Source of the DNA: a virus
Taxonomy: Duplodnaviria > Heunggongvirae > Uroviricota > Caudoviricetes
Length of the DNA stretch: 29,355 nucleotides
Direction: 5' to 3' (one strand)
Virus record (IMG/VR): IMGVR_UViG_2541047722_000019
Shown: piece by piece, positions 1 through 29,355 of the stretch
Layout: every line of letters starts with the position of its first letter
How positions within the stretch are numbered: the first letter of the stretch is position 1
The notes under the pieces: model-generated
The model's database searches: none
Told to the model about the DNA's origin: nothing
Seen by the model: only the letters and a program-made list of their open reading frames with translations
Made by a program: the position numbers and the translations under genes

Positions 1-1917
1 GCCTGCCGGCGACCAGTTAATCAGCAACTTACCAATTCCCACAATGCCGCCGTTAAAGGCTTCCTGAATGTCAGCCCAGCGCTGTTTAAACCAACCACTG
101 ACAGCCCCCCAGTTGCGGTAGATAAGGTAAGCTGCTGTCGCGACAGCGGTGATAACGAGACCGATGGGATTCATCATCAGCGCTCGCCCAATCCAGAGAA
201 CGGCACGTGCAGCGCTCATAAAACCGCGAACGAGGCTGCCCGCCAGAACTTTGCTGAGTTTCAGTCCTCCGCTGGTCAGTCGGCTGAATCCAGTGACAAG
301 CCAGCGTAATTTGCCACCTTCTCCGAGTGCGGTAGTCAGTCGATGCCAGTTGGTCCGGAGTAAAACAGTAGTTTTCCAGACGTTCACAAAGGGGGAAATA
401 AGGAGATTCAGCCCCAGTTTGAGACCAATAGTCGCTATCTTAATCGCAAGGAGCGCACTGATGAGCTTAAAAGCCCCACTGACAAATTGCGGGTGAGTCG
501 CTACCCAGTGTTTTGTCCCCTGAATGAGTGGGAGCAGTTCCTGAGTCAGAGAAATAAAAGATGGAGCTAATTGATCGCCCAGCGTAATTGCCAGATCGCG
601 ACTGCTGACCATAAGTGTTTTAGTGGCTTCAAGGGGAGATTTCAGCCGCTGATCATAAGCACTGGCAAGCAAATCGTTATCCGCAGCCCTGAGAGCACCG
701 GCACGGATCTCTCGATATCTGTCCATGTTGGCCAGCATCGGGCGGATAAATGCCATGACCTGCATATCCGCGAACATATCGCCCAGACCAAAGTTTTTCG
801 CCAGAGCCTGAAGTGCCTCATCTCTTGCCGTATCATTCTTTATTTTCATGGCTGATTTGAAGCCGGCCAGCGCTTCGGGGCTTTTGGCATTGAGGTAACG
901 TTCTATAACACTCAACATCCCTTCAATCGGAGAGATCCCCGCAGCTTTATAACTCGCAATAGATCCCTGCAAATCAATACCCAGATCAGCAAACTGTTTC
1001 TGAGTATCGCGGGCAAAAATTTTGGTAAGAAAGTTTTTAAAATTATTGGCTGCTTCGTCGGTGGAACCTGCACCGATTTTTGCTATCTGGAGACTGGCCC
1101 CGATTTCAGCAACAGCCTCTTTTCCACTGGCAAGACCCGCCATCATTGGGGCCAGGGACTGCATCCACTTGACCTGATCCGGGATTTCAAATGACCCCTG
1201 GTCACCGGCATAAGCCATAATATTCTGAACGGCACCAAAATCTCTGGCCGCACCTTTCAGGGAGTTTTGCCAGACTGCGGCCACTTTTGCCCAGTCCTGA
1301 GCAGACGTGCGTGTTGCCGTTGCCGCGCGGGCAATATCCGGCATCAGAAAACCGATATCTGACACATTATCAATATTGTCGCTGATGAGTGAACCCACCG
1401 CCTCCTGCAGCTCATCCTGATACTGATTGTATTTAAGCGCCCAGCCTTTTATCTGTCCGGCAAGTGCATCCCGCGTTTTATTGTCATATTTTGCGGTGAT
1501 CGACATATCAATCATTTTGTCCTGAAAAGACATGGACTGCTGAACGGCAGGGGAAACCGTATGATAAACAGTCTGTGCCATGCCATACGCTTCAATCCCC
1601 TGACCATACAGCGCCATGCGGTTAGCTTTCAGCGCATCACTGGTAGCGGATGCCGCTGACAGACGGCGCTGCTGGCGCTCAATTTGCTCCATGGTGCGGC
1701 TTACCCGCAGCAGCTCGCTGTTGAGATGCTGCATCCGGGAAGAACCCAGTTGACCATAACGTTCTGTTGCACGGGTTAAAGCGTTCTGACGTTCCTGCAG
1801 GCGGCGTGAGGTATCGCTCAGGGAATCAAGCGCACGGCGGGTACCGCTCATTGCAGAACGGAATGTGCTGCCAATCATCCCGCCGATAACAACGCCGACT
1901 GAAAACTGTCCCGACAT
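1..1917 (-). CDS. Tail tape measure protein, N-terminal 639 codons (3' end beyond window)
   Basis: ATG at 1917-1915 preceded by GGAGG; frame stays open to position 1. N-terminus reads MSGQFSVGVVIGGMIGSTFRSAMSGTRRALDSLSD. Sits directly downstream of the frameshifted chaperone pair, as in Mu and P2. Confidence 0.75.
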   Translation of the reverse strand, partial: MSGQFSVGVVIGGMIGSTFRSAMSGTRRALDSLSDTSRRLQERQNALTRATERYGQLGSSRMQHLNSELLRVSRTMEQIERQQRRLSAASATSDALKANRMALYGQGIEAYGMAQTVYHTVSPAVQQSMSFQDKMIDMSITAKYDNKTRDALAGQIKGWALKYNQYQDELQEAVGSLISDNIDNVSDIGFLMPDIARAATATRTSAQDWAKVAAVWQNSLKGAARDFGAVQNIMAYAGDQGSFEIPDQVKWMQSLAPMMAGLASGKEAVAEIGASLQIAKIGAGSTDEAANNFKNFLTKIFARDTQKQFADLGIDLQGSIASYKAAGISPIEGMLSVIERYLNAKSPEALAGFKSAMKIKNDTARDEALQALAKNFGLGDMFADMQVMAFIRPMLANMDRYREIRAGALRAADNDLLASAYDQRLKSPLEATKTLMVSSRDLAITLGDQLAPSFISLTQELLPLIQGTKHWVATHPQFVSGAFKLISALLAIKIATIGLKLGLNLLISPFVNVWKTTVLLRTNWHRLTTALGEGGKLRWLVTGFSRLTSGGLKLSKVLAGSLVRGFMSAARAVLWIGRALMMNPIGLVITAVATAAYLIYRNWGAVSGWFKQRWADIQEAFNGGIVGIGKLLINWSPAG

Positions 1918-1992
1918 AGTGGTTAACCTCCGGGGAAGGTGAAAAGACGTGAGGGGATAACGCAGAACAGCCGCTACTGGCGGCTGTCTGTA

Positions 1993-2089
1993 CTATGATT
2001 TGTCGCCGTACTCGCTTTTGATTTGCTCTTCAGCCTGCTCCAGCCACATCTCCAGATCGTCAGTATCGAGGGCATCAATCTCCCCCGGC
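1993..2089 (-). CDS. Frameshift extension of the tail assembly chaperone (+1/-2 frame relative to 2075..2410)
   Basis: ORF 1993..2250 overlaps the 3' end of ORF 2075..2410 in the +1 frame. Only its distal part (EIDALDTDDLEMWLEQAEEQIKSEYGDKS) looks protein-like. A GGGGG run (plus CCCCC 2082-2086) lies two codons before the upstream stop. Confidence 0.55.
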
Positions 2090-2410
2090 TGAAACCGGAA
2101 CCATCTCGCCAGCAGCCCCTGCGCCTGCGTCAGCGCCCTGGTTGCTCTCACCCATCCCCGTGATGAGCTGAAATCGTTTCTGTAACTGCAGGTAATCAGC
2201 CAGATCCATATTGTCGAGATCTTCCGGGAGAAGACCAGTACTGCGGGCAATCAGCGGTTCGTCCCAGTCTGCCGGGTTTTTGCTGATTTTGCGCACCTGC
2301 TTCAGGTCTTTTACCGTCAGGCGTTTCAGTTCAACCAGCTCAATTCTGGTGCCTGCAGCAGTGGTGAAGGGATAAGACAATTTAAAAGTATCGGATGGGG
2401 TCTGTGACAT
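2075..2410 (-). CDS. Tail assembly chaperone (lambda G / P2 E analogue)
   Basis: 111-aa ORF immediately upstream of the tape measure gene, with AGGAG 8 nt before the ATG and an overlapping downstream ORF in another frame. This is the conserved chaperone arrangement. Confidence 0.65.
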   Translation of the reverse strand: MSQTPSDTFKLSYPFTTAAGTRIELVELKRLTVKDLKQVRKISKNPADWDEPLIARSTGLLPEDLDNMDLADYLQLQKRFQLITGMGESNQGADAGAGAAGEMVPVSAGGD

Positions 2411-2485
2411 GATTGTGCTCCTGTGTAAGTTCAGGGCAGTATGTCGGGAGAAGCGCGTGACGGATATTAAAGGAGATTAAGAAGA

Positions 2486-2501
2486 AGGGGCCGGAGCCCC
2501 T
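2486..2501 (-). terminator. Short GC hairpin (AGGGGC-CGGA-GCCCCT) after ORF 2508..2789; possible attenuator
   Basis: 6-bp GC stem with 4-nt loop, 7 nt after the stop at 2508, followed on the minus strand by a pyrimidine/T-rich stretch (TCTTCTTAATCTCCTTTAAT). Confidence 0.25.
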
Positions 2502-2507
2502 GTGATG

Positions 2508-2789
2508 TCAGCAAGTGCGAAACCCCTTGCAGTTACGCAGGAAAGCGATGAGAAGCGTCTTTCCCTCAGATTTGCCGATGCCGGAGAACCAGTGGTCGGG
2601 AGGCTCCCATGCTTCAATCAAATCCGCCAGTTTGCGGGCCTTTGAACGTGTGCAGTCAATCGGGTCATTGGTTTTACGGGTATTAAAAAGGGTTTCCACC
2701 CCCGGAATATCAAGGAGGGTAAACCACGTACCATTTGACATGCCCAGTGCCGCACATCGTCCTCCTTTATCCGTCAGTTCAACACTCAC
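2508..2789 (-). CDS. Hypothetical tail-region protein (position of Mu gp41/Y)
   Basis: 93-codon ORF with GTG start 2 nt after the tube gene stop, GGGGG 6 nt upstream. The opposite-strand ORF 2515..2808 translates to low-complexity R/S-rich sequence. Confidence 0.4.
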   Translation of the reverse strand: MSVELTDKGGRCAALGMSNGTWFTLLDIPGVETLFNTRKTNDPIDCTRSKARKLADLIEAWEPPDHWFSGIGKSEGKTLLIAFLRNCKGFRTC

Positions 2790-2791
2790 CG

Positions 2792-3313
2792 TCAGCCCCC
2801 GATATTGATACGGTAGTCAGTCAGTTGATCAACACCGCCGACCCGGAAGATGTTGGCCAGATAGTCCAGTTGCAGCAGCTCTTCACCATCCAGTACCTGT
2901 CTGATATACGTGCAGGTGAAGCTACTGGAGAACTCGGCGTTCTCGTGCTGTTTGAACGTCCCCAGCGGGTTCTTCTTGAACATAATCGTCAGGAAGGTGA
3001 CCAGCGGGATTTCGTCAATCAGCCCCTGCGAGCTGTAGCGCTGGACGCTGGAACGACACTGCAGTGCCAGCGACCTGTACGGGTTCGCGGCAGACAGCAT
3101 CGCATCGCGGTAAAAGCTGTTCCATTTGATTTCGCCTTCCAGCTTGTCAAAACCAGCCGGGAGTTCCACCTTACCCACCATCCCCAGCGCCTTGTGTTCC
3201 TGCATAATCATGGAGACATCGGGGAGTTTGACTTCCTCAGCCCGTCCCAGCAGGTTAGTACCATCCAGATAGATGTTGGCATTCGTGATGCGGTTTATCT
3301 CAATCTTTGACAT
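2792..3313 (-). CDS. Tail tube protein (P2 FII / Mu M family)
   Basis: 173 aa; C-terminal CTYIRQVLDGEELLQLDYLANIFRVGGVDQLTDYRINIGG resembles contractile-tail tube proteins. Start overlaps the sheath stop (TGATG). Confidence 0.8.
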   Translation of the reverse strand: MSKIEINRITNANIYLDGTNLLGRAEEVKLPDVSMIMQEHKALGMVGKVELPAGFDKLEGEIKWNSFYRDAMLSAANPYRSLALQCRSSVQRYSSQGLIDEIPLVTFLTIMFKKNPLGTFKQHENAEFSSSFTCTYIRQVLDGEELLQLDYLANIFRVGGVDQLTDYRINIGG

Positions 3314-4740
3314 CAGTTGCCCCCTTTCAGGGTTAACAGGTATTCCGAGGTGATCTCAGTCTCAAACGTCAGTCGCTCCAGCGGCGGTGGTGGCGTATAT
3401 TTGTAGCTCAGCAACAGGTGCCCGGCGGCCAGCTCCGTCTCCGGATTGCGGGCCGGATCAAACCAGCAACGGAAGCCCAGTACCGCACCATCACCAGTCA
3501 TTTTGCGACCGTAGGCGTTGACCGACTCCGTCAGTGCATCAATCAGCGCCTGAGTAATCGGCATGTCGATGTACTGCTGGCTGAAATAACGAATGGACTC
3601 GTTGATCACATCACCGGTGCGGCGAACGTTCTCAAAGTTACGCATATGGGTGACCGTTGGCCATGCTGCCGTCCGGTTACCCCACAGACGAAGGCCGCTG
3701 CCGTAACTGCTGAATACCGTGGTGATCCCCTGTTCGTTAAGCAGGTTCACCTCACTCTGCGGGTCATCAATCATCGCGGACAGCTGGCGCTCCACGCCGG
3801 TGATCCCCAGAATCTCCTGATTGGAGGATGACCACCAGTAGCCCTTGTCCAGATCGACTCTGGCACGCAGACCTGCTGCACGCTGGCTGAGCGGCTCCAG
3901 ACGCTCTGTGTTTGTCACCGGGTCATATACCTTCACATGCGGATAGCACAGACGGACGCGGTCGGAGCTGGTATTGAAGTTGATGGTGCCTTCCGGGCCA
4001 CGACCTGCCAGAGCCTGTGCAAAGGTGGTACCGACAGGCGCATCAATGTAGGTTACCGCGCCCAGCTTCTCTGCCATGGCGATAAGCTCAACTGCGACAC
4101 TCTTCTGGGTGCAGAACACCGGCGCAATCAGAATTTTGGCGAAATAGCCGTACAGGTTGAAGCTGTCGTTAAGCAGCTTCATGCCGGTTCGGTTTCCGGC
4201 GCTGTTCACCCCGCCGATGATGTCCGCCGCAGTCACCTTCGACGGGTCCGCGTACTCATAGCTCACCTTCACGCTGCCACCGGCCTCAATAGCCTTGCCC
4301 AGGTTCGTGAGCACACCCGCCTGCGCATCAACACGGTAGTCCGTGTTCGCCGTGTGGGTGGTGCTGCCTTCACTGTTTTTCACCACCACATTAGCGACAA
4401 CCGGATGCGCCAGTCTGGCCTGCCCTGTCGATTTGTCAAAGGTAACCACCTCATCCTCGATCGCCGTTTTATGTTTCGCCGGGTCGAGGACGTTAATGAC
4501 CAGAACGGTGCCTGCACCATGGTCATAAATCGCATCCAGCGCCTGCGGAATGGTAAAGCCGGTGAACTGGCTGCCAAATGCCGCTGCGTCTTTCTCAGAC
4601 AGGCACTGTACCAGCGTATTGACATCCCCCATCGGGGCGGTACCAATCAGGCCAATAACGGCAGATTTCACCGTTTTAACCGGGCGGGCACCGTTTTCCA
4701 CCTCAATGGTTTCGGGACCATGCAGATAGTTAGCTGCCAT
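3313..4740 (-). CDS. Tail sheath protein
   Basis: 475 aa, GGAGG 7 nt upstream of ATG, immediately upstream of the tube gene. Sheath-like motifs GYWWSSSN and RLWGNRT. Confidence 0.8.
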   Translation of the reverse strand: MAANYLHGPETIEVENGARPVKTVKSAVIGLIGTAPMGDVNTLVQCLSEKDAAAFGSQFTGFTIPQALDAIYDHGAGTVLVINVLDPAKHKTAIEDEVVTFDKSTGQARLAHPVVANVVVKNSEGSTTHTANTDYRVDAQAGVLTNLGKAIEAGGSVKVSYEYADPSKVTAADIIGGVNSAGNRTGMKLLNDSFNLYGYFAKILIAPVFCTQKSVAVELIAMAEKLGAVTYIDAPVGTTFAQALAGRGPEGTINFNTSSDRVRLCYPHVKVYDPVTNTERLEPLSQRAAGLRARVDLDKGYWWSSSNQEILGITGVERQLSAMIDDPQSEVNLLNEQGITTVFSSYGSGLRLWGNRTAAWPTVTHMRNFENVRRTGDVINESIRYFSQQYIDMPITQALIDALTESVNAYGRKMTGDGAVLGFRCWFDPARNPETELAAGHLLLSYKYTPPPPLERLTFETEITSEYLLTLKGGN

Positions 4741-4981
4741 GGGTGTCCTCCGTTTTCACTTCGCTGTCACTGCTGCTTCTGCGCTTTGGTGACTGCACAG
4801 CCGGTGTGCCGGCGGGTTTAGTCTCTTCAGGTACCGGCGTCAGATGTTTCAGCGCCACCAGTACCTTCACGTAGTCATGCTCCTCCGGCAGGGAAACCGT
4901 CTTCCCCGGCCAGAGCAGGATTTCGGTTCCGTCCGACAGCGTGACGCCGCTGGCCGGGCCGGAATAGCGGTATTCTTTCAT
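4730..4981 (-). CDS. Hypothetical protein (position of Mu gp38)
   Basis: ATG at 4981 overlaps the upstream stop (TGATG). 83 aa, last cistron before the sheath gene. Confidence 0.45.
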   Translation of the reverse strand: MKEYRYSGPASGVTLSDGTEILLWPGKTVSLPEEHDYVKVLVALKHLTPVPEETKPAGTPAVQSPKRRSSSDSEVKTEDTHGS

Positions 4982-5445
4982 CACTCGCTTTCCTCATAGT
5001 TCACTTCGGTTAACAGCGGGCCGGACGGTAAATCGCTGTCTTCGATAAAGACGCTTTCAGTCGCGAAGTCGAGGGCGTACTGCCACAGCCCCCTGACTTC
5101 ACCGATAAACACCTCGCGGGTCAGCCAGATACGGCGGCGGCAGCCGGGCGGGGTGTGGCCACCGAGAATGCGGCGGACAGCATCCAGGACATTAATCGCC
5201 CCTTTTTTACCGTTGAGCTGGCGGAAGACCACCGTGACGCAGAGCTGGATAGTCTGAGACTGGATCACCGCACCGGTATCATCCGGCCTGTCAAAGCGCG
5301 AACCGGCATAGCTCAACAGCAACGCGCCAACCGGATGGTTCAGGCGATATTCAGCCGGTTTCTCCGGGAAGTACTCCACCTGCAGTTGCGGCAGCTTCTC
5401 GCGTAACCGGGCCAGTACCGCATCAAGGACGGGCAGAACGTTCAT
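4981..5445 (-). CDS. Head-tail connector / tail completion protein (Mu gp37-like by position)
   Basis: 154 aa; ATG overlaps upstream stop (TGATG). Assignment is by position between the capsid and sheath genes. Confidence 0.5.
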   Translation of the reverse strand: MNVLPVLDAVLARLREKLPQLQVEYFPEKPAEYRLNHPVGALLLSYAGSRFDRPDDTGAVIQSQTIQLCVTVVFRQLNGKKGAINVLDAVRRILGGHTPPGCRRRIWLTREVFIGEVRGLWQYALDFATESVFIEDSDLPSGPLLTEVNYEESE

Positions 5446-5891
5446 CAGTATTTCTCCAGTAAACCGTCACGACCGCCGAAAGTAGCCGGGCGACTGCGTA
5501 CACGAAACTCGCCAGGCTCAGGCACATCTTTCTGAGTGGACGGCAGCCCCAGCGTGAGCCTGTTATCACGTAACTCCCTGAGTTGCCGCAGCGCTTCTTT
5601 GTGGTCATCCTTCACCGTATCCGGGAGGTCACCTTCCGGGCGGCGGGCGTAGAGCCGGTAACGGACCAGCGTGATGGCAATGTCCCGCAGAACAGTCGGT
5701 ATCTCTGCCAGTGGCAGGATATAGCGTCCGCGCAGATGGGCATCAATCAGCTCGTCGGCATAGCGGATACAGCTGTCCACCACACGGGTATTCACTGTTG
5801 CAGGTGAGTCGAAGTCCATCTCTTCACTGGTGAGCTCGATAAGCGTCCGCTCCGGCACCTGCGCAAGCAAATCCTCCAGGGTGCAGTACAT
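5445..5891 (-). CDS. Head-tail connector protein (Mu gp36-like by position)
   Basis: The track ORF begins with TTG at 6053. The first ATG (5891) lies 1 nt after the upstream stop and gives a 148-aa protein starting MYCTLEDLLAQ. Confidence 0.5.
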   Translation of the reverse strand: MYCTLEDLLAQVPERTLIELTSEEMDFDSPATVNTRVVDSCIRYADELIDAHLRGRYILPLAEIPTVLRDIAITLVRYRLYARRPEGDLPDTVKDDHKEALRQLRELRDNRLTLGLPSTQKDVPEPGEFRVRSRPATFGGRDGLLEKY

Positions 5892-5892
5892 G

Positions 5893-6231
5893 TCACACCC
5901 CGCGCAGGATACGAATGACGTCGCCTTCACCCCCGGCTTCATCAAGTGCAATACCACAGGATTTACCGTCGCCGGACTGCGGCACGGCTCTGGCCTGAGC
6001 ATCTGACTGAACAGCCACACCACGGCTGACAGCGGCCCCGGCCTCGACAGCAATAATGCCCAGAACGCTCACCGGCGTGCTGTCGCCGGTAACAGCATCC
6101 ACTTCGGCAACCCCGAGCGCTGCGGCACCGGCTTTACAGGGGGTATTATCTGCCCCGACAAAACGCTGCTGTGCCAGTGCTGCCCCTGCCGTTACGGTTG
6201 TGATCAGAATGACCTGCTGAGTGGTTCCCAT
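5893..6231 (-). CDS. Small head-associated protein (Ala/Gly/Val-rich)
   Basis: 112 aa; ATG with AGGAGG upstream, directly after the major capsid gene. Confidence 0.55.
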   Translation of the reverse strand: MGTTQQVILITTVTAGAALAQQRFVGADNTPCKAGAAALGVAEVDAVTGDSTPVSVLGIIAVEAGAAVSRGVAVQSDAQARAVPQSGDGKSCGIALDEAGGEGDVIRILRGV

Positions 6232-6240
6232 AACGCCTCC

Positions 6241-7194
6241 TTATTTACTGATACCGGTAATGAGATACCCGGCATCGCCACCAACCACGGCGACTTTGTA
6301 GATATCGGTATAACGGCAGTACTTCACCTTGCCACCGGCTCCGTCGTATTTGTCGGCAACAGGCATCCCCTTACGACGCAGGGTGTAGCCGAAGGACGGC
6401 TCGTTCTCGTCCGCGCTGTCCGCCCCCGGCTGCGGTTTGCCGACATAGTGCAGCATCAGATTGTCTCCCCAGATATCCGCCGGCACGCTGTTCTTATCCA
6501 TTGCCGCTTTCATGGACGGCAGGGAGACTGGGGCACCGATGACGATCTCTTCGATCTGAAAGAGGTCCTGCAGGATTTCTGTGGTGATGCGCTTGCGTTC
6601 GTTGGCTCCGATGGCGGCCTGAATCGCCGGGTGGAACTTCAGCAGCGCCATCACGCCGGCCCCCATGGTCATCAGGTTAGGACGCAGCCCCGTGGCCGTA
6701 CGGACCGCTTCCATACCGGCTTCAATCACCCCGATGGGGTCCCCCTTACCACCGGCCCAGCGATCACTGGCTGTCAGTTTTTTGACGTGCCCGGTACGGT
6801 AGACCTTTTCATCCTGAGCCAGACGGGCAGCGATAAGTTCACGGCGCAGGTTCACGCCATTCGTGGCGCGACGGATGGCCTTGCTCTCTTCGTTAAACAT
6901 GGACTCCGCCTGCTCGCGATAGTCCACCGGCGCAGCCAGATCGTGTTCACCCAGCACCAGGTCCAGCGTGCCTGTTTTTTCACGGACCAGAACATTGCTG
7001 TCCGCCCCGACGGCACGCTCGGTGTCATATTCCACAAAGGCGGTTTTCCCGAAGGTCGGTACACGCACGCCTTCCTTGTCCGTCAGCACGACGGGGAAAA
7101 TACGTTCGCCGATGAATGCGGCATTTTTATAGCCACGGGCGATACTGGTCAGTACCGGATCAACGACACGTTTACCTTTTAAGTAATCAGACAT
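6241..7194 (-). CDS. Major capsid protein (Mu T-like by position)
   Basis: 317 aa, AAGGAG upstream of ATG, immediately downstream of the protease/scaffold gene. Confidence 0.7.
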   Translation of the reverse strand: MSDYLKGKRVVDPVLTSIARGYKNAAFIGERIFPVVLTDKEGVRVPTFGKTAFVEYDTERAVGADSNVLVREKTGTLDLVLGEHDLAAPVDYREQAESMFNEESKAIRRATNGVNLRRELIAARLAQDEKVYRTGHVKKLTASDRWAGGKGDPIGVIEAGMEAVRTATGLRPNLMTMGAGVMALLKFHPAIQAAIGANERKRITTEILQDLFQIEEIVIGAPVSLPSMKAAMDKNSVPADIWGDNLMLHYVGKPQPGADSADENEPSFGYTLRRKGMPVADKYDGAGGKVKYCRYTDIYKVAVVGGDAGYLITGISK

Positions 7195-7208
7195 GCTCTC
7201 TCCTTAAA

Positions 7209-8324
7209 TTACAGGCAGCGTGCGACAGCAGCCTCATAGCTGATGCCTTCTTTTTTGGACAGGGCCACTGCTTTCTGATGCAGGGCCAGACGCTCAGGAT
7301 CGGCTTCCGCAAACTCTGCCACATCCACCTTCACCGTGTCGCCGACACGCTCTTTTGTGGCCTGTTCGGCGAAATTCATCACCGGCTCCCCGTCGGAGAG
7401 CAATGAACGAAAGGCGGTGGCCAGCGGTGTGCGGCTTTCCCCCTCAGCAAACTCCACCGGCTTGTCGCCACCGGCGACGGCATCCAGCAGGGCAACCACC
7501 ACGGAGGAGGCGCGGGGAGCCAGACGGCCCTCTGCGACCAGTTTTTCTGCAAAGGCCACATTGTCCTTATGCAGTTGCTCCTGTCTGACCTGTGCATCAC
7601 GCGCATCGCGATCAGCAGCCTGCTGCTTCAGGCGGCGGTTCTCCTCCTGAAGGGCTTCAATCTCTTCTTTTGTCATCGATGATTCCTCGTTACTTGCGGA
7701 AGACGGCCCCGGGCCTGTCTCACTGAATTGTGCACCTGCTGCATCCTGCGACAGTGTGTCGCGGTACGCCTCTTCGCGCAGACTGTTGAGCTGCCATTCC
7801 GGCAGGACTTTTTCTGCCTCGTCCAGACTGAAGCGGGCGATCAGAAAATCGCGCAGCTTTCCCCACAGGGAGGCATTCGTGATGGCCTGCCAGTCGGCGA
7901 ACTCCACCACACCTTCTTCCTGCTCACTGAAGGACACCTGTTTCAGCCCCTTGACGGAAGGTGGCTGTGCCCCGAGAAAGCCCACATGGCGAAGGTAGAG
8001 CACGCCGGGCTTCGGATTGGACGGTGAATCCGGGAGGTAGAAAGAGGCGGACACTTTTTTGAATCGTCCGTCGGTGACCATCTCAGCAAACTGCGGGTCC
8101 AGCTGGGCAGGCTCTGCCATCAGATCGACGCCGCTGAGCGACAGGGCTTTCACCCAGCCCCACGCCGGGTCTTCCGTTCTGGGATGACCAATCACGAGTG
8201 GTGCTTCATGGACGGACGGGTCATAGGCTTTCACGCAGGCGGCAAGATCGTCTGGCGTGAACGGCAGTTTTTTGCCGTGCATATCGGTATGAGTACCGGC
8301 TTTAAAAATGTGAATGGCTGACAT
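7209..8324 (-). CDS. Head maturation protease / scaffold (Mu I-like); possible internal scaffold start near 7676
   Basis: 371 aa; C-terminal third is charged and coiled-coil-like (EEIEALQEENRRLKQQAADRDARDAQVRQEQL). An in-frame ATG (7676-7674) precedes this part. First cistron after the G-I intergenic region. Confidence 0.6.
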   Translation of the reverse strand: MSAIHIFKAGTHTDMHGKKLPFTPDDLAACVKAYDPSVHEAPLVIGHPRTEDPAWGWVKALSLSGVDLMAEPAQLDPQFAEMVTDGRFKKVSASFYLPDSPSNPKPGVLYLRHVGFLGAQPPSVKGLKQVSFSEQEEGVVEFADWQAITNASLWGKLRDFLIARFSLDEAEKVLPEWQLNSLREEAYRDTLSQDAAGAQFSETGPGPSSASNEESSMTKEEIEALQEENRRLKQQAADRDARDAQVRQEQLHKDNVAFAEKLVAEGRLAPRASSVVVALLDAVAGGDKPVEFAEGESRTPLATAFRSLLSDGEPVMNFAEQATKERVGDTVKVDVAEFAEADPERLALHQKAVALSKKEGISYEAAVARCL

Positions 8325-8460
8325 TTTGCTGTCCCGCGTTATGTTGTCGGAGACAGTTTGTGAGAAATGCAGGCCCGGCGATTTTAATCTGCTTTAGAAA
8401 ACATCAGGGGAGAAGGACAGGGAAAGCAATGCGGTGAACCGGAGGCGGTTATAAAACAGA
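8325..8460 (-). promoter_or_regulatory. Candidate late promoter region for the I-to-tail operon (Mu P_I analogue)
   Basis: Non-coding stretch inside the late cluster, upstream of the I-like gene and downstream of a terminator-like hairpin. Contains TAAAAT and a TGTCTCCGACA palindrome 18-28 nt before the ATG. Promoter elements are not verified. Confidence 0.35.
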
Positions 8461-8492
8461 GGCTGTAAAGCCTTTATAAAGGTAATACAGCC
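8461..8492 (-). terminator. Dyad-symmetry hairpin with T-tract after the G-like gene
   Basis: GGCTGTA ... TACAGCC arms enclosing the palindrome CTTTATAAAG, followed on the minus strand by TCTGTTTTAT. Lies 47 nt after the stop at 8539. Confidence 0.45.
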
Positions 8493-8538
8493 CCTCATTC
8501 GCTGGCAATGATAAATCACCCGCCTGAAGAGAGAAAAC

Positions 8539-8997
8539 TCAGCGACGGGCCGCTGATTCAAGATGGCGGACAATGGTATCGAGGATGGGGATTACCACTT
8601 CAGGCTGTAGTTCTCCATCCCCCGTCACCGGCAGGAACGGGCGGGCCGGAAGTTCAACAGACTCATTACGCCCCGTTTTACCCCCGAACTGGTGAATGGC
8701 ACCGTAAACAACGTTGGTCCCCACAACAGCCTGCCGGTCGTCATGGTCGGTTGATACTGACCCCATCAGACGCCCGGTATCCTGCAGTGTCTGCCCGTCA
8801 CGTTCTTCCGCTGCCAGCGAGGGCATCCACCCCGGACGCCCCTCATCAAGAAAGTTAAACTGTGTTTCCGCCAGCAGGGTTCCGGCGATTTTGCGCATCG
8901 CGGGCTCCAGGTCTGTGGCAGCAAGATCCAGCGCACGGAGGCTCCGGCGCAGGGACTTATCGTTAATGGTGATACTGACCAGGTTATCGGAAGCCAT
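8539..8997 (-). CDS. Virion morphogenesis protein (Mu G-like by position)
   Basis: 152 aa, GAGAGGA upstream of ATG, between the F-like gene and the intergenic terminator. Confidence 0.6.
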   Translation of the reverse strand: MASDNLVSITINDKSLRRSLRALDLAATDLEPAMRKIAGTLLAETQFNFLDEGRPGWMPSLAAEERDGQTLQDTGRLMGSVSTDHDDRQAVVGTNVVYGAIHQFGGKTGRNESVELPARPFLPVTGDGELQPEVVIPILDTIVRHLESAARR

Positions 8998-8999
8998 TG

Positions 9000-9821
9000 T
9001 TATCCTCTCAGTTCCTGTTGTGCCAGTGGCTGAAGCGTACCCTGATAGCGGGCCAGGTCGGGACGGTATGCTGCCCCCGGTGCATAAGACCAGCCGACGT
9101 CGGTGGTCACCTTCGTGGTGCCGGTATTAAAGGTGGCCACGTTCCGCATTTCGCCGGTTTTCTCTGAGACCAGTTTCAGTTCCTGGCCCATGGCAGAGCC
9201 GGAGCTGATAACCTTCAGGCCACGGGCACGGACATCCGCCGCACTCAGGGCAATCACACTACAGCGGCAGCGCCAGCCGTTCGGCGGGTAAAATGCCTGC
9301 CAGAACGGGTCATCCCAGCGCAGCACCAGACCATGCAGCGCCAGATGGCTCCTGCGGGTATGGCTGTCGTTGATGCCGGTATACATCCAGTACGGCCTGT
9401 CGTCGACGTTTTCCATCTGCTCCGCCCAACGACCGGCGCTGTAGAGTACGGACATATTGGTGCGAAAGATGGTGTCGAGCCGCCACGGGCTGCCCTGCTG
9501 AATGGTGACCGGCTCACCCGTTACCGGGTCAGTCGTGTCACGTGGTCCCCACCATCCCTTACGCTTCAGCACCGGCTCCAGCTCCTGCCGGAACCAGCGA
9601 TCGGTTTTTCCTTCATCGACAGCCTGCTGCAGTGCCCCGCGAATATCTTCCAGAATATCCAGGCGGGTCACTTTAGCGACGGTAAAGGCGCGGGCATGGG
9701 CTTCCTGCCACATTTCTTCCCAGTCCCAGGTAATCTGATACCCTTTGGACTTCAGGTAACTGACTGCCCGCTTCGGGGGAAGCGTCATGCAGTACGCCAG
9801 TTCAGCCGTTGTCACGCTCAT
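9000..9821 (-). CDS. Head morphogenesis protein (Mu F family)
   Basis: Contains the NGWRCRCSV (N-x-x-R-C-R-C) motif typical of Mu F-like proteins. The track start is TTG at 9848; ATG 9821 with GGGGG upstream is preferred; ATG 9788 is an alternative. Confidence 0.7.
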   Translation of the reverse strand: MSVTTAELAYCMTLPPKRAVSYLKSKGYQITWDWEEMWQEAHARAFTVAKVTRLDILEDIRGALQQAVDEGKTDRWFRQELEPVLKRKGWWGPRDTTDPVTGEPVTIQQGSPWRLDTIFRTNMSVLYSAGRWAEQMENVDDRPYWMYTGINDSHTRRSHLALHGLVLRWDDPFWQAFYPPNGWRCRCSVIALSAADVRARGLKVISSGSAMGQELKLVSEKTGEMRNVATFNTGTTKVTTDVGWSYAPGAAYRPDLARYQGTLQPLAQQELRG

Positions 9822-11298
9822 GCAGACGCCCCCAGATATTTGCCACAAAGAGAATGCGGGCCAGCCGTTCCTGCAGATCGTCCGTGTTCATCTGAGGGTA
9901 GAGCTCCGCCAGTTCGCCCAGCAGCTCAGACGGGTTAACCCCGTTTTCGACCCGCTTAAACAGAGGTGCCAGGACGGGTTCCAGCGTGCCATTTAACACA
10001 CCTCCGTTCATCAGAATGTCCAGCGCGTCGTCAAGCTGCTGCTGAGCCTGAATATCGGCATCAATCGCCTCGGCAAATGACAGCGGCAGCATGTTATTCT
10101 GGCGTTCCGACGGTGGTGTCTCGTCAATATCGCCGTCCTGCAGCTGGTACTCACGCTTAAAGTATTGCGGGGTCAGACGCAGACCCGCCCGGGTGAGTTT
10201 TTCGTCGCGGGTGGCGCGGGTGTCATCAATGGTCTCCTGTTCCCACATGGCCCAGACCGGACACGGCACATCGCCGAAGTTCAGGGTGACCACCGTTCTG
10301 ATAACCTGATTCACTGCTGCCTGAATGATGTCCGCATCCGCATCGCGGATATCAGCCGTTACCTCCAGCCCGGCCTGTGCAGAGGCCTTGTTACTGTTCG
10401 CTTCCGTGGTCTGATTCTGACCAAGTAATGCAATGGAGATCTCACTGCGTGACAGTGTGATCAGCTCGCGGAATACCTCGCTGCTGTCCGCCTTACCATC
10501 CGCGGCTTTGAGTTCGATGCTGCTGTCATCGGGGATGGCGGCCACCGCGTCCTCCACCATCTGCTCCATGGAGTCCAGCAGTTTTTCAATCTCTGCATCA
10601 TTTGCACCCCTCGGGTGCTTACCGATCACCCACGGGGAGCCAAACTTTTCGGCAAAGCGGAGCCAGAATTTCATCCCGCCTTTCTTGAAGGCGACCGGCC
10701 AGAAGCACATGGACAGGTCCGGGAAACCGTAAGGATTGTCATACGAGGCATCCTGTGCCGGCACCACGAATTTTGACGGTGACAGCAGCTCACCCTCCAC
10801 ACCCGCATCACGCGCCCGGAAGCGCAGGCAGTTGTCCGTATCAAACTGAAACCACTCAGGCGGTTTGCCGACAATATCCGTCACTGCCCACGCCCTGACC
10901 GAACGGCCCCACATGATTTCACAGGGCTGATACCCGTAGAGCACGGCATCACTCATCTCACCGATGATGCGGGACAGATCCAGATCGTCGAGCATGTCGC
11001 GGATGAAACGGAAGACCCGGGCAGAAGCGTGACCGCGCTCCAGTCCACGCTCCAGTGATTTGAGCGCTGCTTTACGTCTGCGGATACAGCCCCCGACCAG
11101 CGGGTCGGTGCGCAGTTCGCGGTAGATACGGATATCCCGTCCCTGAGCCTTGAGAATGGGATCAGGATTGGGCAGATACATGCCCAGTCCGTAAAAGTCG
11201 ATCGCGCGGCTGCGGGAGGCAATCTGCGCGGTCAGTGATTTCTGAGGCTCAGAAAAAGCAACAAATTCATCGGGTGAAACCCAGATACCCCTCGCCAT
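9802..11298 (-). CDS. Portal protein (Mu gp29-like)
   Basis: 498 aa between large terminase and the F-like gene; ATG overlaps the terminase stop (TGATG). Confidence 0.7.
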   Translation of the reverse strand: MARGIWVSPDEFVAFSEPQKSLTAQIASRSRAIDFYGLGMYLPNPDPILKAQGRDIRIYRELRTDPLVGGCIRRRKAALKSLERGLERGHASARVFRFIRDMLDDLDLSRIIGEMSDAVLYGYQPCEIMWGRSVRAWAVTDIVGKPPEWFQFDTDNCLRFRARDAGVEGELLSPSKFVVPAQDASYDNPYGFPDLSMCFWPVAFKKGGMKFWLRFAEKFGSPWVIGKHPRGANDAEIEKLLDSMEQMVEDAVAAIPDDSSIELKAADGKADSSEVFRELITLSRSEISIALLGQNQTTEANSNKASAQAGLEVTADIRDADADIIQAAVNQVIRTVVTLNFGDVPCPVWAMWEQETIDDTRATRDEKLTRAGLRLTPQYFKREYQLQDGDIDETPPSERQNNMLPLSFAEAIDADIQAQQQLDDALDILMNGGVLNGTLEPVLAPLFKRVENGVNPSELLGELAELYPQMNTDDLQERLARILFVANIWGRLHERDNG

Positions 11299-12821
11299 CA
11301 GAATCCCTCCAGCATACGGGCCGCCTGACGACGACGGCGTGAGCTTGCCTTCACCGGCCCTTTGTTAATTTCACGGCTGGCGAAATACGCCAGCGCCAGT
11401 GCGATGGCTGAATCCCCGTGACGTTTACCACCATCAGCCTTTGCTTTTGAGCGTTGCTCCGGCACGCGGGGGACACCGTTCACCACCTGAACGGCCCGCA
11501 GGTCATCCAGTGTGTCTTCATCCTTTGGTAAGTCCACCAGGTTACCGTCTTCCAGTGCAGCTTTGACCGGAGGCATATGCTCCCGGTACCAGCCTTCGGT
11601 TGGCATCACCTGCTGAACCCGGCCGGAGCCGTAGCGCTGCATGGCGTATTCAGCCAGATAGGCACCATTACCACGGGCATCAAACGCTGCACCCAGCAGA
11701 CCGGGCAGGCCATCCATCAGATACCAGGTGATTTGCTCCTGCTGCCTGAACGGCACGTTACGCAACTCCAGTACGAATGGCACGCGTCGTATCAGGTTCT
11801 TCTCCTGCAACAACGGGTAGTCCACCGACAAATCCCCGCTACGGCCAAAGTCACGCCCCAGAAAAGAGCGGGCACCAGCGGGGAGCGCCTCCAGTAATGG
11901 TTTCAGATGCTCATCAAGCCAGTCCTGCGTCTCGCGGAAGCGAACCTCATCAGACAGCAGTTCATAACCTTCCTTGCAGGTCAGACGCAATACCGGCGTA
12001 TCAGCGGACATGCGGGACTCTATCAGGGCTCGGGACAGCCAGGCACCGCCACCGTTGGCCGGAATACAGTCAAGCTCTTCGGATGCACCGGCACCGTAGA
12101 ATTTGTACACCGACGCCATCCAGGCCTGCTCGGATGCCTCCGACCATTCCTTCCCGGTGCGCAGACAAACGCGCCGGAACAGCCCCTCAGATACGGCTTC
12201 CCGGAAAGTGATGCGATGTACGCTGCCTCCCTGACGTCCGGCACGGATATCCCCGATAAGCGTATTGAACGGATTGTCGTCACCGTCATGGGTGGAGATA
12301 ACGCGTACCTTTCCCCCCCAGATAAGCATCGCCAGCGCCGCTTTCAGCAGTTCGTCCAGTTGCTCATGGAACGCCGCTTCGTCGATAACAATAATACCCT
12401 GACGGCCACGCAGGTTAGACGGGCGGCTGGAGAGCGCAACAATACGAAAGCCGGAGTCAGGAAATTTGATGGTGTAAGTCCTGATGTGTTTGTCGTCGTC
12501 GTCCTCTTCCCAGAATCCTTCTTCAATTTCACTGGCCGCATAGTTGAATGCCCGTGCCCACATCGCACACGCCTGAATGTATTCGACGGTCATGTCCTGG
12601 TTATAAGCGATGTAATACACATTCATCCCGCCTGCTGGCGCAGAAGAGGCGGCGGTCAGTACGTTATCGGATGCCTCAGCCCATGTAATACCGGTACGAC
12701 GGCTCTTTTCTATCACCTTAAGCGGAGAGGCATCTGCCACCCAGCGCTGCTGGTAGGGCAACAGAACGGGAGGGGCCTTATAACTCGCGGTGTCAGGAAT
12801 GTGCGGCGGCAGCTCCGTCAT
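11298..12821 (-). CDS. Terminase large subunit
   Basis: 507 aa; terminase-type P-loop variant KSRRTGIT and Walker B IIVIDEAAF; acidic EEDDDD linker. Start overlaps the upstream gene (ATGA). Confidence 0.8.
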   Translation of the reverse strand: MTELPPHIPDTASYKAPPVLLPYQQRWVADASPLKVIEKSRRTGITWAEASDNVLTAASSAPAGGMNVYYIAYNQDMTVEYIQACAMWARAFNYAASEIEEGFWEEDDDDKHIRTYTIKFPDSGFRIVALSSRPSNLRGRQGIIVIDEAAFHEQLDELLKAALAMLIWGGKVRVISTHDGDDNPFNTLIGDIRAGRQGGSVHRITFREAVSEGLFRRVCLRTGKEWSEASEQAWMASVYKFYGAGASEELDCIPANGGGAWLSRALIESRMSADTPVLRLTCKEGYELLSDEVRFRETQDWLDEHLKPLLEALPAGARSFLGRDFGRSGDLSVDYPLLQEKNLIRRVPFVLELRNVPFRQQEQITWYLMDGLPGLLGAAFDARGNGAYLAEYAMQRYGSGRVQQVMPTEGWYREHMPPVKAALEDGNLVDLPKDEDTLDDLRAVQVVNGVPRVPEQRSKAKADGGKRHGDSAIALALAYFASREINKGPVKASSRRRRQAARMLEGF

Positions 12822-13360
12822 GATACCACCCCCAGAATTTCCCGGCGCAGTGCCTGTACGGCTTCCGCAGAGAGCCCGCCCTTACGGGCAATTTTCTCGG
12901 CGGCAGCGGCAGCACGTTCAACCCTCTCTCTGACTTCTGCCTGATAGCGCTTGAGGTTGACCGAGGCGCGGGTCAGTGTGGCGATATTTTTTGAAGCCGT
13001 TGCCAGCAGTTTTGCCCGGGCGAAGGGATCGTCGTTTTCCCGCGACTCCTGCAGGCGCATCAGGATATCCGTCATTTCGGTCTGGACGAGGGTTATCAGC
13101 CCGGCTGAACGGTCATCAGGATCGTCTCCGGCCTCCCGGGCAAGCAGACGCGCTGCCTCGGTTGCCGCCCGCACCCGGGCCAGTTGCTGCTCCATTTTGT
13201 AGCCAAACCGCTGCAGGGAAGAGCGGGTGATGCTGTACCCCTTTTCCTTCAACAGACTTTCAAGCTCTGCATAGCCGGTGAAATTATTCTCCGTCAGTGC
13301 CCGCTCAAGCCAGCGACGGACCTCCTTCGGCAGAGAATCAATGCTGCTGCGACGTCCCAT
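12818..13360 (-). CDS. Putative terminase small subunit (Mu gp27-like by position)
   Basis: Basic/helical protein directly upstream of the large terminase. The track ORF starts GTG at 13366; first ATG is 13360. Confidence 0.55.
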   Translation of the reverse strand: MGRRSSIDSLPKEVRRWLERALTENNFTGYAELESLLKEKGYSITRSSLQRFGYKMEQQLARVRAATEAARLLAREAGDDPDDRSAGLITLVQTEMTDILMRLQESRENDDPFARAKLLATASKNIATLTRASVNLKRYQAEVRERVERAAAAAEKIARKGGLSAEAVQALRREILGVVS

Positions 13361-13362
13361 AA

Positions 13363-13674
13363 TCACTCACTCCAGTATTTTTCCGGGCGGGCAATACCGG
13401 GGCCGCATTCCACGGTGTATTCCACAATATCCACACCAAGGCGACTCAGATCGGCAAACCAGTCACCGGAAGGCCTCTTCTCCAGTTCCACCATCTTGCG
13501 ATCTGCCAGGTAATCAAGCTCACGGCGCAGCTCCAGTTGCGTGGTGTCCGGGTAGATGGCGCGGGACACTTCCAGCAGCAGCGTCTCGCTGGCGGTATAA
13601 GGGCGGGTTTTGTTCAGGGCAACCAGCAGACTCCAGCGCAGGGATTCGCGGCGTACCCGGGTAATATCGACCAT
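13363..13674 (-). CDS. Hypothetical protein
   Basis: 103 aa; ATG overlaps upstream stop; between lysis cassette and terminase genes. Confidence 0.4.
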   Translation of the reverse strand: MVDITRVRRESLRWSLLVALNKTRPYTASETLLLEVSRAIYPDTTQLELRRELDYLADRKMVELEKRPSGDWFADLSRLGVDIVEYTVECGPGIARPEKYWSE

Positions 13675-14000
13675 TATTGACCTCCGGTATTGCGGTACTG
13701 CTGTACCACTTCCAGTTTGTTGTAGAGCGCGTCCAGTTTGGCCTCGATGACTGTCTGGCCACGGATATAATCCTCGCGACGGACATAATTCAGCGGTAAA
13801 TCCGCTTTAAATCGCATAAATTCTTTTTCCAGTTCGCCCCAGTTGGAGGCGGACTGTTGCAGGGCCTGCTCAAGGGAGGCGAATCGTGCCGCCTGGCGTT
13901 CTTCTGTTTTACTGAACAACCATTTGGCGAGCCCTCCCACAAACCCCATGAAGGTGAGCAAAAAACTCACCACCGTCCAGAATTCAACCTGCAGTGTCAT
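13674..14000 (-). CDS. Membrane-anchored coiled-coil protein (possible lysis accessory)
   Basis: 108 aa with N-terminal hydrophobic segment FWTVVSFLLTFMGFVGGLAKWLF then a helical region; GGAAGGA upstream of ATG; immediately after the spanin pair. Confidence 0.4.
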   Translation of the reverse strand: MTLQVEFWTVVSFLLTFMGFVGGLAKWLFSKTEERQAARFASLEQALQQSASNWGELEKEFMRFKADLPLNYVRREDYIRGQTVIEAKLDALYNKLEVVQQYRNTGGQ

Positions 14001-14650
14001 TTCTGTAATCCTTCCCGTTCATCCAGTAGCGCGTTTATCTGGTTTCGCCAGCGACGACATTGCCCTGCGTTGTCGATGATGTTGGCAAGGACGTCAAGCT
14101 GGGAGACACCCGAATTGCGTAACCGGGCGTCAGCGGTTTCAGGTTGCCCGGTCGCTGCGCCAGTGCCGGTGCCAGCGGCGGCAACTGAGTCTGAATGACC
14201 GGTGTCGACGGATGCGTTGTCGTATCCGAGTGCGGCGTTGTACTGGCGCACGAAACCGCGAGTAAACACGCACTCAATGGGATGGCTCTTACCTTTTTCA
14301 TCAATCCAGCGCTGTGTGACATCGTTAATTTGCCCCTGTAGTTGTTTGTTCTGGTCCTCCAGTTGAGCAATCTGCTCAAGATAACCAGCTTCAGCCCGTT
14401 GCCCGGCGGCTACCTGCTCCTGATAACGCTCAGACCATGCGCGCAACGCCGCCACCTCACGCCGGGCCTGTTCTGCCCGGTATCCGTCAAAATCCGCCTG
14501 CAGGCGGCTGAGCGCCGCCTGACCGTCAGCGGAGGCCCGGTCGTGGCCTGTGCTGTATCCCAGCCACCAGATCGCCAGCAGGAAGGTGTTCAGGAGAATG
14601 GCCAGCATAATGACCCGCCACGGCAGCGACCGTAACTTACGTACCCACAC
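13997..14650 (-). CDS. i-spanin (Rz-like)
   Basis: Short basic N-terminus then TM (RKLRSLPWRVIMLAILLNTFLLAIWWLGY), followed by a long Q/A/E-rich coiled-coil. GTG 14650 has GGGGAGGGG upstream; in-frame alternatives are ATG 14752 and ATG 14608. Confidence 0.6.
   Translation of the reverse strand: MWVRKLRSLPWRVIMLAILLNTFLLAIWWLGYSTGHDRASADGQAALSRLQADFDGYRAEQARREVAALRAWSERYQEQVAAGQRAEAGYLEQIAQLEDQNKQLQGQINDVTQRWIDEKGKSHPIECVFTRGFVRQYNAALGYDNASVDTGHSDSVAAAGTGTGAATGQPETADARLRNSGVSQLDVLANIIDNAGQCRRWRNQINALLDEREGLQK
14035..14301 (-). CDS. o-spanin (Rz1-like lipoprotein) embedded in the i-spanin gene
   Basis: Alternate frame wholly inside 13997..14650. Lipoprotein signal MKKVRAIPLSACLLAVSC followed by a Pro/Thr/Ser-rich periplasmic domain. 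Confidence 0.6.
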   Translation of the reverse strand: MKKVRAIPLSACLLAVSCASTTPHSDTTTHPSTPVIQTQLPPLAPALAQRPGNLKPLTPGYAIRVSPSLTSLPTSSTTQGNVVAGETR

Positions 14651-15374
14651 AGCTTGCCCCTCCCCATGAGAGATAACGCGGGGCCAGCGTGAACAGGATG
14701 CGCTGGGGATAATGACGGTTCTCCCGCCAGCTGGCAGTGCTGCGTCCGGCATTCACCGTGGCGACATGACCAAACCAGCGGGTGCTGTCCAGCCCTTTTT
14801 GTGATGCAAGCCGCCTGTCCCGCTGTACCCAGCCCAGACCACCGTTATAGCCCGACAGTGTCATGGCCATACGCTCGCAGTCACTGGCGGCGCTGACGCG
14901 CTGCCACAGCCAGCGGTCATAGCTGACCAGCGCCCGGATGGCCCATGCCGGATTAAATGGCTCACGGCTGTTAAGCCCCGGCATCAACTGACTTATCCAG
15001 TCGGCGGTGGCGGGCATGAACTGCGCCAGTCCCTGAGCGCCAACCGGCGAGATCGCATCAGGTCGCCAGCCGCTTTCCTGATGCAGTTGCGCAGCGAAAT
15101 CAGCCACCGGCGCAGACAGTCCCCATTCAAGCCGGGCATTACGGATCACATCATCGCGATACTGCAGCGCTGCCTGCGGAGGCTGCGCTGCGCGGGCCTG
15201 ACTGAAGAAGCCGCCACACCAGAGCAACATTGCGACAAAGAATACCCGTGCCATATGAACCAGAAAGGTCCCGGCGCGGACTGACAGGCGTTCGGTTCTG
15301 ATGAAGACCCTAAAGGCTTCGAAAGCCAGTTTCAGGGACATGCATACAATCCAGGTGATCTGCGGCCAGTTCAT
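14637..15374 (-). CDS. Endolysin, lytic transglycosylase with N-terminal signal or SAR-like segment
   Basis: Family-1 transglycosylase motif HQESGWRPDAISPVGAQGLAQFMPATA. Hydrophobic N-terminal segment MARVFFVAMLLWCGGFF. True start may be ATG 15254 (M41) rather than 15374. Confidence 0.75.
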   Translation of the reverse strand: MNWPQITWIVCMSLKLAFEAFRVFIRTERLSVRAGTFLVHMARVFFVAMLLWCGGFFSQARAAQPPQAALQYRDDVIRNARLEWGLSAPVADFAAQLHQESGWRPDAISPVGAQGLAQFMPATADWISQLMPGLNSREPFNPAWAIRALVSYDRWLWQRVSAASDCERMAMTLSGYNGGLGWVQRDRRLASQKGLDSTRWFGHVATVNAGRSTASWRENRHYPQRILFTLAPRYLSWGGASCVGT

Positions 15375-15376
15375 GA

Positions 15377-15727
15377 TTAAAGCCCCATCGCAACAGCCAG
15401 ACAGACCGCTGCAACAATCAGTGCACGGCGGATTAACGCAGCAGAAAACACCAGGTGAAGGCCGGTCTGTACCGGGAAACGCCCATCAGCCATCAGCCTG
15501 TCGTCATGTTTCAGGTACTGACCGGGACGGGCTTTGGGGAAGAGCGAACGGTCAAGCCAGTAACCCAGCACTGCTGCCAGCGTGATGAGTGCCAGCTTGT
15601 AGATCACAACAGGCAACTGCTGTGGCGAGACCAGAGCGATGGTGCCCAGCAACAGCACTGAGGTCAGCAGCCAGCCGCTGAGGCGAGGTTTTTTAACAGG
15701 GGGAATGAATTTTTTCAGGTTTTTCAT
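15377..15727 (-). CDS. Holin-like membrane protein (first late cistron)
   Basis: Three predicted hydrophobic helices. ATG 15727 has GGAG 6 nt upstream; the track ORF extends to GTG 15760. Sits directly upstream of the endolysin gene. Confidence 0.45.
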   Translation of the reverse strand: MKNLKKFIPPVKKPRLSGWLLTSVLLLGTIALVSPQQLPVVIYKLALITLAAVLGYWLDRSLFPKARPGQYLKHDDRLMADGRFPVQTGLHLVFSAALIRRALIVAAVCLAVAMGL

Positions 15728-15857
15728 GTGTGTCTCCTTGTCTGGTGGAGACAGCATCACAAATACAGGGCGCGAAGGATTTTAAAGCGCGTTAAGAGAG
15801 CCGGGGATACGGGATGTGCAGGATAAACGATGAATTATTCACAGAGGAGAATACGAT
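15728..15857. promoter_or_regulatory. Divergent promoter region (late operon leftward, cargo operon rightward) with RBS-overlapping inverted repeat
   Basis: 130-bp gap between divergent starts 15727 (-) and 15858 (+). Perfect inverted repeat TGTCTCC(9)GGAGACA at 15731-15753, whose one arm is the GGAG ribosome-binding site of the late gene. Confidence 0.4.
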
Positions 15858-16601
15858 ATGACGCAGACACTGAATCCGGTCATCACTGTCACCGTGTCCG
15901 GTCCTGTGGGCAGCGGTAAAAGTTACATATTGGCGCGGATAGAGGAAGTGGTGAAACAGGAATTCGGGGGCAGCGTCATTGTCGATGCTGCAGACGTAGA
16001 TGATGAGCGGCGTATGAGTGGCGATGATCTGACGACCTGGCAGAAGCCACGGGGTGGCACAGTGATCAGGCTGGAGGAATACACGGGACAGGGCCTGTTG
16101 TCATACGGCGAGGAGCGTATCTGTCGGACGAATGAGCTGCTGGATGTTATATGCCCCACGGGCCGGCAACCCTGGATACTGCCCGATGCACTGCATGCCA
16201 CCATTGCGGCACTGATGACAGTTTACGATCAGGAGCTGCTCATGAAGGAGCTACGTAAACTCACCGGTCAGCCAACAGAATGTTTTTCTGCCCCGAAGTA
16301 CGGGAAACAGGAACACATCCCGGTGAACACGCTCCCCGTTAACCAGCCTCCCCGGTTCTTCGACGAATACATTCTGACACCGGAAAATAAAGCTGAGCAC
16401 GAAGAGATCAAAGCGGCGTTGTTCCGGGAAATCAGGAAGATTGCTGAAATGCAACTGGGGGGCGGGCTGGACAGAGTGATGGCGAGAGGAGAATGGGAGT
16501 CGCTGTTTGAAAGAGTTTCCCCGGAATTACTTCCCCTCGCACTGGCTATCGGGATTATGCAGACAGCGGATAAACCTCACTTACGTTCATTAAACACGTA
16601 A
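15858..16601 (+). CDS. P-loop NTPase of unknown function
   Basis: ATG with AGAGGAGA 7 nt upstream. Walker A GPVGSGKS at residues 15-22. No resemblance to phage structural, lysis or transposition proteins that I recognise. Confidence 0.6.
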   Translation: MTQTLNPVITVTVSGPVGSGKSYILARIEEVVKQEFGGSVIVDAADVDDERRMSGDDLTTWQKPRGGTVIRLEEYTGQGLLSYGEERICRTNELLDVICPTGRQPWILPDALHATIAALMTVYDQELLMKELRKLTGQPTECFSAPKYGKQEHIPVNTLPVNQPPRFFDEYILTPENKAEHEEIKAALFREIRKIAEMQLGGGLDRVMARGEWESLFERVSPELLPLALAIGIMQTADKPHLRSLNT

Positions 16602-16981
16602 CGCATAATCCGGGATACGCATTCAGCGATGACTGCATTTTCACCGGTTTTTACTGCATCCAGAAGTGACTCTTTAAATGGTGCGGGCCGGGGCTGCAGA
16701 AGGGTCGGCGTGGCATTGAGCAGACGGAGCGTTTTTTCCGTGAGGACGACATCAGCCGCTCCCACAGCCAGCAACTGAGAGTAACGAATATAGCTGTTAT
16801 CCCGAAGCCATATCAGCGTATCAATAAAATACCGGCACTTTTTCTGGTCGTGATCAACCTGGTCCGGGATATCGAAAAAACCAGAATAAATCAAAACCTG
16901 AGGTGCCGGATGCGTGTTCAGTAATCGGCAGAATATTTTGCCGGTGAGTGCATAAAAATCATCATTTAAGGAGTGCATCAT
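16577..16981 (-). CDS. Hypothetical protein, convergent with and overlapping the P-loop gene 3' end
   Basis: 134-codon ORF that exactly fills the 378-bp stretch where the plus strand has no ORF. 3' ends overlap by 25 bp (16577-16601). Lower GC by eye. Confidence 0.4.
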   Translation of the reverse strand: MMHSLNDDFYALTGKIFCRLLNTHPAPQVLIYSGFFDIPDQVDHDQKKCRYFIDTLIWLRDNSYIRYSQLLAVGAADVVLTEKTLRLLNATPTLLQPRPAPFKESLLDAVKTGENAVIAECVSRIMRYVFNERK

Positions 16982-17195
16982 GAATCCCCGATTAACGTTA
17001 ACAGAACATCAGCGCCGTGCTGAAGCAGTGAACAATGTTCTGGAAGATATTATCCGGTTACATCGCGGAGAACTGAGTGTCTGTCGTGCCGCTTTTCATT
17101 TTCAGGGAATACAAAAGCAGTTTGATACTTCTGTTTTTGCAGAAGGTATTACTTATGCCCTGGACCGGATAAGGTCAGAAAATCGCCCCGGATAA
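16980..17195 (+). CDS. Small hypothetical protein
   Basis: 71-aa ORF with AAGGAG 7 nt upstream of ATG. Its start codon is back-to-back with the start of the minus-strand ORF, so both are unlikely to have independent promoters. Confidence 0.3.
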   Translation: MNPRLTLTEHQRRAEAVNNVLEDIIRLHRGELSVCRAAFHFQGIQKQFDTSVFAEGITYALDRIRSENRPG

Positions 17196-17251
17196 TCCCT
17201 AAACCACATTAACAGAAATCCCACTATCCCTGCCGCATCATGAAAGAACGA

Positions 17252-17282
17252 CCAGCCCGGTGCTTCGGACCCACCGGGCTGG
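17252..17282. other. GC-rich perfect hairpin (11-bp stem, CTTCGG-containing loop)
   Basis: CCAGCCCGGTG-cttcggacc-CACCGGGCTGG. No clean T-tract on the plus strand; a weak one (TCGTTCTTTCA) on the minus strand. Confidence 0.35.
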
Positions 17283-17386
17283 CCATCGTCCCACAGAAGT
17301 GGCTGTGAGCCGACCGAGGTTCAGTCAGTCTCGCGAGACCAGACTAGCCTGCCATATTTTTAATAATTGTAAAAGGCTTACAGATT

Positions 17387-18151
17387 ATGAAAATGAAGAC
17401 ATTACCCATCGTTCCATGGATTGGTGGCAAACGTCGCCTGGCAAAACACATCCTGCCGCTGTTTCCGGCGCATGAATGTTATGTGGAGCCGTTTTGTGGG
17501 GCAGCAGCGCTCTATTTTCTTAAGACACCCGGCAAGATCGAAGTCATCAATGATATCAACGGTGAACTGGTGAATCTGTACCGGGTGGTAAAGCATCACC
17601 TGGAAGAATTTGTCCGCCAGTTCAAATGGGCGCTGGTCAGCCGTCAGATCTACAAATGGCTGCAGATCACCCCGGAAGAAACACTGACGGATATCCAGCG
17701 TGCGGCACGGTTCTACTACCTTCAGAAGCAGGCGTTTGGCGGCAAGGTGGCAGAGCACAGCTTCGGTACCTCCACCACATCCCCGCCACGCTTCAACCTG
17801 CTGCGTATTGAAGAAGAACTGTCAGCAGCACACCTGCGGCTTTCCAGAACAGTCATAGAACACATGGACTGGCAACAGTGCATTGAGCGTTATGATCGTC
17901 CGCACACACTGTTCTACTGCGACCCACCGTACCTGGGTACGGAAGGCTATGGTGTGGATTTTCCTGAAGGGAACTACTCGCGGCTGGCAGAGCTGGCCCG
18001 GTGCATCAGAGGAAAAATGATAATTTCGGTGAACGATATCCCACAGATGCGCGAGGTGTTCACTGGACTGAACATACAGACAGTGAACATCAACTACAGT
18101 CTGGCGGGGAAATCTACGCCGCGCCGTGAACTGGTAATCTGCAACTTCTGA
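17387..18151 (+). CDS. dam: N6-adenine DNA methyltransferase, Dam family (orphan, no adjacent restriction gene)
   Basis: N-terminal WIGGKRRL and VEPFCGAAALYF (SAM-binding motif I) plus FYCDPPY catalytic motif. 254 aa, close to E. coli Dam in size and motif order. Confidence 0.85.
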   Translation: MKMKTLPIVPWIGGKRRLAKHILPLFPAHECYVEPFCGAAALYFLKTPGKIEVINDINGELVNLYRVVKHHLEEFVRQFKWALVSRQIYKWLQITPEETLTDIQRAARFYYLQKQAFGGKVAEHSFGTSTTSPPRFNLLRIEEELSAAHLRLSRTVIEHMDWQQCIERYDRPHTLFYCDPPYLGTEGYGVDFPEGNYSRLAELARCIRGKMIISVNDIPQMREVFTGLNIQTVNINYSLAGKSTPRRELVICNF

Positions 18152-18181
18152 AACAAAACCGGAAAGCACAATGCTTTCCGG
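18151..18181 (-). terminator. Intrinsic terminator for the repressor transcript
   Basis: Perfect 10-bp stem CCGGAAAGCA / TGCTTTCCGG with 3-nt loop, followed on the minus strand by TTTTGTTT. Lies 87 nt after the repressor stop. Confidence 0.5.
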
Positions 18182-18267
18182 TAAACCAAACAACTTCCAC
18201 TATGTCACTGGCGATGTTTTCTGAAAGCATCCAGATCAACCACCTGTCCTTTGTGTCCAGGTCAAAA

Positions 18268-18606
18268 TCAGCCTGCGAGTTTGCTTGGTTTGGGTTGAAT
18301 GAAGACTTTGCCGACCTCAAGAATTGCCCTCCGTTGTTCGGGGCTCATTTCGTCGAATGCATCCATTAACTCTTTCTTTTCTTGTGACACATAAGGTGCA
18401 ACAACAGGCTGACTCCGCACCCCAGTAACTACATACAAAATATCTACACCGATTTCTGATAGTGCAGATAACTGCACTGCAGTAGGAGAAGTGCGATCTT
18501 TTTCCCAATCAATGAAAGTTCTCTTTGCCACACCTATAGCATCAGCCAACCCTTGCTGTGTAAGAGATAGACGCTCTCTTTCTTCTTTAATACGTAACCC
18601 GATCAT
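18268..18606 (-). CDS. Prophage repressor, HTH XRE family
   Basis: MIGLRIKEERERLSLTQQGLADAIGVAKRTFIDWEKDRTSP is a classic XRE helix-turn-helix. The track ORF starts with GTG inside the divergent ner-like gene; ATG 18606 is the likely start and has no obvious SD (possibly leaderless). Confidence 0.7.
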   Translation of the reverse strand: MIGLRIKEERERLSLTQQGLADAIGVAKRTFIDWEKDRTSPTAVQLSALSEIGVDILYVVTGVRSQPVVAPYVSQEKKELMDAFDEMSPEQRRAILEVGKVFIQPKPSKLAG

Positions 18607-18706
18607 GTGAGTTTTTCTGCACTCTTTAAGTTGACTGGTGAGGTAATCTGCACCATAATCTATCACACATAAGGCAAACATCATTGCATCAACAAAGGAG
18701 ACAACG
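18607..18706. promoter_or_regulatory. Switch region: early promoter and candidate operators
   Basis: Near-consensus sigma70 promoter on the plus strand: TTGACT (18631-18636), 17 bp, CATAAT (18654-18659). Direct repeats TCTGCAC at 18616-18622 and 18647-18653, the second inside the spacer. Confidence 0.45.
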
Positions 18707-18895
18707 ATGACTGCAGAACAAGTCAAAGCTCTCTTCCGCCAGCGCGGGATCACTTTCACCCGCTGGGCAGAAGAAAACGGCTACAACCGCAATGAGGTAT
18801 ACCGCGTTCTCAATGGGCAGACCAAAGCCCGTTACGGTAAATCCCATGAAATCGCCGTGAAGTTGGGGCTGAAATCAACAGCTCAGGCAGCCTGA
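18707..18895 (+). CDS. Ner/Cro-like small DNA-binding regulator
   Basis: 62 aa, AGGAG 6 nt upstream, first gene of the early operon divergent from the repressor. Residue pattern RQRGITFTRWAEENGYNRNEVYRVLNG parallels Mu Ner. Confidence 0.55.
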   Translation: MTAEQVKALFRQRGITFTRWAEENGYNRNEVYRVLNGQTKARYGKSHEIAVKLGLKSTAQAA

Positions 18896-18947
18896 AGATT
18901 TTGAGTCTTTGTAAAAGGTTATCACATATCGCAAAAGAGGTATGCAG

Positions 18948-19256
18948 ATGAGTAAGACGAATGTTTCAAGCTCCGGCAGTCGCATCCTCCGGGTACTCAA
19001 AGCGCTGCGCGGTCATGCCCTGAACGGTATTTCCAACGGTGAACTGGCGGCAGCACTGCACGAGTCACCGGCAAACATCAACCGGGCACTCAACACCCTC
19101 ATTGAAGAAGGGTTGGCCCTGAAACTGGAAAACGGGCGTTTCGCGCCGGGCATCCAGTTACTGCAGATCGCTATGGCCCACAGTAACGAGATGGCACGTG
19201 CACAGGATCGCATTAACGAAATCAACCAACGTGTCATTTCAGGTAGTCGTTTGTAA
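18948..19256 (+). CDS. Winged-helix-like small DNA-binding protein
   Basis: Segment RILRVLKALRGHALNGISNGELAAALHESPANINRALNTLIEEGL looks like a wHTH. Start taken at the second ATG (18948), which has better SD spacing to AAGAGG. Confidence 0.45.
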   Translation: MSKTNVSSSGSRILRVLKALRGHALNGISNGELAAALHESPANINRALNTLIEEGLALKLENGRFAPGIQLLQIAMAHSNEMARAQDRINEINQRVISGSRL

Positions 19257-19266
19257 GGAGTAATAA

Positions 19267-20178
19267 ATGGGACGCACCAAATCACCGATTAACACTGAAC
19301 TGAACGCCGAGGTACCGCTGTCGGATGATCTCAATGTCAGTCTGAACGCCATGACACAGCATCGTATGGAGATCATGCAGCAGTTTGGCGATGGTCAGCC
19401 CTATGAGCGTGATCGCATAGTTCATGAGGCTCGGTTTTATATGGCACAGAGCGCTGAGGCCATGCTGGAAGCAGGTAAACGACTTATTATTCTCAAAGAA
19501 AATGAACCTCACGGGGACTTTGTTGGAATTGTAGAAGAACAACTTGGTCTGCATGTGCGCGCAGCACAACGAATGATGAAAGCATCTTTGAAATACCTTT
19601 CACCAAAACTAGAGCCAAAAGCGACAACGTTGTCGCTTTTAGGTAAGGCAAAATTATTTGAACTTGTTGCTGAAGATGACGACGACCTTGCTGAACTGGC
19701 CGACGGTGGCACAGTTGCCGGACTGACGCTTGACGATGTTGATCGCATGTCAGTACGTGAATTGCGTCAGGCCCTGCGCGAAGCGCGCGAAACCAACGCA
19801 GCACAACAGCGCGTACTCGCCGACAAAAATGAAAAAATAGACTCACTCTCCACCAGACTGGAGAAGAAATCCCGTATTCAGCCACCTGAGCCTGATGAAG
19901 AGGTGAAGAAACTGCGGGCAGAAGTGACCGCGTTAGCGGTTGAGGCGGAATCTGCCATCGCCGTTCGACTGTCCAGCGCTTTTGAGACGCTGTGCGCATA
20001 TTGTGCTGAAAACATGATTGATACCCCCAGAGACTTCATGGCAGGCCTGGTCTGTCAACTGGAAAGCACAGCGCGTAGCCTGCGCTCCACATTTGACCTG
20101 CCGGACGAGCCAACAGGCAATGCAGCGCCTTCATGGCTGACTGAGCCGACGCCACAGATTAACGGGCTGGAGGCATAA
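19267..20178 (+). CDS. Hypothetical early protein, acidic with coiled-coil segments
   Basis: 303 aa, AAGGAG 6 nt upstream; stop 3 nt before the transposase ATG. No motif recognised. Confidence 0.5.
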   Translation: MGRTKSPINTELNAEVPLSDDLNVSLNAMTQHRMEIMQQFGDGQPYERDRIVHEARFYMAQSAEAMLEAGKRLIILKENEPHGDFVGIVEEQLGLHVRAAQRMMKASLKYLSPKLEPKATTLSLLGKAKLFELVAEDDDDLAELADGGTVAGLTLDDVDRMSVRELRQALREARETNAAQQRVLADKNEKIDSLSTRLEKKSRIQPPEPDEEVKKLRAEVTALAVEAESAIAVRLSSAFETLCAYCAENMIDTPRDFMAGLVCQLESTARSLRSTFDLPDEPTGNAAPSWLTEPTPQINGLEA

Positions 20179-20181
20179 CCA

Positions 20182-21951
20182 ATGAATGCTGCCCTGACTG
20201 AACGACTGGTTTATGTCGCCCGCGCGGCACGTGACGCGGGGCATGGTAAACGCGGCGCAGTATACGACGCTGCCTGTGCTGAACTTGGCATGTCCCGCGC
20301 CACTCTGCTGCGCAGGCTGAAGGAGGTATCTGTGACTGATAAACGCAAAAAACGCGCCGATGCCGGGCGCAGCGCCCTGACCCGCGACGAAGCCGCGCTG
20401 ATATCTGCCACACTGCGTGAGGCCACCCGCAAGAACGGTAAGCGTCTCTATTCCATCGCGGATGCAGTGGAAACCCTGCGGGCTAACGGCTTTATATCCG
20501 CAGGCAGAACAGATGAAACCACCGGTGAGTTTTTCCCGTTGTCCGAAGATGCCATCAGCCGAGCCCTGCGTAACTATGGCCTGCACCCGGAACAACTGGA
20601 TGCCCCTGCGCCGCATACCGAAGTGGCCAGTCTGCATCCCAATCATGTCTGGCAGATTGACGCCTCACTCTGCACGCTTTACTACCTGAGCAATGGACAT
20701 AAAGGGCTGCAGGTGATGGACAGCGCGAAGTTCTACAAGAACAAGCCCGCTAACCTTGCCCGTATCGCCAGTGACCGCGTGTGGAGTTACGAGATTACCG
20801 ACCATGCCAGCGGCTGGATTTACGTTGAGTATGTGACGGGCGCGGAATCAGGTGAGAACCTGTGTTCTGTGCTTATCAACGCCATGCAGGAGCGTGGCGG
20901 CGCAGACGTGCTGCACGGTGTGCCGAAAATACTCTATCTCGACCCCGGCTCGGCAAACACCGCGGGTATGACGAAAAACATGTGCCGCTCACTGGGCATC
21001 GACCTGATAGCGCACAAGCCGCATAACGCCCGCGCCACCGGACAGGTGGAAAAGGCGCGGGACATTATCGAACGCAAGCTGGAGCCGGGTCTGAAGTTCC
21101 GGCCGGTTCACAGTCTGGAAGAACTCAACGCGCTGGCCGCGAAATGGCGCAGCCACTTTAACGCCACGGCTGTTCACAGCCGCCACGGTAAAACCCGCAC
21201 GGATATCTGGCTGAAGATTACTGCTGAGCAGCTGAAAAAAGCGCCTTCCGTTGAGGTATGTCGTGAACTGGCTGTGGCGGCACCAGAACTCCGCAAAGTC
21301 ACGCCAAAACTTCGTGTCTCGTTCCGGGGCACTGAATTTGACGTATCAACGGTACCGGGCGTACTGGTTGGTGAAAAACTGATGATTACCCGTAACCCGT
21401 GGCGCAGCGATGTGGCACAGGTGGTTCTGACCGGTGAGGACGGCCACGAGACGTTCTTCCTGGTCGAAGAGGTCAGAAAGAACGAGTTTGGCTTTGCTGA
21501 AGGCGCGGCGGTATTTGGCGAAAGTTACAAAGCCCTGCCGGAAACCCCGGCGCAGATGGCGGCAAAAGAAACCGAAGCGCTGGTCACCGGTACAGACAAC
21601 GCCGCAGATGCAGCTGCCGCACGCAAGGCGAAGGCGCTGCCGTTCGGCGGGCGGCTTGACCCGTATAAACATATCGACGACACCACACTTCCGGCCTATA
21701 TGCCGAAGCGTGGTCAGGCCTCTGACGTACGCGGGCCGCGCACTGAACAACGTCCCATGACTTATGTGGAGGCCGCGAAAGCCCTGCGCGATAAGTTCAG
21801 CGCCAACGGCTTTACCTGGACGCCGGAACATTACCGCCAGTTAACGGCACAGTATCCGGACGGCGTACCGGAAGCCGCACTGGATGAAGTCATGGCCACG
21901 CTGACCACGCCGGCCCGCAGCAGCGTTATCAGTATTGTTAACGGCAACTGA
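20182..21951 (+). CDS. DDE transposase (retroviral-integrase fold)
   Basis: 589 aa. Catalytic triad candidates D in HVWQIDAS, D in LYLDPGS and E in GQVEKARD, with exactly 35 residues between the second D and the E. GGAGG SD. Confidence 0.85.
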   Translation: MNAALTERLVYVARAARDAGHGKRGAVYDAACAELGMSRATLLRRLKEVSVTDKRKKRADAGRSALTRDEAALISATLREATRKNGKRLYSIADAVETLRANGFISAGRTDETTGEFFPLSEDAISRALRNYGLHPEQLDAPAPHTEVASLHPNHVWQIDASLCTLYYLSNGHKGLQVMDSAKFYKNKPANLARIASDRVWSYEITDHASGWIYVEYVTGAESGENLCSVLINAMQERGGADVLHGVPKILYLDPGSANTAGMTKNMCRSLGIDLIAHKPHNARATGQVEKARDIIERKLEPGLKFRPVHSLEELNALAAKWRSHFNATAVHSRHGKTRTDIWLKITAEQLKKAPSVEVCRELAVAAPELRKVTPKLRVSFRGTEFDVSTVPGVLVGEKLMITRNPWRSDVAQVVLTGEDGHETFFLVEEVRKNEFGFAEGAAVFGESYKALPETPAQMAAKETEALVTGTDNAADAAAARKAKALPFGGRLDPYKHIDDTTLPAYMPKRGQASDVRGPRTEQRPMTYVEAAKALRDKFSANGFTWTPEHYRQLTAQYPDGVPEAALDEVMATLTTPARSSVISIVNGN

Positions 21952-21961
21952 GGAGGGAAAC

Positions 21962-23128
21962 ATGCTGGTACTGAAGCAGCAACTGAAAGAAGCCCGTATT
22001 CCACAGGCGGTGGTGGCGAGAGCTGTCGATGTTTCTGAGGCCACGCTGGCCCAGATTGTGAATCATAACGCGTGGCCCCGCACCAGCCCCGGAGAAGTGC
22101 GCCGGCGTCTTGCGTCCTGGCTGGAAAGTCAGGGGATTGATACAACGAAGAGTTTTGATGCTGTACAGGGCGCGGCCACGCCCCGTACAGCGGGTACCAC
22201 AGATAAAACGAGCCTCAGTGAGGAAGAGAATATGTTACTCAAAAAACAGGTGTTATTTCCAGCAACCAAAAAAGCGTTTGGTCTTTTCCGTGACCCGTTC
22301 GCCGACGAAGCCATGCAGGGTTCTGATGATGTGTTCACCACCCCGGATATTCGCTACGTGCGTGAGGCGTTGTACCAGACAGCCCGTCATGGTGGGTTTA
22401 TGGCCGTCATCGGTGAGTCCGGTGCGGGTAAATCCACGCTGCGCCGCGACCTGACTGAACGTATCAACCGCGAGAATGCGCCGGTAATTGTTATCGAGCC
22501 ATACATCATCGCTATGGAAGACAACGATGTGAAAGGGAAAACCCTGAAGGCAGCAGCGATTGCCGAAGCCATTATCAGTACCATCGCACCACTGGAAAGC
22601 ATCAGACGCAGTCAGGACGCCCGCTTTCGCCAGTTGCATCGCGTCCTGAAAGACAGCAGCCAGGCGGGGTTCAGCCACGTTCTGGTGATTGAGGAGGCCC
22701 ACAGTCTGCCCATTCCGACACTGAAACACCTCAAACGCTTTTTTGAGCTGGAGTCCGGTTTCAAAAAACTGCTGTCCATCGTGCTGATTGGCCAGCCGGA
22801 ACTGGCGACAAAACTGTCTGAACGCAATATGGAAGTCCGTGAAGTCGTTCAGCGCTGTGAGGTGGTCGAACTTCTGCCTCTGGACAATAACCTTGAAGAG
22901 TTTCTGACGTTCAAACTGCAACGGGCCGGTAAACAACTGACGGACATTATGGACGCCAGCGCAGTGGATGCCATACGTGCCCGCCTGAGCAATCCGGGAA
23001 GTCATCGTAAAAATATGGTCAGCCTGCTGTATCCGCTGGCCGTCAGTAACCTGGTAATAGCCGCCATGAATCTGGCCGCTGAAATCGGGGTTCCACAGGT
23101 CAACGCTGACGTTGTCAAAGGGGTTTAA
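21962..23128 (+). CDS. Transposition ATPase (MuB / TniB-like)
   Basis: Walker A GESGAGKST and Walker B-like HVLVIEEAH. ATG 21962 with GAGGAGGGA upstream (the track ORF starts at TTG 21935). Immediately downstream of the transposase. Confidence 0.8.
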   Translation: MLVLKQQLKEARIPQAVVARAVDVSEATLAQIVNHNAWPRTSPGEVRRRLASWLESQGIDTTKSFDAVQGAATPRTAGTTDKTSLSEEENMLLKKQVLFPATKKAFGLFRDPFADEAMQGSDDVFTTPDIRYVREALYQTARHGGFMAVIGESGAGKSTLRRDLTERINRENAPVIVIEPYIIAMEDNDVKGKTLKAAAIAEAIISTIAPLESIRRSQDARFRQLHRVLKDSSQAGFSHVLVIEEAHSLPIPTLKHLKRFFELESGFKKLLSIVLIGQPELATKLSERNMEVREVVQRCEVVELLPLDNNLEEFLTFKLQRAGKQLTDIMDASAVDAIRARLSNPGSHRKNMVSLLYPLAVSNLVIAAMNLAAEIGVPQVNADVVKGV

Positions 23129-23130
23129 TA

Positions 23131-23400
23131 ATGAAATCCACCACAGGTATCAACCAGCAAATCAGCAAAGTGCAGTCAGCCATTATGGCGCTTAAGGCGA
23201 CGAACACGGATGTACAAAGCATCACCATCAGGGGTAACAAACCTGTCATCCGCGTTTCCCGGAGTGCGCATTGCATGCGCATGCTTGAGCAGGGAAAGGC
23301 CTGTTATCTGTATACCGGTCATGACCACAGGGGACATTTCCGTCAGGGCGTTTTCGAACTGCACGGCTGTCGCGTCGTGTGGCCGGAATCTTTGTGGTAA
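23131..23400 (+). CDS. Hypothetical early protein
   Basis: 89-aa ORF starting 3 nt after the B-like gene stop. Confidence 0.4.
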   Translation: MKSTTGINQQISKVQSAIMALKATNTDVQSITIRGNKPVIRVSRSAHCMRMLEQGKACYLYTGHDHRGHFRQGVFELHGCRVVWPESLW

Positions 23401-23427
23401 TCAGCACAACAGGAGGAGTCATAAAAT

Positions 23428-23958
23428 ATGGCAAAAAGTACAAAAGGGGCAAAACGTATCAAAGCCGCAGCAGCACTCTGGGTGCCGGGGACACGCGAAG
23501 AGGTCATTGAGGGAATCAGACTGCTTGGTGACGCGCAACGTGAACTGGTCAGGGCTGAAACAGAAATGAATGACACCATTGGCGACATCACCGCACGTTA
23601 TGCCCCGCTCACCGAGAGCCTGAAAAAACGCATGGCCGAACTGCAGTCCGGTATTCAGACATGGTGTGAGGCACACCGTGATGAACTGACCGGCAACGGG
23701 AAGGTGAAGTTCGCTAACCTCACCACCGGCGAGGTGCAGTGGCGAAACCGTCCGCCGTCAGTCAGTATCCGTGGGGCGGATAATGTTATTGAATTACTGA
23801 GACGTCTGGGGCTTGAGCGCTTTATCCGTGTAAAGGAGGAAATAAATAAAGACGCCATCCTGAATGAAAAGGACGCCGTGAAAAATATTCCCGGTATTAC
23901 CATAAAAAGTGATATTGAGGATTTTTCAATAATTCCTTTTGAGCAGAATGTGCAGTAA
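23428..23958 (+). CDS. gam: Gam, host-nuclease inhibitor (Ku-like DNA end-binding protein)
   Basis: 176 aa with extended identity to Mu Gam as I recall it, including TEMND, WCEA.RDELT, RPPSVSIRG, LGL.RFIR.K.EINK and the C-terminal GIT.KS.IEDFSIIPFEQ. Confidence 0.9.
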   Translation: MAKSTKGAKRIKAAAALWVPGTREEVIEGIRLLGDAQRELVRAETEMNDTIGDITARYAPLTESLKKRMAELQSGIQTWCEAHRDELTGNGKVKFANLTTGEVQWRNRPPSVSIRGADNVIELLRRLGLERFIRVKEEINKDAILNEKDAVKNIPGITIKSDIEDFSIIPFEQNVQ

Positions 23959-24054
23959 AAACAGCATATAAGCTATTTAAAACAGCCTTTTCTTTTTTAT
24001 TCCGGCATCAGCGCCGTGGGCTTCTGCACGCCGGAAACAGAGGAGAATTAAATC

Positions 24055-24249
24055 ATGATATTTAAATGTATTCAGTGCGAGAGGGATATAACAGCCCTGC
24101 GTTTTCACAGCGCCATCGCCGTGATGTCCGGTAAGTACCACGTACCTGCAGTACGCGTCACCCTGGTCTGTCCGTACTGCAGTCAGCATTTTTCGGCAGA
24201 CGTGCCCGTCATGGAATTCTCCCGCCCTGACAGGGAGGACTCGCAATGA
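24055..24249 (+). CDS. Small zinc-ribbon-like protein
   Basis: 64 aa with two CxxC pairs (CIQC ... CPYC); GAGGAG upstream. Confidence 0.45.
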   Translation: MIFKCIQCERDITALRFHSAIAVMSGKYHVPAVRVTLVCPYCSQHFSADVPVMEFSRPDREDSQ

Positions 24250-24518
24250 TTACCCCACAGGAAGCACGACAGCGCACCCGAACCCTTGTTGAACACTATG
24301 TCAACGAGTGTGAATGCCGCGACCTCACCGATGTGAAGCACGTCCTGACGGCGCTAATCAGCATGACCGCTCAGGCCATTGTGGCGACCAACGGAAAGGC
24401 GGCTGCCCTGCAGGTACTGGTGAACACACTCACCCACACGGCAGAGCACGATGTGCCGTACCGGATGGAAACCACTGCAGAAGGCGGCCTGAACATCACC
24501 GTCGACCGGAAACACTGA
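24246..24518 (+). CDS. Hypothetical early protein
   Basis: 90 aa; ATG overlaps upstream stop (ATGA); GGGAGGA upstream. Confidence 0.45.
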   Translation: MITPQEARQRTRTLVEHYVNECECRDLTDVKHVLTALISMTAQAIVATNGKAAALQVLVNTLTHTAEHDVPYRMETTAEGGLNITVDRKH

Positions 24519-24527
24519 GGGCGCGGC

Positions 24528-24833
24528 ATGACACGGAACACCGAACTCACCCGCACCGCCCTCTACCGTCTGGCCCTGCAGCGTTTCGGGCCGGACGCAC
24601 AGGCCCTGAAACTGACAGAAGAGGCCGCTGAACTGGCGGCCAGTGCCGCCCGCAACCTGAACGGACAGGGCAGCGAAAGTGACCTCGCGGCAGAGCTGGC
24701 AGACGTGGAAATCATGACAGAGCAGCTGCGCCTTCAGGGAATGGACCGGCTGATTGACTTCCACAAACAGAAAAAACTGGAACGCCTTGCCGCACGGCTG
24801 GGCGTCATGTACACCGGAGATACTGAACAATGA
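24528..24833 (+). CDS. MazG-like nucleotide pyrophosphohydrolase
   Basis: 101 aa, all-helical, with the MazG metal-binding pattern EEAAE ... AELADVEIM. Confidence 0.6.
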   Translation: MTRNTELTRTALYRLALQRFGPDAQALKLTEEAAELAASAARNLNGQGSESDLAAELADVEIMTEQLRLQGMDRLIDFHKQKKLERLAARLGVMYTGDTEQ

Positions 24834-25513
24834 CAGACCAGGATAAACACATTGAGAAACTGAAAAAGTTGCTGGCGCTGGCCGCATCCGGCAACCCTCA
24901 CGAGGCCGCTCTGGCACTGCGCCGTGCCCGTAAACTGATGGATGTTCACGGCATCACACATTCCGACATCGCCATGAGTGATATTGATGAAACCATCAGT
25001 CACTACTGGCCGACAGGCAGCCTCCGTCCACCGCGCTACATGCTGGGCCTGATGAACATCATCCGCGAGGCATTTGGTGTTAACTCCATCATTCACCCCG
25101 GCACATATCCGGGTGTGGGGTTCTACGGCAACCGGGAACGGGCTGCACTGGCTGCGTACACCTGGGAAGTGCTGGCCCGCCAGCTGAAAAAGGCGCGTCA
25201 GCAATATATCAGCGCACAGAACAAAAGAATAAAAACTGCCACCCGTACCAGCCGTGGTGACCAGTTTGCTGAAGGCTGGGTGCTGGCCGTTATCAGTGAA
25301 ATACAGTCCTTCGCCCTGACCGATGACGAACGTGAACTGATGCAGCAGTGGCTGGAACATAAATACCCGCAGACGCAAACCACCAGGGCGCGTAAACCGG
25401 GAAGAAGCCGCAATGGCGACGCCTCGCGCTATGCGGGGTTTCTTGAAGGGCAGAACGTCAGACTGCACCGCCCGGTCAGTGGGCAGGAACAACAGAAACT
25501 GGAGGCCAGATGA
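24830..25513 (+). CDS. Hypothetical early protein with helical N-terminal domain
   Basis: 227 aa; ATG overlaps upstream stop (ATGA). N-terminus EKLKKLLALAASGNPHEAALALRRARKLM. Confidence 0.5.
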   Translation: MTDQDKHIEKLKKLLALAASGNPHEAALALRRARKLMDVHGITHSDIAMSDIDETISHYWPTGSLRPPRYMLGLMNIIREAFGVNSIIHPGTYPGVGFYGNRERAALAAYTWEVLARQLKKARQQYISAQNKRIKTATRTSRGDQFAEGWVLAVISEIQSFALTDDERELMQQWLEHKYPQTQTTRARKPGRSRNGDASRYAGFLEGQNVRLHRPVSGQEQQKLEAR

Positions 25514-25740
25514 TTACGCTATCAGGTAAAAGCCGGAAATTAAAAGCCTGCCGAATATCTGCCAGATACCTTTTTGCCCGCGCCTTTTTTAAGAACGTCA
25601 GGCCGGGGATCACAATTGGTGTTATTGCCGGACGCGAACAGGTTGAAAAATACATGTCAGGTGCATGGTGGAATAACGACCCTGTCATTGCTGCCCGTAA
25701 TATTCATATCAGTTGGGGGGATATTCAGAATGACGGCTGA
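25510..25740 (+). CDS. Hypothetical small protein
   Basis: 76 aa; GGAGG upstream; ATG overlaps upstream stop (ATGA). Confidence 0.4.
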   Translation: MITLSGKSRKLKACRISARYLFARAFFKNVRPGITIGVIAGREQVEKYMSGAWWNNDPVIAARNIHISWGDIQNDG

Positions 25741-25945
25741 ATCTGTTGTATGTGCCCTGTTCTGGTATTGTTTTGTCGGTTGGTGTACTGCTGAACTGCA
25801 CCGCCGTTCAGGGTTTTATTCACGTTACAGTGGTGCTGGCTACTGGATTAGCTGGTCGGTGATGTTCCTGTGCTGGCCTGTGGCGCTTCCTTTATATGTC
25901 GATTATATCGGTGGCGCAGGTAAAAGGAGCAACGATGATGACTAA
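25730..25945 (+). CDS. Small membrane protein
   Basis: 71 aa from ATG 25730 with two hydrophobic helices (VVCALFWYCFVGWC and WISWSVMFLCWPVALPLYV). The track ORF 25574..25945 has a non-protein-like N-terminal extension. Confidence 0.4.
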   Translation: MTAESVVCALFWYCFVGWCTAELHRRSGFYSRYSGAGYWISWSVMFLCWPVALPLYVDYIGGAGKRSNDDD

Positions 25946-26387
25946 ACAACGTCTTATCCAGCTCATTCATATTGCCCGTAATGAACTGGGTATGGATGAA
26001 GACACCTACCGCCAGATGTTACAGGGGCTGACCGGTAAAGCCTCAACCAAAGGAATGGATACCACACAACTAAACTGCGTGCTGGAATCCATGAAAAGGA
26101 AAGGCTTTCGCGTTAAGCCTGCCGGAAAAGCCAGCTCCGGTTTACCGCTGGATAACCATCCGCAGTCCAGGAAAATCCGTGCGCTATGGCTTGAAATGGC
26201 TGCTGCCGGCATTGTTCGTGACCGTTCAGAAAATGCATTAGCGCGGTGGATCAAGCGGGAAACGGGCATCAGCGCCCTGCGCTGGCTCAGTACTGAACAG
26301 GCAAGCAGTGTTATTGAGAAACTGAAGAAGTGGCAGCGCAGAGCTGCGGGAGTCAAACATGAGCGACCTGAATCAGTTTCGAAGTAA
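25934..26387 (+). CDS. GemA-like early protein
   Basis: ATG with AAGGAG upstream; immediately upstream of the Mor-like gene, as gemA is in Mu. Confidence 0.55.
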
Positions 26388-26757
26388 AGGGCCGGAACTC
26401 CTGGTGGAGCTGGCACAGCATACCTCTGAGACCGTTCGCGAGATTATTGATATTGAGCCCGCAATTGCCGACCAGATTGGTCAGGCCGTCGCGAACCGAA
26501 TGATGCAGGTCTGGGGCGGGCAAAACGTTTATTTCCCGATGGGCATGGTATGGAAGGTCAGTCAGCGCGACCGGGAAATCTTCAGGGAGTTTAACGGACG
26601 CAACCACCACGAACTGGCCCGCAAGTTTGGTGTTTCGCTTCAGTGGGTCTACAGCGTGGTTAAGCGGGTCAGAAAAGAAGAACTGGATCGGATGCAGGGC
26701 AGGTTGTTTGATGAAGATCTGCCAGAGGAGACGAAAGACGTTAACAAATCCAGATAA
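26359..26757 (+). CDS. mor: Mor/C-family transcriptional activator
   Basis: 132 aa; GGQNVYFP and FNGRNHHELARKFGVSLQWVYSVVKRVR match the Mor/C C-terminal DNA-binding region. Last early cistron. Confidence 0.8.
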   Translation: MSDLNQFRSKGPELLVELAQHTSETVREIIDIEPAIADQIGQAVANRMMQVWGGQNVYFPMGMVWKVSQRDREIFREFNGRNHHELARKFGVSLQWVYSVVKRVRKEELDRMQGRLFDEDLPEETKDVNKSR

Positions 26758-26801
26758 TTCCTGCTTGTTAAAGTCCTTTCAAAAATCTCCTTATTGTATA
26801 A

Positions 26802-26835
26802 AAGCACGGTAGACCCCTTACCGTGCTTTTTTTAT
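26802..26835 (+). terminator. Rho-independent terminator ending the early operon
   Basis: Perfect 10-bp stem AAGCACGGTA / TACCGTGCTT, 7-nt loop, followed by TTTTTTTAT. Confidence 0.65.
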
Positions 26836-26871
26836 GCTCTCTCTTTAGTATTCAGGATGCAGGGAGAAAAT

Positions 26872-27504
26872 ATGTTTGACGTTTCGTTGTTAAATCTGCC
26901 ATGGGCAACACTGGTGACCCTGACCAGTGGCTATATTGGGTATTTTATTGCGAATGTGGGACTGAAGGATCACCACAAGCCCATTGAGGTGACTTTTTCT
27001 TCGCTGATTTTTGGCCTGACAGCAATGATGGCTTACCAGGCTGTTATGTGGGCAGGTCTGAATGCCTGGCTGGCAACACCACCAGCACTTCTGTGTGCCC
27101 TTACATGCGGTGCGTGGTGGCGCAGGTACGGTCGCAAATGGATGTACAGATTACTGTGGAATAATGATATTTCATGGTCTGACGATACCAGCTCAGCATG
27201 GCAGGCAATGTTTGATCAAACAGGCTTCAGCGTTACCGAGGTCAGAGTGATTCTTCGCGATGGTTCCGGTATGATGTCACGGCTGCCAGGGAACTTTGAA
27301 GAGTGGCCTAACGGTCCGTTTACCCTGGGGAATAAAGGCGATATGGTTCTTTACGTCACGCACAGCAGCCCTTCAGGCAGTAACGAATGGGAAGAGTATA
27401 AAGGCGTGGTTGATAAGTACTGGGGAGCTCTGGCAACCTATATTCCAGCAGATCAGATTGCCAGAGTGGAGATCAGGCGCGTTCGTGCAACGAACGATGA
27501 ATGA
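26872..27504 (+). CDS. Membrane protein with three N-terminal helices and a soluble C-terminal domain; end-proximal cargo candidate
   Basis: ATG 26872 with GGGAG 7 nt upstream; the track ORF from 26794 would start inside the terminator. Located after the terminator, as the last gene before the prophage end. Confidence 0.55.
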   Translation: MFDVSLLNLPWATLVTLTSGYIGYFIANVGLKDHHKPIEVTFSSLIFGLTAMMAYQAVMWAGLNAWLATPPALLCALTCGAWWRRYGRKWMYRLLWNNDISWSDDTSSAWQAMFDQTGFSVTEVRVILRDGSGMMSRLPGNFEEWPNGPFTLGNKGDMVLYVTHSSPSGSNEWEEYKGVVDKYWGALATYIPADQIARVEIRRVRATNDE

Positions 27505-27507
27505 TGT

Positions 27508-27669
27508 TTATTTTTTCCCTGGGGCAGGGGCTGCCGGCATAGTGGTTTTATTGGCAGAGGAAGACGATTCTCCTTTTCTACCGGAATCGCGCTCGAACGT
27601 CACGATGTGCTTGCTTTTGGGCTTTTCTGAGTAATCCAGGCTATCATGCTTATTGTTTTGAGTAGTCAT
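27508..27669 (-). CDS. Possible 53-aa hydrophilic ORF convergent with the membrane protein gene
   Basis: ATG with AGGA upstream; MTTQNNKHDSLDYSEKPKSKHIVTFERDSGRKGESSSSANKTTMPAAPAPGKK. Short and partly low-complexity, so could be spurious. Confidence 0.2.
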   Translation of the reverse strand: MTTQNNKHDSLDYSEKPKSKHIVTFERDSGRKGESSSSANKTTMPAAPAPGKK

Positions 27670-27819
27670 TGGAATCATCCTTTTTGTTGCGGGTCATGTT
27701 TCAGCAAACTCGATTCTAAGTTGCCAGGAAGGATGATTTCAATGCCCGACTTATCTATCGTATAGCGGAAAAGAATTTCAGTTCTGTTCACCAGAACCCA
27801 TGTTAACCCACTCCAATTC

Positions 27820-27865
27820 GTTATTTATCTCACGGATCCCCCTTCATTTATCTCATGTCTGATCA
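27820..27865. repeat. Prophage terminus with direct repeats (candidate transposase-binding sites)
   Basis: ATTTATCTCA occurs at 27823-27832 and 27846-27855, with a related CTTATCTATCG at ~27750. On the host-facing strand the element end reads 5'-TGATCAGACATGAGATAAATG. Confidence 0.45.
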
Positions 27866-29355
27866 CTGCCGTGAGCAGAGGCGCGCAGGATCGACCGTAG
27901 TTGTGTGGTAAACAACGACGCGTATTCTTCATAAATACGCACCGCGCGATAACCGAGGAACGGGTTAGCTTCTGCCGGAATGTTCAGATAATCAACGGGT
28001 TTATCACCGCCAATGTCCATAGTGCGCACAATAATGCTGCGTCCGTTGGCAGACTCCAGCGCCTGACAAAAAATGTTGTACAGCTCGCTTTCGCCCGGTG
28101 CACTGGTGCGATCCATATAGAGCATTTCAGTGCGGAACAAACCAACGCCTTCCGCACCATTGCCGAATGCGGCCTGCGCTTCCACGGAGTGAGCGATGTT
28201 AGCGGCAATTTCAATGCGGATACCGTCAGCGGTACGCGCTTGCTGGGTCAGCCAGACACGCTGTTGCTCACGCAGAGCGTCCTGTACGCGGGCTTCTTGC
28301 TGATAATAACGGGCCACGGATTCCCCTGGCTCAACCACAATCGCCCCTGCGTTGCCGTCGATATAAATCGTCTGATGCTGCCACGGAGTAAGGGCAGCAA
28401 TATCCACACCTACCAGCGTCGGAATGTTGAACGAACGGGCAAGGATCACAGTATGTGAGGTGGTGCCGCCACTTTTCAGTAACAGACCTTTGAGATGATT
28501 TTTATCCAGTTCGAGGAACTGGCTGGGGGTCAGTTCATCAGCCATACAAATGGCGGGCTGCGTCAGTTTGCCCGGTGCCGGGAAGCGTTGCTCACCGTAG
28601 ATTTGCTGGAGTAACTGGAAGCAGACGTCGCGTACGTCCAGGGCACGTTCTTGCAGGTAGCTGCTGCTGGAACGGGCGAACTCTTCGCAAAAGTGATTCG
28701 CACTGGCAACAATCGCTTCGGCGCAGCTTAATCCGGCGCTGACACCTGCCAGTAAATGTTCGCGCAGGGAAGTATCGCCAGCCAGGGATCGGTGCGCTTC
28801 CAGAATCGCGCTGGTAGCACCGTCGCTATCCAGCAGACGAAACTCTATGTTTTTCAGTACCAGCGTCAGACCGTTTTCCAGTGCGGATTGTTCGGCGTCA
28901 ACGCCTTTGGCTGCGGGAAGATTACCCAGCGCATTGAGATCTAAAGAAGAGATCGGCGTCAGAATGCCGCCTGCGCTACCACTGCACACGGTGCGAGCAC
29001 GGATAATTTGCGGATTCAGATTGGTCAGTGAAACCGGCAGTGGTTCCAGTTCGTCAGATTTTACTTCCGCCAGCGGTGCGTCGCAGTGGGGGAATTCATC
29101 GCGCAGCCATTGGCTTAAACGCTGGTACGCTTCCTGTTCGTCGGCCCCGGAAATCAGTAACTGGCAGTTATCGCCCACCAGCGTATCGGTGCCAATCAGC
29201 GCAAGGGCGCTTTTGGCGTTGCCCTTGCGGTCAGTGCGCAGGTTATGCCACTCAATTTGTGATGAAAAAGTATTACACAGCGTTTCAACGTGGCTTGCCG
29301 GACGCGCATGGACGCCGTTAGGTAGCTCACAAATAAATTCCACAATCAGGGCCAT
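27866..29355 (-). pseudogene. ptsA: Host PTS multiphosphoryl transfer protein (HPr-Enzyme I fusion), 5' ~1.5 kb only, interrupted by prophage insertion
   Basis: HPr signature GVHARPASH at the N-terminus, EI phospho-His motif GGTTSHTVILARSFNIPTLVG, and PEP-utilising motifs GAEGVGLFRTEMLYMDR and NPFLGYRAVRIY. The reading frame ends at ...LRASAHGSDQT*, mid-domain. Symbol is from recollection of the E. coli PtsA/FrwA N-terminus; a FryA-type paralogue is not excluded. Confidence 0.6.

What the first reader, a model, noticed from the sequence alone, without database searches (positions are those of the whole stretch)
1..27865. Divergent two-arm architecture with an internal repressor, unlike Mu's collinear layout
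In Mu the repressor sits at the left end and early, middle and late genes are all read in one direction. Here the late operon is on the minus strand and the early operon on the plus strand, diverging from a central repressor/cargo region, and the early operon reads toward the prophage end. This matches what I recall of BcepMu-type relatives rather than Mu itself, and it changes which end carries the regulatory region.
Basis: partly seen in the sequence, partly recalled or inferred. Interest (0 to 1): 0.45.

Follow-up and report, generated by a model that had tools for sequence, protein, structure and literature searches.

The report
BcepMu-type transposable prophage, inverted early block

Summary
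Twenty genes from 15727 down to 2075, plus a tape-measure ORF open to base 1, are on the minus strand. Seventeen genes from 18707 to 27504 are on the plus strand. Between them lie a 3-kb accessory region and the repressor. Position 27865 is the exact prophage terminus. Base 1 is only the window edge; about 10.5 kb of tail genes and the other end lie outside.

The BcepMu interpretation is supported. Twenty-seven of 42 proteins match BcepMu in strictly collinear order across both arms, including the transposase at 68% identity. Only 7 match Mu, and both arms map to the same Mu strand. The termini share BcepMu's geometry: TG…CA with paired sites 12–20 and 35–43 nt from each end.

The composite-element refuter fails. 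No end-like sites lie between the arms. Four full copies in other E. coli genomes sit in different genes, each about 38.3 kb with its own 6-bp target duplication. Sixty of 63 informative loci from other bacteria have the same layout.

This architecture is published for BcepMu and B3, and a 99%-identical phage record (PhiKM) exists. Interest is low. Minor extras are a conserved 15-nt candidate late-promoter motif, a single Mor/C-type activator, and three collinear relatives.

The parts
1..1917 (-). N-terminal 639 codons of the tail tape-measure gene. The late arm continues out of the window.
   Evidence: The ORF is open from 1917 to base 1. It corresponds to the tape-measure CDS in the full prophage copies.
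2075..8324 (-). Distal late transcription unit. Protease/scaffold 7209-8324, major head 6241-7194, connector genes 4730-6231, tail sheath 3313-4740, tube 2792-3316, tail assembly 2075-2410.
   Evidence: tblastn to BcepMu gp32-gp41 gives 31-76% identity in collinear order. Pfam Phage_cap_E matches.
8382..8396 (-). Conserved 15-nt motif TAAAGCAGATTAAAA, 58 nt upstream of the protease/scaffold start codon. Candidate late promoter element.
   Evidence: It is one of only 2 matches in the window, against 0.06 expected by chance. The same position is occupied in BcepMu, KP12 and PhiKM. Terminator-like hairpins lie just upstream at 8460-8473 and 8539-8556.
8539..15727 (-). Proximal late transcription unit. 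Holin 15377-15727, SLT endolysin 14637-15374, spanin-like 13997-14608, two small genes, TerS 12818-13360, TerL 11298-12821, portal 9802-11298, F-like 9000-9821, G-like 8539-8997.
   Evidence: Pfam Holin_2-3, SLT and Terminase_6N match. Identity to BcepMu gp21-gp31 is 30-62% in collinear order, and TerL, portal, F and G also hit Mu.
15780..15794 (-). Conserved 15-nt motif TAACGCGCTTTAAAA, 53 nt upstream of the holin start codon. Candidate late promoter element.
   Evidence: In 33 of 54 related genome loci the motif lies 33-65 nt upstream of holin on the same strand. That accounts for 33 of only 51 hits in 3.16 Mb.
15858..18151 (.). Central accessory (cargo) region. 247-aa protein 15858-16601 (+), 134-aa protein 16577-16981 (-), 71-aa protein 16980-17195 (+), Dam-type N6-adenine methylase 17387-18151 (+).
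   Evidence: There are no BcepMu counterparts. The three small proteins fall in PHROG families of unknown function and the methylase matches Pfam MethyltransfD12; PADLOC gives only methyltransferase models. The holin-to-ner spacer ranges from 1.4 to 4.6 kb in 44 related loci.
18158..18182 (-). Terminator-like hairpin (11-bp stem followed by a T run) downstream of the repressor gene.
   Evidence: Consensus scan only.
18268..18726 (-). HTH_3 (XRE/cI-type) repressor. RefSeq uses the TTG start at 18726, but the ATG at 18606 is the more likely start.
   Evidence: Pfam HTH_3 matches. Identity to BcepMu gp17 is 36%, with the alignment beginning at the residue encoded at 18606. The annotated N-terminus overlaps the promoter-like site and the ner-like gene.
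18607..18706 (.). Divergent switch region. It holds an early-promoter candidate TTGACT-17-CATAAT at 18631-18659 (+) and a direct repeat GTGAG-N6-CTGCAC at 18607-18622 and 18638-18653 that may be operators.
   Evidence: Promoter scan scores 10 of 12. The sequence is shown. Operator function is inferred.
18707..26757 (+). Early operon. ner-like 18707-18895, IclR-type HTH 18948-19256, DUF3102 19267-20178, rve transposase 20182-21951, AAA+ MuB analogue 21962-23128, Gam 23428-23958, NTP-pyrophosphohydrolase-like 24528-24833, DUF2786 24830-25513, GemA 25938-26387, Mor/C-family activator 26359-26757, plus small ORFs.
   Evidence: Pfam and PHROG hits. Transposase is 68% and AAA+ 59% identical to BcepMu gp09 and gp08. 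Gam is 62% identical to Mu Gam and absent from BcepMu. It is the only Mor/C homologue in the whole prophage.
26800..26830 (+). Strong terminator-like hairpin (13-bp stem followed by a T run), 43 nt after the Mor stop codon. Probable end of the early operon.
   Evidence: Consensus scan only.
26872..27669 (.). End-proximal accessory genes: 210-aa protein 26872-27504 (+) and 53-aa ORF 27508-27669 (-).
   Evidence: They match PHROG families of unknown function and have no Pfam hit. In 27 related loci where the paired sites were found they lie within about 0.4-1.0 kb of the Mor start, against 1506 bp here.
27823..27865 (-). Early-arm terminus. Read inward it is TGATCAGACAT-GAGATAAATG-N13-GAGATAAATA: a terminal TG/CA plus two putative transposase-binding sites 23 nt apart.
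   Evidence: The geometry matches the other end of the prophage and both BcepMu ends. The paired motif occurs only at the termini. The junction was defined against four other insertions.
27866..29355 (-). Host DNA: the 5' 1490 nt of the E. coli ptsA-type PTS gene (HPr plus enzyme I fusion, named 'ptsP' by PGAP), interrupted by the prophage.
   Evidence: It is 100% identical to a core E. coli gene of 2502 nt located next to frwC and fsa. Pfam PEP-utilizers_C is cut at profile position 135 of 293.

Best explanation
Window 1-27865 is the right-hand 27.9 kb of a single, probably functional, roughly 38.3-kb transposable prophage of the BcepMu family. It has an rve/Tn552-type transposase, Mu-like head genes and P2-like tail genes, and it is inserted in E. 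coli ptsA. Relative to Mu, the whole immunity-plus-early block (repressor, ner ... transposase ... Mor) is inverted as one unit. The Mor end therefore abuts a terminus, and the repressor faces the lysis and late genes across a variable accessory region.

Proposed mechanism, with shown and inferred steps marked. In the lysogen, the HTH repressor (18268-18606) shuts off the early promoter in the 100-bp divergent region (inferred). On induction, the promoter candidate at 18631-18659 drives the plus-strand operon toward the end. This produces the transposase and its AAA+ partner. These act on the two-plus-two terminal sites and generate 6-bp target duplications. The sites and the duplications are shown; the biochemistry is inferred from the family.

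The last early gene encodes the only Mor/C-family activator in the prophage. It would act in trans on at least two late promoters on the opposite strand, marked by the conserved motif TAA[A/C]GCNN[A/T]TTAAAA upstream of the holin gene and the protease/scaffold gene. The motif positions are shown; the link to the activator is inferred. Because late activation is in trans, the relative orientation of the early and late blocks would not matter for the cascade. This fits the existence of both layouts among phages with this transposase family.
For: Collinearity with BcepMu across both arms: 27 of 42 proteins, all in order and on the opposite strand, and the same at nucleotide level. Inversion relative to Mu: both arms map to the Mu plus strand. 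The annotated BcepMu and B3 records show the same layout. [quoted passage not shown] Termini: paired sites at nt 12-20 and 35-43 of both ends, matching both BcepMu ends. One unit: four full copies of 38,132-38,341 bp in irp1, yeiB, phnP and upaG, each with TG...CA ends and its own 6-bp duplication, plus the window's copy in ptsA. The early arm and central region are present in 111 of 5426 complete E. coli genomes. Phage record PhiKM is 99.3% identical over 12.8 kb. Across other bacteria, 60 of 63 informative loci have TerL upstream on the opposite strand. In 27 loci the paired sites occur once, downstream of Mor and facing inward. Motif. Single Mor/C homologue. Domains.
Against: Nothing contradicts the architecture. 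The limits are these. Only one terminus is in the window; the other was read from near-identical copies elsewhere. No expression, transposition or induction data exist here. Promoter, operator and terminator calls are consensus matches. The link between the Mor-family protein and the 15-nt motif is an inference from position and conservation, and 21 of 54 loci, mainly more distant Pseudomonas-type relatives, lack the motif at one mismatch or fewer. Nucleotide similarity to BcepMu itself is patchy, about 66-76% over roughly 8 kb, so this is a family-level relative rather than a close one.
Confidence: 0.93

Rival explanations
1. The window is a composite: two adjacent mobile elements, a P2/Mu-like late-gene element and a separate transposon-like early module, lying back to back with a second set of ends between the arms.
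For: The element is a deep evolutionary mosaic. It combines a Tn552-type transposase, Mu-like head genes, tail genes annotated as P2-like and a Mu-type Gam absent from BcepMu. The central 3 kb is variable accessory DNA.
Against: The paired terminal motif occurs only at the two outer termini of the full prophage and nowhere between the arms. The single extra 9-mer match is unpaired and lies inside TerS. Four independent insertions each split one host gene, with a 6-bp duplication flanking the whole 38.3 kb. The same junction of arms is kept in BcepMu, B3, KP12, PhiKM and 60 of 63 loci from other genera. No internal end was found in any of 80 loci.
Confidence: 0.02
2. The layout is a private rearrangement or assembly artefact: a recent inversion within an otherwise collinear Mu-like prophage in this one genome.
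For: Three related loci (L040, L046, L076) with the same transposase family do have the collinear, Mu-like order. Inversion of the block has therefore happened at least once in the family's history.
Against: The same sequence across the junction (window 15000-27865) is found at 100% identity in many independently assembled complete genomes, 111 with at least 80% cover. It is also in phage records. The layout is the majority state across genera and is published.
Confidence: 0.01
3. The prophage has this architecture but is a defective, immobile remnant, so the two arms no longer act as an early-to-late cascade.
For: Some copies carry pseudogenes in the tape-measure or tail-fibre genes. The window lacks the last 10.5 kb, so completeness of this particular copy is unknown.
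Against: All 42 gene models in the window are intact. Near-identical copies sit at five or more different sites with intact ends and duplications, which points to recent transposition. Near-identical DNA has been deposited as phage records: PhiKM, Phi06_2974 B and the KP12 clone.
Confidence: 0.04

Closest known systems
Burkholderia phage BcepMu (NC_005882) and the BcepMu family (phiE255; SalMu, PhotoMu and ChromoMu prophages)
   Same: The two-arm layout is the same. Mor/C is at the terminus, the early genes including the rve transposase and the ExeA-like AAA+ protein are on one strand, and the repressor, lysis cassette, Mu-like heads and P2-like tails are on the other. Twenty-seven of 42 proteins are collinear (transposase 68%, sheath 76% identity). 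The ends are TG...CA with two sites at nt 12-20 and 35-43. The same 15-nt motif sits upstream of the holin gene and the protease/scaffold gene.
   Different: Nucleotide similarity is only patchy. The central and mid-early accessory genes differ: here Dam, three unknown genes, a Mu-type Gam and DUF2786, versus BcepMu gp03-07 and gp18-20. There is about 1 kb of extra cargo between Mor and the end. Full copies carry a Gin-like invertase and an invertible tail-fibre segment, which BcepMu lacks (PMC2771037). There is no acyltransferase gp53.
Escherichia phage PhiKM (PQ738613, deposited as Bcepmuvirus), Klebsiella phage KP12 clone KP12_2 (OM835952) and Escherichia phage Phi06_2974 B (KM389306)
   Same: This is essentially the same enterobacterial phage lineage. 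PhiKM is 99.3% identical over window 4-12776 and 93-98% identical over most of the rest. KP12_2 and Phi06_2974 B are about 85% identical over about 75% of the first 25 kb. Gene order and strands are the same.
   Different: The immunity region (repressor and operators, roughly 18.1-18.9 kb) and part of the central cargo are diverged or replaced, so these phages are probably heteroimmune. The deposited records are partial or permuted.
Pseudomonas phage B3 (NC_006548) and B3-like phages
   Same: The transposase family is the same (57% identity). The inverted early block is the same, with Mor at the extreme end, a DUF3102 gene upstream of the transposase, the repressor at the interface, then holin and endolysin. 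The inversion is stated in PMC5977238.
   Different: B3 has a siphovirus tail module. The 15-nt motif was not found in the first 16 kb of B3. The accessory genes differ.
Escherichia phage Mu (NC_000929)
   Same: Both are transposable temperate phages with TG...CA ends. They share homologues of Gam (62%), GemA, Mor/C, TerL (49%), portal, F and G. Full copies of this prophage carry a Gin-type invertase next to the tail-fibre end, as Mu does.
   Different: Mu is collinear, with the repressor at the left end. Its MuA and MuB proteins give no detectable tblastn hit to the proteins here. Mu has two activators, Mor and C, against one here. Mu makes a 5-bp target duplication (my own knowledge) against 6 bp here. 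The terminal site arrangement also differs.

Membership tests
BcepMu family of transposable phages (sensu Summer et al. 2004; Lavigne et al. 2009) | rve (Tn552/IS1604-type) DDE transposase homologous to BcepMu gp09, not MuA | tested here: met
   68% identity over 577 of 589 aa to gp09. Pfam rve matches. No hit to Mu.
BcepMu family of transposable phages (sensu Summer et al. 2004; Lavigne et al. 2009) | ExeA-like AAA+ protein immediately downstream of the transposase | tested here: met
   59% identity to gp08. Pfam AAA_22 matches and RefSeq names it 'ExeA family'.
BcepMu family of transposable phages (sensu Summer et al. 2004; Lavigne et al. 2009) | Two gene clusters on opposite strands, with the lysogeny switch at their interface and Mor/C at the terminus (early block inverted relative to Mu) | tested here: met
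   Literature statement in PMC2771037.
BcepMu family of transposable phages (sensu Summer et al. 2004; Lavigne et al. 2009) | Collinearity with BcepMu through lysis, Mu-like head and P2-like tail modules | tested here: met
   All 19 late-arm proteins with a hit are in BcepMu order from gp21 to gp41. The P2 likeness rests on the BcepMu record's annotation and was not compared directly with P2.
BcepMu family of transposable phages (sensu Summer et al. 2004; Lavigne et al. 2009) | Terminal TG...CA with about 23-bp-spaced imperfect repeats at both ends | tested here: met
   Sites G[AC]GATA[AT][AT]T lie at nt 12-20 and 35-43 of both ends here and in BcepMu. The late-arm end was read from L004, not from the window.
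BcepMu family of transposable phages (sensu Summer et al. 2004; Lavigne et al. 2009) | Insertion by transposition at many sites, with a target duplication | tested here: met
   Five different host genes are interrupted. Four have both junctions read, each with a 6-bp duplication.
BcepMu family of transposable phages (sensu Summer et al. 2004; Lavigne et al. 2009) | Replicative transposition and virion DNA carrying variable host sequences at its ends | not testable with these tools
   This needs virion DNA sequencing or transposition assays.
ICTV genus Bcepmuvirus (type BcepMu) | High genome-wide nucleotide identity to BcepMu (genus threshold about 70% over the genome; my own knowledge) | tested here: not met
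   blastn aligns only about 8.2 kb of 27.9 kb at 66-76% identity. The 'Bcepmuvirus' label on PhiKM is the depositor's.
Muvirus / Mu-type organisation | Repressor at the left end with early, middle and late genes collinear on one strand | tested here: not met
   the early block is inverted relative to the late block.
Muvirus / Mu-type organisation | MuA-type transposase and MuB | tested here: not met
   tblastn finds no similarity between the transposase or AAA+ protein and Mu. Pfam gives only the rve core.
Muvirus / Mu-type organisation | Two-step activation by Mor and then C | tested here: not met
   There is a single Mor/C-family gene in the whole 38.3-kb prophage, about equally similar to Mu Mor (31%) and Mu C (35%).

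The most novel reading that the evidence does not exclude
BcepMu-type phages may run a two-tier cascade. The single Mor/C-family activator, encoded last in the early operon, would directly switch on at least two late promoters marked by the conserved element TAA[A/C]GCNN[A/T]TTAAAA upstream of the holin gene and the protease/scaffold gene. If late activation is entirely in trans, the immunity-plus-early block could flip as a unit without loss of function. That would explain why both the inverted layout (60 of 63 loci) and the collinear layout (3 of 63) exist with one transposase family. I could not check whether the motif is already described in Summer et al. 2004, because that paper is not held.
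Probability: 0.5. Interest if true: 0.3.

Novelty: already known. Interest (0 to 1): 0.12.

Why it matters
The main value is for annotation. The element should be labelled a BcepMu-family (SalMu-like) transposable prophage, not a Mu variant or a pair of elements. Its right boundary can be set at 27865, with 6-bp target duplications expected. The lineage is present in about 2% of complete E. coli genomes and interrupts genes including irp1, upaG, phnP, yeiB and ptsA, so it is a recurrent insertional mutagen in clinical isolates. The architecture itself has been in the literature since 2004, so it opens no new question. The conserved late-promoter motif and the rare collinear relatives are small, testable additions to knowledge of how this phage group is regulated and rearranged.

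Tried and rejected
- **Composite-element hypothesis.** I searched single, paired and terminus-anchored end motifs on both strands of the window, the full prophage and BcepMu. Paired sites occur only at the outer termini. The same holds in 27 related loci. Rejected.
- **Direct similarity to Mu.** Nucleotide and protein comparisons found only 3 short nucleotide segments and 7 proteins. That was enough to show the relative inversion but not membership.
- **Defence-system reading of the central cargo.** PADLOC gave only methyltransferase models for Dam and one insignificant hit (E = 0.0046). PHROGs gave families of unknown function. Not pursued.
- **Ends of the three collinear relatives.** The BcepMu-type paired-site pattern gave no hits there. 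Their termini remain undefined.
- **Original BcepMu and B3 papers.** Neither is held in the library. I relied on later open papers that restate the organisation and on the GenBank records.
- **Target-duplication length for BcepMu in the literature.** The search found nothing usable.
- **tRNA scan.** None found.

Full report
**What is in the window.** I used the RefSeq gene models of a prophage that is 99.98% identical to window 1-27871 (E. coli MS20675, locus L004). All 42 models translate cleanly in the window. Twenty consecutive genes from 15727 down to 2075 lie on the minus strand. The tape-measure ORF at 1917..1 is open to the window edge.

The minus-strand genes are holin, SLT endolysin, a spanin-like gene, TerS, TerL, portal, F-like, G-like, protease/scaffold, major head, connector genes, sheath and tube. 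Seventeen consecutive genes from 18707 to 27504 lie on the plus strand. They include a ner-like DNA-binding protein, an IclR-type HTH protein, a DUF3102 protein, an rve transposase, an AAA+ (ExeA-like) protein, Gam, a pyrophosphohydrolase-like protein, a DUF2786 protein, GemA and a Mor-family activator.

Between the arms lie three genes of unknown function, a Dam-type methylase and, on the minus strand, an HTH_3 repressor. GC skew changes sign near 15 kb. No tRNA gene is present.

**Boundaries.** Position 27865 is the exact prophage terminus. Identity to copies inserted elsewhere in E. coli stops at ...CATGTCTGATCA|. The remaining 1490 nt are the 5' part of a core E. coli gene, 100% identical to strain ATCC 11775. 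That gene is the 2502-nt ptsA-type HPr plus enzyme I fusion next to frwC and fsa, named 'ptsP' by PGAP. The insertion cuts it inside the PEP-binding domain.

Coordinate 1 is only the window edge. In full copies the element continues for about 10.5 kb through the rest of the tape-measure gene, baseplate genes, tail-fibre genes and a Gin-like invertase to the other terminus.

**Test of the interpretation.** Against BcepMu (NC_005882), 27 of 42 window proteins have tblastn hits. Every hit is in collinear order. Window minus-strand genes map to the BcepMu plus strand and window plus-strand genes to the BcepMu minus strand. The window is therefore the reverse complement of the published BcepMu orientation across both arms.

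Identities are 68% for the transposase, 59% for the AAA+ protein, 76% for the sheath, 62% for TerL, 56% for Mor, 46% for the ner-like protein and 36% for the repressor. blastn segments are likewise all collinear and on the opposite strand.

Against Mu, only 7 proteins hit. Late-arm genes (G, F, portal, TerL) and early-arm genes (Gam, GemA, Mor) all map to the Mu plus strand (nucleotide level). This shows directly that one arm is inverted relative to Mu. Because the repressor is transcribed opposite to the early operon in both phages, the simplest description is one inversion of the whole immunity-plus-early block.

The annotated BcepMu record shows Mor/C at the extreme end, early genes 1-16 on one strand, repressor gp17 at the interface, and then lysis, head and tail genes. 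B3 shows the same arrangement.

**Literature.** Lavigne et al. [quoted passage not shown] Enterobacterial relatives (SalMu, PhotoMu) are cited in PMC3417384.

From memory, the abstract of Summer et al. 2004 says the left-end region of BcepMu is inverted with respect to Mu. That paper is not held, so this point rests on my own knowledge.

**Ends and the composite-element refuter.** Read inward, the early-arm end is TGATCAGACAT GAGATAAATG N13 GAGATAAATA. The late-arm end, read from L004, is TGATGCGCCGC GCGATAAATG N13 GCGATAAATG. Both BcepMu ends have the same geometry, TGAAG... G[A/C]GATATTTC N13 GCGATA[T/A][T/A]T[C/T]. Each end thus has TG/CA termini and two putative transposase sites 23 nt apart.

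A degenerate search for the paired sites finds them only at the outer termini of the full prophage and of BcepMu. None lies between the arms. The only other single match in the window is unpaired and sits inside TerS.

Four full copies in other E. coli genomes interrupt irp1, yeiB, phnP and upaG. They are 38,132-38,341 bp long. Each is flanked by its own 6-bp direct duplication: ACTTGC, CTTTAT, GCGAGG and CCAATA. The two arms therefore move as one transposable unit, and the refuter is not met. Mu makes 5-bp duplications (my own knowledge), so the 6-bp length is one more difference from Mu.

**Breadth.** The 12.9 kb spanning holin, centre and early arm is present at 80% cover or more in 111 of 5426 complete E. 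coli genomes. Deposited phage records PhiKM (99.3% identity over 12.8 kb), KP12 clone 2 and Phi06_2974 B carry the same layout.

A scan of one genome per species with a transposase alignment (A1) returned 80 loci from Enterobacterales, Burkholderiales, Neisseriales, Pseudomonadales and others. TerL was detectable within the flanks in 63 of them. In 60 it lies upstream on the opposite strand, while ner-like, DUF3102, AAA+, GemA and Mor are always on the transposase strand in the same order.

In 27 loci the paired terminal sites occur exactly once, downstream of Mor and facing inward. The holin-to-ner spacer ranges from 1.4 to 4.6 kb with a median of 2.8 kb; it is 2979 bp in the window. 'Central cargo region' is therefore an apt description.

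**How it most likely works.** Shown: the gene content, the terminal sites, the target duplications, and the positions of conserved motifs. Inferred: everything about expression.

The switch region at 18607-18706 contains the best sigma-70-like site of the central 4 kb, TTGACT-17-CATAAT at 18631-18659 on the plus strand, 48 nt upstream of the ner-like gene. It also contains a direct repeat GTGAG-N6-CTGCAC at 18607-18622 and 18638-18653 that could be operators. This placement, and the start of the BcepMu gp17 alignment, suggest that the repressor begins at the ATG at 18606 rather than the annotated TTG at 18726.

A terminator-like hairpin follows the repressor gene (18158-18182). Another, with a 13-bp stem, follows Mor (26800-26830).

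The prophage has only one Mor/C-family gene, about equally similar to Mu Mor and Mu C. A 15-nt motif, TAA[A/C]GCNN[A/T]TTAAAA, occurs exactly twice in the window, against 0.06 expected by chance. Both copies are on the late strand, 53 nt upstream of the holin start codon and 58 nt upstream of the protease/scaffold start codon.

The same two positions are occupied in BcepMu, KP12 and PhiKM. In 33 of 54 related loci the motif lies 33-65 nt upstream of holin. Those 33 account for most of the 51 hits in 3.16 Mb.

I therefore propose a two-tier cascade. The early operon reads toward the end and finishes with the activator. The activator then turns on at least two late units on the other strand, in trans. 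Trans-activation would make the relative orientation of the blocks irrelevant.

That fits three loci (L040, L046, L076) which have the same transposase family but the Mu-like collinear order Mor, holin, TerS, TerL. In L040 the repressor is divergent from the ner-like gene, as in Mu.

**Verdict.** The layout is the published hallmark of the BcepMu and B3 groups, and this very lineage is already in the phage and genome databases.

By family-defining features the element is a member of the BcepMu family. By nucleotide identity it would not fall in the genus Bcepmuvirus with BcepMu itself. It is not a Mu-type element in transposase, layout, activator number or duplication length.

Novelty is 'already known' and interest is low. 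The late-promoter motif, the single activator, the 6-bp duplications and the rare collinear relatives are modest side results worth a note rather than a follow-up programme.

Noticed in passing
window 15780-15794 and 8382-8396 (minus strand): A conserved 15-nt motif TAA[A/C]GCNN[A/T]TTAAAA sits 53 and 58 nt upstream of the holin and protease/scaffold start codons. The same two positions are occupied in BcepMu, KP12 and PhiKM, and the motif lies upstream of holin in 33 of 54 related loci. It is a candidate activator-dependent late promoter element.
   Followed up: partly
L040 (Burkholderiaceae MAG), L046 (Rhodocyclus tenuis), L076 (Proteobacteria MAG): Three of 63 informative loci with the same transposase family have the Mu-like collinear order (Mor, holin, TerS, TerL on the transposase strand). 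Both orientations of the immunity-plus-early block therefore exist in this family. Their termini could not be found with the BcepMu-type end pattern.
   Followed up: partly
window 27866-29355; L009 489-2990: The prophage interrupts the E. coli ptsA-type PTS gene (HPr plus enzyme I fusion, 'ptsP' in PGAP) after nt 1490 of 2502. Other copies interrupt irp1 (yersiniabactin synthase), upaG (adhesin), phnP and yeiB.
   Followed up: yes
L004, L006, L007, L008 junctions (outside the window); window 27865: All four fully read insertions have 6-bp target-site duplications, not the 5 bp of Mu.
   Followed up: yes
window 26800-27669: A strong terminator-like hairpin lies right after Mor, followed by about 1 kb of extra genes before the terminus: a 210-aa protein and a 53-aa ORF on the opposite strand with its own promoter-like site at 27742-27713. 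In the 27 related loci where the paired sites were found, they lie within about 0.4-1.0 kb of the Mor start, against 1506 bp here.
   Followed up: partly
window 18606-18726: The RefSeq start of the repressor (TTG at 18726) overlaps the ner-like gene by 20 nt and covers the early-promoter candidate. The ATG at 18606 fits the homology to BcepMu gp17 and the Pfam HTH_3 domain better.
   Followed up: partly
window 15858-17195: Three small central genes of unknown function (phrog_3787 with a weak P-loop-like match, phrog_2266, phrog_4490) lie next to a Dam methylase. They have no BcepMu counterpart and no defence-system match.
   Followed up: partly
window 1-101; L008 10818-11613: The tape-measure gene contains a 261-bp tandem repeat of about 3 copies. 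The gene is 2952 nt in strain S7 and 3213 nt in strains 3347558 and GN04979, exactly one 261-nt unit apart, and is annotated as a pseudogene in MS20675.
   Followed up: partly
L004 1393-5576, L006 34809-39044, L007 35043-39226, L008 1116-5298 (outside the window): A Gin-like recombinase and a tail-fibre and assembly gene segment at the late-arm end are found in different arrangements among E. coli copies. This indicates an active invertible host-range segment like Mu's G region, which BcepMu is reported to lack (PMC2771037).
   Followed up: no
window 18099-18947 compared with L001 and L002: The repressor and operator region is the least conserved part between this prophage and its closest phage relatives. 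It is unaligned in KP12 and partly unaligned in PhiKM, which suggests heteroimmune variants of one phage lineage.
   Followed up: no

Follow-up and report, generated by a model that had tools for sequence, protein, structure and literature searches.

The stretch of DNA analysed here (29,355 nucleotides, referred to below as the window) is a transposable BcepMu-like prophage, as it carries a Mu-type portal gene, an rve transposase gene and a gene for a MuB-like AAA protein, with a host gene at its right end. It is 99.6% identical to Escherichia phage PhiKM (Bcepmuvirus), and the locus discussed in this study occurs in about 12% of complete E. coli genomes (641/5426). Since the right end is filled by a host gene for a PTS enzyme I/HPr fusion, the junction of prophage and host is expected near 27.5-27.8 kb. 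On the minus strand, the tail genes follow one another in the order sheath, tube, DUF7739 ORF, chaperone and tape measure (Table 1). The chaperone pair is accordingly placed between the tube and the tape measure genes, matching the arrangement of the lambda G/GT type. The 93-aa ORF located between the tube and chaperone genes is found in E. coli, Klebsiella and PhiKM records, whereas P2 and Mu lack a corresponding gene there.

Table 1. Position of the tail genes, of the elements of the chaperone locus and of other genes within the window
Feature	Position	Strand	Remarks
Tape measure protein gene	1..1917	minus	ATG at 1917; continues past the left window end
+1-frame ORF	open 2250 to 1993	minus	+1 (equivalently -2) relative to ORF A
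Predicted +1-frame extension	1993..2169	minus	58 codons + TAG 1995..1993: SSSRGWVRATRALTQAQGLLARWFRFQPGEIDALDTDDLEMWLEQAEEQIKSEYGDKS
P2 E'-like domain	2014..2112	minus	residues 100-132 of the predicted fusion, LARWFRFQPGEIDALDTDDLEMWLEQAEEQIKS; PF06528 match below cut-off
GGGGG run	2082..2086	minus	frame 0 GGG GGA; +1 frame CC(G GGG G)AG = Pro-Gly-Glu; within FRFQPGE motif
Proposed +1 shift site CGA_UUU_C	2176..2170	minus	CGA 2176..2174 (Arg79), UUU 2173..2171 (Phe80), C 2170
ORF A, short-form tail assembly chaperone	2410..2075	minus	111 aa including the frame-0 tail; TGA 2077..2075
Predicted long form	join(2410..2171, 2169..1993)	minus	138 aa: ...LQLQKRF/SSSRGWVRATRALTQAQGLLARWFRFQPGEIDALDTDDLEMWLEQAEEQIKSEYGDKS
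93-aa ORF between tube and chaperone genes	2508..2789	minus	phrog_1239, E = 4.7e-48; weak PF24881 DUF7739
Tail tube gene	2792..3313	minus	PF04985 Phage_tube, E = 2.9e-53; P2 FII-type
Sheath gene	3313..4740	minus	PF04984 + PF17482 sheath domains
Dam-type methyltransferase gene	17387..18151		
rve transposase gene	20182..21951		
MuB-like AAA protein gene	21935..23128		
Host PTS enzyme I/HPr fusion gene	27853-29355		right window end

The upstream member of the pair, ORF A, belongs to the P2 gpE / Mu gp41 family of tail assembly chaperones (PF10109). The PF10109 profile (Phage_TAC_7), described as 'tail assembly chaperone proteins E, or 41 or 14', covers residues 8-81 with E = 5.5e-21 and 74.8 bits (cut-off 25), and the protein also matches phrog_166 'tail protein' (E = 2.8e-32). 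RefSeq labels it 'phage tail assembly protein', and in E. coli genomes it is the only one of the two ORFs that is annotated, while the gene that follows carries the name 'phage tail tape measure protein' both in RefSeq and in phage PhiKM. The original prediction, made from the letters of this stretch, had described two overlapping ORFs of a tail assembly chaperone ahead of the tape measure gene. The overlap is indeed there, and the identity of the chaperone is borne out by the PF10109 match together with the tube and tape measure context.

In order to follow the second ORF, 31 loci were gathered from genomes and 160 from viral contigs, and records from BcepMu, Ralstonia, Pseudomonas, Pasteurella and Salmonella were added. 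The comparisons presented here concern 149 distinct homologous loci, reaching down to about 35% protein identity and including Burkholderia phages BcepMu and phiE255, Pseudomonas phage Komp_PAO1_1 and Ralstonia phage YO107_2; per-codon counts and the positions of frame-0 stops come from 43 representative enterobacterial sequences. All 149 distinct loci retain the +1 ORF; because they share phylogeny, they are not to be read as 149 independent trials. In the enteric set, the ORF reaches 27-34 codons beyond the stop of ORF A. The overlap is far above chance, with the +1 frame, which is the frame that had been predicted, retained in every homologue examined and the -1 frame not conserved.

The peptide encoded in the +1 frame matches phrog_8286 (E = 1.8e-25), and an HMM built from the extensions finds a match in the +1 frame of all loci. 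On the predicted fusion, PF06528 (Phage_P2_GpE) gives E = 0.0015 with 18.4 bits, which is under the cut-off of 23, the start of the match being about 10 residues ahead of the G run. The homologous extension of Pasteurella phage AFS-2018a, located in the -1 frame, matches the same family at 3.7e-14, and where NCBI calls the +1 ORF separately it is named 'GpE family phage tail protein'. Between the upstream +1 stop and the +1-frame Trp86, no conserved +1-frame start codon was found among the 43 representatives. Judging from these comparisons, the conclusion holds that a long form of the chaperone would need ribosomal recoding into the +1 frame, with the extension predicted to encode a P2 E'-like peptide. 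Tryptic peptides specific for the +1 part of the predicted fusion are GWVR, ALTQAQGLLAR, WFR and FQPGEIDALDTDDLEMWLEQAEEQIK.

The place where the coding constraint moves from one frame to the other was located by a sliding Nei-Gojobori dN/dS (omega) analysis of frame 0 versus the +1 frame. In frame 0, omega stays at 0.1-0.3 up to about codon 80 and exceeds 1 from codon 89, while in the +1 frame it is below 0.6 from about codon 87 and falls to 0.01-0.1 at codons 99-108, which places the switch at approximately codons 80-88. Per-codon counts show the same pattern. The +1-frame Trp86 is TGG in 43/43 representatives, and Arg105 of the +1 frame is retained through CGG, AGA or AGG, the frame-0 codon 105 being TAG, CCG, TCG or CAG. 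Likewise, exchanges such as GCT to CCT, ACT or TCT alter the frame-0 protein and leave that of the +1 frame unchanged. Because omega values and per-codon counts agree, translation of the +1 frame appears to begin some 25 codons ahead of the G run. On its upstream side, this frame is closed by stops, for example at +1 codon 74 in locus L008. Within the selected part, the block GCUGCUGGCGAG(G/A)UGGUU (2078-2125, minus strand) is nearly invariant in nucleotides even at about 50% protein identity, and across 2078-2125 synonymous variation in the +1 frame is lowered as well. This invariance is mostly attributable to strong +1 selection, though perhaps not wholly.

Close to the switch, about 30 codons upstream of the GGGGG run, lies the sequence CGA_UUU_C. 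The aligned phenylalanine codon is TTT followed by C in all of the 149 distinct loci, whereas the other Phe codons of the same ORFs are divided between 148 TTT and 142 TTC (about 50% TTT). The bias is also evident in the GC-rich subset, where other Phe codons comprise 31 TTT vs 58 TTC (35% TTT) and the codon at the site is TTT in 42/42. Among the enteric representatives, codon 79 is CGA in 42/43 and codon 80 is TTT in 43/43 and never TTC; together with the next C, these are the sole invariant nucleotides in the permitted interval. The frame-0 stop is found 7 to 36 codons past the Phe codon, and the nearest +1-frame stop on the upstream side is 11 nt before TTT. The interval is particularly short in loci L141, L142 and L146-L149, where both frames are open only across GAC TCC/ACC TTT CGC AGC ATG GTG GAC AAC TGA, that is, from nt -8 to +21 around TTT (about 10 codons), and where UUU_C is the sole site allowing re-pairing. 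The +1 peptide is conserved straight after the Phe, in the form of FAAW, FGNWW, FSSSRGW and similar motifs. In the Pasteurella relative with the -1-frame extension, the aligned position is occupied by TTA, and G_GGA_AAG is present instead. The context of the site is CGA_UUU_CAR in enterobacterial loci, including the window, and NNN_UUU_CGN elsewhere, with UCC_UUU_CGC in the BcepMu type.

Taken together, these comparisons suggest that the long form is likely made by a +1 slip of tRNA-Phe at CGA_UUU_C, giving the 138-aa fusion. If the shift sits slightly upstream, +1 coding could account for some of the invariance of codons 79-80; the bracketing loci allow no more than 3 codons for this. No SD-like element was found upstream of UUU_C, the RNA structure 3' of it is not significant (z = -1.27), and the overlap lacks a canonical -1 heptamer, with no U6 or X_XXY_YYZ motif. 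In frame 0, enterics have CAG after UUU and the other loci mostly CGC, and neither of these is a rare, 'hungry' codon. As no stimulatory element was found, the efficiency of the shift may be low, which would suit a chaperone of which little long form is required.

In regard to the mechanism, normal decoding would yield the short chaperone, consisting of the PF10109 domain and a dispensable frame-0 tail. A minority of ribosomes would slip +1 at CGA_UUU_C, where the peptidyl-tRNA-Phe (anticodon GAA) would move from UUU to the overlapping UUC and decoding would restart at AGC (2169..2167). Alternatively, tRNA-Phe could enter straight on UUC while the poorly decoded CGA occupies the P site. CGA is decoded through an I:A wobble, and we infer that it contributes to the slip. 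The product would be the long form, ending in the P2 E'-like domain. On the model of lambda G/GT and P2 E/E+E', short and long forms might together coat the tape measure protein, with the extension recruiting the tube protein and the ratio of the two forms set by the low slip rate. In bacteria, UUU_Ynn has been described as especially prone to +1 shifting; sites of the UUU_C type also include that of Yersinia YopN-TyeA and that of influenza A PA-X, which uses UCC_UUU_CGU (PMC5009743). The locus shares with them the slippery tetranucleotide and the lack of obvious RNA structure, and UCC_UUU_CGC of BcepMu is nearly the influenza cassette. On the other hand, the genes and hosts are unrelated, and in enterobacterial loci the awkward Arg codon is located before and not after the Phe codon.

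It is also conceivable that individual lineages use sites of their own, namely a prfB-like GUU_UAG after GAGGUG in alleles that end frame 0 with TAG at codon 105, or GGG_N at codon 85 or 98 elsewhere. The block GCUGCUGGCGAGGUGGUU is almost invariant in nucleotides, an SD-like GAGGUG immediately adjoins GUU UAG on its 5' side in the TAG alleles, and GGG_N occurs at codon 85 in 38/43 and at codon 98 in 36/43 representatives. However, the re-pairing from GUU to UUU is poor for tRNA-Val, the allele of the window has GAGAUG with no stop there, and the conservation of GCUGCUGGCGAGGUGGUU is largely explained by the very strong +1 selection (omega 0.01-0.1). In distant relatives, frame 0 ends 7-9 codons after the Phe codon, well before the block. 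The prfB-like arrangement was rejected because both the +1 selection and the distant loci put the shift upstream of it, and GGG_N at either codon was dropped as well, since it is not universal among the 43 and several members do not have it. Lineage-specific sites are therefore very unlikely in comparison to the single UUU_C site.

The original prediction had placed the shift at the GGGGG run near the end of ORF A, either as a +1 slip of tRNA-Gly from GGG to GGG or as a -2 slip like that of Mu. The five G are present, but the 'CCCCC 2082-2086' that had been listed beside them is the same five bases on the opposite strand and not a second feature. At the end of frame 0 the codons are GCC GGG GGA GAU UGA, and in the +1 frame CCG GGG GAG AUU GAU (Pro-Gly-Glu-Ile-Asp), giving EIDALDTDDLEMWLEQAEEQIKSEYGDKS. 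A shift at the run would join frame-0 residues 1-109/110 to EIDALD..., with residues 81-109 reading ...FQLITGMGESNQGADAGAGAAGEMVPVSAG(G)EIDALD...; the junction would be ...EMVPVSAG(G)EIDALDTDDLEMWLEQAEEQIK, and the product would be devoid of ALTQAQGLLAR. In the allele of the window, frame 0 is open through the run, the five G permit perfect re-pairing in both +1 and -2 direction, and G5 is present in all relatives whose frame 0 extends to codon 111. Furthermore, the verified site of Mu, CGG GGG CGA, is a G5 as well.

Nevertheless, the overlap is conserved among homologues and the run is not. Frame 0 is terminated by TAG at codon 105 in 20 of the 43 representatives, including the common second E. 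coli allele, that is, 7 codons before the stop of the window, so the run is out of reach in frame 0. In a further 13/43, TGA at codon 110 comes directly after codon 109 (GGG, GAG or AAG) and removes it, and the rest of the 43, the window included, end at TGA at codon 112. Variants of the run among relatives are CCT GGG, CCA GGG, GGT and AGT. A product joined at the run would lose about 25 strongly selected +1 codons upstream of it, and with them the first third or so of the match to the E'-like domain. Unlike the sites of P2 and Mu, the run is found inside the conserved FRFQPGE motif, and in the alignment with Mu the -2 site comes near the Phe80 junction instead. The five G are explained by the Pro-Gly-Glu codons, and GGGGG is not enriched in the window (36 copies vs 73 +/- 10 in shuffles). 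The run is probably a by-product of the +1 codons CCG GGG GAG and not the shift site. As a mechanism of the whole family, a shift at the run is highly improbable and can be considered largely refuted, although a minor second slip may occur there in the window's own allele, in which frame 0 stays open to the run. A slip of the Mu type at UUU_C fares no better, as the tetranucleotide permits re-pairing at +1 but, preceded by CGA, UCC, GUG etc., cannot re-pair at -2.

Several proteins from Logan assemblies (P0004, P0006-P0009 and P0011; L203-L210) show the very junction predicted for the G run, ...VSAGEIDALD..., in a length of 138 aa. Their contigs are short and have the tape measure gene broken into pieces, so they look like homopolymer read errors. 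This points to sequencing errors at the G run and not to real fused genes or edited transcripts, and these proteins were rejected as support for a junction at the run.

There is only a slight chance that no frameshift takes place and that the +1 ORF is a separate small gene of 45-52 aa with an internal start. PGAP and other pipelines do call a CDS of its own, for example P0119 at the GTG of +1 codon 87, with P0121 and P0126 called from other starts, and BcepMu gp42 and CDS0016 of Komp_PAO1_1 are annotated likewise. Yet the annotated starts vary between genomes, and no start is conserved: GTG at +1 codon 87 occurs in only 4/43 and ATG at +1 codon 94 in 20/43 representatives. The conservation of the +1 frame (Trp86, and the FAAW-type motifs after Phe) reaches upstream of every proposed start. 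In addition, characterised homologues yield E' only in fused form, as E+E' in P2 and as gp41 with its extension in Mu.

Two further candidates were rejected, a -1-frame product, including the UGAUG stop-start overlap, as the -1 ORF has 1 to 71 codons in most relatives (with one outlier of 458), and transcriptional slippage, as T3 and G5 are both shorter than the runs for which slippage is known.

One locus carries the two parts in a single frame. In Apirhabdus apintestini (L026, CP138906, around position 2220), one nucleotide is missing four codons ahead of CGA TTT, which results in one ORF of 138 aa, and a separate 45-aa GpE protein is still called by NCBI. The fused ORF may represent a natural allele, but decay of the prophage or a faulty assembly could also explain it. 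The in-frame fusion arises from this 1-nt deletion and is uninformative.

Frameshifting in tail chaperone genes is conserved, with a -1 shift in most phages and a -2 shift in Mu, according to Xu et al. 2004 as cited in PMC5009743 and PMC2628397. The latter was also part of the original prediction, and the GenBank record of Mu (AF083977) indeed marks the product with the note 'verified -2 translational frameshift'. With P2, the locus shares the PF10109 N-terminal domain, a probably homologous, PF06528-like extension, the position between the FII tube and T tape measure genes, and a junction just past the N-terminal domain, about 25 residues before the WPPSE/FQPGE motif. It differs in the shift itself, as the annotated P2 E/E+E' site GGU UUU UUG is a -1 site on a U6 run (U_UUU_UUG), while the locus of the window would use UUU_C to enter the +1 frame, and in the PF06528 match, which for the window protein is below the Pfam cut-off. 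With Mu, it shares the Pfam family name (E / 41 / 14), the Mu-like transposable genome, the relative frame of the extension (+1 being equivalent to -2) and the presence of a G5 run. However, the G5 of Mu is at the domain junction, where -2 re-pairing is allowed, whereas that of the window is inside the E' motif, unconserved and often unreachable. By tblastn, no similarity was detectable between the window protein and Mu gp41. In the alignment of long forms, the -1 site of P2 and the -2 site of Mu are within about 4-10 residues of Phe80, and all three are at least 20 residues before the FRFQPGE/WPPSE motif.

The likeness to lambda gpG/gpGT is in the organization: a single start gives rise to two products of different length, and the gene immediately precedes that of the tape measure protein. 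In lambda, a -1 shift takes place at G_GGA_AAG, and the ratio of the products is set by its low efficiency (PMC5009743). The Pasteurella relative of the chaperone family uses this lambda-type sequence. On the other hand, no sequence similarity to the lambda proteins was found, the direction and site of the shift differ, and for the locus studied here the role of the extension is drawn from analogy. Related to this, one E/E' chaperone family appears to join the same two domains by different shifts, -1 in P2 and the Pasteurella phage, -2 in Mu and, if our reading is correct, +1 in the BcepMu-like clade. The direction of the shift would then be evolutionarily interchangeable at one domain junction.

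It is likely, on sequence comparison, that the BcepMu-like clade as a whole (Enterobacterales, Burkholderia, Pseudomonas and Ralstonia) makes its long chaperone by +1 shifting at a bare UUU_C with no stimulator. If so, the cassette of the clade would be essentially the minimal one of influenza PA-X, and the enterobacterial CGA_UUU_C would exemplify, in natural bacterial sequences, a shift favoured by a codon read through I:A wobble. Present records, including BcepMu gp41/gp42/gp43 and the E. coli prophages in RefSeq, would then mis-describe the chaperone gene. The GenBank record of BcepMu (L005, AY539836, 6603-7364) treats gp42/gp43 as a frameshift pair similar to lambda G/T. Our comparisons indicate that gp41 would be the chaperone and gp42 its +1-frame E'-like extension, joined at UCC_UUU_CGC, and gp43 looks like a spurious GC-rich ORF. 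No join annotation was present in any phage record found, and the searched literature, leaving aside Xu et al. 2004 and Summer et al. 2004, holds no description of a +1 chaperone site in BcepMu-like phages, nor data on production of the fusion, its ratio to the short form or its need in tail assembly in these phages.

A shift at a chaperone locus is in itself ordinary, because frameshifting of tail chaperones is textbook knowledge. The useful part is the correction, which moves the proposed site from the G run to UUU_C and sets the direction as +1, in contrast to P2 (-1) and Mu (-2). It also carries a caution, as a recoding site can be misassigned when the homopolymer nearest to the stop is chosen. 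For annotation, the gain would concern a prophage gene in about 12% of complete E. coli genomes as well as BcepMu and phiE255-type phages, which are considered for Burkholderia work. Moreover, about 150 natural sequences become available for studying the upkeep of a low-level +1 slip in the absence of stimulators.

Two hairpins were observed on the minus strand on either side of the chaperone locus. Between the DUF7739 ORF and the chaperone gene, a terminator-like GC hairpin with a T-rich tail is located at 2486-2501 (AGGGGCTCCGGCCCCT TCTTCTTAAT), and expression of the chaperone and tape measure genes could perhaps be reduced by it in comparison to sheath and tube. The other, at 1963-1990 (CAGACAGCCGC-CAGUA-GCGGCUGUUCUG; folding z-score -4.8), is directly 3' of the stop of the +1 ORF and 45 nt before the start of the tape measure gene. 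A hairpin is retained at this position in relatives with differing stem sequences, followed in some (L096) by a U-tract, and its role between the chaperone and tape measure genes may be that of a stabiliser or of a partial terminator.

Follow-up and report, generated by a model that had tools for sequence, protein, structure and literature searches.

The window analysed here, which is the whole stretch of 29,355 nucleotides, is a BcepMu-like transposable prophage, with a 1.5-kb stretch (1900..3400) that shows 99.8% identity to Escherichia phage PhiKM and has a match in 641 of 5,426 complete E. coli genomes. Around the locus considered in this work all genes lie on the minus strand, where the sheath gene (4740..3313) is followed by a tail tube gene annotated as a member of the P2 FII family (2792..3313; PF04985, 2.9e-53) and then by a 93-aa accessory ORF (ORF93, 2508..2789) of the Sf6 gene 22/HK75 gp27 family (phrog_1239). 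ORF93 is the last gene before a 97-nt intergenic gap that holds the hairpin studied here, and on the other side of the gap we find the gpE-like tail assembly chaperone gene (2075..2410, with a Shine-Dalgarno AGGAG at 2422..2418), its E′ frameshift extension, which reaches to 1993, and the tape measure gene, which starts at 1917. The protease/scaffold gene, on the same strand, starts at 8324.

The gap contains a 16-nt perfect palindrome, AGGGGCCGGAGCCCCT, at 2486..2501. An earlier note on this DNA had described a short GC stem-loop followed by a T-rich stretch at this place, a description borne out in its exact coordinates and in the T-tail of the coding strand; the element is, moreover, conserved among relatives. 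Read on the minus strand, the palindrome gives the candidate intrinsic terminator stem-loop AGGGGC-UCCG-GCCCCU, with a perfect stem of 6 bp, five of them G-C, and a 4-nt loop, directly followed by the T-rich tail UCUUCUUAAU (2476..2485). As in intrinsic terminators, the stem is GC-rich, has at least 5 bp, encloses a loop of 3-8 nt and lies on the transcribed strand, and the element is located past a stop codon, in sense orientation and in non-coding DNA: 6 nt separate it from the ORF93 stop on one side, and 75 nt lie between its 3′ end and the chaperone ATG (2410) on the other. A consensus scan of the first 10 kb ranked it first among 15 terminator-like sites. Its folding energy is -12.8 kcal/mol (z = -2.44, with 2 of 200 shuffles equally stable), and the hairpin is retained in both the MFE and the centroid structures of its 131-nt context. 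On the plus strand no T-run follows the palindrome (GTGATGTCAG), so the hairpin is directional. If counting starts at the last G-C pair, the tail is UUCUUCUU, which has six U in eight positions and two C interruptions; relatives show UUUCUUCUU, the tail in most of them reading UUUCUUCUUAAU from the same pair. Such a tail passes a loose scan (5 T in 8) and fails a threshold of 6 T in 9 when counting begins at the A-U pair. The short 6-bp stem and the two C in the U-tract suggest that termination would be partial. A scan of the whole window at the Rfam gathering thresholds matched no family.

In the single sequence, the hairpin exceeds chance only weakly. A loose criterion (perfect 6-bp stem, at least 5 G-C pairs and at least 5 T among the 9 bases that follow) gave 4 counts in the window, corresponding to 3 distinct places with two overlapping registers at one of them, against 1.04 ± 1.14 in dinucleotide shuffles, and a strict version (at least 6 T in 9) found no match in the window. 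With about one chance element expected per window, the case for the hairpin rests on its intergenic position and on its conservation in relatives.

The comparison comprised 92 related loci (80 IMG/VR contigs, 7 other Enterobacterales genomes, 3 phage records and 2 E. coli chromosomes). ORF93 together with the same hairpin occurs in 83 of them, where the stem is invariant but for one C-to-U change (L089) that keeps a G-U pair, and the loop takes the forms UCCG, UUCG, UGCG and UUAG. Seven of the nine loci without ORF93 have unrelated GC hairpins abutting the same T-run, with replacements such as GGGGGCC-GCAA-GGCUCCC, GGGGCC-UGGU-GGCCCC and GGGAGC-CUUACC-GCUCCC, and at one of the seven a different small ORF is followed by the hairpin AGGAGGGA...UCCCUCCU. 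The other two (L091 and L098) have no hairpin, their tube and chaperone genes being separated only by the promoter region described below, which makes the hairpin dispensable. At the equivalent position, Burkholderia phage vB_E274 carries a textbook terminator, GGCCCGC-UUCG-GCGGGCC followed by U6, and hairpins are also found directly after the tube gene in ECO95 1-6-1, in Pseudomonas phage Komp_PAO1_1 and in P2. The hairpins of P2 and of the Pseudomonas relative are strong, with poor or no U-tracts, and in ECO95 1-6-1 and P2 the ribosome-binding site of the chaperone gene comes directly past the hairpin, with no recognisable TTAA dyad motif of the kind found in the window.

The junction hairpins compared among these relatives fold with energies between -11.8 and -24.1 kcal/mol, that of the window being among the weakest, and with z values from -2.8 to -4.9, as opposed to +0.3 for a junction lacking the hairpin. 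Altogether, a stable hairpin has been kept at this position in eight independent sequence families whose stems differ, and it is always oriented to the T-run as a sense-strand terminator would be. Paired stem positions amount to 53 of 56, compared with 31.8 ± 4.1 when arms are swapped between families, a descriptive figure for hand-picked hairpins that were anchored by hand, as MAFFT misaligned the different families. An invariant stem with a varying loop and eight unrelated hairpins at one place correspond to the evolutionary maintenance of structure seen in intrinsic terminators. The orthologous hairpin in a prophage of Pantoea stewartii ATCC 8199 (L009 3291..4604) is interrupted by an IS element of ~1.29 kb that contains a transposase ORF of 319 aa and is bounded by the terminal inverted repeats TGAGGGATCCCCACAAA; its 12-bp target duplication, GGGCTTCGGCCC, is the hairpin core.

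Other stem-loops were observed in the window. A second conserved hairpin on the minus strand, CAGCCGC-CAGUA-GCGGCUG followed by UUCUGCGUU, lies at 1968..1986, in the 75 nt that separate the E′ stop (1993) from the tape measure start (1917), so that the chaperone gene is bracketed by two hairpins. Its stem is conserved in relatives and its loop is free to vary, and two loci (L070 and L084) have another stem, GCAGCC...GGCUGC, at this position. A palindrome, CCTTTATAAAGG, is located at 8471..8482 (minus strand), some 75-110 nt upstream of the promoter-like motif of the protease gene; two terminator-like hairpins (8556..8539 and 8473..8460) are found around it, and its core, TTTATAAAG, is conserved in phages of E. 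coli, Burkholderia and Pseudomonas (L239 ~5035-5055; L240 ~4980-5000).

Directly 3′ of the hairpin at the tube/chaperone junction lies a promoter-like motif (2480..2437, minus strand) that opens with a conserved TTAA-N6-TTAA dyad (2467..2480), a putative activator site of the Mor/C family, and closes with a -10-like hexamer, CATACT (2438..2443), exactly 23 nt past the dyad. The first TTAA overlaps the 3′ part of the T-rich tail of the hairpin. Two blocks, TTAATCYCCTTTAATATC and GACATACTGC, are nearly invariant in relatives and flank an 18-nt stretch (2461..2444) that varies in sequence and is constant in length. The motif recurs at 8354..8397, upstream of the protease/scaffold gene, and at 15752..15795, upstream of the holin and lysis genes, both on the minus strand, and the three sites share the pattern YTAA-N6-TTAAWATCS-N18-hexamer-G with identical spacing, their hexamers being CATACT, CAAACT and GATGCT. 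No TTGACA-like element was found 17 bp upstream of any of these hexamers, and a scan of positions 1..10000 for the full sigma-70 consensus reported none of the three sites. Relatives conserve the holin and protease sites in the same manner, that is, in blocks and spacer length and not in spacer sequence. The flanks of these two copies are pyrimidine-rich and have no adjacent hairpin.

The three sites match the pattern with 0 mismatches by construction, and no extra match with up to 2 mismatches was found in the window (0.01 expected); as the pattern was written from the same three sites, it is circular, and the independent test is a weight matrix. Such a matrix, built from 37 distinct orthologous chaperone-upstream sites only and scanned over both strands of the window, gave rank 2 to the site before the holin gene and rank 4 to the one before the protease gene among ~58,600 positions. 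In all 92 close relatives the junction is followed by this motif common to other operon-start regions. A comparable arrangement appears in Komp_PAO1_1, whose tube is 52% identical, in which three intergenic regions contain exact copies of the 21-bp sequence TCTTTAAACCCGATTAAAAGCC, one ahead of the protease gene, one ahead of the chaperone gene and one ahead of a baseplate gene; the last copy (L239 17430) lies between the baseplate V-like and W-like genes. Since the equivalent baseplate region falls outside the window, there may be another late promoter past the left end of the window.

The window contains a single recognised gene of the Mor/C family of transcription activators (26359..26757, plus strand; PF08765, 1.1e-43; phrog_532 'late transcriptional activator', 2.3e-45), whose product is a candidate activator of the three putative promoters. 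Some 45 nt past its stop there is a long stem-loop, AAAAGCACGG...CCGUGCUUUU (26800..26830, plus strand), that looks like an early/middle operon terminator and could be bidirectional. The promoters recognised by this family in phage Mu offer a geometry to compare: its late promoters possess a -10 hexamer but lack a -35 hexamer, the activators C and Mor recognise an imperfect dyad of 16 bp with its centre at -43.5, and a proximal UP subsite of Pm is formed by positions -57 to -52 (PMC2582627, PMC4390567). If the start site of the prophage motif is assumed at A2431 or A2430, as predicted from a +1 placed 7 or 8 nt past the hexamer, its dyad is centred at -42.5 or -43.5, the T-run covers approximately -55 to -51 and the hairpin approximately -71 to -56. 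With a -10 element lacking a -35, an encoded activator of the right family and an element repeated before late units, the TTAA-dyad motif is most likely a Mor/C-type, activator-dependent late promoter. As the other two copies have pyrimidine-rich flanks and no hairpin beside them, the T-run may be conserved for the sake of the promoter rather than of the terminator. A less likely alternative takes TAAAAT/TAATAT, inside the conserved block, as the -10, which would produce a long leader with a stem covering the Shine-Dalgarno; the second conserved block would then lose its role in the promoter and the match to the -43.5 geometry would disappear.

A further feature was seen at all three putative promoters, where the bases past the -10-like hexamer are complementary to the Shine-Dalgarno region of each gene (minus strand, approximately 2417..2440, 8328..8350 and 15726..15748; pairs CUGCCCUG/CAGGAGCA, CUGUCUCCG/CGCGGGACAG and GUCUCC/GGAGAC). 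At one of the two hairpin-less loci (L091) the complement to the Shine-Dalgarno forms a perfect 11-bp repeat that overlaps the hexamer, and it is present in the Burkholderia relative as well. The assumed start site would leave the left arm of this Shine-Dalgarno repeat partly untranscribed, and the inverted repeat between hexamer and Shine-Dalgarno is outside what a model of terminator plus promoter explains.

Regarding the gene that precedes the hairpin, the ORF93 family is found elsewhere in the lambdoid early-left accessory region (Sf6 gene 22, HK75 gp27) and in ~95-kb plasmid-like phages. The searches for its function gave a weak DUF7739 match below the Pfam cut-off and nothing in NCBIfam or PADLOC, and phrog_1239 has no known function. 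In relatives, the junction carries ORF93, a 66-aa ORF (L096), ~250 nt of other sequence (Komp_PAO1_1) or nothing, and the type of hairpin changes together with this cargo. The term moron (Hendrix/Juhala) reportedly designates an extra gene inserted between genes that are adjacent in related phages and provided with its own promoter and terminator. ORF93 resembles morons in separating a tube and a chaperone gene which in some relatives are neighbours (9 of the 92 loci lack it), in being followed by a terminator-like hairpin and in having homologues in widely differing phage contexts. It differs from them in that no promoter of its own is apparent, its GTG start codon lying 2 nt past the tube stop and a consensus scan of the minus strand near 2790-3000 giving no promoter-like site, and in that its base composition is not unusual, with no foreign island around it. 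The idea that the hairpin forms part of an ORF93 moron cassette was rejected, as homologues in six other phage contexts (Sf6, HK75, EPP-1, an Enterobacter phage, a Citrobacter phage and a plasmid-like phage) are not followed by a hairpin; in lambdoid and plasmid-like phages the next gene comes directly after. Homologues without a hairpin, together with cargo-less relatives that do have one, indicate that the hairpin belongs to the tube/chaperone junction and not to ORF93.

Altogether, we consider it reasonably probable that the hairpin is an intrinsic terminator that ends a late unit 2, placed back to back with the activator-dependent promoter of a late unit 3. The transcript of unit 2 would start upstream of the protease/scaffold gene and run through the capsid, sheath and tube genes and ORF93, until formation of the RNA hairpin GGGGC-UCCG-GCCCC followed by UUCUUCUU allowed the polymerase to release some of the transcripts roughly 8 nt beyond the stem, in a factor-independent termination of probably partial efficiency. 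Unit 3, comprising the chaperone, the tape measure and further tail genes, would be transcribed mainly from its own promoter, which would begin within the T-run of the terminator and consist of TTAA-N6-TTAA near -43 and CATACT, with no -35. Such a terminator-promoter pair could behave as an insulator that keeps the output of the very abundant sheath and tube independent of that of the low-copy tail proteins, the terminator shielding the downstream promoter from read-through. The earlier note had correctly put the hairpin between the tube-side ORF and the chaperone/tape measure genes. Its placing inside the second late operon is not supported, given the conserved promoter-like motif found directly 3′ (2480..2437), with the same spacing as those before the holin and the protease/scaffold genes, and the hairpin is more likely the end of late unit 2 than an element internal to an operon. 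The suggestion that it limits passage from sheath and tube into the downstream tail genes fits its recurrence in P2-type tail modules. A drop in RNA-seq coverage, which had been advanced as a check, would be a confounded test, because the putative promoter some 55 nt downstream could mask it.

The position of the hairpin within the transcription map is what separates this reading from one of an internal attenuator, in which one long transcript would extend from the protease/scaffold gene to all the tail genes, with no promoter downstream of a leaky hairpin that would lower the expression of chaperone and tape measure. The structural and conservation evidence applies equally here, and ECO95 1-6-1 and P2 show what a purely internal hairpin without a TTAA dyad looks like; nevertheless, in the window and in the 92 close relatives the hairpin is followed by the motif of two other operon starts, which is conserved in the way of promoters and has a cognate activator family encoded in the same prophage, so that we deem the attenuator rather unlikely. 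We would also assign a low probability to a 3′-end stabiliser or processing barrier, which would guard the sheath/tube/ORF93 mRNA from 3′-to-5′ exonucleases after cleavage or read-through and would increase the steady-state abundance of upstream over downstream genes. The imperfect U-tract, the strong hairpins with at best a poor U-tract in P2 and in the Pseudomonas relative, and the second conserved hairpin after the chaperone, with its weak T-tail (1986..1968), point in that direction, since stem-loops of this sort suggest a general use for RNA stability in the tail module. On the other hand, a T-run consistently adjoins the hairpins in the BcepMu-like lineage and the terminator of the Burkholderia relative has the canonical U6, although the roles of stabiliser and terminator are not exclusive.

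An absence of any function at the RNA level appears very unlikely, whether the palindrome is regarded as a DNA-level recombination boundary of the cargo slot, as a target of mobile elements or as a chance occurrence carried along by the conserved promoter beside it. In favour of this view, chance alone would yield about one such element per window, the nearly invariant stem of the ORF93 group offers no compensatory changes, the IS of Pantoea stewartii lies in the hairpin, its 12-bp target duplication matching the hairpin itself, and cargo and hairpin type switch together. These points have to be set against the eight independent families that keep a hairpin, with the descriptive excess of 53 of 56 paired positions over 31.8 ± 4.1, folding well beyond shuffles and an orientation to the T-run that is always that of a sense terminator.

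A more speculative extension of the terminator-promoter arrangement, which we hold to be quite unlikely, is that the BcepMu-like tube/chaperone junction serves as an inbuilt slot for cargo, with an overlapping terminator-promoter module at its end. The DNA of the U-tract would double as upstream flank and half-site of the Mor/C-type activator site, and an activator bound 4-9 bp beyond the stem could affect termination, for instance as a roadblock or through DNA bending. If that were true, genes in the slot, ORF93 among them, would obtain late expression at the level of sheath and tube with the dosage of the tail genes undisturbed.

The hairpin is by itself an ordinary, routine regulatory element that leaves current understanding unchanged. 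Combined with the three-copy TTAA-N6-TTAA motif, it provides a testable transcription map of a BcepMu-like E. coli prophage, with three putative activator-dependent late units and a likely terminator-promoter junction between tube and chaperone, and marks this junction as a site carrying different accessory genes, which can be of use for annotating and engineering such prophages. Our search of the literature on BcepMu, KS10, P2-like genomes and late promoters and terminators found nothing on the tube/chaperone junction.

A close parallel in position is the FII-E stem-loop of P2, which also comes after an FII-family tube gene and before a gpE-type chaperone gene with an E′ frameshift; the P2 hairpin (CCGGUCAGC-CUG-GCUGACCGG) differs from that of the window in having no U-tract and no activator-type promoter after it. 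Leaky terminators are known to tune the structural operons of phages such as T7 and the Pseudomonas phage LUZ7 (PMC9163698). Like the element of the window, they consist of a GC stem-loop and a U-rich tail on the sense strand after a stop codon, and they divide highly expressed structural genes from low-copy ones (PMC9163698); the hairpin described here is unlike them in its stem of only 6 bp, in its U-tract interrupted by two C and in a T-run shared with the upstream half of the promoter.

As for the promoters, the Mor/C paradigm of Mu would be extended to a group with P2-type tails. Both phages would have several late units with a -10, no -35, a dyad near -43.5 and an activator of the Mor/C family, and both have one copy before the lysis genes and another before the protease/scaffold (gene I-like) gene. 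The half-sites of the prophage are TTAA-N6-TTAA, and the likeness to Mu is one of geometry. A difference concerns the tail side, where the putative promoter of the prophage precedes the chaperone gene, whereas PP of Mu is placed after the tape measure gene.

Follow-up and report, generated by a model that had tools for sequence, protein, structure and literature searches.

What is the role of the long non-coding stretch that separates the G-like and I-like genes in the late cluster of this phage? We addressed this in a 29,355-nucleotide stretch of viral DNA, hereafter the window, in which bases 1 to ~27865 form a transposable prophage with 99.4% identity to Escherichia phage PhiKM (genus Bcepmuvirus). 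The right prophage end was set where many E. coli genomes cease to match; these genomes hold the prophage at varied loci (clbG, irp1, yeiB and others). In E. coli G749 it is ~38.3 kb long, interrupts a permease gene and has ends that start with TGAT and bear GATAAAT repeats. The gene order agrees with that of BcepMu and Mu: the genes for lysis, head and tail occupy the minus strand from ~15750 to position 1, and the plus strand carries early genes for transposase, a B-like ATPase, Gam, GemA and a Mor-family activator. Three genes frame the question.

8997-8539, minus strand: G-like virion morphogenesis gene (Pfam Phage_tail_S PF05069, 4.9e-23; annotated 'Mup31, G' in PhiKM), with which the upstream late unit (holin to G) ends
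8324-7209, minus strand: I-like head protease/scaffold gene (51% identity to BcepMu gp32, the 'Mu I equivalent'; tblastn matches are 'head maturation protease'), which opens the downstream unit
26359-26757, plus strand: Mor/C-family activator gene (Pfam PF08765 Mor, 1.1e-43, full-length match; RefSeq 'Mor transcription activator family protein'), the sole gene of this family in the prophage according to the RefSeq annotation of the E. coli G749 prophage; its product is the presumed trans-acting factor for the late promoters

A previous reading, made from the sequence only, had singled out the 214 bp between G and I (8325-8538, minus strand) as the only sizeable non-coding gap of the structural cluster. 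By the RefSeq annotation of G749 this is indeed the largest truly non-coding gap of the late cluster; the remaining ones measure 97 bp and 54 bp, and a further 157 bp lie at the frameshift site of the tail chaperone. When aligned with the gaps of relatives, it appears as two conserved islands amid otherwise unalignable DNA. We consider it probable, on comparative grounds, that two late transcription units of a BcepMu-type prophage meet in this gap, which would work like the G-I region of Mu. The idea that it splits the late cluster into just two operons did not hold, as the promoter motif described below is also found before the holin, tail-assembly and baseplate genes, giving at least four late units. 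Nor would transcription from the I promoter extend through the tail genes, as had been proposed.

The same reading saw a mirror of Mu in this arrangement, and in layout this is correct: between G and I, at the genome centre, comes first a hairpin and then a predicted late promoter; the corrections concern operon number and leader. In the Mu record, three features are annotated in the 196-bp G-I gap, namely a gyrase cut site at 17879/80, a terminator (predicted) at 17908-17953, and PI, the late promoter, at 17977-18043. The two gaps are alike in being flanked by G and I homologues, in their central position and in size (196 bp in Mu versus 214 bp), although they share no sequence homology.

The part of the gap nearest to G contains the following elements.

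8495-8458, minus strand: main hairpin, terminator-like, with a 10-bp lower stem, a 3x3 internal loop, a 4-bp apical stem and a UAUA loop
8457-8451, minus strand: U-tract GUUUUAU, immediately 3' of the main hairpin
8556-8527, minus strand: weak hairpin over the G stop codon (8556-8539) with a U-rich tail, GUUUUCUCUCUU, found by pattern scan

The earlier reading had described a hairpin with a T-tract directly after the G gene. Both elements are there, the main hairpin being followed by GUUUUAU, but it begins 44 nt past the stop codon rather than directly after it. The weaker hairpin over the stop codon is not significant (ΔG -8.8, z -1.4), and its conservation is accounted for by the coding sequence; the terminator-pattern scan as such was unspecific (28 found versus 17.8 ± 4.3 expected). 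The main hairpin, with the apex CCUU-UAUA-AAGG, has a predicted ΔG of -19.9 kcal/mol and a z-score of -3.76, and none of 200 shuffled sequences was as stable. The predicted Mu terminator is of almost the same stability (ΔG -19.8), folds in two tiers likewise and is also followed by GUUUUAU. 

The lower-stem arms vary among the Burkholderia, Pectobacterium and Pseudomonas lineages yet remain complementary (GGGGCUGUA/UACAGCCCC, CCCGUAAAG/CUUUACGGG, GCGGC/GCCGC and GGGGCUU/AAGCCCC), and the bases flanking the apex covary like the stem, with C:G replaced by G:C in Pseudomonas types. Single stem substitutions, i.e. one in this window, one in L011 and two in phiE255, all give G.U pairs on the late-sense strand only. 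These strand-specific changes, together with the covarying flanks, favour an RNA structure that is read in the late direction. In the Erwinia and Ralstonia types, only the apical mini-hairpin is present and the lower stem is missing.

With intrinsic terminators the element of this window shares a stable stem-loop and a U-rich tract directly after it; it differs from them in an AU-rich apex that is invariant across distant phages, and in that the U-tract is gone in most relatives. The tail reads GUUUUAU here, UUUGGUU in BcepMu and CGCUUCGC (GCTTCGC) in the KP12-type phages; a good U-tract was seen only in this window, in Burkholderia and in Mu, and the tails of the KP12-type, Pectobacterium and Pseudomonas sequences are U-poor. 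Since the KP12-type phages are the commonest relatives and lack the U-tract, intrinsic termination does not seem to be a conserved property of the main hairpin, whose conserved role may differ.

Retention of the hairpin without a U-tract in most lineages, and the combination of covarying stems with an invariant apex (UUUAUAAAG), would also suit an RNA processing or stability element. The hairpin could be a stem that protects a 3' end, or a target of RNase III or RNase E with a recognized AU-rich apex; transcription would then cross the gap, and the cluster would be divided post-transcriptionally. The conserved hairpin at the ribosome-binding site of I (see below) points in the same direction, as it implies that read-through RNA arises often enough to be of consequence. 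However, a usable U-tract does exist in this window, in Burkholderia and in Mu, and the family places canonical terminators immediately before another late promoter, which suggests that termination at unit boundaries is part of the design. Moreover, an Rfam search of the gap and the window returned no family match, so that no known RNA family supports a processing element. We regard this explanation as unlikely and continue to treat the hairpin as the candidate terminator of a transcription-unit boundary.

The apex of the hairpin deserves separate consideration, because a plain terminator fails to account for its invariance. The conserved segment is as follows.

8480-8465, minus strand: conserved core TTTATAAAGGCTTTAC, with the invariant part TTTATAAAG, kept in the G-I gaps of relatives

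A perfect palindrome had been noted inside the hairpin. It is present and longer than claimed (CCTTTATAAAGG, 8482-8471, 12 bp), makes up the apical stem and loop, and occurs as a single copy in the window and in the whole prophage; the palindrome itself, however, is not the conserved unit. Instead, it is TTTATAAAG that is unchanged in every lineage examined, comprising enteric (E. coli), Burkholderia, Ralstonia and Pseudomonas relatives whose I proteins are 42-75% identical. The window, BcepMu and the E. coli prophage each contain one copy of the core; Mu is without it. TTTATAAAG is under sequence-level selection, for which the proposed boundary model does not account. Several simple assignments of the core were discarded. 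It is not a second Mor-type promoter, having no xAxxxT hexamer at 22-24 nt on either strand, and its distances to the activator dyad described below (73, 76 and 86 bp) are unphased. A resemblance to boxA (GCUCUUUA) requires two deletions, and by eye the core showed no consensus for IHF, Fis, CRP, a DnaA box, sigma-54 or CsrA.

Could the core instead be a DNA site? The gyrase site of Mu and FluMu occupies the equivalent position between G and I (PMC2628397), and that of Mu must be central to work (PMC10052514, PMC3820752). Measured along the genome, the single-copy core lies at 50.6% in the E. coli prophage (38.3 kb) and at 51.0% in BcepMu, and the Mu cut site at 48.7%. Terminators do not usually stay invariant in sequence from host to host. 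Oram and Pato reportedly described, in 2004, gyrase cleavage in the central region of the Mu-like prophage of S. Typhi, which would add to the case. Accordingly, TTTATAAAG, within 1% of the midpoint of BcepMu-type genomes, could be a dedicated central cis-acting site, e.g. a gyrase or nucleoid-protein site equivalent in function to the Mu SGS and unrelated to it in sequence, which replicative transposition would require for joining the prophage ends. More broadly, the core and the hairpin could be mainly a DNA element, either the BcepMu-family version of Mu's central strong gyrase site or a different cis-acting site at the centre that helps to pair the ends for replicative transposition, with the terminator look being secondary.

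We scored gyrase sites with a published 133-nt consensus (PMC6379681) and, in a second scan, by 10-11-bp AT periodicity. The gap fell within the top 0.3-2% of positions, and the third-ranked window locus for the crude consensus was at 8575, 37 nt before the G stop; however, the true Mu SGS scored likewise and was not ranked first, i.e. these scans have no discriminating power, and BcepMu scored low in them. The G-I gap has no sequence similarity to the Mu SGS, and the covarying core flanks and the stem changes to G.U on the late-sense strand only speak for an RNA structure, not for duplex or cruciform DNA. The central position, furthermore, is not independent evidence, since it follows from a gene order that is conserved in all Mu-like phages. 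We judge both the dedicated central site and the broader DNA-element version decidedly unlikely, and retain the boundary between late units as the preferred reading. If the dedicated site were real, a special site at the exact centre would be a general requirement of transposable phages and not a peculiarity of Mu; TTTATAAAG bears on whether other transposable phages require a Mu-like central site.

The I-proximal part of the gap is where the downstream unit would begin. The following elements are predicted there.

8397-8384, minus strand: activator dyad CTAA-AGCAGA-TTAA, with a predicted centre at ~-42.5 and a predicted span of ~-49 to -36
8360-8355, minus strand: -10 hexamer CAAACT, 23 nt after the dyad
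8348-8347, minus strand: predicted transcription start of the I unit, placed from the -10 position

The proposal of a separate late promoter before I was supported: it would be of the Mor/C type and activator-dependent, and it could be placed from a motif common to late operon starts and distant relatives. In contrast, the '~135 bp leader' ascribed to it is mostly variable spacer (~53 nt, 8450-8398) and promoter (8397-8355); the leader, counted from the predicted start, is only ~23 nt long, with the Shine-Dalgarno (SD) sequence GGGA and the ATG at 8324. A scan with the sigma-70 consensus found no promoter on the late strand within the gap, and the -35 position is occupied by AATCGC, which is no -35 hexamer. 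The promoter pattern, (TTAA, with at most one mismatch)-N6-TTAA-N23-xAxxxT, occurs five times in the window, as compared with 0.23 ± 0.50 in 200 shuffles. When the hexamer condition was dropped, 16 dyads were found in the window; xAxxxT stands at offset 23 in five of these, and in none to two at the other offsets from 12 to 35. In BcepMu there are only four dyads in 36.7 kb, all on the late strand and all before late genes; each of them has xAxxxT at offset 23, and none has it at a different offset.

Three of the five sites in the window are on the minus strand, at 15795 before the holin gene, at 8397 before gene I and at 2480 before the tail-assembly genes. The other two are on the plus strand, again before genes, one of them via a shared bidirectional dyad. 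The complete E. coli prophage has six sites, all before genes in the right orientation, including one before the baseplate genes, which lie outside the window. The two sister promoters on the late strand are these.

15795-15782 (dyad) and 15758-15753 (-10 GATGCT), minus strand: sister promoter before the holin gene, identified by pattern match
2501-2486 (GC hairpin), 2480-2467 (dyad) and 2443-2438 (-10 CATACT), minus strand: sister module after the tail tube gene

The hairpin-plus-promoter module after the tail tube gene is also present in BcepMu. Its hairpin at 2501-2486, itself at a late-unit boundary, is short, GC-rich and canonical, unlike the G-I hairpin.

Upstream of I, dyad and hexamer were found in enteric, Pectobacterium, Erwinia, Burkholderia, Ralstonia, Pseudomonas, Pasteurella and Neisseria relatives. 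The dyad varies, e.g. GTAA-AGCCGA-TTAA in Burkholderia, TTAA-TGGGGG-TTAA in Pectobacterium, and TTAA-GCCGCA-TTAA or TTAA-ACCCGA-TTAA in Neisseria and Pseudomonas relatives. In all hexamers at offset 23, the second base is A and the sixth is T (CAAACT, CAGACT, GACACT, GATGAT, CACAAT and CAGGCT).

This design resembles that of the Mu late promoters, which have a -10 without a -35 and on which the activator C protects -30 to -55, with -52 to -34 being required (PMC2582627); the Mu-type dyad lies just upstream of a non-optimal -35 (bioRxiv 10.1101/2025.05.02.651988). An oligonucleotide for Mu PI, designed from the S1-mapped start, has +1 seven nt past CAAACT (PMC4461284). The span of our dyad, ~-49 to -36 relative to the predicted start, agrees with the Mu requirement, and we therefore set the -10 at 8360-8355 and the start near 8348. 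Like the Mu promoters that depend on Mor or C (Pm, Plys, PI, PP and Pmom), those predicted here have an imperfect dyad just upstream of the -35 position and a -10 without a -35, several promoters per genome share the site, and the genome contains a gene for a small, dimeric HTH activator of the Mor family. They differ in the recognition sequence, TTAA-AGCnnn-TTAA, which is peculiar to the BcepMu-like group, and in that it also serves two opposite-strand genes. In Mu, moreover, Mor and C act in a cascade, whereas a single Mor-type activator is encoded here. Compared with PI in particular, the -10 (CAAACT) is identical, a -35 is missing and activator dependence is predicted; the spacing differs, with ATAA-N24-CAAACT in Mu and a TTAA half-site followed by 23 nt here.

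CAAACT is a poor -10 (three of six consensus positions), and a better hexamer in this phage, TAAAAT (8386-8381), lies inside the dyad. Were this five-of-six match the true -10, transcription would start at ~8374, and the SD-sequestering hairpin discussed below would be an ordinary leader feature that damps the translation of every I transcript; this would account for the anti-SD arm at the holin promoter, which has no late operon upstream. However, the corresponding position reads TAAAAG in KP12-type, Burkholderia, Ralstonia, Pseudomonas and Neisseria relatives and TAACAG in Pectobacterium, so that the essential final T is missing. In BcepMu the A...T signal at offset 23 is without exception, and the 23-nt geometry agrees with the Mu promoters and with the mapped start of PI. 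We consider a -10 at TAAAAT highly unlikely and assign this function to CAAACT in what follows.

The second structured element in the transcript of the gap overlaps this promoter. Its two arms are given here.

8356-8350, minus strand: anti-SD 5' arm CUGUCUC, overlapping the -10 and upstream of the predicted +1
8335-8329, minus strand: anti-SD 3' arm GGGACAG, formed by the ribosome-binding site of gene I

The predicted hairpin has a ΔG of -10.7 and a z-score of -4.5. Its arms are 100% paired in ten enteric sequences, every change being wobble-compatible. For related sequences more generally, we defined the arms by a fixed anchor rule of our own choosing (the 5' arm being the 8 nt that begin with base five of the -10, the 3' arm the 8 nt that close with the CAG ahead of the start codon). 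In the 14 lineages compared, 92.9% of the cells were paired, as compared with 77.6 ± 2.8% in shuffled sets; five of the eight pairs had changed on both sides, with 18 double-changed cells versus 6.6 ± 2.1 expected, and the covariation score was 0.512 versus 0.237 ± 0.041. None of 500 shuffles reached the observed value in any of these comparisons, and control arms slid from their positions paired to 27-58%. The arms read CUGUGCGC/GCGCACAG in Pseudomonas-type relatives and CUGUCUCUAUUA/UAAUAGAGGCAG in an AT-rich lineage, and in all lineages base five of the predicted -10 is the first of the 5' arm. Similar pairs occur at other late promoters: UGUCUCC/GGAGACA in the equivalent place at the holin promoter of this phage, and GUGCUC/GAGCAC at the tail promoter of BcepMu. 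Mu PI likewise has an inverted repeat, CTGCTCA/TGAGCAG, that straddles the start; the S1-mapped start lies within the 5' arm, and the repeat ends at the ribosome-binding site of I.

Because the 5' arm overlaps the -10, it should be absent from the promoter's own transcript, and the hairpin would form only in read-through RNA. We infer that the late genes may be translatable mainly from transcripts of their own promoters. Read-through from an upstream late unit cannot be the entire rationale of this hairpin, since the holin promoter has the same arrangement without a late operon upstream. If the model is true, the design would shield the lysogen from expression of holin and head genes by stray read-through.

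There is a parallel outside phages. A 'fold-back inhibition' that protects IS10/Tn10, and other insertion sequences, from outside transcription was reportedly described by Davis, Simons and Kleckner in 1985. There, as proposed here, transcripts coming in from upstream, and no others, have their ribosome-binding site covered by an inverted repeat, and the element's own promoter starts within or after the 5' arm, the start in our case being a predicted one. The systems differ in that IS10 protects a transposase gene, whereas here the arrangement belongs to predicted phage late promoters.

Between the hairpin with its U-tract and the promoter lies the remainder of the gap.

8450-8398, minus strand: fast-evolving, C-rich, G-poor spacer, with 55% identity and indels relative to KP12 (G gene, ~93%)

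The C-G skew of this spacer, 0.28, is the third highest among the 60-nt windows of the 16-kb late strand, and C exceeds G in all relatives. As a speculation, the spacer might be a loading region for Rho and, combined with the occluded ribosome-binding site, favour a Rho-dependent removal of read-through RNA. Over its first 120 nt the gap shares 92-95% identity with KP12; as the neighbouring G gene is equally conserved (~93%), the notion that the gap is more conserved than its coding flanks was ruled out. We give next to no credence to the gap coding for the 41-aa ORF annotated in KP12 (window 8519-8394), or for a small RNA: the window and the KP12-type phages both have an open frame of equal length there, and the identity over the first 120 nt might seem to support it, but this identity is merely that of the adjacent G gene, -1 and +1 indels shift the frame mid-way and leave the central third of the two peptides unrelated, the ORF is absent from the Erwinia, Pectobacterium and Burkholderia types, its GTG has no preceding ribosome-binding site, and a small RNA found no match in Rfam. 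Two further candidates were rejected. A transposase-binding site is represented by one GATAAAT copy in the gap, but the six copies in 40 kb equal the chance level and the BcepMu gap has none, and a Mu C-type site at ATAACCGCC (8452-8444) has no -10 at the needed distance.

Taken as a boundary between late units, the gap may work as follows. RNA polymerase from the holin promoter (~15746) would transcribe the lysis, terminase and portal genes, F and G, and part of it would terminate at the hairpin (8495-8458) with its GUUUUAU tract. Transcripts that escape would cross the C-rich, G-poor, untranslated spacer and continue into the I promoter, where CUGUCUC (8356-8350) could pair with GGGACAG (8335-8329); such read-through RNA, the structure of which is borne out by covariation, would presumably be poorly translated and may be open to Rho. 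The single Mor/C-family activator (26359-26757) would bind CTAA-N6-TTAA (8397-8384), centred near -42.5, and recruit sigma-70 RNA polymerase to the weak -10, CAAACT, with no -35; the site and its geometry are backed by the comparative statistics. Transcription would start near 8348, downstream of the 5' arm, leaving the ribosome-binding site free, so that I, the capsid protein and the following head genes could be expressed. The same promoter design would drive the holin, tail-assembly and (outside the window) baseplate units and the two opposite-strand genes.

This picture of the G-I gap is an ordinary one for a Mu-like phage, and for the most part it confirms that the known Mu arrangement is conserved. 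What the analysis adds is the promoter model for the BcepMu group, the covariation-supported anti-SD hairpin tied to the promoter, and the invariant central motif. BcepMu-like phages often occur as prophages in pathogenic E. coli (including ST131), Klebsiella, Burkholderia and Pseudomonas. If the model is correct, late genes would be translatable only from transcripts of their own activator-dependent promoter, because the anti-SD 5' arm overlaps the -10. The late-promoter code of these phages would be TTAA-N6-TTAA, 23 nt and a weak -10, which lets the late regulon be read from sequence; this regulon would include a Dam-like methylase, in parallel to the mom gene of Mu.

The anti-Shine-Dalgarno arrangement, in which a 5′ arm pairs with the ribosome-binding site, was not confined to gene I and also occurs at the holin promoter and at the BcepMu tail promoter. 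In each case, the -10 and the predicted start site (+1) flank the 5′ arm. The features concerned are as follows:

15747-15753 / 15731-15737, minus strand: holin-promoter arms UGUCUCC/GGAGACA, a perfect 7 bp pairing.
BcepMu (L007), ~24575-24600: tail-promoter arms GUGCUC/GAGCAC.

A second terminator-plus-promoter module is located at 2438-2501 on the minus strand, downstream of the tail tube region. Its terminator is a GC hairpin of canonical type, GGGGCTCCGGCCCC, and the T-tract of this hairpin continues into the dyad's first TTAA; a module at 24.5 kb in BcepMu is laid out in the same way.

At the holin promoter, the dyad (15782-15795) is symmetric enough for both of its strands to match the Mor-type promoter pattern, i.e. 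a TTAA-like dyad followed at 23 nt by a weak -10. Two features follow it on the opposite strand:

15819-15824, plus strand: hexamer CAGGAT, 23 nt past the dyad.
15858-16601, plus strand: 247-aa ORF downstream of CAGGAT.

Because the dyad fits the pattern on both strands, a single activator site may drive two divergent late promoters. A further promoter of this type was predicted upstream of a modification gene:

17199-17241, plus strand: predicted Mor-type promoter, CTAA-ACCACA-TTAA with -10 CATCAT.
17387-18151, plus strand: Dam-like N6-adenine methyltransferase gene (Pfam MethyltransfD12, 5.9e-29).

This arrangement parallels Mu, in which the mom modification gene is activator-dependent. The long leader of the methyltransferase gene holds a strong GC hairpin at about 17254-17284.

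The core TTTATAAAG, the conserved short sequence at the apex of the G-I hairpin, was absent upstream of the I-like gene in Neisseria prophages (L023-L026 and L035), while the dyad and -10 were retained. There, the gene that immediately precedes the I-like gene, ∼330 nt away, appears to belong to the Mor/C family (C-terminal HTH motif) and is followed by a canonical terminator. In Pasteurella phage AFS-2018a (L172, 520-580), four tandem TTAA-AGCnnn-TTAA dyads upstream of the I promoter occupy the place where enteric phages carry the core; their left half, TTAAAGC, is similar to the TAAAG units that compose it.

When the surroundings of the gap were crudely compared with the published 133-nt gyrase consensus, the best match was centred at 8575, within the 3′ end of the G-like gene. 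Its GC/AT pattern correlation of 0.34 was third among window loci, by a score that does not place the true Mu site first. One protein is annotated within the G-I gap of Klebsiella phage KP12:

L002 (KP12), 4382-4507: 41-aa 'hypothetical protein' WAY79742.1.

This annotation is probably spurious, because the reading frame is not conserved between KP12 and the window.

The prophage ends at ∼27865 in the window, and the ORF at 27853-29355 (minus strand) is host DNA. Insertion sites vary among E. coli genomes. The termini of a complete E. coli prophage (L049, 1029-1075 and 39320-39357) comprise TGAT at the start and two GATAAAT-containing repeats 23 bp apart, which are presumably transposase sites.

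Follow-up and report, generated by a model that had tools for sequence, protein, structure and literature searches.

An embedded, lambda Rz/Rz1-like spanin pair predicted in the lysis cassette of a BcepMu-like transposable Escherichia coli prophage

Introduction

The Rz/Rz1 genes of phage lambda are the prototype of the embedded two-component spanins: they lie downstream of the holin and endolysin genes, and the o-spanin is encoded in the +1 frame within the i-spanin gene. The lambda i-spanin consists of an N-terminal membrane anchor, a helix, a linker and a second helix, and the o-spanin is short and proline-rich, with a lipobox and a residue other than Asp at position +2. All of these features are observed or predicted in the E. 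coli prophage locus described here, in which the proteins are larger (217 and 88 aa, compared to 153 and 60 aa in lambda) and show no detectable sequence similarity to the lambda pair, neither spanin matching the lambda-type Rz or Rz1 families of Pfam even at E<=10. An earlier note on this DNA called the embedded arrangement the rarer one; besides being that of the prototype, it accounts for 182 of the 528 catalogued two-component spanins, next to 228 overlapped and 118 separated pairs (Kongari et al. 2018, PMC6139136), and the description does not hold.

Closer to the present locus is the Burkholderia phage BcepMu, whose embedded pair is listed in SpaninDB under the family 'BcepMu, phiE255' (Kongari et al. 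2018, PMC6139136). The BcepMu record NC_005882 annotates gp24 as 'Rz1, out of frame, embedded proline-rich protein', and the SpaninDB offsets agree with this record. The phages B3, JBD18, JBD25 and JBD67 make up the B3 embedded spanin family. In phage Mu, gp23 is a protein of 128 aa and 23.1 is described as overlapping; the Mu o-spanin was likewise missing from the original genome annotation, and Mu, which has no holin, uses the gp25 releasin (DUF2730) (Chamblee et al. 2022, PMC9239132).

Here we report that the region analyzed very probably encodes an embedded, lambda Rz/Rz1-like two-component spanin within the lysis cassette of a BcepMu-like transposable E. coli prophage. It is an ordinary phage lysis pair in an arrangement that is already well known, and adds one more case of a well-understood lysis device, extending the BcepMu/B3 spanin lineage into Enterobacterales.

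Results

A coupled lysis cassette

The window, by which we mean the whole stretch of DNA analyzed (29,355 nucleotides), matches prophages in E. coli chromosomes at 100% identity, and these prophages are relatives of the Bcepmuvirus phage PhiKM. Of 5426 complete E. coli genomes, 638 carry the prophage locus. The lysis-cassette features (13674-15727) are all on the minus strand:

15377..15727 (-), holin, the first gene of the cassette; Pfam PF13272 Holin_2-3, E=1.5e-41
14637..15374 (-), endolysin, a lytic transglycosylase; Pfam PF01464 SLT, E=2e-14
13997..14650 (-), i-spanin (Rz-like), 217 aa, start GTG 14650; phrog_1403
13674..14000 (-), downstream gene, 108 aa with an N-terminal membrane segment; homologue of BcepMu gp25

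These genes belong to a late operon in which holin, SLT endolysin, i-spanin with embedded o-spanin, gp25-like gene and terminase follow one another in a coupled manner. The Holin_2-3 and SLT genes are directly upstream of the spanin pair in overlapping or abutting frames; in particular, the final 14 nt of the endolysin gene overlap the i-spanin start, and an ATGA overlap couples the start of the 108-aa gene, which belongs to the same operon, to the i-spanin stop. A scan of positions 13500-16200 for promoters and terminators yielded nothing above shuffled sequence, consistent with a single operon. BcepMu has the same order of holin, SLT endolysin, Rz with embedded Rz1, gp25, gp26, small terminase (Mu gp27-like in the present prophage) and large terminase, and in Mu the lysis region is also followed by genes in the gp25, gp26 and gp27 positions.

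The holin matched phrog_1528 (holin, E=8e-55, residues 12-127 covered); PGAP places its start at ATG 15727 in an identical genome, and the mechanical ORF reaches GTG 15760. The endolysin matched phrog_669 (endolysin, E=5e-67) and is 61% identical to BcepMu gp22. The earlier note had described it as a lytic transglycosylase with one hydrophobic N-terminal segment; the enzyme class and the hydrophobic N-terminus stood, but comparison across relatives revealed two such segments. The BcepMu endolysin differs in having one N-terminal signal-like segment, and the lambda endolysin differs from this SLT enzyme in remaining cytoplasmic until the holin triggers.

The 108-aa protein is 53% identical to BcepMu gp25 (E=3e-35; phrog_462). 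It has the position, size and topology of the Mu gp25 'releasin' without sequence similarity to it: we obtained no BLASTP alignment with Mu gp25, an hhalign probability of 1.8% and no DUF2730 match. We consider it unlikely that this protein regulates a membrane-anchored endolysin in the manner of a releasin, as a non-homologous counterpart working alongside the holin. In the enterobacterial BcepMu-like clade, the cassette combines a holin and a two-segment SLT endolysin with a membrane-tethered 108-aa protein that is highly conserved and whose gene is translationally coupled to the spanin stop.

The outer gene encodes an Rz-like i-spanin

The identification of the outer gene as an Rz-like i-spanin, already proposed from the sequence, was confirmed by a full-length match to the Rz-like spanin profile phrog_1403 (E=5.2e-88; residues 1-217 on profile positions 1-212 of 212). 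The product is 30% identical to BcepMu gp23 Rz (BLASTP, E=4e-10, 195 aligned positions) and approximately 31% identical to B3 ORF27, annotated as 'putative Rz lysis protein', over 96% of its length. A tblastn search of phage records with the i-spanin did not reach BcepMu at E<=1e-3; the link was made via the annotation note of B3 and NC_005882, followed by pairwise BLASTP. The i-spanin and the o-spanin had no family in Pfam or NCBIfam even at E<=10, where only weak coiled-coil matches appeared. The earlier note had suggested a comparison with Mu-like phages; the relevant relatives proved to be BcepMu and B3 and not Mu itself, as Mu gp23 showed no sequence similarity to the i-spanin (BLASTP E=0.97, membrane segment only).

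The features that bear on the start and topology of the i-spanin are as follows:

14657..14665 (-), Shine-Dalgarno sequence of the i-spanin, GGGGAGGGG, inside the endolysin coding region
14558..14614 (-), predicted membrane segment, i-spanin residues 13-31, VIMLAILLNTFLLAIWWLG; Kyte-Doolittle 19-residue maximum 2.23

The membrane segment is preceded by MWVRKLRSLPWR (net charge +4), positions 1-12 hold four basic and zero acidic residues, and the net charge past the segment is acidic, a distribution that computationally predicts an N-in/C-out topology with an N-terminal membrane segment. An AF2 model, computed from the single sequence without an alignment (pTM 0.31) and used for secondary structure only, contained a helix at residues 9-122 (block-mean pLDDT 74-95), a low-confidence linker at 147-171 and a helix at 184-216. 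In the predicted layout, a basic N-terminus leads into a single membrane segment and a long helix, which a flexible linker joins to a C-terminal helix. Cys127 and Cys198, both predicted to be periplasmic, are kept in all enterobacterial relatives of the alignment.

Choice of the i-spanin start codon

The best-supported i-spanin start is GTG 14650, with a strong Shine-Dalgarno sequence among the final codons of the endolysin gene. The codon (14650-14648) precedes the final base of the endolysin stop (14639-14637) by 14 nt, and the GGAGG core ends 8 nt ahead of the GTG. Two other starts have been or could be proposed: ATG 14608, giving 203 aa, and ATG 14752, giving the longest ORF (251 aa), and we regard either of them as highly improbable. 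ATG is the commoner start codon, PGAP calls the protein from ATG 14608 in E. coli SK1144, a 100%-identical genome (WP_001299256.1, 203 aa, MLAILL...), and in the window no stop interrupts the frame between ATG 14752 and its end at 13997. However, the calculated anti-SD duplex is -12.0 kcal/mol for GTG 14650 versus a weak -5.3 for ATG 14608 and -2.2, effectively no Shine-Dalgarno, for ATG 14752. The GGAGG/GGGGG element together with the GTG is kept in 13 of 14 aligned relatives, and ATG 14608 is missing from most of them, replaced by CTG or other codons. Furthermore, in four relatives the frame is closed by stops 6-30 nt ahead of the GTG, so that initiation further upstream, including at ATG 14752, is excluded there.

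The proteins predicted from the three codons also differ. Translation from ATG 14608 would begin inside the membrane segment and lack the basic N-terminus; the GTG form leaves four basic residues ahead of the segment, which neither ATG form does, and the alignment to the phrog_1403 profile begins at residue 1 of the GTG form. In addition, GTG was chosen by PGAP or GenBank submitters for PhiKM, KP12 and the ST131 and UPEC129 strains, and by PGAP in 92.7% relatives. The proposal of the earlier note, a GTG start with a strong Shine-Dalgarno sequence overlapping the endolysin 3' end, is therefore well supported by the duplex energy and by its conservation. The corrected start at GTG 14650 restores the basic cytoplasmic N-terminus, which sets the membrane topology of the i-spanin.

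An o-spanin gene entirely within the i-spanin gene

The inner gene and its lipobox are as follows:

14035..14301 (-), o-spanin (Rz1-like), 88 aa, MKKVRAIPLSACLLAVSC...; +1 frame, ATG 14301 to stop 14035
14248..14262 (-), candidate lipobox L-A-V-S-C, o-spanin residues 14-18, by pattern match

As had been claimed from the sequence alone, the i-spanin gene (13997-14650) contains the whole of a gene for a lipobox-bearing, proline-rich o-spanin, read in the +1 frame at an offset of 349 nt; the product is homologous to BcepMu gp24. The inner gene spans 0.53 to 0.94 of the i-spanin gene length (L) and terminates 38 nt ahead of the i-spanin stop codon. The embedded class is defined by an o-spanin gene that occupies a different frame of the i-spanin gene and does not extend beyond it (Summer 2007; Kongari et al. 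2018). Embedded o-spanins typically start at 0.4-0.5 L and end at 0.9-1 L (PMC6139136); the start here is close to the first range and the end is within the second. The o-spanin is 39% identical to BcepMu gp24 Rz1 (E=1e-5) over 62 positions including the signal, and it has no family in PHROGs.

The precursor, MKKVRAIPLSACLLAVS followed by CA, fits the PROSITE-type lipobox pattern, with Ala and not Asp at residue +2, and Cys18 (14250-14248) is the probable lipidated residue. Six residues upstream, a perfect L-S-A-C ending at Cys12 provides a second lipobox candidate, and A-V-S-C departs from the strict consensus [LVI][ASTVI][GAS]C at position -3; because of these two features the processing site is not certain. 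It is possible, though we doubt it, that the pair is as described with the o-spanin translated from ATG 14322 and/or lipidated at Cys12. The start at ATG 14322, which adds MSHSAGL (95 aa), has the better Shine-Dalgarno energy (-5.7 kcal/mol versus -2.4, almost none, for ATG 14301), is kept in every enterobacterial relative retaining the ORF and would match the longer n-regions of the BcepMu and B3 precursors; the choice between the two codons has no effect on the mature protein. For Cys12, the L-S-A-C sequence matches the strict consensus quoted in PMC6139136. However, processing at this residue would shrink the hydrophobic core to about 6 residues (AIPLSA), and it is Cys18 that aligns with the lipobox cysteine of B3 (LAAGC) and lies within one residue of BcepMu Cys29 in pairwise BLASTP. 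BcepMu also has two cysteines in the o-spanin signal region, and SpaninDB gives its mature o-spanin as 56 of 84 aa, meaning that the curators picked the second of them, Cys29.

With Cys18 as the lipidated residue, the predicted mature o-spanin has 71 aa, of which 11 are Pro (15.5%) and 21 Ser+Thr, and it contains no further cysteine; it is short and proline-rich, and probably unstructured. A motif L-x-x-R-P-G...P-L-T-P-G-Y is common to this o-spanin and those of BcepMu and the B3 group, and the conserved core P-x-L-x-x-R-P-G...P-L-T-P-G-Y may be the docking site for the i-spanin. The last 24 residues may be a free-riding tail with a sequence imposed by the Rz frame.

Conservation of the embedded frame

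An alternative to an embedded gene is that the +1 ORF could be an untranslated by-product of Rz coding, the outer gene acting alone or with a partner encoded elsewhere. When the Rz gene was shuffled among synonymous codons, 46% of the shuffles had an open +1 frame of at least 88 codons, so that an open frame is by itself unremarkable, and ORF length was dropped as evidence for the o-spanin. The ORF is also uncalled in every annotated record inspected, is almost absent from a collection of 5.8 billion protein clusters (matches in 6) and has no Pfam or PHROG match. Missing o-spanin coding sequences are, however, a documented annotation failure (196 of 528 cases; PMC6139136), the cassette holds no other lipoprotein gene, and homologues of the ORF include the annotated Rz1 of BcepMu as well as the +1 lipoproteins of the B3 group. 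A lipoprotein-like +1 ORF, defined by an ATG, a basic n-region, an uncharged h-region, a lipobox cysteine and at least 30 further residues, recurred in only 14 of 5000 synonymous shuffles (0.3%).

Conservation argues in the same direction. Loss of the embedded frame in relatives had been named beforehand as what would speak against the pair; we found the +1 ORF, with its signal and lipobox, in 20 of 21 related loci, down to approximately 30% Rz identity. These loci come from Escherichia, Klebsiella, Pantoea, Erwinia, Mixta, Trabulsiella, Limnobaculum, Apirhabdus, Symbiopectobacterium, Pseudocitrobacter, Burkholderia and Pseudomonas. Residues 1-64 of the o-spanin are 86-98% identical, versus 60-70% for the non-overlapped part of Rz, and variation at Rz third-codon positions is strongly suppressed within the overlap (16 of 64 positions variable, versus 82 of 116 before it; Fisher p=4e-9). 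Taken alone, the shift in the pos1:pos3 ratio in the overlap was not significant (p=0.13), and part of the higher conservation could come from mosaic recombination or from constraint on Rz itself. Taken together, these results make it extremely improbable that the embedded ORF is an untranslated by-product.

Relation to the BcepMu and B3 spanins

The spanins described here are homologous to the BcepMu pair yet are outside the SpaninDB clustering threshold: at 30% (i-spanin) and 39% (o-spanin) identity to BcepMu, both fall short of the family limit, which requires 40% identity or more across 40% or more of the periplasmic domain. In BcepMu gp23/gp24 the o-spanin is embedded in the same +1 frame and, as here, ends 38 nt before the i-spanin stop; the o-spanins share the motif RP(G/A)...PL(T/I)PGYA. 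The differences are in detail: BcepMu Rz has an ATG start and a 4-nt overlap, compared to GTG and 14 nt here, and its mature o-spanin of 56 aa carries an extra cysteine (MVCPRP), compared to 71 aa and none extra here.

The B3 group has a +1-frame lipoprotein with LAAGC and the core LKQRPGPPP.LTP.YW. The o-spanins of JBD25 and TAB03 likewise end 38 nt before the Rz stop, and those of B3 and JBD67, unlike the one here, extend 7 nt beyond it. This group also differs by an extra small ORF between endolysin and Rz, and its hosts are Pseudomonas.

Proposed lysis mechanism

By analogy with the lambda paradigm (PMC6139136), the i-spanin would be tethered to the inner membrane and extend its helical domain into the periplasm, and the o-spanin, lipidated at Cys18, would reach the inner leaflet of the outer membrane via the Lol lipoprotein-sorting pathway. 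The C-terminal halves of the two proteins would bind each other, and the complex would span the periplasm through the peptidoglycan mesh. After holin triggering, degradation of the wall by the SLT endolysin would free the spanin complexes, which would then fuse the outer with the inner membrane, disrupting the outer membrane and releasing the virions; complex formation and outer-membrane disruption by this pair are predictions.

A spanin is expected to have at least one periplasmic cysteine for an intermolecular disulfide (PMC6139136), and the i-spanin has two candidates in Cys127 and Cys198. Since lipidation takes up the only cysteine of the mature o-spanin, Cys127 and/or Cys198 would probably provide the intermolecular disulfide needed for function in the lambda paradigm.

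Annotation of the pair

The main value of these findings is for annotation: the small gene has been missed by databases and the large gene is sometimes mis-started. In the records inspected, the i-spanin appears with two different starts and under the names 'hypothetical protein', 'lipoprotein' and 'lysis system spanin subunit', the last of these being the PGAP name of a 92.7% homologue.

An embedded spanin pair of the BcepMu/B3 lineage

The spanin pair of this prophage is a new, sequence-diverged and largely unannotated embedded two-component spanin within the BcepMu/B3 lineage. All relevant genes of the lysis cassette lie on the minus strand, and ORF listing and direct reading gave the following layout in transcription order, with the SD sequence read directly:

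15377-15727 or 15760, minus strand: holin, first
14637-15374, minus strand: endolysin, second
13997-14752, minus strand: i-spanin frame, third, open from ATG 14752 to the stop at 13997
ending at 14035, minus strand: embedded +1 frame of the i-spanin ORF, an open stretch with ATG 14322 and ATG 14301 inside it
14657-14665, minus strand: SD sequence GGGGAGGGG, upstream of GTG 14650

Pfam recognised the holin (Holin_2-3, E=1.5e-41), the endolysin (SLT, E=2e-14) and a Mu gp27-like small terminase downstream of the spanins, and offered no family for the i-spanin or the o-spanin. PHROGs assigned the 217-aa GTG-started protein to phrog_1403 'Rz-like spanin' (E=5e-88, residues 1-217 on profile positions 1-212/212). 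The earlier note, which had reported a lipobox-bearing ORF inside this Rz-like gene, was correct and careful: its coordinates and description stand, and translation from ATG 14301 gives precisely the protein it quoted.

The note had also proposed a comparison with Mu-like phages. Mu itself was rejected as not useful for this, but BcepMu carries a homologous embedded Rz/Rz1 pair. The BcepMu record labels gp24 'Rz1, out of frame, embedded proline-rich protein' and gp23 as an Rz-like spanin; Pseudomonas phage B3, in turn, is annotated with reference to 'BcepMu Rz and Rz1'. By pairwise BLASTP, gp23 is 30% identical to our i-spanin (E=4e-10) and gp24 39% identical to our o-spanin (E=1e-5), gp24 terminates 38 nt ahead of the gp23 stop, the same offset as here, and the endolysin counterparts share 61% identity. 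It has been reported that the BcepMu lysis cassette comprises holin, endolysin, Rz and Rz1 (PMC2771037), and both BcepMu/phiE255 and B3/JBD18/JBD25/JBD67 appear in SpaninDB as families of embedded spanins that have these offsets (Kongari et al. 2018, PMC6139136). The genetic arrangement is ordinary and already understood; it had been called the rarer one, which the 528 catalogued systems contradict (182 embedded vs 228 overlapped vs 118 separated; PMC6139136). By analogy with lambda, the two spanin proteins would assemble into a complex spanning the periplasm, which would disrupt the outer membrane once the holin and SLT endolysin have acted (PMC6139136).

Conservation of the embedded frame

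We retrieved another 10 loci, each from a different genus of Enterobacterales (i-spanin identity 70-75%), and scanned them along with the phage and E. coli loci for alternate-frame ORFs, requiring a start codon and a lipobox. The earlier note had named absence of the frame from relatives as grounds for abandoning it; a +1 lipoprotein was found at every locus but one, Mixta mediterraneensis, whose Rz gene is interrupted by ~2 kb. BcepMu and three B3-group phages keep it at ~30% Rz identity, and the aligned o-spanins share the core L-x-x-R-P-G ... P-L-T-P-G-Y.

In a codon alignment of 11 enterobacterial Rz genes, identity to the window was 86-98% for o-spanin residues 1-64 vs 60-70% for non-overlapped Rz. 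At third positions of Rz the mean pairwise difference, 0.329 ahead of the overlap, dropped to 0.067 where residues 1-64 are encoded; there, Rz first positions, which are the o-spanin wobble positions, were the more variable (0.112). Variable Rz third positions numbered 82/116 before the overlap vs 16/64 inside (Fisher p=4e-9). Openness of the +1 frame alone is unremarkable, with 46% of synonymous-codon shuffles of the window Rz gene retaining at least 88 open codons; a lipoprotein-like ORF arose in 14/5000.

The last 24 o-spanin residues (65-88; 14035-14106, minus strand) are probably not functionally constrained. Their conservation is 79% in the closest relatives and 50-58% in more distant enterobacterial ones, and substitutions follow the Rz codon frame (0.164 at third vs 0.051 at first positions). 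The sequence of this tail seems to be set by the C-terminal helix of the i-spanin and not by selection on the o-spanin itself, and its low constraint agrees with the report on extreme C-termini in PMC6139136.

Several relatives carry damaged spanin genes and look like decaying prophages: the ~2 kb interrupts Rz in M. mediterraneensis (locus L020, 2501-5103), in Erwinia tracheiphila (L013, about 2486-2510) a 1-nt deletion right after the GTG gives rise to a more internal ATG start, and Ca. Erwinia dacicola has an early stop in the Rz frame (L016, about 3103).

Starts, processing and architecture

Three i-spanin starts were weighed. ATG 14752, giving the longest ORF, lacks an SD (-2.2 kcal/mol), and in-frame stops that lie 6-30 nt upstream of the GTG exclude it in four relatives. 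ATG 14608, which PGAP uses in the identical genome SK1144, is preceded by a weak SD (-5.3 kcal/mol); translation from it would begin within the membrane segment, and most relatives have CTG or another codon at this site. GTG 14650 (14650-14648), with the endolysin stop codon ending 14 nt downstream, has an SD of -12.0 kcal/mol at 8 nt spacing; both are kept in 13/14 aligned relatives. It places MWVRKLRSLPWR (+4 charge) ahead of the membrane segment (residues 13-31), and PGAP and submitters use it in PhiKM, KP12, ST131 strain 4993 and UPEC129. The earlier proposal of a GTG start with a strong SD overlapping the endolysin 3' end is therefore well supported.

A single-sequence AF2 model of the i-spanin (pTM 0.31), used for secondary structure only, placed a helix at 9-122, a low-confidence linker at ~147-171 and a helix at 184-216. 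As modelled, the protein follows the layout of Rz-type spanins: a membrane anchor, then helix, linker and helix. The o-spanin gene spans Rz residues 117-205: it begins where the first helix ends, runs across the linker and extends into the second helix.

For the o-spanin, ATG 14322 (SD -5.7) and ATG 14301 (SD -2.4) are both conserved and yield an identical mature protein. Numbered in the 88-aa precursor, Cys12 has a perfect L-S-A-C lipobox preceded by a hydrophobic core of only ~6 residues; Cys18 has A-V-S-C, off-consensus at -3. The B3 lipobox cysteine aligns with Cys18, that of BcepMu lies at most 1-2 residues away, and SpaninDB curators chose the second cysteine in BcepMu (mature 56/84 aa). 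Because of the B3 alignment, this curation and the h-region length, we favour Cys18 over Cys12 as the candidate lipidation site. Ala at +2 of the predicted site is consistent with outer-membrane sorting.

Neighbouring genes of the cassette

The holin ORF called mechanically from GTG 15760 has 127 aa, and PHROG and Pfam alignments begin no earlier than its residue 12 or 27; the PGAP start, ATG 15727, gives 116 aa.

The adjoining endolysin is a lytic transglycosylase, as had been noted, and its N-terminus (15180-15374, minus strand) holds two hydrophobic segments rather than the one described, MNWPQITWIVCMSLKLAF... then ...VFFVAMLLWCGGFFSQARA|AQPP, with an AxA-like site. Two segments are common to most enterobacterial relatives and B3 (noted at loci L002, L011-L015, L018 and L007), whereas the BcepMu endolysin has one signal-like segment and the TAB03/Tom33 endolysins an N-terminal lipobox (LLSAC). 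Between the segments the window/PhiKM subclade is sharply unlike the others, which may reflect compensating frameshifts.

On the other side, a 108-aa protein (13674-14000, minus strand) with an N-terminal membrane segment is coupled to the i-spanin stop by an ATGA overlap. Its conservation among enterobacterial relatives is ~87-99%, and its identity to BcepMu gp25 is 53%. It shares position, size and topology with the Mu gp25 releasin. Sequence similarity to Mu gp25 or DUF2730 was not detected: BLASTP produced no alignment, and the hhalign probability was 1.8%.

Occurrence and annotation

Chromosomal prophages of E. coli are 100% identical to the window segment, loci similar to it occur in 638/5426 complete E. 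coli genomes, and the closest phage record is PhiKM, classed as Bcepmuvirus. In a 5.8-billion-cluster collection only six gene calls overlap the o-spanin, none of them named spanin. Near-identical i-spanin copies at E. coli RefSeq loci (L004, L005, L006) go under the PGAP names 'lysis system spanin subunit', 'lipoprotein' or 'hypothetical protein' and start at one or other of two codons; 'lipoprotein' was probably carried over from the embedded gene or from earlier annotation of the BcepMu family. This locus exemplifies a common and documented fault of annotation, in which the o-spanin is left out or the i-spanin is given the wrong start: of 528 systems, 196 lacked an o-spanin CDS, and 34 incorrect i-spanin starts were counted (PMC6139136).

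Follow-up and report, generated by a model that had tools for sequence, protein, structure and literature searches.

A predicted Mor/C-type late promoter overlaps a hairpin at the holin ribosome-binding site of BcepMu-like transposable phages

The window, that is, the whole stretch of 29,355 nucleotides of caudoviral DNA analysed here (IMG/VR record IMGVR_UViG_2541047722_000019), is, judging by PHROG, Pfam and BLAST matches, a BcepMu-like transposable prophage of E. coli with the holin gene as its first late gene. The holin region was matched in 638 of 5426 complete E. coli genomes (about 12%), with many ST131 strains among the matches listed, and relatives of the prophage were also found in Burkholderia, Pandoraea, Pectobacterium and other genera. 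Late and early genes are read in opposite directions, and the features discussed below are collected in Table 1.

Immediately ahead of the holin gene the minus strand reads GTGATGC-TGTCTCC-ACCAGACAA-GGAGACA-CAC-ATG, with the GGAG of the Shine-Dalgarno (SD) sequence paired within a 7-bp stem, as a first-pass annotation had described; the two arms and the loop span 15753-15731. Folding of the leader by RNAfold, proposed there as a check, bore this out, and the program added flanking pairs that take in the AUG as well (36 nt, -12.2 kcal/mol, z -2.2). The same stability over 36 nt was equalled by 7 of 200 shuffles. When the energy needed to open the holin SD was computed from the window sequence alone, z was 1.8 and 6 of 100 shuffles were as high.

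The heptamer TGTCTCC, which forms the 5' arm of the repeat, was correctly noted in that annotation to recur before the I-like gene, where it lies 24 nt ahead of the ATG. By itself it is not enriched in the window, with seven copies seen against 3.8 expected and 11 of 100 shuffles reaching seven. The composite TTAAAATC-N23-CTGTCTCC occurs in exactly two copies, both on the minus strand, one ahead of the holin gene and one ahead of the I-like gene, and the count stays at two with three mismatches allowed, versus 0.08 expected in the window. The composite is clearly non-random; the heptamer and the holin SD pairing, each taken singly, are only marginally above chance.

Table 1. Features of the window that bear on late transcription and on holin translation.
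Feature	Position	Strand	Remarks
Early operon	from about 18900 rightwards	plus	Ner-like gene, transposase A and B, Gam, GemA, Mor-family activator last
Small CxxC...CxxC (zinc-ribbon) ORF	24055-24249		in early operon; PHROG of unknown function
Mor/C-family transcription activator gene	26359-26757	plus	Pfam PF08765 Mor, E 1e-43; 35% identity to Mu C over 82 aa
Repressor-like HTH gene	18759-18268	minus	holin strand, upstream of holin
Gene without assigned function	16981-16577	minus	holin strand, upstream of holin
Holin promoter: proposed activator binding site TTAACGCGCTTTAAAATCC	15795-15777	minus	imperfect dyad TAA-N8-TTA; top PWM match of the window, score 45.2
Holin promoter: predicted -10 hexamer GATGCT	15758-15753	minus	no -35; position conserved in relatives
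Hairpin 5' arm (anti-SD) TGTCTCC	15753-15747	minus	promoter positions -7 to -1
Predicted +1 (A) of late lysis operon	15746	minus	conserved C-A; start codons in relatives
Hairpin loop ACCAGACAA	15746-15738	minus	9 nt
Hairpin 3' arm GGAGACA	15737-15731	minus	includes holin SD GGAG
Holin start codon ATG	15727-15725	minus	preceded by CAC spacer
Holin gene	15727-15377	minus	first of leftward late region; PHROG 1528 holin, E 6e-55; Pfam Holin_2-3, E 1e-41
Late genes after holin		minus	leftward: SLT endolysin, spanin, small and large terminase, portal, F, G
Gap between gene G and I-like gene		minus	214 nt
Two terminator-like hairpins	8556-8539, 8473-8460	minus	between gene G and I-like promoter
Second late promoter: dyad CTAAAGCAGATTAAAATCG	8397-8379	minus	PWM score 26.2
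Second late promoter: -10 CAAACT	8360-8355	minus	
Second late promoter: TGTCTCC	8355-8349	minus	
Second late promoter: predicted +1 (G)	8348	minus	
I-like SD region GCGGGACAG	8337-8329	minus	complementary to CUGUC(U)CCG(A)C
I-like protease/scaffold gene	8324-7209	minus	followed by major head gene, sheath, tube
Terminator-like hairpin	2501-2486	minus	just before third promoter; terminator scan
Gap ahead of tail gene		minus	98 nt
Third late promoter: dyad TTAATCTCCTTTAATATCC	2480-2462	minus	PWM score 25.2
Third late promoter: -10 CATACT	2443-2438	minus	
Third late promoter: predicted +1 (A)	2431	minus	
Tail gene	2410-2075	minus	PHROG tail protein

Late promoter architecture and predicted start of transcription

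Holin leaders were gathered from 46 bacterial genomes, about 180 viral contigs and four cultured phages, and were anchored at the first T of TTAAAA, here called a (a = 15785 in the holin promoter and 8387 in the I-like promoter). All but one of 53 anchored leaders are gap-free from the dyad to the hexamer at a+27 to a+32. Conservation was counted over 27 non-redundant promoters less than 85% identical to one another. The TAA at a-9 to a-7 and the TTAAAA carry about 2 bits per position, and the spacer of 19-20 nt on the 3' side of TTAAAA is fixed in length and free in sequence, its first 19 nt each carrying less than 0.75 bit. Beyond the spacer lies a hexamer NAnnnT with A at a+28 (-11) and T at a+32 (-7), each in 26 of the 27 promoters, followed by a G at a+33 (-6) that is kept in 25. 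A C-A step is found near the start, with C at a+38 in 25 promoters and A at a+39 in 23. The dyad centre is 30.5 bp ahead of the hexamer, which corresponds to -42.5 or -43.5 for a +1 at a+39 or a+40, respectively. A scan of the holin upstream gap with the sigma-70 consensus revealed no -35/-10 pair on the minus strand. The whole pattern, in which the -10 hexamer is reduced to its two critical positions (-11A and -7T) and the start is a pyrimidine-purine step, is typical of a sigma-70 promoter that depends on an activator.

The C protein of phage Mu binds an imperfect dyad centred at -43.5 in promoters that have a -10 hexamer and no -35 (PMC2582627). By this architecture, the element shared by the holin and I-like leaders is a Mor/C-type late promoter made up of an activator dyad, a -10 hexamer and a discriminator, and the product of the ORF at 26359-26757 is presumed to be its activator. 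The first-pass annotation had suspected a control element common to the late operon starts, and this promoter, with TGTCTCC as its -7 to -1 segment, would be that element. The heptamer recurs ahead of the I-like gene because the same promoter, with the same TGTCTCC discriminator, is present there.

In the window, PhiKM and BcepMu alike, all matches to a PWM derived from the holin promoters fall in gaps that precede the first late gene of an operon. At least three copies of the late promoter are present in the window (15795-15746, 8397-8348 and 2480-2431), together with a weaker candidate ahead of dam. The I-like copy has the same spacing as the holin copy and is conserved in relatives with an I-like protein about 74% identical. 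The third copy, ahead of the tail gene, lacks TGTCTCC and has the discriminator GCCCTG instead. In PhiKM, a close relative, the top four matches precede the holin, I-like, tail and baseplate genes, with dam in addition, and in BcepMu the top three precede the holin gene gp21, gp32 (the equivalent of Mu I) and gp49. Inverted repeats flank the -10 hexamer even at promoters that have no SD close by, as in GGGGGC-AATACT-GCCCCC of the PhiKM baseplate gene and CGCCC-GATGAT-GGGCG of BcepMu gp32.

Start codons in several relatives indicate where transcription from these promoters would begin. The annotated ATG of the PhiKM baseplate gene (17272) lies exactly at a+39 and has no SD; likewise, that of BcepMu gp49 (30823) lies exactly at a+39 with no SD upstream. 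In three beta-proteobacterial lineages, the start codon that homology supports for the I-like gene occupies a+39 or a+40 and likewise lacks a canonical SD. Metagenomic relatives are among those with a start codon at exactly this place. A start codon exactly seven nucleotides after the -10 hexamer is a hallmark of leaderless mRNA. The ATGs that fall on the predicted +1 in PhiKM and BcepMu therefore imply leaderless mRNAs. Start codons at a+39/40 would be hard to explain unless these positions are themselves the +1, and the start is predicted at A15746 for the holin operon and at G8348 for the I-like operon.

The 5' arm of the holin hairpin consists of the last base of the -10 hexamer and the six bases before the predicted start, and the late holin mRNA would thus lack it. 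RNA beginning at 15746, the predicted late mRNA, is unstructured (-0.5 kcal/mol), and in RNAs starting at a+39 the opening of the SD costs only 1-3 kcal/mol. The first-pass annotation had placed the hairpin on the late mRNA itself, a placement that is probably wrong: the 5' arm lies 5' of the predicted +1, so the hairpin should form only on transcripts entering from upstream.

A start upstream of 15753 would restore the hairpin to the functional late mRNA, for example with TAAAAT (15784-15779) as the -10 hexamer. Under such a scheme the structure would damp or delay holin synthesis in the service of lysis timing and would perhaps be relieved by a Com-like protein. In favour of this reading are the stability of the hairpin, which extends over the AUG, the likeness of TAAAAT to a -10 hexamer, and the precedent that lambda S offers for the control of holin dosage by 5' RNA structure. 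A small zinc-ribbon ORF of unknown function is available at 24055-24249. In addition, one distant relative, L093, is a misfit to the downstream start, having a good SD that overlaps the -10 hexamer and a GTG at a+40; to use this SD it needs a start upstream of a+25, and its leader fits better with a start site further upstream. However, TAAAAT/G was rejected as the -10 hexamer on three counts: 11 of 27 promoters would then carry G at -7, a critical position; the dyad would run into the -10 instead of sitting near -43; and the invariant spacing to the downstream NAnnnT and C-A, both conserved, would go unexplained. The start codons exactly at a+39/40 in PhiKM, BcepMu and others favour the downstream start. 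In the beta-type phages, RNA starting at a+13 has a truncated 5' arm, and its SD sequestration is down to chance level. Further, no match to the Com family was found in Pfam or PHROGs. A hairpin acting on the late mRNA is, on this evidence, unlikely.

Some other candidates were tried and rejected. Activation of the com-mom type was set aside on the same lack of a Com hit in Pfam and PHROGs, the sole small CxxC...CxxC ORF being situated in the early operon. A dual-start holin of the lambda S sdi type was rejected on the N-terminus MKNLKKF, which has a single Met. The in-frame ATG at 15757, considered as a second holin start, falls within the -10 hexamer and lacks an SD, and its frame is not kept in relatives, in which the distance from a to the ATG ranges from 58 to 63. 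In an Rfam scan no family reached its gathering score; the match to RF03012 (Mu-gpT-DE) owed its 14 bits (E 0.97; gathering score 49) to the SD-AUG string.

Conservation of the holin hairpin across relatives

Sequestration of the SD was assessed by how much free energy it takes to open positions -15 to -5 in the RNA from -100 to +20, in comparison with dinucleotide shuffles of the upstream part. A leader was taken to pass when at most 8 of 200 shuffles reached the observed value, and 26 representatives less than 80% identical were compared. The mean per-base unpaired probability of the SD was discarded as a measure, since the purine-rich SD finds partners in shuffled upstream sequence with about the same frequency. 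SD sequestration passed the shuffle test in 19 of the 26 holin leaders, while at the start of the next gene, used as a control, 3 of 26 did so and the distribution was flat. Opening the SD in the long RNA costs 10-22 kcal/mol versus 5-8 kcal/mol for the shuffles. Four of about eleven independent lineages (L021, L041, L044/47 and L050) showed no significant sequestration in this test.

The strands that pair with the SD differ between groups of phages. The enteric phages have the stem GTCTCC/GGAGAC, with the variants GCCTTC/GGAGGC (L004), GCCTCC/GGAGGC (L046) and GGCTCC/GGAGGCC (L175). The corresponding stem is TCTGCCTGA/TCAGGGAGA in Symbiopectobacterium and ACCACCTC/GAGGTGGT in the Pectobacterium group, and CCCCTCCTGAAAT/ATTTCAGGAGGGG, GACCTTCCCG/CGGGAGGGTC, GACCCTCC/GGAGGGTC and CCTGTCCCGA/TCGGGAGAGG occur in the beta-proteobacterial phages. 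The predicted pairing of the SD is conserved through these unrelated stem sequences, and the comparison indicates that the hairpin NEVERTHELESS, when judged across the family, is selected. Absence of the motif from the homologous leaders of related phages had been set in the first-pass annotation as a refutation; the motif is not absent, an outcome that favours a real element.

The beta-type phages have the strongest structures. All 14 distinct leaders of this type form hairpins of -28 to -39 kcal/mol in which the SD is base paired and the apical hexaloop is the -10 hexamer itself; the holin leader of BcepMu folds at -28.4 kcal/mol (z -5.95). RNAalifold applied to the beta group recovered the inner stem and missed the outer, anti-SD stem, which is present in 14 of 14 per-sequence folds. 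The outer stem is missed because the 5' arms stand in different registers within the promoter spacer of fixed length. Because the 5' arm starts at a+6 to a+8 in these phages, the full stem can form only in transcripts initiated upstream of the promoter.

Within the enteric group, a covariation analysis of 20 sequences gave one compensatory cell, no better than shuffles, and the constraints on promoter and SD alone could be sufficient to conserve the stem there. It is accordingly conceivable that the discriminator GTCTCC and the extended SD GGAGAC are complementary by chance and that the hairpin has no function in enteric phages. Such a by-product would suit the separate constraint on each arm, the near absence of covariation in this group, the marginal statistics of the window taken alone and the third late promoter, which would work with a different discriminator. 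It does not suit the compensatory enteric variants L004, L046 and L175, nor the transitions, which are biased towards G.U-compatible changes by about eight to one. In Lonsdalea, moreover, the anti-SD GTCTCC has been shifted into the promoter spacer with the -10 hexamer unmoved, and the unrelated stems of five further lineages all target the SD. We regard chance complementarity as quite improbable.

One-sided substitutions in the stem are nearly all G.U-compatible on the sense strand, which suggests that the repeat acts as RNA and not as a palindrome in DNA. A function of the inverted repeat in DNA, either as the operator of a dimeric regulator or as an aid to the activator in promoter opening, would account for the repeats that flank the -10 hexamer at the PhiKM and BcepMu gp32 promoters, where no SD is involved. 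Mu C is reported to act partly by unwinding promoter DNA (PMC4461284), which would be in keeping with such a function. However, arm position, arm length and loop length all vary widely among relatives (loops from 3 nt to more than 28 nt) and pairing with the SD is the sole constant, and the G.U wobbles that are tolerated would be mismatches in a DNA palindrome. A role in DNA thus appears very improbable.

Possible transcription from upstream and comparison with known systems

In BcepMu, the holin strand carries a cI/cro-type repressor gene, gp17, followed by gp18, gp19, gp20 and then the holin gene, and the stop codon of gp20 lies inside the activator dyad. In many other relatives a same-strand gene, encoding a signal-peptide/lipoprotein moron, a membrane protein or an XRE-type repressor, ends 66-170 nt before the holin ATG. 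These upstream genes are expected to be active in lysogens, with their transcription aimed at a lethal holin gene. The window has the mirror arrangement, in which extra genes on the opposite strand are inserted and the nearest gene upstream of the holin gene is divergent. A scan of the minus strand from 16577 to the holin gene detected no terminator-like site. The HTH gene at 18759-18268 and the gene at 16981-16577 are candidate sources of read-through, which in the window would need to come from 0.85-2.5 kb away and through antisense sequence.

We propose, as the probable explanation, that the repeat is the RNA half of a promoter-in-hairpin fail-safe, which masks the holin ribosome-binding site on read-through transcripts only. 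The minus-strand DNA at 15795-15746 would act as a Mu-type late promoter with its start at A15746. A transcript from this promoter would begin in the loop without the 5' arm, leaving the ribosome-binding site free, and holin would be made. A transcript entering from upstream would carry both arms; its source could be the repressor-strand genes of the immunity region or, in other phages of the family, moron genes. Such an RNA would fold GGAG and AUG into the hairpin, and the holin would remain untranslated in a lysogen or early in infection. The repeat with its conservation and covariation, the layout of the promoter, the activator gene and the start codons on the predicted +1 of relatives are observed; the start site in the prophage, the existence of read-through transcripts and their effect on translation are the steps that we infer in this scheme.

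The I-like leader has a local fold that the first-pass annotation did not include, in which CUGUC(U)CCG pairs with CGGGACAG; here, the folding check gave -10.7 kcal/mol (z -4.5). Pairing of the I-like SD was not significant in the 120-nt context test. Changes in the I-like leaders of relatives all stay pair-compatible, and the holin loop in L168 and L171 resembles the I-like leader. From these sequences the holin and I-like leaders appear to share a common origin. For the I-like gene, whose upstream neighbours are themselves late genes, a fail-safe would have little evident use.

More tentatively, the whole late regulon of BcepMu-like phages may be licensed by its promoter. Either the +1 would be the A of the start codon or the promoter would lie in hairpin-coding DNA, so that late proteins could be translated only from their own activator-dependent promoter. 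The holin would be SD-led and masked on read-through RNA, and the protease/scaffold and baseplate genes would be leaderless. If this is true, the lysogen would be shielded from transcription of the repressor strand and of morons and would not depend on terminators for this.

Outside the original BcepMu paper (Summer et al., 2004), which lay beyond the scope of our literature search, no earlier publication was found to describe the element, late promoters of the BcepMu type or mapped start sites. If the fail-safe is true, the late-promoter code of this phage group would be defined, and the tolerance of lysogens to immunity-region and moron transcription aimed at the holin gene would be explained. 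The principle of a promoter inside a hairpin, as in T4, would be extended to temperate phages with sigma-70 promoters, and mutations that make a prophage self-lytic would become predictable. Start-codon annotation could also be corrected, for example in BcepMu gp32, and probable leaderless late mRNAs could be flagged.

Several known systems resemble parts of this arrangement. RF03012 (Mu-gpT-DE) is likewise a candidate structured RNA of Mu-like phages with its 3' end formed by SD and AUG (AGGAGAUuaACAUG); it is located downstream of gpT, unlike the holin hairpin. In Mu com-mom and the sdi structure of lambda S, the ribosome-binding site of a late gene that is toxic or linked to lysis likewise has a hairpin. 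However, the hairpin of mom forms part of the functional mRNA and Com, a zinc-finger protein of which no homologue was found here in Pfam or PHROGs, opens it, and the sdi stem-loop splits initiation between two start codons, whereas the holin gene in the window has a single start. In contrast to both, the hairpin here is predicted to be absent from the functional mRNA.

The promoter itself is closest to those served by Mor and C in Mu. Both systems have an activator of the same family, a dyad about 43 bp upstream, a -10 without a -35, and copies ahead of lysis, head, tail and DNA-modification genes; a terminator just upstream of a promoter is another feature in common with Mu C-lys. The differences lie in the dyad, which is TAA-N8-TTA with TTAAAA here and of the TTAT...ATAA type in Mu, and in the activators, with a single gene here as opposed to the Mor-then-C cascade of Mu. 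Unlike in Mu, the late genes here are divergent from the early operon, and some late genes in the BcepMu-like family appear to be leaderless. The overlap of promoter and anti-SD arm seen here is undescribed for Mu.

The nearest parallel to the proposed fail-safe is found in phage T4. Translational control of the T4 lysozyme gene e was reportedly described by McPheeters and colleagues in 1986. In the long transcripts of T4 genes e, soc, 49 and I-TevI, the ribosome site is shut up in a folded structure. The stretch of DNA that specifies the 5' strand of this structure holds the late promoter, so that the late transcripts of these genes lack the strand and are translated (PMC3014915). As with gene e, the SD and AUG of a lysis gene would be held in a hairpin on transcripts started upstream, a likeness known here from sequence alone, and the -10 hexamer (15758-15753) and predicted +1 (15746) would bracket the arm at 15753-15747. 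The T4 late promoter, TATAAATA, is read by gp55/gp33, whereas the promoter here appears to be of the sigma-70 type and dependent on a Mor/C activator. T4 is virulent and the danger comes from its early and middle transcripts; here the phage is temperate and transposable, and read-through from immunity or moron genes is the likely threat. Finally, it is the lysozyme that is protected in T4, and here it would be the holin.

The slot upstream of the holin gene and the holin start

The same-strand slot adjoining the 5' side of the holin gene is a cargo hot spot among the relatives (L001, L004, L006, L017, L020, L028, L030, L032, L040, L043, L046 and L049), where it is occupied by secreted proteins or lipoproteins, membrane proteins or an XRE repressor; the cargo of L006 and L020 is a possible SLATT-like 2TM protein. 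The recombination boundary is the module of holin promoter and leader, from ~15798 in window coordinates, which is common to otherwise unrelated upstream regions. Two in-frame start codons 5' of the holin ATG (see table) could lengthen the protein by 10-11 residues. Since these starts lack an SD and their frame is not conserved in the relatives, they are probably meaningless.

Late-promoter and start-site features in the window and in relatives
Feature	Sequence	Coordinates	Strand	Remarks
Third late promoter (predicted)	TTAATCTCCTTTAATATCC-N19-CATACT	window 2431-2501 (with the hairpin)	minus	+1 A2431
Terminator-like hairpin		window 2501-2486	minus	directly 5' of third late promoter
Candidate late promoter ahead of dam	CTAAACCACATTAACAGA-N19-CATCAT	window 17200-17400	plus	weaker match to late-promoter model; predicted +1 17248; PWM 13.9
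Alternative in-frame holin starts	GTG, ATG	window 15755-15760	minus	GTG 15760; ATG 15757, within -10 hexamer
64-aa ORF, early operon	two CxxC pairs (zinc ribbon)	window 24055-24249	plus	PHROG 3401, family without annotated function
Leaderless-looking late gene, PhiKM (L307)		17223-17275
Leaderless-looking late genes, BcepMu (L265)		30774-30826; 18812-18865

The -10 hexamer and start sites in relatives

Short perfect inverted repeats bracket the -10 hexamer in beta-proteobacterial relatives (L188-L212, L265-L279) and in PhiKM (17252-17271), as in ATGCCGyC-CAAGAT-GrCGGCAT, CGCCC-GATGAT-GGGCG and GGGGGC-AATACT-GCCCCC. They carry compensatory changes, with one pair CG:8/UA:8, and are present also at promoters without a nearby SD. 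Such repeats could fold into a hairpin in the RNA of read-through transcripts, or could help promoter opening.

Three viral contigs (L196, L207 and L222) retain the activator motif together with a 14-bp palindrome that surrounds GACCAT, and their holin SD lies ~65 nt further downstream. A U-rich stretch (AUUGCUUU) follows 3' of this palindrome, so the palindrome could serve as a promoter-overlapping terminator.

The baseplate genes of PhiKM and BcepMu and the I-equivalent gene of BcepMu (gp32) look like leaderless late genes. In both phages the ATG annotated as the baseplate gene start lies exactly 7 nt 3' of the -10 hexamer. For gp32, an ATG at 18862 is backed by homology and coincides with the predicted +1; the start annotated at 18850, which falls within the -10 hexamer, is probably incorrect. 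The sole case at odds with the predicted start site is an IMG/VR contig (L093) whose I-like gene is 41% identical. It carries the activator motif, a strong SD (GGGAG) that shares bases with the -10 hexamer, and a GTG start at a+40, counted from the first T of TTAAAA in the dyad.

Further candidate promoters and resemblances to Mu

The early-operon ORF is similar in size to Com of Mu, and no family match supports a Com identity. The third late promoter, predicted upstream of a tail gene (2410-2075, minus strand), shows the terminator-then-promoter order also found in the window's gap between gene G and the I-like gene, and at C-lys in Mu. On the plus strand, the candidate promoter ~140 nt 5' of the Dam methyltransferase ATG (17387) is also kept in PhiKM. 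The predicted dam leader has a strong fold (-54 kcal/mol, z -3.6), and its SD region would be covered by a long-range stem (CUGUGAGCC/GGCUUACAG). The site and predicted leader are reminiscent of Mu mom, which is C-dependent and translationally controlled.

Follow-up and report, generated by a model that had tools for sequence, protein, structure and literature searches.

In phage Mu, com-mom constitutes a late, translationally gated DNA-modification gene. Coliphages 186 and P2 possess face-to-face promoter switches and, as in the loci termed "excludons," their transcripts overlap at the 5' ends, interfere with one another and give either/or expression. In BcepMu, the type phage of its genus, the genomic position considered here lies between the repressor (gp17) and the holin (gp21) and is occupied by gp18–gp20, one of which is a membrane protein and the other two small proteins; all three genes run in the direction of the late genes, no methylase is among them, and the content differs altogether from that of the slot treated here. 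The nearest described relative of the methylase is M.EcoMIV (EC958_1101), a putative orphan D12-class enzyme (PMC4659465, PMC5654935) which in the lysogen is barely transcribed and to which no methylation motif could be assigned (PMC4659465); its silence was recorded by RT-PCR in one strain under one growth condition (PMC4659465). The published work concerns the methylase alone, and does not cover a recognition site, a leader or the neighbouring genes (PMC4659465, PMC5654935). We found no mention of EC958_1098-1100 in the literature. In P2-like phages the gpA-gpQ interval is a defence hotspot (PMC9122126, PMC13586616).

The stretch of DNA analyzed here (29,355 nucleotides; "the window") is a BcepMu-type transposable prophage of the same type as Phi2 of E. 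coli ST131 strain EC958. It is 100% identical to sequence in E. coli DA33135 and 96.6% identical to Bcepmuvirus phage PhiKM, and was matched in 636 of 5426 complete E. coli genomes (475 of these over at least 80% of the query). About one complete E. coli genome in nine thus has the prophage, which is widespread among clinical strains of the species, those of the pandemic ST131 clade C included; nearly all of its central slot is annotated "hypothetical." Its early and late operons are divergent, as is typical of Bcepmuvirus, and genomes of the type normally have a gene slot here; Mu gene order, in which a first, sequence-only reading had seen no counterpart of the region, is the wrong comparator. 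That reading had also taken the segment to be lower in GC than the structural genes, which it is (46–55% over 15.3–19.8 kb against 57–62%). The four ORFs of the slot (Table 1), all of which had been seen in the sequence-only reading, are more than chance open frames: each has a full-length PHROG match, all are annotated by PGAP in RefSeq genomes, and the family of the 134-aa protein is broad.

Table 1. Features of the holin-repressor interval and its borders (window coordinates)
Feature	Coordinates	Strand	Evidence or content
Holin, first late-operon gene	15377–15727	-	PGAP
Divergent control region, holin/P-loop gene	15728–15857		Near-palindrome TTAAAGCGCGTTAA (15782–15795) and GCAGGAT block (15818–15824)
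247-aa mosaic protein	15858–16601	+	phrog_3787, E=4e-164, full-length
Mini P-loop module (residues 1–76)	15858–16085	+	HMMER
134-aa protein, antisense within plus-strand unit	16577–16981	-	phrog_2266, E=6e-44, full-length
Back-to-back start-codon junction CATCATG	16976–16982		Sequence
71-aa small helical protein, divergent partner of the 134-aa gene	16980–17195	+	phrog_4490, E=2e-52, full-length
Conserved structured RNA leader, ~150 nt	17241–17389	+	Covariation; contains methylase ribosome-binding site and start codon
Leader hairpin 1	17252–17282	+	
Candidate leader helix over ribosome-binding site	17303–17311 with 17374–17382	+	CUGUGAGCC paired with GGCUUACAG
Orphan Dam-family (D12 class) N6-adenine DNA methyltransferase, M.EcoMIV type, 254 aa	17387–18151	+	phrog_56, E=6e-101, full-length
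Perfect 11-bp hairpin between methylase stop and repressor stop	18158–18182		Terminator-like; T-run on minus strand
Repressor	18268–18726	-	PGAP

In this prophage type the holin-repressor interval, which falls within the central divergent control region, is a variable accessory slot. At least five different gene sets occupy it among relatives from E. coli, Klebsiella, Citrobacter and Serratia, and the suspicion that the site is variable among related prophages is thereby borne out. Judged from the distribution of its parts, the slot is composed of three modules with separate evolutionary histories; it is neither one system nor one defence island. The P-loop gene occurs without the 134/71-aa pair in loci L007, L019 and L041–L043, and in L043 it is followed directly by the leader and methylase, while the pair occurs without the P-loop gene in P2-like phages. 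The supposed NTPase and the 134-aa protein, earlier regarded as partners, are each found without the other; in L030 and L032 the 134-aa gene has been cleanly deleted and all else, including the 71-aa ORF, is intact. Other lineages carry a different nested minus-strand gene (113 aa, 173 aa or DUF2441), and L033 has acquired an inserted extra winged-helix paralogue. The position of the P-loop gene is fixed: wherever an enterobacterial locus carries it, it starts about 130 bp from the holin, and what varies is the sequence downstream of its N-terminal module.

The methylase is under strong purifying selection (dN/dS 0.03–0.09; 83% identity between E. coli and Serratia) and is the most conserved element of the slot rather than the free cargo it had been taken for. 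Its assignment as Dam-like is confirmed by PF02086 (102 bits, cutoff 22; E=5.9e-29) and TIGR00571 (117.4 bits, cutoff 114.85), by a catalytic DPPY motif at residues 179–182 and by the N-terminal SAM-binding motif EPFCGAAA at residues 34–41. Among proteins of solved structure, DpnM [4e-17] and E. coli Dam [3e-14] are its nearest relatives. Against the E. coli Dam equivalog NF008152, which serves as a test of GATC specificity and orthology, it scores 68 bits where the cutoff is 441. Were its specificity GATC, the enzyme would duplicate the host Dam. M.EcoGIX, considered as a possible methylase of a BcepMu-like prophage, is plasmid-borne according to the literature and was set aside.

The methylase start lies in a conserved structured leader, which is an RNA not described before. 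It is present in all lineages, including one prophage lacking the methylase body, and is followed by the methylase in 80 of 80 contigs. Covariation was evident in two alignments, A11 (94.7% paired, 10 compensatory pairs) and A12 (50 non-redundant sequences; 97% paired, 12 compensatory pairs, 96 cells), with 0 of 500 shuffles in either case; the single-sequence fold gave z=-4.45 and the G.U pairs favour the plus strand. The covariance models of Rfam 15 gave no match to the leader, and two chance snoRNA matches (E 0.17 and 0.61) elsewhere in 15300–19300. Besides hairpin 1 the leader holds a CACAG/CUGUG hairpin and a hairpin 3. Two mutually exclusive architectures both passed the controls, and a pairing of AGCCU with AGGCU is an alternative to the candidate helix of Table 1 over the ribosome-binding site. 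The longer of the sequestering helices shows no compensatory change, because its two segments are invariant or vary only by wobble; in the 50-sequence set they were fixed by the search pattern. The leader is predicted to sequester the methylase ribosome-binding site. In 57 of the 80 leader-methylase contigs no P-loop gene lies upstream; the methylase could therefore be served by a separate promoter, and a single plus-strand unit may fit only some lineages.

The blocks of the control region at the other end of the slot are invariant across seven aligned lineages, including a Type C prophage in which a different ORF begins at the same ATG. The near-palindrome may be an activator site. It occurs once in the window and hence is not demonstrable as a general late-activator site, a role for which it was rejected since other late operons show matches with three mismatches only, no more than chance. 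A consensus promoter scan returned four sites versus 3.4 expected from shuffled sequence, and no convincing candidate for the two cassette genes or the plus-strand unit.

Nested between the P-loop gene and the leader is a cassette of two divergent genes. The 134-aa ORF shares 25 bp (16577–16601) with the 3' end of the 247-aa ORF, as had been observed, and probably starts at its second ATG (16978), giving a protein of 133 aa; in that case the two divergent start codons do not overlap but lie 1 nt apart. The Shine-Dalgarno sequence of the 71-aa ORF (AAGGAG, 16967–16972) lies inside the first codons of the 134-aa gene, and that of the latter (GGGGA on the minus strand, complement of 16986–16990) inside the first codons of the 71-aa ORF. 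Because the start codons abut, each mRNA must begin inside the other gene, antisense to the other's ribosome-binding site. The same geometry recurs as CATCATG in a BcepMu-like prophage of Serratia and as CATG in P2-like phages from E. coli, Klebsiella, Salmonella and Serratia, where the cassette occurs in the gpA-gpQ interval of the prophages; among the fetched loci it was seen in 46 of 53 family instances and is kept at about 30% protein identity. A repressor/ner-like pair whose 5' ends overlap by 20 bp according to PGAP was dropped as a parallel, this overlap being probably an annotation artefact since the HTH domain begins at Met52 and a strong promoter-like site (18631–18659) falls inside the annotated N-terminus.

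The conservation on which the sequence-only reading had made its 134-aa ORF depend is present, in that the family comprises 85 clusters across the Enterobacteriaceae. The protein is predicted to consist of a winged-helix-like core (a MarR/PadR type was considered) followed by a C-terminal helical hairpin. A Foldseek search of the model against viral structures gave nothing at E<=0.001, and the family profile gave only sub-threshold matches in PDB and Pfam (e.g., RecJ_C, IS5376 ATP-binding protein). Homology between the 71-aa protein and the 59–64-aa partner found in P2-like phages, which is conserved between genera, was not detectable. A type II toxin-antitoxin pair was considered and rejected, the genes being divergent with abutting starts rather than a co-directional operon; moreover, the deletion of the 134-aa gene beside an intact 71-aa ORF indicates, for this one polarity, that the larger protein is not an indispensable antitoxin for the smaller.

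The first gene of the plus-strand unit had been described as an NTPase with an uncharacterized C-terminal domain. The Walker A motif stands: GPVGSGKS (residues 15–22) agrees with GxxxxGK[ST], with G15, G18, G20, K21 and S22 invariant in the E. coli family and the G and K residues invariant in distant relatives. The remainder of the designation is not supported: no Walker B or further NTPase motif was matched in the 247-aa protein, profile matches to solved NTPases ending after some 40 residues, and the conserved module measures only about 75 aa (strand-Walker A-helix-strand-strand, with three predicted strands against the five of a complete alpha/beta core). VIVDAAD (40–46) and VIRLEE (69–74) are candidate acidic strands. 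Exhaustive HMMER searches confined the shared part to residues 1–76. This mini P-loop module forms the N-terminus of proteins of 70–364 aa with unrelated or shuffled C-termini, and is also a stand-alone phage protein of 70–85 aa. Residues ~105–134 and ~182–233 are short modules shuffled among relatives; E. coli variants of 182, 158 and 141 aa lack the middle or C-terminal part (residues 52–124 being deleted from natural 182-aa variants), and in Serratia the C-terminal module is a stand-alone 89-aa ORF.

As had been anticipated, profile searches place the small proteins outside the named families. For the P-loop protein the best Pfam matches were AAA_30 (17.1 bits, cutoff 27) and KAP_NTPase (13.1 bits, cutoff 20), that is, no curated NTPase family, and NCBIfam gave only ABC matches of ~15 bits. 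Some short variants are named ABC ATPase in RefSeq; the LSGGQ signature, Q-loop and H-loop are absent and ABC_tran aligns below threshold over profile positions 5–52 of 137 only, so this name was rejected. The notion that mini P-loop genes recur beside DNA methylases in unrelated phages was likewise abandoned, such a neighbourhood having been seen in L046 only; a scan of the genome collection with the module yielded one locus and was swamped by generic Walker A matches.

We consider that these observations are best explained by a three-module slot comprising a lytic plus-strand unit, a tightly repressed terminal methylase and a swappable nested antisense cassette, an explanation to which we would give a probability of roughly 0.45, or slightly less than even. 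The plus-strand unit would begin at the conserved control region, with the patchwork P-loop protein as its first gene, and would be switched on in lytic growth, possibly through the palindrome common to it and the lysis operon. The Dam-family methylase would close the unit, its leader blocking translation until a lytic-phase signal is received. Excess Dam activity is harmful, and a leaky methylase in the lysogen would therefore be so as well. Once released, the enzyme might mark replicating phage DNA and thereby shield it against restriction in the next host. The minus-strand cassette, transcribed in opposition to the lytic unit, would function as a self-contained either/or switch based on DNA binding by the winged-helix protein and on mutual exclusion of the two transcripts; its output might be regulation of neighbouring cargo or an anti-phage function. 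That the slot should hold at one and the same time a new class of cis-acting leader, a mobile either/or cassette and a natural minimal phosphate-binding domain is rather doubtful. If it did, the leader class would gate translation of a phage Dam-type methylase and so confine production of a potentially mutagenic enzyme to the lytic phase, the cassette moving between the hotspots of the unrelated Mu-like and P2-like phage families would be a new defence module or a controller of neighbouring defence cargo, and the shuffled effector modules would have the ~75-aa P-loop module as their handle.

The components of the slot may serve defence or anti-defence. One form of this, which we regard as unlikely, would make the 134/71-aa cassette anti-phage defence or abortive-infection cargo expressed in the lysogen, the winged-helix protein sensing an invader and one of the two proteins acting as effector. 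Homologous cassettes do lie in gpA-gpQ, the main defence hotspot of P2-like phages (PMC9122126), and untested unknown genes sampled from the equivalent hotspot of P4 proved mostly defensive (PMC13586616). The cassette is also mobile across phage families and positions and evolves fast: between E. coli and Serratia the 134-aa protein retains 53% identity and the 71-aa ORF 30% [6e-11], against 83% for the methylase. However, neither protein has a match in PADLOC-DB v2.0.0, Pfam or NCBIfam, alternative slot occupants likewise giving none in PADLOC, and no enzymatic or membrane effector domain is recognizable. In P2-like phages, furthermore, the cassette adjoins other, larger variable cargo, including big ATPases, and therefore resembles the constant flank more than the cargo itself.

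It is distinctly unlikely that the plus-strand genes are a counter-defence set in which the P-loop protein, a lytic inhibitor or decoy diversifying by module shuffling, accompanies an anti-restriction methylase. Such a role would suit a fixed locus with highly mosaic C-terminal modules, moderate purifying selection (dN/dS ~0.23), a position divergent from the lysis operon across a conserved control region common to both, and the arrangement in L043, the simplest lineage, where the P-loop gene adjoins the methylase in the same direction. Against it, the protein shows no homology to known anti-defence proteins and its predicted structure is poor (AF2 pLDDT 43, unreliable, from a shallow alignment); the gene is missing from most leader-methylase prophages, and the location of a mini P-loop gene beside a methylase in the unrelated phage L046 does not recur elsewhere.

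Close E. coli variants might suggest that the 134-aa and 71-aa ORFs are decaying remnants without function in this prophage, since in these the 134-aa gene displays a dN/dS of about 1 or above, albeit on small counts (e.g., 6 nonsynonymous versus 0 synonymous), and since that gene is deleted in some prophages and the small ORF truncated in L056. We think this improbable: the frames are open, their abutting starts are kept between genera and phage families at 30–53% identity, dN/dS falls to 0.29 in the more divergent comparison with L020, and sequence motifs are kept across 41 diverse members of the 134-aa family. That the whole 2.3 kb might be one multi-gene defence system, methylation-linked or restriction-modification-like, is barely credible, for although genes for a methylase, a P-loop protein and two uncharacterized proteins sit together at a low-GC module junction, the parts occur independently of one another, the genes lie on both strands and overlap at their ends, no nuclease gene adjoins the methylase, the latter is reported to be silent in lysogens (PMC4659465), PADLOC assigns none of the parts to a known defence family (the component test leaving the methylase aside), and the weak mad8 match of the P-loop protein (E=0.0046, 14.5 bits) is limited to the generic P-loop region.

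Recognition of the three-module slot as a composite of separately inherited modules guards against its being filed as a defence system or, for its first gene, as an "ABC transporter ATPase." The covarying leader offers a testable explanation for the silence of M.EcoMIV in methylome studies and hints at how temperate phages may safely carry Dam-like enzymes. The abutting-start cassette connects the accessory hotspots of Mu-like and P2-like phages, and is a candidate for defence screens and antisense-switch studies.

With respect to the systems mentioned at the outset, the resemblance is closest to EC958 Phi2, whose M.EcoMIV (EC958_1101), 99% identical at the amino-acid level, is the same gene and lies among the same neighbours in a prophage of the same type. 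With Mu com-mom the slot has in common a DNA-modification gene of a Mu-type phage which is kept off in the lysogen, and RNA structure covering the translation start; for the methylase leader both this cover and the resulting gating are predictions. The enzyme here is, however, a Dam-type methylase rather than Mom, its gene is central rather than at the right end of the genome, and no Com-like zinc-finger protein is encoded; the 71-aa ORF, with its single cysteine, is missing from most prophages that bear the leader. The best matches to the strand-Walker A-helix-strand element of the mini P-loop module are PDB entries 8woi [3e-5] and 6c2u [1e-4], from ABC-type nucleotide-binding domains and designed minimal phosphate-loop proteins, to the latter of which the module is a natural counterpart; the match spans only about 40 residues, and the module shows no Q-loop, signature or H-loop and no matched Walker B. 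In P2-like phages, 134-aa homologues paired back to back with a small ORF share the gpA-gpQ interval with old, tin, PARIS and other cargo, but neither a phenotype nor a domain of defensive type is known for the cassette, which may act as a flank or regulator instead of an effector. The cassette resembles the switches of 186 and P2 and the excludons in that its genes are divergent and their transcripts necessarily overlap at the 5' ends. It differs in that its proteins are unrelated to CI/Apl or C/Cox and that the start codons themselves abut (1 nt apart or overlapping by 2 nt), so that both promoters must lie inside the coding sequence of the partner.

Synteny compared across related prophages bears out the proposal of the sequence-only reading that the interval between the holin and the repressor is a variable slot, but it is not the single 2.3-kb cargo island that was described there, nor are the NTPase and the 134-aa ORF partners. 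The best-supported anatomy is that of a plus-strand frame which opens with a mosaic ORF, whose start is fixed, and continues into an RNA leader and a methylase gene; the minus-strand gene nested within this frame can be swapped. The nested gene belongs to a winged-helix-like cassette in the window, specifies a coiled-coil-like protein of 113 or 173 aa in loci L019 and L042, contains DUF2441 in L008 and in the relative KP12, and is missing from L043. Several arrangements of the whole slot were found. That of the window recurs in L009 with two extra genes beside the repressor; in L007 and L034–L039, which lack the methylase, two uncharacterised minus-strand genes operonic with the repressor come after a short P-loop gene; L008 combines DUF2441 with other genes of no named function; KP12 has DUF2441 plus the methylase; and there are Citrobacter-type and further arrangements. 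None of the alternative occupants matched a PADLOC family.

All of the ORFs named in the sequence-only reading were found in the window, and its observations are confirmed, including a lower GC content of the slot region (46–55% vs 57–62% in the structural genes). On the left it is flanked by the minus-strand late operon, whose first genes encode the holin (PF13272) and an SLT endolysin; on the right come an HTH repressor (-), a BcepMu-gp16-family Ner-like protein, an IclR-like protein, a DUF3102 protein and a transposase (+).

Table. Features of the holin–repressor slot and its control region (window positions)
Feature	Position	Strand	Remarks
Near-palindrome TTAAAGCGCGTTAA	15782-15795		About midway between the holin and P-loop genes; invariant or nearly so across lineages
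Conserved block GCAGGAT	15818-15824		
247-aa ORF (P-loop gene)	15858-16601	+	Carries GPVGSGKS
134-aa ORF	16577-16981	-	25-bp overlap with the 3' end of the 247-aa ORF
71-aa ORF	16980-17195	+	
Structured RNA leader	17241-17389	+	About 150 nt directly upstream of the methylase start; strong covariation
254-aa methylase	17387-18151	+	

A prophage of E. coli DA33135 is 100% identical to the window, and matches occur in 636 of 5,426 complete E. coli genomes (at least 80% of a 4-kb query being covered in 475). Identity to phage PhiKM, classified as a Bcepmuvirus, is 96.6%, and the prophage type is shared with Phi2 of the ST131 strain EC958. Since the early and late operons of BcepMu-type genomes diverge, the gene order of classical Mu is the wrong yardstick. 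Genomes of the BcepMu type normally have a gene slot between the repressor and the holin, that of BcepMu itself holding gp18–gp20. The right end of the prophage (window ~27860-28060; host locus L001:18337-18528) adjoins a truncated gspL gene of type II secretion, and the insertion has therefore disrupted gspL in this host; in EC958 the prophage of this type has aroA and ycaL as its neighbours, and such a difference in site is what a transposable phage should show. The repressor annotation is probably too long (window 18606-18759), its HTH domain running from Met52 with an ATG at ~18606. The N-terminus as annotated also contains a strong promoter-like site for the Ner-like gene (TTGACT-17-CATAAT, 18631-18659, 10/12 matches).

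The 130 bp that separate the holin gene from the P-loop gene contain blocks which do not vary between E. coli, Citrobacter, Serratia and other lineages. The phage encodes a Mor-family protein, and an attractive reading would have a candidate dimeric late activator acting in both directions from the palindrome, of which, however, no second copy was found across the window. In the holin 5' leader (window 15733-15751, -) an inverted repeat, TCTCC...GGAGA, lies over the Shine-Dalgarno sequence; because Serratia has CTCCAT...ATGGAG at the same place this hairpin appears to covary, which suggests translational control of the holin.

The P-loop gene starts approximately 130 bp from the holin, and divergently, in every enterobacterial BcepMu-like locus which carries it, down to 42% identity. 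Word-seeded searches with the 247-aa protein recovered only E. coli relatives (at least 65% identity), among which natural variants of 182, 158 and 141 aa lack the middle or C-terminal part. An exhaustive HMMER search of 1.84 billion representatives gave 55 matches, which have only residues 1–76 in common, always N-terminal, in proteins of 70–364 aa. The C-termini of the family are short modules recurring in differing orders, one of which (DWVTSR..WE..L) makes up an 89-aa ORF by itself at the corresponding place in Serratia. In the Type C E. coli prophages, relatives with other slot genes, an unannotated ORF begins at the ATG of the P-loop gene and carries another C-terminal module, without the P-loop. 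In strain WS3294A (L008:805-1128, +) this ORF is of ~107 aa and runs into the 3' end of the DUF2441 gene, with which it converges; its module (YTLS...FASGE.N.M.IGDV.ATS) recurs in the C-termini of distant members of the P-loop family.

Profile comparison with solved structures gave a match confined to the strand–Walker A–helix–strand element, the best being to ABC nucleotide-binding domains and one designed minimal phosphate-loop protein. All matches to curated family profiles were sub-threshold, and the AF2 model (pLDDT 43) is unreliable. The phosphate-loop motif is real and under selection, and the protein is at most a putative member of a full NTPase family; the dN/dS of the gene is about 0.23. 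Distant phages of high GC content have the module as a protein of its own, of 70–158 aa, in unrelated contexts. Three unrelated phages of this kind (L044:5989-6240, L048:5992-6216 and L051:5995-6207) encode proteins of 70–83 aa which consist of the module alone, and the mini P-loop is therefore an autonomous small domain.

The nested cassette of the window comprises the 134-aa gene and a divergent small ORF. The 134-aa family forms 85 clusters across the Enterobacteriaceae, each annotated as hypothetical and devoid of Pfam domains. The majority of its members reside in P2-like prophages, in the interval bounded by gpQ (portal) and gpA (replication), which the literature defines as the principal defence hotspot of such phages (PMC9122126; PMC13586616). 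The earlier interpretation is partly supported: the slot is indeed variable and uncharacterised, while the tie to defence is limited to the address of the cassette in P2-like phages. There the cassette adjoins other, larger variable cargo. In two Serratia P2-like loci (L057:575-4555 and L058:1852-4544) this cargo lies downstream of the small ORF on the same strand, and includes a 1,326-aa YobI-type ATPase in one and an AAA_15/AAA_21 ATPase with a 368-aa protein in the other; such a layout would fit a role of the cassette in the control of defence genes beside it.

The partner ORF (59–73 aa) runs in the opposite direction, its start codon abutting that of the large gene; the junction reads CATCATG in the BcepMu-like prophages of E. 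coli and Serratia, while P2-like phages have CATG. Of 53 instances of the family in the retrieved loci, 46 have abutting starts, and those without them belong to a third subfamily, which stands alone. The small ORFs of E. coli and Serratia are homologous (30% identity, E=6e-11), and the P2-type ones are conserved across E. coli, Klebsiella, Salmonella and Serratia; comparison of the BcepMu-type with the P2-type gave no detectable homology. From such conservation the small ORFs are judged to be real. The Shine-Dalgarno sequence of each gene falls inside the first codons of the other. Given the abutting starts each mRNA must begin inside the partner gene, antisense to its ribosome-binding site, and from this anatomy mutual exclusion would be predicted.

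Between E. coli and Serratia the cassette proteins are 53% and 30% identical and the methylase 83%; the cassette, to judge by its sequence, evolves fast. Close variants give a high dN/dS, although the counts are small. The cassette is also dispensable and mobile. A clean deletion of ~325 bp has removed the 134-aa gene from L030 and L032 with the remainder intact, and in L067 and L071 paralogues of it are found on the downstream side of the methylase. An additional paralogue is inserted in a duplicated methylase 5' end in L033 (7528-8927), where the first 33 codons are duplicated and the insert sits between this fragment and the intact gene. The insert encodes a winged-helix-like protein of the third subfamily (126 aa, 28% identity) and has no small partner ORF. 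The L033 structure suggests a route by which cassettes move, namely recombination at the 5' end of the methylase gene.

The RNA leader is conserved in every lineage, including a Type C prophage which lacks the methylase body. RNAalifold analysis of ten independently retrieved sequences predicted hairpins with compensatory changes and a long-range helix, CUGUGAGCC paired with GGCUUACAG, over the Shine-Dalgarno region. In this alignment 94.7% of cells were paired (33–50% with slid partners) and ten pairs showed compensatory change, values reached by 0/500 shuffles; the single-sequence fold has the same architecture (z=-4.45). A pattern scan then yielded 81 viral contigs, 80 of them usable, and in all 80 the leader is followed by the methylase. 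Among the 50 non-redundant leaders 97% of cells were paired, with compensatory change in 12 pairs (96 cells; again 0/500 shuffles), including 7 of the 9 pairs of hairpin 1, and one helix was divided 25:25 between A-U and G-C. A second leader architecture passes the controls equally well. Both segments of the long helix were fixed by the search pattern in the set of 50, so that only the ten-sequence alignment, in which they are invariant, bears on it. The RNA is methylase-sense, because the pairs that are G.U in many or all of the leaders would turn into C.A if the opposite strand were read. The leader is predicted to sequester the ribosome-binding site.

The methylase scores above the Pfam D12 and NCBIfam Dam-family cutoffs and below that of the NCBIfam E. 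coli Dam equivalog. It possesses DPPY as well as the SAM-binding motif at the N-terminus, DpnM and Dam are its nearest relatives of solved structure, and its dN/dS (0.03–0.09) indicates strong purifying selection. No nuclease gene was found among the adjacent genes. We infer that the plus-strand frame would be a lytic-phase unit ending in a tightly gated methylase which may mark phage DNA, and that the nested gene would be expressed from the opposite strand, in the other state.

Within the libraries and literature searched the leader RNA, which has no match in Rfam, seems not to have been described before, and the same goes for the abutting-start cassette and for the mosaic family of the mini P-loop. 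The methylase is already described: M.EcoMIV, located on Phi2 of EC958 (PMC4659465; PMC5654935), is 99% identical to it, and is reported to be transcribed far below dam in mid-log culture and to have no assignable methylation motif (PMC4659465).

Follow-up and report, generated by a model that had tools for sequence, protein, structure and literature searches.

What is the role of a long and perfect hairpin that lies in a short intergenic gap of a transposable prophage, and on which strand does it act? The hairpin, here called HP3, was found in a stretch of 29,355 nucleotides of phage DNA that was analysed as a whole and is referred to below as the window. HP3 is housed in the 191-nt gap (17195 to 17387) between a 71-aa ORF (16980-17195, plus strand) and a D12-class methylase gene (17387-18151, plus strand), which agrees with the position between a small ORF and a methylase gene given by the initial annotation. 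Reading the sequence confirmed the 11-bp perfect hairpin at 17252-17282: its core arms are CCAGCCCGGTG (17252-17262) and CACCGGGCTGG (17272-17282), separated by the 9-nt loop CTTCGGACC at 17263-17271, and the stem is GC-rich as reported, 9 of the 11 pairs being G:C. Perfect hairpins with a stem of at least 11 bp occur at three sites in the 29-kb window (17252, 18158 and 26800), while only 4 of 100 dinucleotide-preserving shuffles contained any, which argues that HP3 is real and not a product of chance. The structure had also been called very stable, and folding of the 56-nt HP3 region bore this out, giving -36.0 kcal/mol (z -5.5) for the minus strand and -25.3 kcal/mol (z -4.0) for the plus strand. 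No T-run follows the stem on the plus strand, where the sequence reads CCATCGTCCCACAG, so that the absence of a plus-strand T-tract was correctly noted.

Two features of the original description held only in part. The 11-bp stem seen on the plus strand is correct as a core, but in minus-strand RNA five additional pairs (G.U, G-C, U.G, A-U and G.U) lengthen it to 16 bp (17247-17287). The CTTCGG loop is present here, but is confined to this E. coli lineage and is not a general feature of the element; other lineages have 6-8-nt loops of different sequence, and across lineages the loop or spacer measures 6-9 nt. Elsewhere in the window, a minus-strand terminator with the tail UUUGUUU lies at 18158-18182 after the repressor gene, and the long perfect hairpins at 19617-19640 and 26800-26830 have A-run and T-run flanks like those of bidirectional terminators.

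The window represents a BcepMu-like transposable prophage carried by E. coli. A prophage of SK1144 and of other E. coli strains matches this region at 100% identity, and 556 of the 5,426 complete E. coli genomes (~10%) contain similar prophage DNA, ST131-type clinical strains included, as do many other Enterobacterales. The nearest named phage is PhiKM, which is classified in Bcepmuvirus. Outside the right end of the window (L001 29187-29699), the prophage is inserted in a sulfonate ABC-transporter ATPase gene; the interrupted gene is upstream of ssuC, in the ssuB position, and remains as a truncated gene. The minus strand carries, leftward, the holin, transglycosylase, spanin-like, head and tail genes, and further right the HTH repressor gene c (18268-18606). 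On the plus strand are dam and the early operon, with a Ner-like gene, a transposase gene adjoined by an ExeA-family ATPase gene (the MuB position), Gam and others, the last gene of this operon encoding a Mor-family activator. Since the late genes and the repressor gene are both on the minus strand, transcription of the latter runs in the direction of the lysis genes. The two genes most relevant to HP3 are:

17387..18151, plus strand: dam, a D12-class N6-adenine DNA methyltransferase gene (Pfam PF02086), right of the block described below

15377..15727, minus strand: the holin gene, first of the lysis/late operon and the gene that a terminator would shield

HP3 had been described as isolated. 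This was not the case, as two further conserved hairpins adjoin it on the right (17290-17309 and 17317-17350), and in minus-strand RNA HP3 is the last of three hairpins, HP1, HP2 and HP3, which together make up a block with the following parts:

17241..17353, minus strand: the whole three-hairpin RNA block, ~113 nt, the match of covariance model R1

17317..17350, minus strand: HP1, AGUC / GUCUCGCGAGAC / GACU plus a basal helix

17290..17309, minus strand: HP2, CUCACAG / variable loop / CUGUGGG

17247..17287, minus strand: HP3 extended stem, 16 bp, from minus-strand RNA folds

17252..17282, minus strand: HP3 core, an 11-bp perfect stem plus 9-nt loop, from the sequence read, the shuffle test and covariation

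17240..17251, minus strand: U-rich tail UCGUUCUUUCAU, directly 3' of the HP3 stem, where between-lineage similarity stops

Klebsiella phage KP12 and Phi06_2974B resemble the window from a sharp boundary at 17240, in the minus-strand U-tract, as far as dam; left of 17240 the window is unrelated to either. HP1 is built around the palindrome GTCTCGCGAGAC, and its apical palindrome covaries among lineages, with GUCUCGCGAGAC, GUUCUCGAGAAC, GUCGUCGAUGAC and GUCAUCGAUGAC all occurring. HP2 can be extended to 12 bp in relatives through GUUGAC arms, and its basal U.G pair is changed to U-A in one locus (L081). These HP2-flanking GUUGAC...GUUGAC arms (window 17284-17316; also in L194 and L210) give the 12-bp HP2 by pairing with each other, and this longer HP2 overlaps the 5' strand of the HP3 extension, leaving two alternative pairings next to the terminator.

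Pattern scans of viral, genome and metagenome collections found the block in approximately 120 loci. The covariance model R1, built from 54 distinct block versions, was then used to search loci fetched by way of the holin protein and recovered nine divergent homologues at 52-72 bits, compared with 117 bits for the block of the window; all nine were on the holin strand and upstream of holin. Counting these nine divergent lineages, more than 120 related phage and prophage loci carry the block, in genera that include Pantoea, Mixta, Buttiauxella, Trabulsiella, Erwinia and Pseudocitrobacter. A comparison of the block with Rfam 15 gave nothing at or above the gathering threshold in the window or in four related loci, the best sub-threshold match being a plant miRNA family (20.9 bits against a threshold of 85), and a tRNA/tmRNA search gave no match. 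The literature on BcepMu, on small RNAs of Mu-like prophages and on the block sequence itself contained nothing on this element; the paper on the HnrS sRNA has lambdoid prophages as its subject. The three-hairpin block of BcepMu-like enterobacterial phages is thus previously undescribed, being absent from Rfam and from the literature. Between lineages, the sequence identity of the block follows that of dam and holin or is lower, so that the idea of a block more conserved than coding sequence was unsupported: conservation is at the level of structure and not of sequence. A 22-codon ORF running from an ATG at 17240 through the hairpin was also discarded, as indels shift its frame and other lineages have TTG or GTG in place of the start. 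One contig (L181) carries two block copies of different sequence types (742-852 and 1377-1487), which flank a 148-aa ORF on the holin strand and a duplicated 5' dam fragment, and this double copy suggests recombination between lineages at the block.

Covariation was examined in an alignment fitted to the minus-strand model R1, a procedure that favours the modelled structure and also underlies the strand count given below. With the divergent copies included, 97.6% of cells in the block were paired and 14 of its 31 pairs had changed on both sides, as had 9 of the 16 pairs of HP3; these covariation values were reached by none of 500 shuffles. Among close relatives alone, both-side changes occurred at five HP3 pairs. 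The pairs that depart from Watson-Crick geometry are strongly asymmetric. Read on the minus strand, they comprise 198 G.U cells and 36 mismatches, and read on the plus strand, 21 G.U cells and 213 mismatches, indicating that the selected structure is a minus-strand RNA. The compensatory paths themselves pass through minus-strand G.U pairs: C-G to U.G to U-A at two stem positions, and A-U to G.U to G-C, all three states being found, at the pair adjoining the HP3 core. In the HP3 extension, 100% of cells pair when read on the minus strand, against 53% on the plus strand. Plus-strand pairing is 86% for HP2 and 93% for the HP3 core, compared with 98-100% on the minus strand. Of 13 lineages, the minus-strand fold was the more stable for HP3 in 12 and for the whole block in 11. 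A counter-signal comes from two plus-strand helices that contain plus-strand G.U pairs, one at the base of HP1 and the other a long-range helix that covers the Shine-Dalgarno region of dam. A small AU-rich hairpin (window 17358-17374; UUUUA / loop / UAAAA) is found between HP1 and this Shine-Dalgarno; its loop varies, one pair has changed in a compensatory way between lineages (C-G to A-U), and it could form on either strand.

Taken together with what lies 3' of the stem, these data make it probable that HP3 is the stem of a Rho-independent terminator for minus-strand (leftward) transcription that closes the conserved three-hairpin RNA. A weak minus-strand terminator was among the options offered by the initial annotation, and it is the one favoured by the comparative evidence: the strand-specific pairing, the U-rich tail and the context in relatives. 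The stem-loop is stable and GC-rich, and a U-rich tract follows it on the transcribed strand, moderate in the window and better in the divergent homologues. In the window the minus-strand tail is UCGUUCUUUCA, an interrupted and mediocre U-tract with 6 U in its first 9 nt and a single U among the first three. In the divergent homologues the stems differ and the U-tails behind them are better, GCUCUUUUUU, GCUCUUUUUA or GCUCUUUUC, and no A-run lies on the opposite side, so that the element is unidirectional. The segment GAAAGAACGA is identical in all matched loci (44 distinct versions, 118 of 120 loci) except L072, where it carries a compensated change. A terminator scan called the hairpin itself as a minus-strand terminator in KP12 (17 pairs) and in L194 (14 pairs plus CTCTTTTTTA), and called a sub-hairpin of HP3 in the window. 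In KP12 no other terminator-like site was found between the repressor/lipoprotein operon and the hairpin. L204 lacks dam; there a DUF7424 lipoprotein gene on the holin strand, itself preceded by a repressor-like gene, ends in the stop codon at which the block begins, and in L213 and L214, also lacking dam, only the 3' half of HP2, HP3 and UUUUU are found, directly after such a same-strand gene.

Other observations count against termination at HP3, or against termination alone. The nearest upstream minus-strand gene in the window is c, which has its own good terminator at 18158-18182, and no minus-strand gene is annotated between the repressor gene and the block, nor is a same-strand upstream gene evident within 900 nt, so that no transcription unit for HP3 to end is evident in this particular prophage. 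HP1 and HP2 are structurally conserved though a plain terminator has no need of them, and a predicted plus-strand promoter for dam could also explain the boundary of conservation. We infer from the sequence both actual termination at HP3 and the promoter that would feed it in this prophage. Compared with the Rho-independent terminators of enterobacteria and their phages, HP3 shares the GC-rich 11-16-bp stem, the short loop, the 3' U-rich stretch, the location at the end of a transcription unit in some relatives, and a structure that is conserved while its sequence drifts; it is unlike them in that the U-tract of the window is interrupted and two extra conserved hairpins precede the stem. An RNA stability element had been proposed as well, and a stabilising role at the 3' end is compatible with a terminator.

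The surrounding promoters bear on what HP3 might do on either strand. Published work on Mor/C-dependent promoters of Mu describes a 16-bp imperfect dyad centred at -43.5 and a -10 element, but no -35 element (PMC2582627), an architecture also reported in PMC4390567. The dyads in the window fit this plan, and the phage encodes a Mor-family protein. Two such promoters are predicted in this part of the window:

15753..15795, minus strand: predicted late (lysis) promoter, with the dyad TTAA-N6-TTAA at 15795-15782, a 23-nt spacer and GATGCT at 15758-15753

17199..17241, plus strand: predicted activator-dependent dam promoter, with the dyad CTAA-N6-TTAA at 17199-17212, a 23-nt spacer and CATCAT at 17236-17241

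The predicted lysis promoter lies upstream of the holin ATG at 15727, and the same arrangement precedes two other late operons, with dyads at 8397-8384 and 2480-2467 (minus-strand reading). The common pattern before the lysis, head and tail operons, (C/T)TAA-N6-TTAA, 23 nt and a weak -10-like hexamer (GATGCT, CAAACT and CATACT), looks like a putative Mor-family activator site that would define a set of late promoters. On the plus strand, a dyad, 23-24 nt, CATCAT, CATGAT or CATCCT, and a further 0-6 nt precede the block in 169 of 175 locus copies. The predicted dam start (~17245-17250) coincides with the beginning of the conserved block, and this geometry would predict an activator-dependent dam transcript whose 5' leader contains the entire block. 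Transcription of the two strands at different times is thus possible, and HP3 might then also lie at the 5' end of the dam mRNA.

In relatives with a simpler layout, 75-106 nt separate the tail of the block from the start of the holin gene, and the late-promoter dyad lies in this interval. Compared with these, the window has three ORFs (15858-17195) inserted between the block and the late promoter, of 247 aa with a P-loop (plus), 134 aa (minus) and 71 aa (plus), and the dyad at 17199-17212 is a degenerate copy left beside the block after this insertion. Other lineages carry other cargo here, such as a 188-aa ORF in KP12, and the interval between late promoter and block appears to be a hotspot for accessory genes. 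Several simple-layout relatives (L004, L010, L024, L052 and L058) have a single dyad for two divergent promoters; it seems to serve both the leftward holin promoter and the rightward dam promoter, whose -10-like hexamers are ~61 bp apart. We know of no description of a Mor/C-type site shared by a divergent promoter pair. The holin leader (15732-15752, minus strand) has a potential hairpin, GUCUCC / loop / GGAGAC, whose 3' arm includes the Shine-Dalgarno AAGGAG 5 nt before the holin ATG; the hairpin is conserved in relatives and may act as a translational restraint on holin. Three other roles for HP3 or the block were considered and set aside. HP3 as the Mor/C activator site of the promoter at 17199-17212 conflicts with the varying spacing between lineages and with the covarying arms. 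The block as a late-operon leader with an attenuator of the lambda Q type conflicts with the dyad-plus-hexamer pattern, which lies downstream of the terminator and also precedes two late operons that have no block. A strong gyrase site of the Mu type would be expected at the centre, and the element is ~11 kb from the early end of a ~35-38-kb genome.

That HP3 might work on the plus strand, as the 5'-terminal stem-loop of a late, activator-dependent dam mRNA that it would stabilise, or whose translation it would control together with downstream helices, the minus-strand features being incidental, is an unlikely explanation, though one with several observations in its favour. The motif NTAA-N6-TTAA, 23-24 nt, CA..T, 0-6 nt that precedes nearly all copies of the block has the dyad geometry seen before the three late operons and matches the Mor/C plan (PMC2582627, PMC4390567); it would place the dam start 2-7 nt before the HP3 stem, and the plus-strand helix UGUGAGCC/GGCUUACA, which has plus-strand G.U pairs, could cover the dam Shine-Dalgarno region. 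There is a resemblance here to the Pmom/com-mom system of Mu, where a DNA-modification gene of a transposable phage also is driven, as dam apparently is, by a late promoter dependent on a Mor/C-family protein (PMC2582627), and where a structured leader that may occlude the ribosome-binding site precedes the gene; unlike that system, the enzyme is a D12 Dam-type methylase and not Mom, and the selected RNA structure is on the opposite strand. No Com-like protein is present in the RefSeq annotation of the phage. The 5' UTR of ompA offers another parallel, with its stabilising stem-loop at the 5' terminus of the mRNA. HP3 would likewise be a very stable hairpin a few nt from the 5' end if dam starts at ~17245-17250, but the pairing signal is on the other strand and the element also occurs without dam. 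Plus-strand pairing is not what has been maintained, given the excess of plus-strand mismatch cells and the half-paired five-pair extension, and the A/G polymorphisms that favour the plus strand may sit in unpaired linkers. Nor is the block always linked to dam: L204 keeps the whole block, with compensatory changes, and L213 and L214 keep the terminator part, all in the absence of dam. A copy without dam in Pantoea stewartii was uninformative, being interrupted by a transposase-encoding (IS-like) insertion. Because selection for pairing acts on the minus strand and the block persists where dam is absent, we rank a dam leader behind a minus-strand terminator. The protein-binding site suggested by the initial annotation fared worse. 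An inverted repeat acting as DNA, whether bound by a dimeric protein (e.g. the Mor-family activator, the repressor or the transposase) or extruded as a cruciform, would suit two arms that form a perfect palindrome in intergenic regulatory DNA near predicted promoters, but neither a conserved half-site nor a fixed spacing was found: complementarity is conserved between lineages while the arm sequences are not, the spacer varies, the distance to the dyad motif changes by 7-14 nt between lineages, and the likely activator site is a separate AT-rich dyad. The covarying arms and the strand-specific tolerance of G.U pairs point to RNA rather than duplex DNA, and we regard a DNA site as very improbable.

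A separate minus-strand small RNA gene of ~110-120 nt, with a promoter near the dam start codon and HP3 as its terminator, would refine a terminator role for HP3 rather than contradict it, and we hold it as a tentative possibility. Such an RNA would be fully complementary to the late dam mRNA leader and could be a cis-antisense regulator of dam, or could act in trans. The three structure-conserved hairpins with a terminator at the end have the form of a small RNA, and the window lineage has a promoter candidate in the appropriate place:

17366..17393, minus strand: weak candidate sigma-70 promoter, TTTTCA, 16 nt, TACAAT (read from 17393 to 17366)

An A-rich hexamer (GAAAAT or AAAAAT) is found 2-4 nt upstream of HP1 in nearly all lineages, TTGACG-18-AAAAAT lies directly upstream of the block in L204 where dam is missing, and the predicted opposite-strand dam promoter would make the small RNA and the dam RNA overlap by ~110 nt. 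Set against this, none of the promoter candidates is conserved, TACAAT being TGCAAT or TTCACG in other lineages, the -35 for GAAAAT matches at only 3 of 6 positions, and the opposite strand of the candidate region, with the dam Shine-Dalgarno and start codon, places a further constraint on its sequence. In L204 and L213 an mRNA simply ends with the block or with its terminator. Scans for exact complementary words and for duplexes with other phage genes gave nothing above background, and, as noted above, neither Rfam nor the literature searched has a family or record of it. Lambda OOP and P22 sar are short structured cis-antisense phage RNAs that end in an intrinsic terminator and are encoded opposite a regulatory or accessory gene of the phage, at its leader or its end. 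The block would resemble them as a short structured RNA ending in a terminator opposite the dam leader; it differs in having no sequence relationship to them and in that its overlap with a target depends on a predicted dam promoter. The fuller proposal, that the block is an undescribed small RNA family of the BcepMu-like phages of Enterobacterales, transcribed leftward from the dam start, acting antisense or in trans and insulating the lysis operon, is more doubtful still. If true, the RNA would brake the late, Mor-activated dam mRNA or act in trans, in addition to insulating the lysis operon.

Returning to HP3 as a minus-strand terminator, the arrangement of the locus suggests how it would work. 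A leftward RNA polymerase would pass through HP1 and HP2 before the GC-rich stem of HP3 (11-16 bp) formed, and the transcript would be released within the U-tract that follows, exactly where between-lineage similarity ends. The block sits between the immunity/dam region and the predicted activator-dependent late promoter for holin, endolysin and virion genes. Transcription from the repressor side, whether from the c operon, from accessory genes beside it or from antisense transcription across dam, would be kept out of the late promoter and the lysis genes, and the leftward transcripts would gain a stable, structured 3' end. The interpretation given in the initial annotation is therefore partly supported; what it missed was the larger structured block and the location of HP3 relative to the late lysis promoter. 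HP3 is most likely an element of a common type, placed where it makes sense, and what is modestly new is the conserved block and its possible antisense relation to a late dam transcript. With a prophage as widespread among E. coli as this one, a correct transcription map is useful both for annotation and for work on prophage induction. With the holin and endolysin genes lying in the direction of repressor-gene transcription, a reliable stop before the late promoter would prevent lethal leak-through, and HP3, if it is such a stop, would be part of the wiring that keeps the lysogen alive.

Follow-up and report, generated by a model that had tools for sequence, protein, structure and literature searches.

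What does a solitary adenine methyltransferase do in a transposable prophage, and when is it made? The question is raised by a gene in the window analysed here (the whole stretch of 29,355 nt, IMG/VR virus record IMGVR_UViG_2541047722_000019), which an earlier note had described as an orphan Dam-family methylase gene, encoded opposite the late operon, convergent with the repressor and suggested to be expressed independently of the lytic cascade. The gene and its downstream surroundings are as follows.

17387–18151, + strand: solitary D12-class N6-adenine DNA methyltransferase, orthologue of M.EcoMIV, 254 aa (open reading frame listing, PF02086, TIGR00571)
18158–18182, - strand: hairpin with an 11-bp stem and a T-run on the - strand alone, intrinsic terminator of the repressor transcript
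18268–18759, - strand: Xre-type helix-turn-helix immunity repressor, convergent with the methylase gene (HTH_3, E = 3e-7)

The open reading frame (ORF) with its SAM-binding and DPPY motifs is real. Its coordinates were exact, and it matched both the Pfam profile for D12 class N6-adenine methyltransferases (PF02086, E = 5.9e-29, 102 bits versus a cutoff of 22), over positions 1–248 of the 253 in the profile, and the NCBIfam 'dam' subfamily model TIGR00571 (117.4 bits, cutoff 114.85). PHROG 56 (DNA methyltransferase) was matched at 6e-101. Motif X is GGK (residues 13–15), motif I is PFCGAAA (F36-x-G38), which departs slightly from FxGxG but does so throughout the family, and motif IV is DPPY (residues 179–182); D56 is also present. 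In the family alignment the GGK, F36/G38, D56 and DPPY columns were invariant and the motif order X-I-...-IV was kept, so that the full-length match to the D12 family and its order of motifs are both found. On these sequence grounds, the ORF is shown to encode an intact, solitary alpha-group (D12) N6-adenine DNA methyltransferase.

The window comprises most of a BcepMu-like transposable prophage, plus host flank. Late-region genes (tail, head, terminase, lysis) occupy the - strand from 2075 to 15760, with a holin at 15377–15727. The repressor is also on the - strand and is therefore convergent with the + strand methylase gene, as had been claimed. On the + strand, a Ner-like gene, an IclR-type helix-turn-helix gene and a DUF3102 gene (from 18707) are followed by a DDE transposase (20182–21951), a MuB-like ATPase, Gam, GemA and a Mor-family gene (26359–26757), and profile matches to rve, AAA_22, Phage_Mu_Gam, GemA and Mor were obtained in this early region. 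The final ORF (27853–29355, - strand) is a host PTS HPr/enzyme-I fusion. Early genes divergent from the late operon and varied insertion sites are those of a BcepMu-like phage (Bcepmuvirus). The nearest phage is Escherichia phage PhiKM (Bcepmuvirus), with 96.6% nucleotide identity across 4 kb, and the 4-kb region is present in 636 of 5426 complete E. coli genomes, in 732 places at differing chromosomal positions.

The real start of the repressor is probably the ATG at 18606. Its homologues in two related loci (L015 and L021) begin with MIGLRIK, and a promoter-like site on the + strand (18631–18659) falls within the long repressor ORF. The terminator that was thought to separate the two genes stood only in part: the hairpin at 18158–18182 exists, but its T-run is found solely on the - strand, and it is therefore the repressor's terminator and not a clear terminator for the methylase gene.

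Three ORFs lie between the holin and the methylase gene (15858–16601, 16577–16981 and 16980–17195). They correspond to PHROGs 3787, 2266 and 4490, all of unknown function. Could they and the methylase together make up a cryptic restriction or defence system, with the methylase as its modifying component? For the methylase, the best PADLOC match was to PDLC03253, a model labelled 'Type II MTase' (375 bits), the ORF at 15858–16601 has an N-terminal P-loop-like motif (weak AAA_30 match), and restriction enzymes are often missed by HMMs. However, none of the three neighbours matched a nuclease, restriction-modification or defence model in Pfam, NCBIfam, PHROGs or PADLOC, and they are missing from most related prophages that retain the methylase, those of Photorhabdus, Xenorhabdus, Trabulsiella and Brenneria among them. 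Nor was an alternative conserved partner gene found among 18 enterobacterial BcepMu-like loci. In all 18, the position and orientation of the methylase gene (holin, methylase, repressor) were kept, and the small genes flanking it varied by genus. A cryptic restriction partner is therefore extremely unlikely: the methylase has no cognate endonuclease beside it, as Type II systems have, and the earlier description of an orphan gene was confirmed. By the same comparison of loci, the methylase gene is shown to be a conserved component of enterobacterial BcepMu-like transposable prophages, always with the lysis/late operon on one side and the immunity repressor on the other.

The gene itself is ordinary and already catalogued. 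It is annotated in RefSeq, and the sole methyltransferase of prophage Phi2 in strain EC958, located from the coordinates in PMC4134206, is identical to it at 251 of 254 residues (3 substitutions). This is EC958_1101, described by Forde et al. (2015) as M.EcoMIV, an orphan D12-class methyltransferase carried on Phi2 in E. coli ST131 (PMC4659465). At 99% identity, the methylase gene is therefore a known one. Phi2 also has the same gene order (holin, three small ORFs, methylase, repressor, ner-like gene, transposase), but a different repressor allele, 33% identical to that of the window.

The Dam-family label implied specificity for GATC, and this was not supported. The enzyme scored 68.3 bits against the Dam equivalog NF008152, whose cutoff is 441, and is about 25% identical to EcoDam. 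EcoDam residues K9, L122, R124 and P134, which contact the GATC bases in EcoDam–DNA structures, align to P10, K120, A122 and S132, in a recognition hairpin that is gap-free relative to both EcoDam and DpnM. The replacement pattern, PI[IV]PW ... FGGKVxxQxFGTxTTxPP, is kept across the subfamily down to 39% identity, which suggests one shared, non-Dam mode of read-out, and the residues concerned argue against a canonical Dam-style reading of GATC. Thus the window enzyme shares with EcoDam, T4 Dam and DpnM the fold family, the motif order (X, I, II, IV DPPY) and the status of a solitary or separable methylase, but neither the equivalog match nor the base-contact residues of Dam proper.

A true GATC-specific Dam isozyme, supplementing or replacing host Dam for phage DNA (for instance in resisting MboI/DpnII-type enzymes, or in dam-deficient hosts), would nevertheless be compatible with late expression. 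It would agree with the score above the TIGR00571 cutoff, and with the best PDB sequence matches, DpnM (4e-17) and EcoDam (3e-14), which are both GATC enzymes. In the SMRT methylome of EC958, no methylation motif was assignable to M.EcoMIV (PMC4659465), which would fit as well, as host Dam would mask GATC methylation by the phage enzyme. Against it stand the low equivalog score, the subfamily-wide replacement of the contact residues, and the REBASE classification of M.EcoMIV as type IIA (asymmetric site), with no known site for any homologue of more than 65% identity (PMC4659465). We consider such an isozyme possible but rather unlikely.

The region immediately upstream of the gene proved, by sequence comparison, to be structured. 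An alignment of 15 enterobacterial loci revealed that roughly 150 nt ahead of the methylase ATG are shared between genera and carry compensatory changes. The following elements were delineated.

17236–17386, + strand: conserved structured 5' leader RNA of the methylase gene, a predicted two-state translational switch (covariance model match 17226–17392)
17248–17289, + strand: helix P1, a long hairpin with compensatory changes at most pairs; in the MFE fold
17292–17296, + strand: 'up' segment CACAG, decoy partner of 'mid' (helix P2, predicted ON state), from covariation
17303–17311, + strand: 'mid' segment CUGUGAGCC, which pairs with 'up' (P2) or 'down' (P5), from RNAalifold and covariation
17317–17350, + strand: helix P3, an irregular hairpin inside P5, from covariation; in the MFE fold
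17375–17383, + strand: 'down' segment GGCUUACAG, forming a 9-bp helix with 'mid' and sequestered in P5 (predicted OFF state)

RNAalifold, applied to the enterobacterial alignment, returned P1, P3 and the long-range helix P5 (17303–17311 with 17375–17383). In this alignment, 94.6% of the cells were paired, versus 31–50% when partners were slid; double changes were present in 11 pairs, versus 1–6 in the slid controls, and the covariation score was 0.271, versus at most 0.092. In P5, 97.8% of cells were paired, some by G-U pairs, which can form on the + strand alone. G-U is the prevailing combination at several pairs of the structure, which is therefore assigned to RNA of the + strand. Among 39 diverse sequences, double changes were found at 31 of the 39 modelled pairs (6 of 9 in P5), with a score of 0.472 versus at most 0.075 for slid partners; because these sequences were aligned to the model itself, pair counts are inflated for the modelled helices, P2 being exempt. 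The leader of the window has an MFE of -57.4 kcal/mol (z = -5.08). Its 'down' segment, located between a Shine-Dalgarno-like AAGG (17373–17376) and the ATG (17387), has a probability of being unpaired close to 0 in the ensemble.

P2 was absent from the covariance model. It was 93.8% paired, with 21 double-change cells in three of its five pairs, versus at most 2 in slid controls. The three segments covary together: in some lineages, 'up', 'mid' and 'down' read CACAG, CTGTGAGYC and GGCTTACAG, in others CGCAG, CTGCAAGTC and GGCTTGCAG, and further variants exist. At the level of sequence comparison, this shows that 'mid' can pair either with 'down' or with the upstream copy at 17292–17296, and that compensatory mutations maintain both pairings. 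The two helices are mutually exclusive, since both use 17303–17311. Across 37 leaders they were nearly iso-energetic (median difference 0.7 kcal/mol), and each was present in the MFE fold about 15 times. In the window leader, the sequestered state (OFF, P5) was favoured by 6.3 kcal/mol.

The 'mid':'down' helix (P5) would block ribosome loading, and correspond to an OFF state, whereas the 'up':'mid' hairpin (P2) would free the ribosome-binding site, and correspond to ON. If P5 hides the start region and P2 releases it, methylase synthesis would therefore be gated after transcription, on top of a very low transcription in the lysogen. The passage to ON could be triggered by the kinetics of co-transcriptional folding, by a protein of the phage or the host, or by a small ligand such as SAM or SAH.

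Other readings of the leader were examined and set aside. A conserved upstream ORF (ATG at 17240 in the window) was rejected, Photorhabdus and Brenneria having no start codon there. P3 followed by a T-run was considered as a transcription attenuator and discarded: the T-run begins about 7 nt past the stem, and the base of the stem cannot be extended. Finally, CACAG/CTGTG, if invariant, might have been target sites of the enzyme, in the manner of the CACAG methylase BCAL3494 of B. cenocepacia; this was rejected, as BCAL3494 belongs to a different family, being a type III enzyme, and as CACAG itself covaries.

The leader did not correspond to a catalogued RNA. At gathering score, Rfam 15 (SAM and SAH riboswitch classes included) gave no match for the window and 11 other loci, and overall no Rfam 15 family matched the leader in 16 sequences (the window and 15 loci), scans at permissive E-values remaining at chance level. 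A sub-threshold match of ctRNA_pGA1, on the opposite strand of the leader of phage phiE125, was judged to be a chance hairpin similarity. A literature search found no description of the leader, nor of a 'D12-methyl' motif. This motif, reportedly presented by Weinberg et al. in 2017, is said to be a candidate cis-regulatory RNA upstream of D12-class DNA methyltransferase genes. It does not appear in the main text of PMC5737381; if it is included in Rfam 15, it is distinct from the present leader, which has no match there. The publication on M.EcoMIV does not mention a leader RNA.

To map the distribution of the leader, a covariance model was built from 18 leader sequences. It placed the leader directly upstream of methylase homologues (64–75% identical) in about 50 of 63 non-BcepMu-like loci, and leader-bearing loci were found in Methylophilaceae, Iodobacter, Burkholderia, Chromobacterium, Nitrosomonas, Cupriavidus, Pseudomonas, Methylophaga and a Francisella MAG, as well as in phages phiE125 and UMP151. 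A scan of IMG/VR with the exact core pattern retrieved 108 contigs, and in 106 of them the methylase gene lay downstream, about 68 nt past the pattern, or about 225 nt where a com gene intervenes. From these scans, the leader appears essentially exclusive to this methylase subfamily. The three-way covariation, together with about 160 instances in the scanned collections, gives good support to its candidacy as a new family of cis-regulatory RNAs.

The phage loci place the leader in a different context. In phiE125 and phi1026b, gp27 is a methylase 65–66% identical to that of the window, and in phiE125 it likewise adjoins the lysis genes, with the leader RNA directly upstream (40.1 bits, E = 2e-9). 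These phages, however, are lambda-like siphoviruses, in which the gene follows the lysis cassette directly and on the same strand. In phiE125 the leader takes up the entire gap after lysis genes gp24–26, and in UMP151 it abuts the upstream gene. There, the module is therefore embedded in late operons, which implies that it is co-transcribed with late genes.

In the window, the gene has its own upstream intergenic region. No canonical sigma-70 promoter was detected by a scan of the + strand upstream of the methylase gene, and no promoter was shown to depend on Mor. A conserved motif is present about 35 nt upstream of the leader.

17200–17215, as read on the + strand: conserved motif TAAANNNCNTTAANAG, candidate promoter or activator site

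TAAANNNCNTTAANAG recurs at 15783–15798, upstream of the ORF at 15858, making two matches in the window for 0.21 expected, and the motif was found at the equivalent place in 17 of 18 related enterobacterial loci.

The presence of this motif just upstream of the leader raises the question of whether the whole element acts as DNA, in the form of operator or promoter inverted repeats bound by a regulator, and not as an RNA switch. CACAG-N6-CTGTG is indeed an inverted repeat of the type used by dimeric DNA-binding proteins. However, it is the pairing that is conserved, rather than the sequence, with compensatory double changes at 31 of 39 pairs, and several pairs are mostly G-U, which would give A-C mismatches on the opposite strand. 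Moreover, the long-range helix bridges about 65 nt, its end lying only 3 nt short of the AUG, and in phiE125 and UMP151 the element occupies gaps within operons, where no promoter is expected. A DNA-level role in place of the RNA switch is thus very unlikely.

Published expression data bear on the timing of methylase synthesis. In the EC958 lysogen, in mid-log LB culture, transcription of M.EcoMIV was significantly below that of dam (PMC4659465). In Photorhabdus luminescens TT01, plu3449, a solitary D12 methyltransferase gene of 771 bp in prophage P80, was expressed at less than 0.001 times the level of gyrB in three growth phases (PMC6092372); it is probably an orthologue, given that its length and location match those of the Photorhabdus orthologues that we found. 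In a phi1026b lysogen culture, RNA-seq gave an RPKM of 21,563 for gp27 (65% identical; PMC2920897), an appreciable signal, consistent for one lineage at least with expression of the moron type.

The earlier note's suggestion of cascade-independent expression leads to a rival reading, in which a moron-type orphan Dam would be made by the resident prophage whether or not lytic development is under way, and would add to or alter host methylation, with effects on epigenetic regulation or protection of the host chromosome. The phi1026b value would agree with it, as would the location of the gene opposite the late operon, behind an intergenic region of its own with a conserved motif. Yet the 99% identical M.EcoMIV is far below dam, the EC958 methylome showed no additional motif, plu3449 is almost silent in all three growth phases, and the MFE fold of the leader sequesters the ribosome-binding region. 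These observations speak against the idea that the gene is expressed outside the control of the lytic cascade, which the published expression data contradict, and we hold the moron-type reading to be improbable.

A translational control of this kind has a precedent in phage Mu, where Mom is under the control of Com. Com-type ORFs of 58–65 aa were found after the leader in UMP151, Methylophaga, Aquitalea, Paludibacterium and a Pseudomonas MAG. They match the Mu Com zinc ribbon (PF10122, E from 3e-23 to 2.5e-14), and their 3' end overlaps the start of the methylase gene. Overall, com was directly upstream of the methylase gene in 15 of 80 genome loci; the order in the com-methylase loci examined was leader, com, methylase, and the covariance model gave no leader match at four of the 15 (L026, L038, L039 and L041). 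A search of the window revealed no Com-like ORF, and a 64-aa ORF with four cysteines (24055–24249) was rejected as not Com-like. The Com analogy is therefore indirect for the window.

The comparison with com-mom can be drawn as follows. In both cases a transposable phage carries a DNA-modification gene whose start is masked by RNA structure (a prediction for the window methylase), with a role in restriction evasion that we infer for the window enzyme, and relatives of the methylase have a com gene overlapping its start, just as com overlaps mom. The differences are that the window enzyme is a D12 methyltransferase (PF02086) and not Mom, that no overlapping Com ORF precedes it, and that its gene is central, beside the lysis genes and repressor, whereas the Mu module is at the right end. 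In addition, the leader upstream of com in the relatives has no Mu counterpart; in Mu, the annotated Pmom promoter feature stops about 10 nt before com.

From these elements, we propose that the window encodes a translationally gated, lytic-phase methylase that would mark phage DNA before packaging and act as a functional analogue of Mom; we give this reading a probability of roughly 60%. The enzyme would probably be made during lytic growth, replicated phage DNA would therefore be methylated before it is packaged, and the methylation would protect against restriction in the next host, a role parallel to that of Mom in Mu under Com control. Shielding of phage DNA from restriction is a plausible function for this enzyme. 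The new element would thus be the leader and its regulation, a gating in the style of Com and Mom through an uncatalogued RNA switch, the methylase itself being known.

A broader proposal, which is tentative and has the odds somewhat against it, is that the leader represents an undescribed class of phage riboregulators: a bistable switch dedicated to one D12 subfamily in beta- and gamma-proteobacterial phages, flipped by a signal so as to time methylation to lytic replication. The signal would be a SAM- or SAH-type metabolite, a phage protein or, in some lineages, Com.

Surveys of SMRT methylomes repeatedly meet solitary methylases of prophages that look 'silent' and to which no motif can be assigned. 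A conserved RNA switch masking the start region may provide a testable reason for their silence in lysogens, and cloning of the ORF without its leader is a practical route to reveal the specificity of such methylases. Through Com, this methylase subfamily is connected in its mechanism with the com-mom paradigm of Mu, which suggests that phages in general keep their DNA-modifying enzymes under tight translational control. If the riboregulator proposal is true, many orphan methylases of prophages that are regarded as 'inactive' would be conditionally translated, and not dead.

The sequence GATC is absent from 5.9 kb of the early region of the prophage, where a second-order model predicts 16.2 sites and base composition predicts 21.8. 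This segment and a small gene within it are:

19742-25607: GATC-free stretch, spanning part of the DUF3102 gene, the transposase, the MuB-like ATPase, Gam and small early genes
24055-24249: early-region ORF of 64 aa, with a CxxC...CPxC four-cysteine pattern

The same gap, 6.1 kb long, was found in PhiKM, the closest phage. Gaps of only 2.3-2.8 kb were present in the Trabulsiella, Buttiauxella and Erwinia relatives, and none in those from Brenneria and Xenorhabdus. The product of the four-cysteine ORF, in which Pfam detected no likeness to Com, is possibly a small zinc-ribbon protein.

Between the holin and the methyltransferase lies a cargo block that is carried by only some of the related prophages:

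15858-17195: block of three ORFs
ORF of 247 aa: PHROG 3787, P-loop-like motif at the N-terminus
ORF of 134 aa: PHROG 2266, on the opposite strand
ORF of 71 aa: PHROG 4490

Ahead of this block, at 15783-15798, the motif TAAANNNCNTTAANAG occurs for a second time.

In Methylophaga thiooxydans DMS010, identical leader-com-methyltransferase loci occur on five scaffolds of one genome (L079, L080, L083, L084 and L085), which suggests either that a transposable prophage is present in several copies or that the locus was duplicated in the assembly. In PhiKM (L001), the methylase as deposited (3913-4767) begins within the leader RNA (covariance model match at 3843-4008); this start lies 90 nt before the conserved ATG and was probably mis-called in the record. 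In phage phiE125 (L086), a ctRNA_pGA1 match below the Rfam threshold (38.4 bits versus 45, E=9e-5) was located at 2849-2927 on the minus strand, opposite to that of the leader; it is probably a chance likeness between GC-rich hairpins.

The prophage ends next to a host gene:

about 27700-27860: right end of the prophage and host junction
27853-29355: PTS HPr/enzyme-I fusion gene, flanking the prophage

In strain DA33135, the same prophage interrupts gspL, an insertion site different from the PTS fusion flank found here.

The repressor ORF (18268-18759) is probably over-extended at its start. Its homologues begin at MIGLRIK, corresponding to the ATG at 18606, and the long ORF overlaps the start of the ner-like gene. 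It also contains a promoter-like site for the early operon, rated good (TTGACT-17-CATAAT, 18631-18659, plus strand). The repressor allele in EC958 and PhiKM is only 33% identical, whereas the flanking genes are 93-100% identical. So sharp a difference amid such similar flanks suggests heteroimmune variants.
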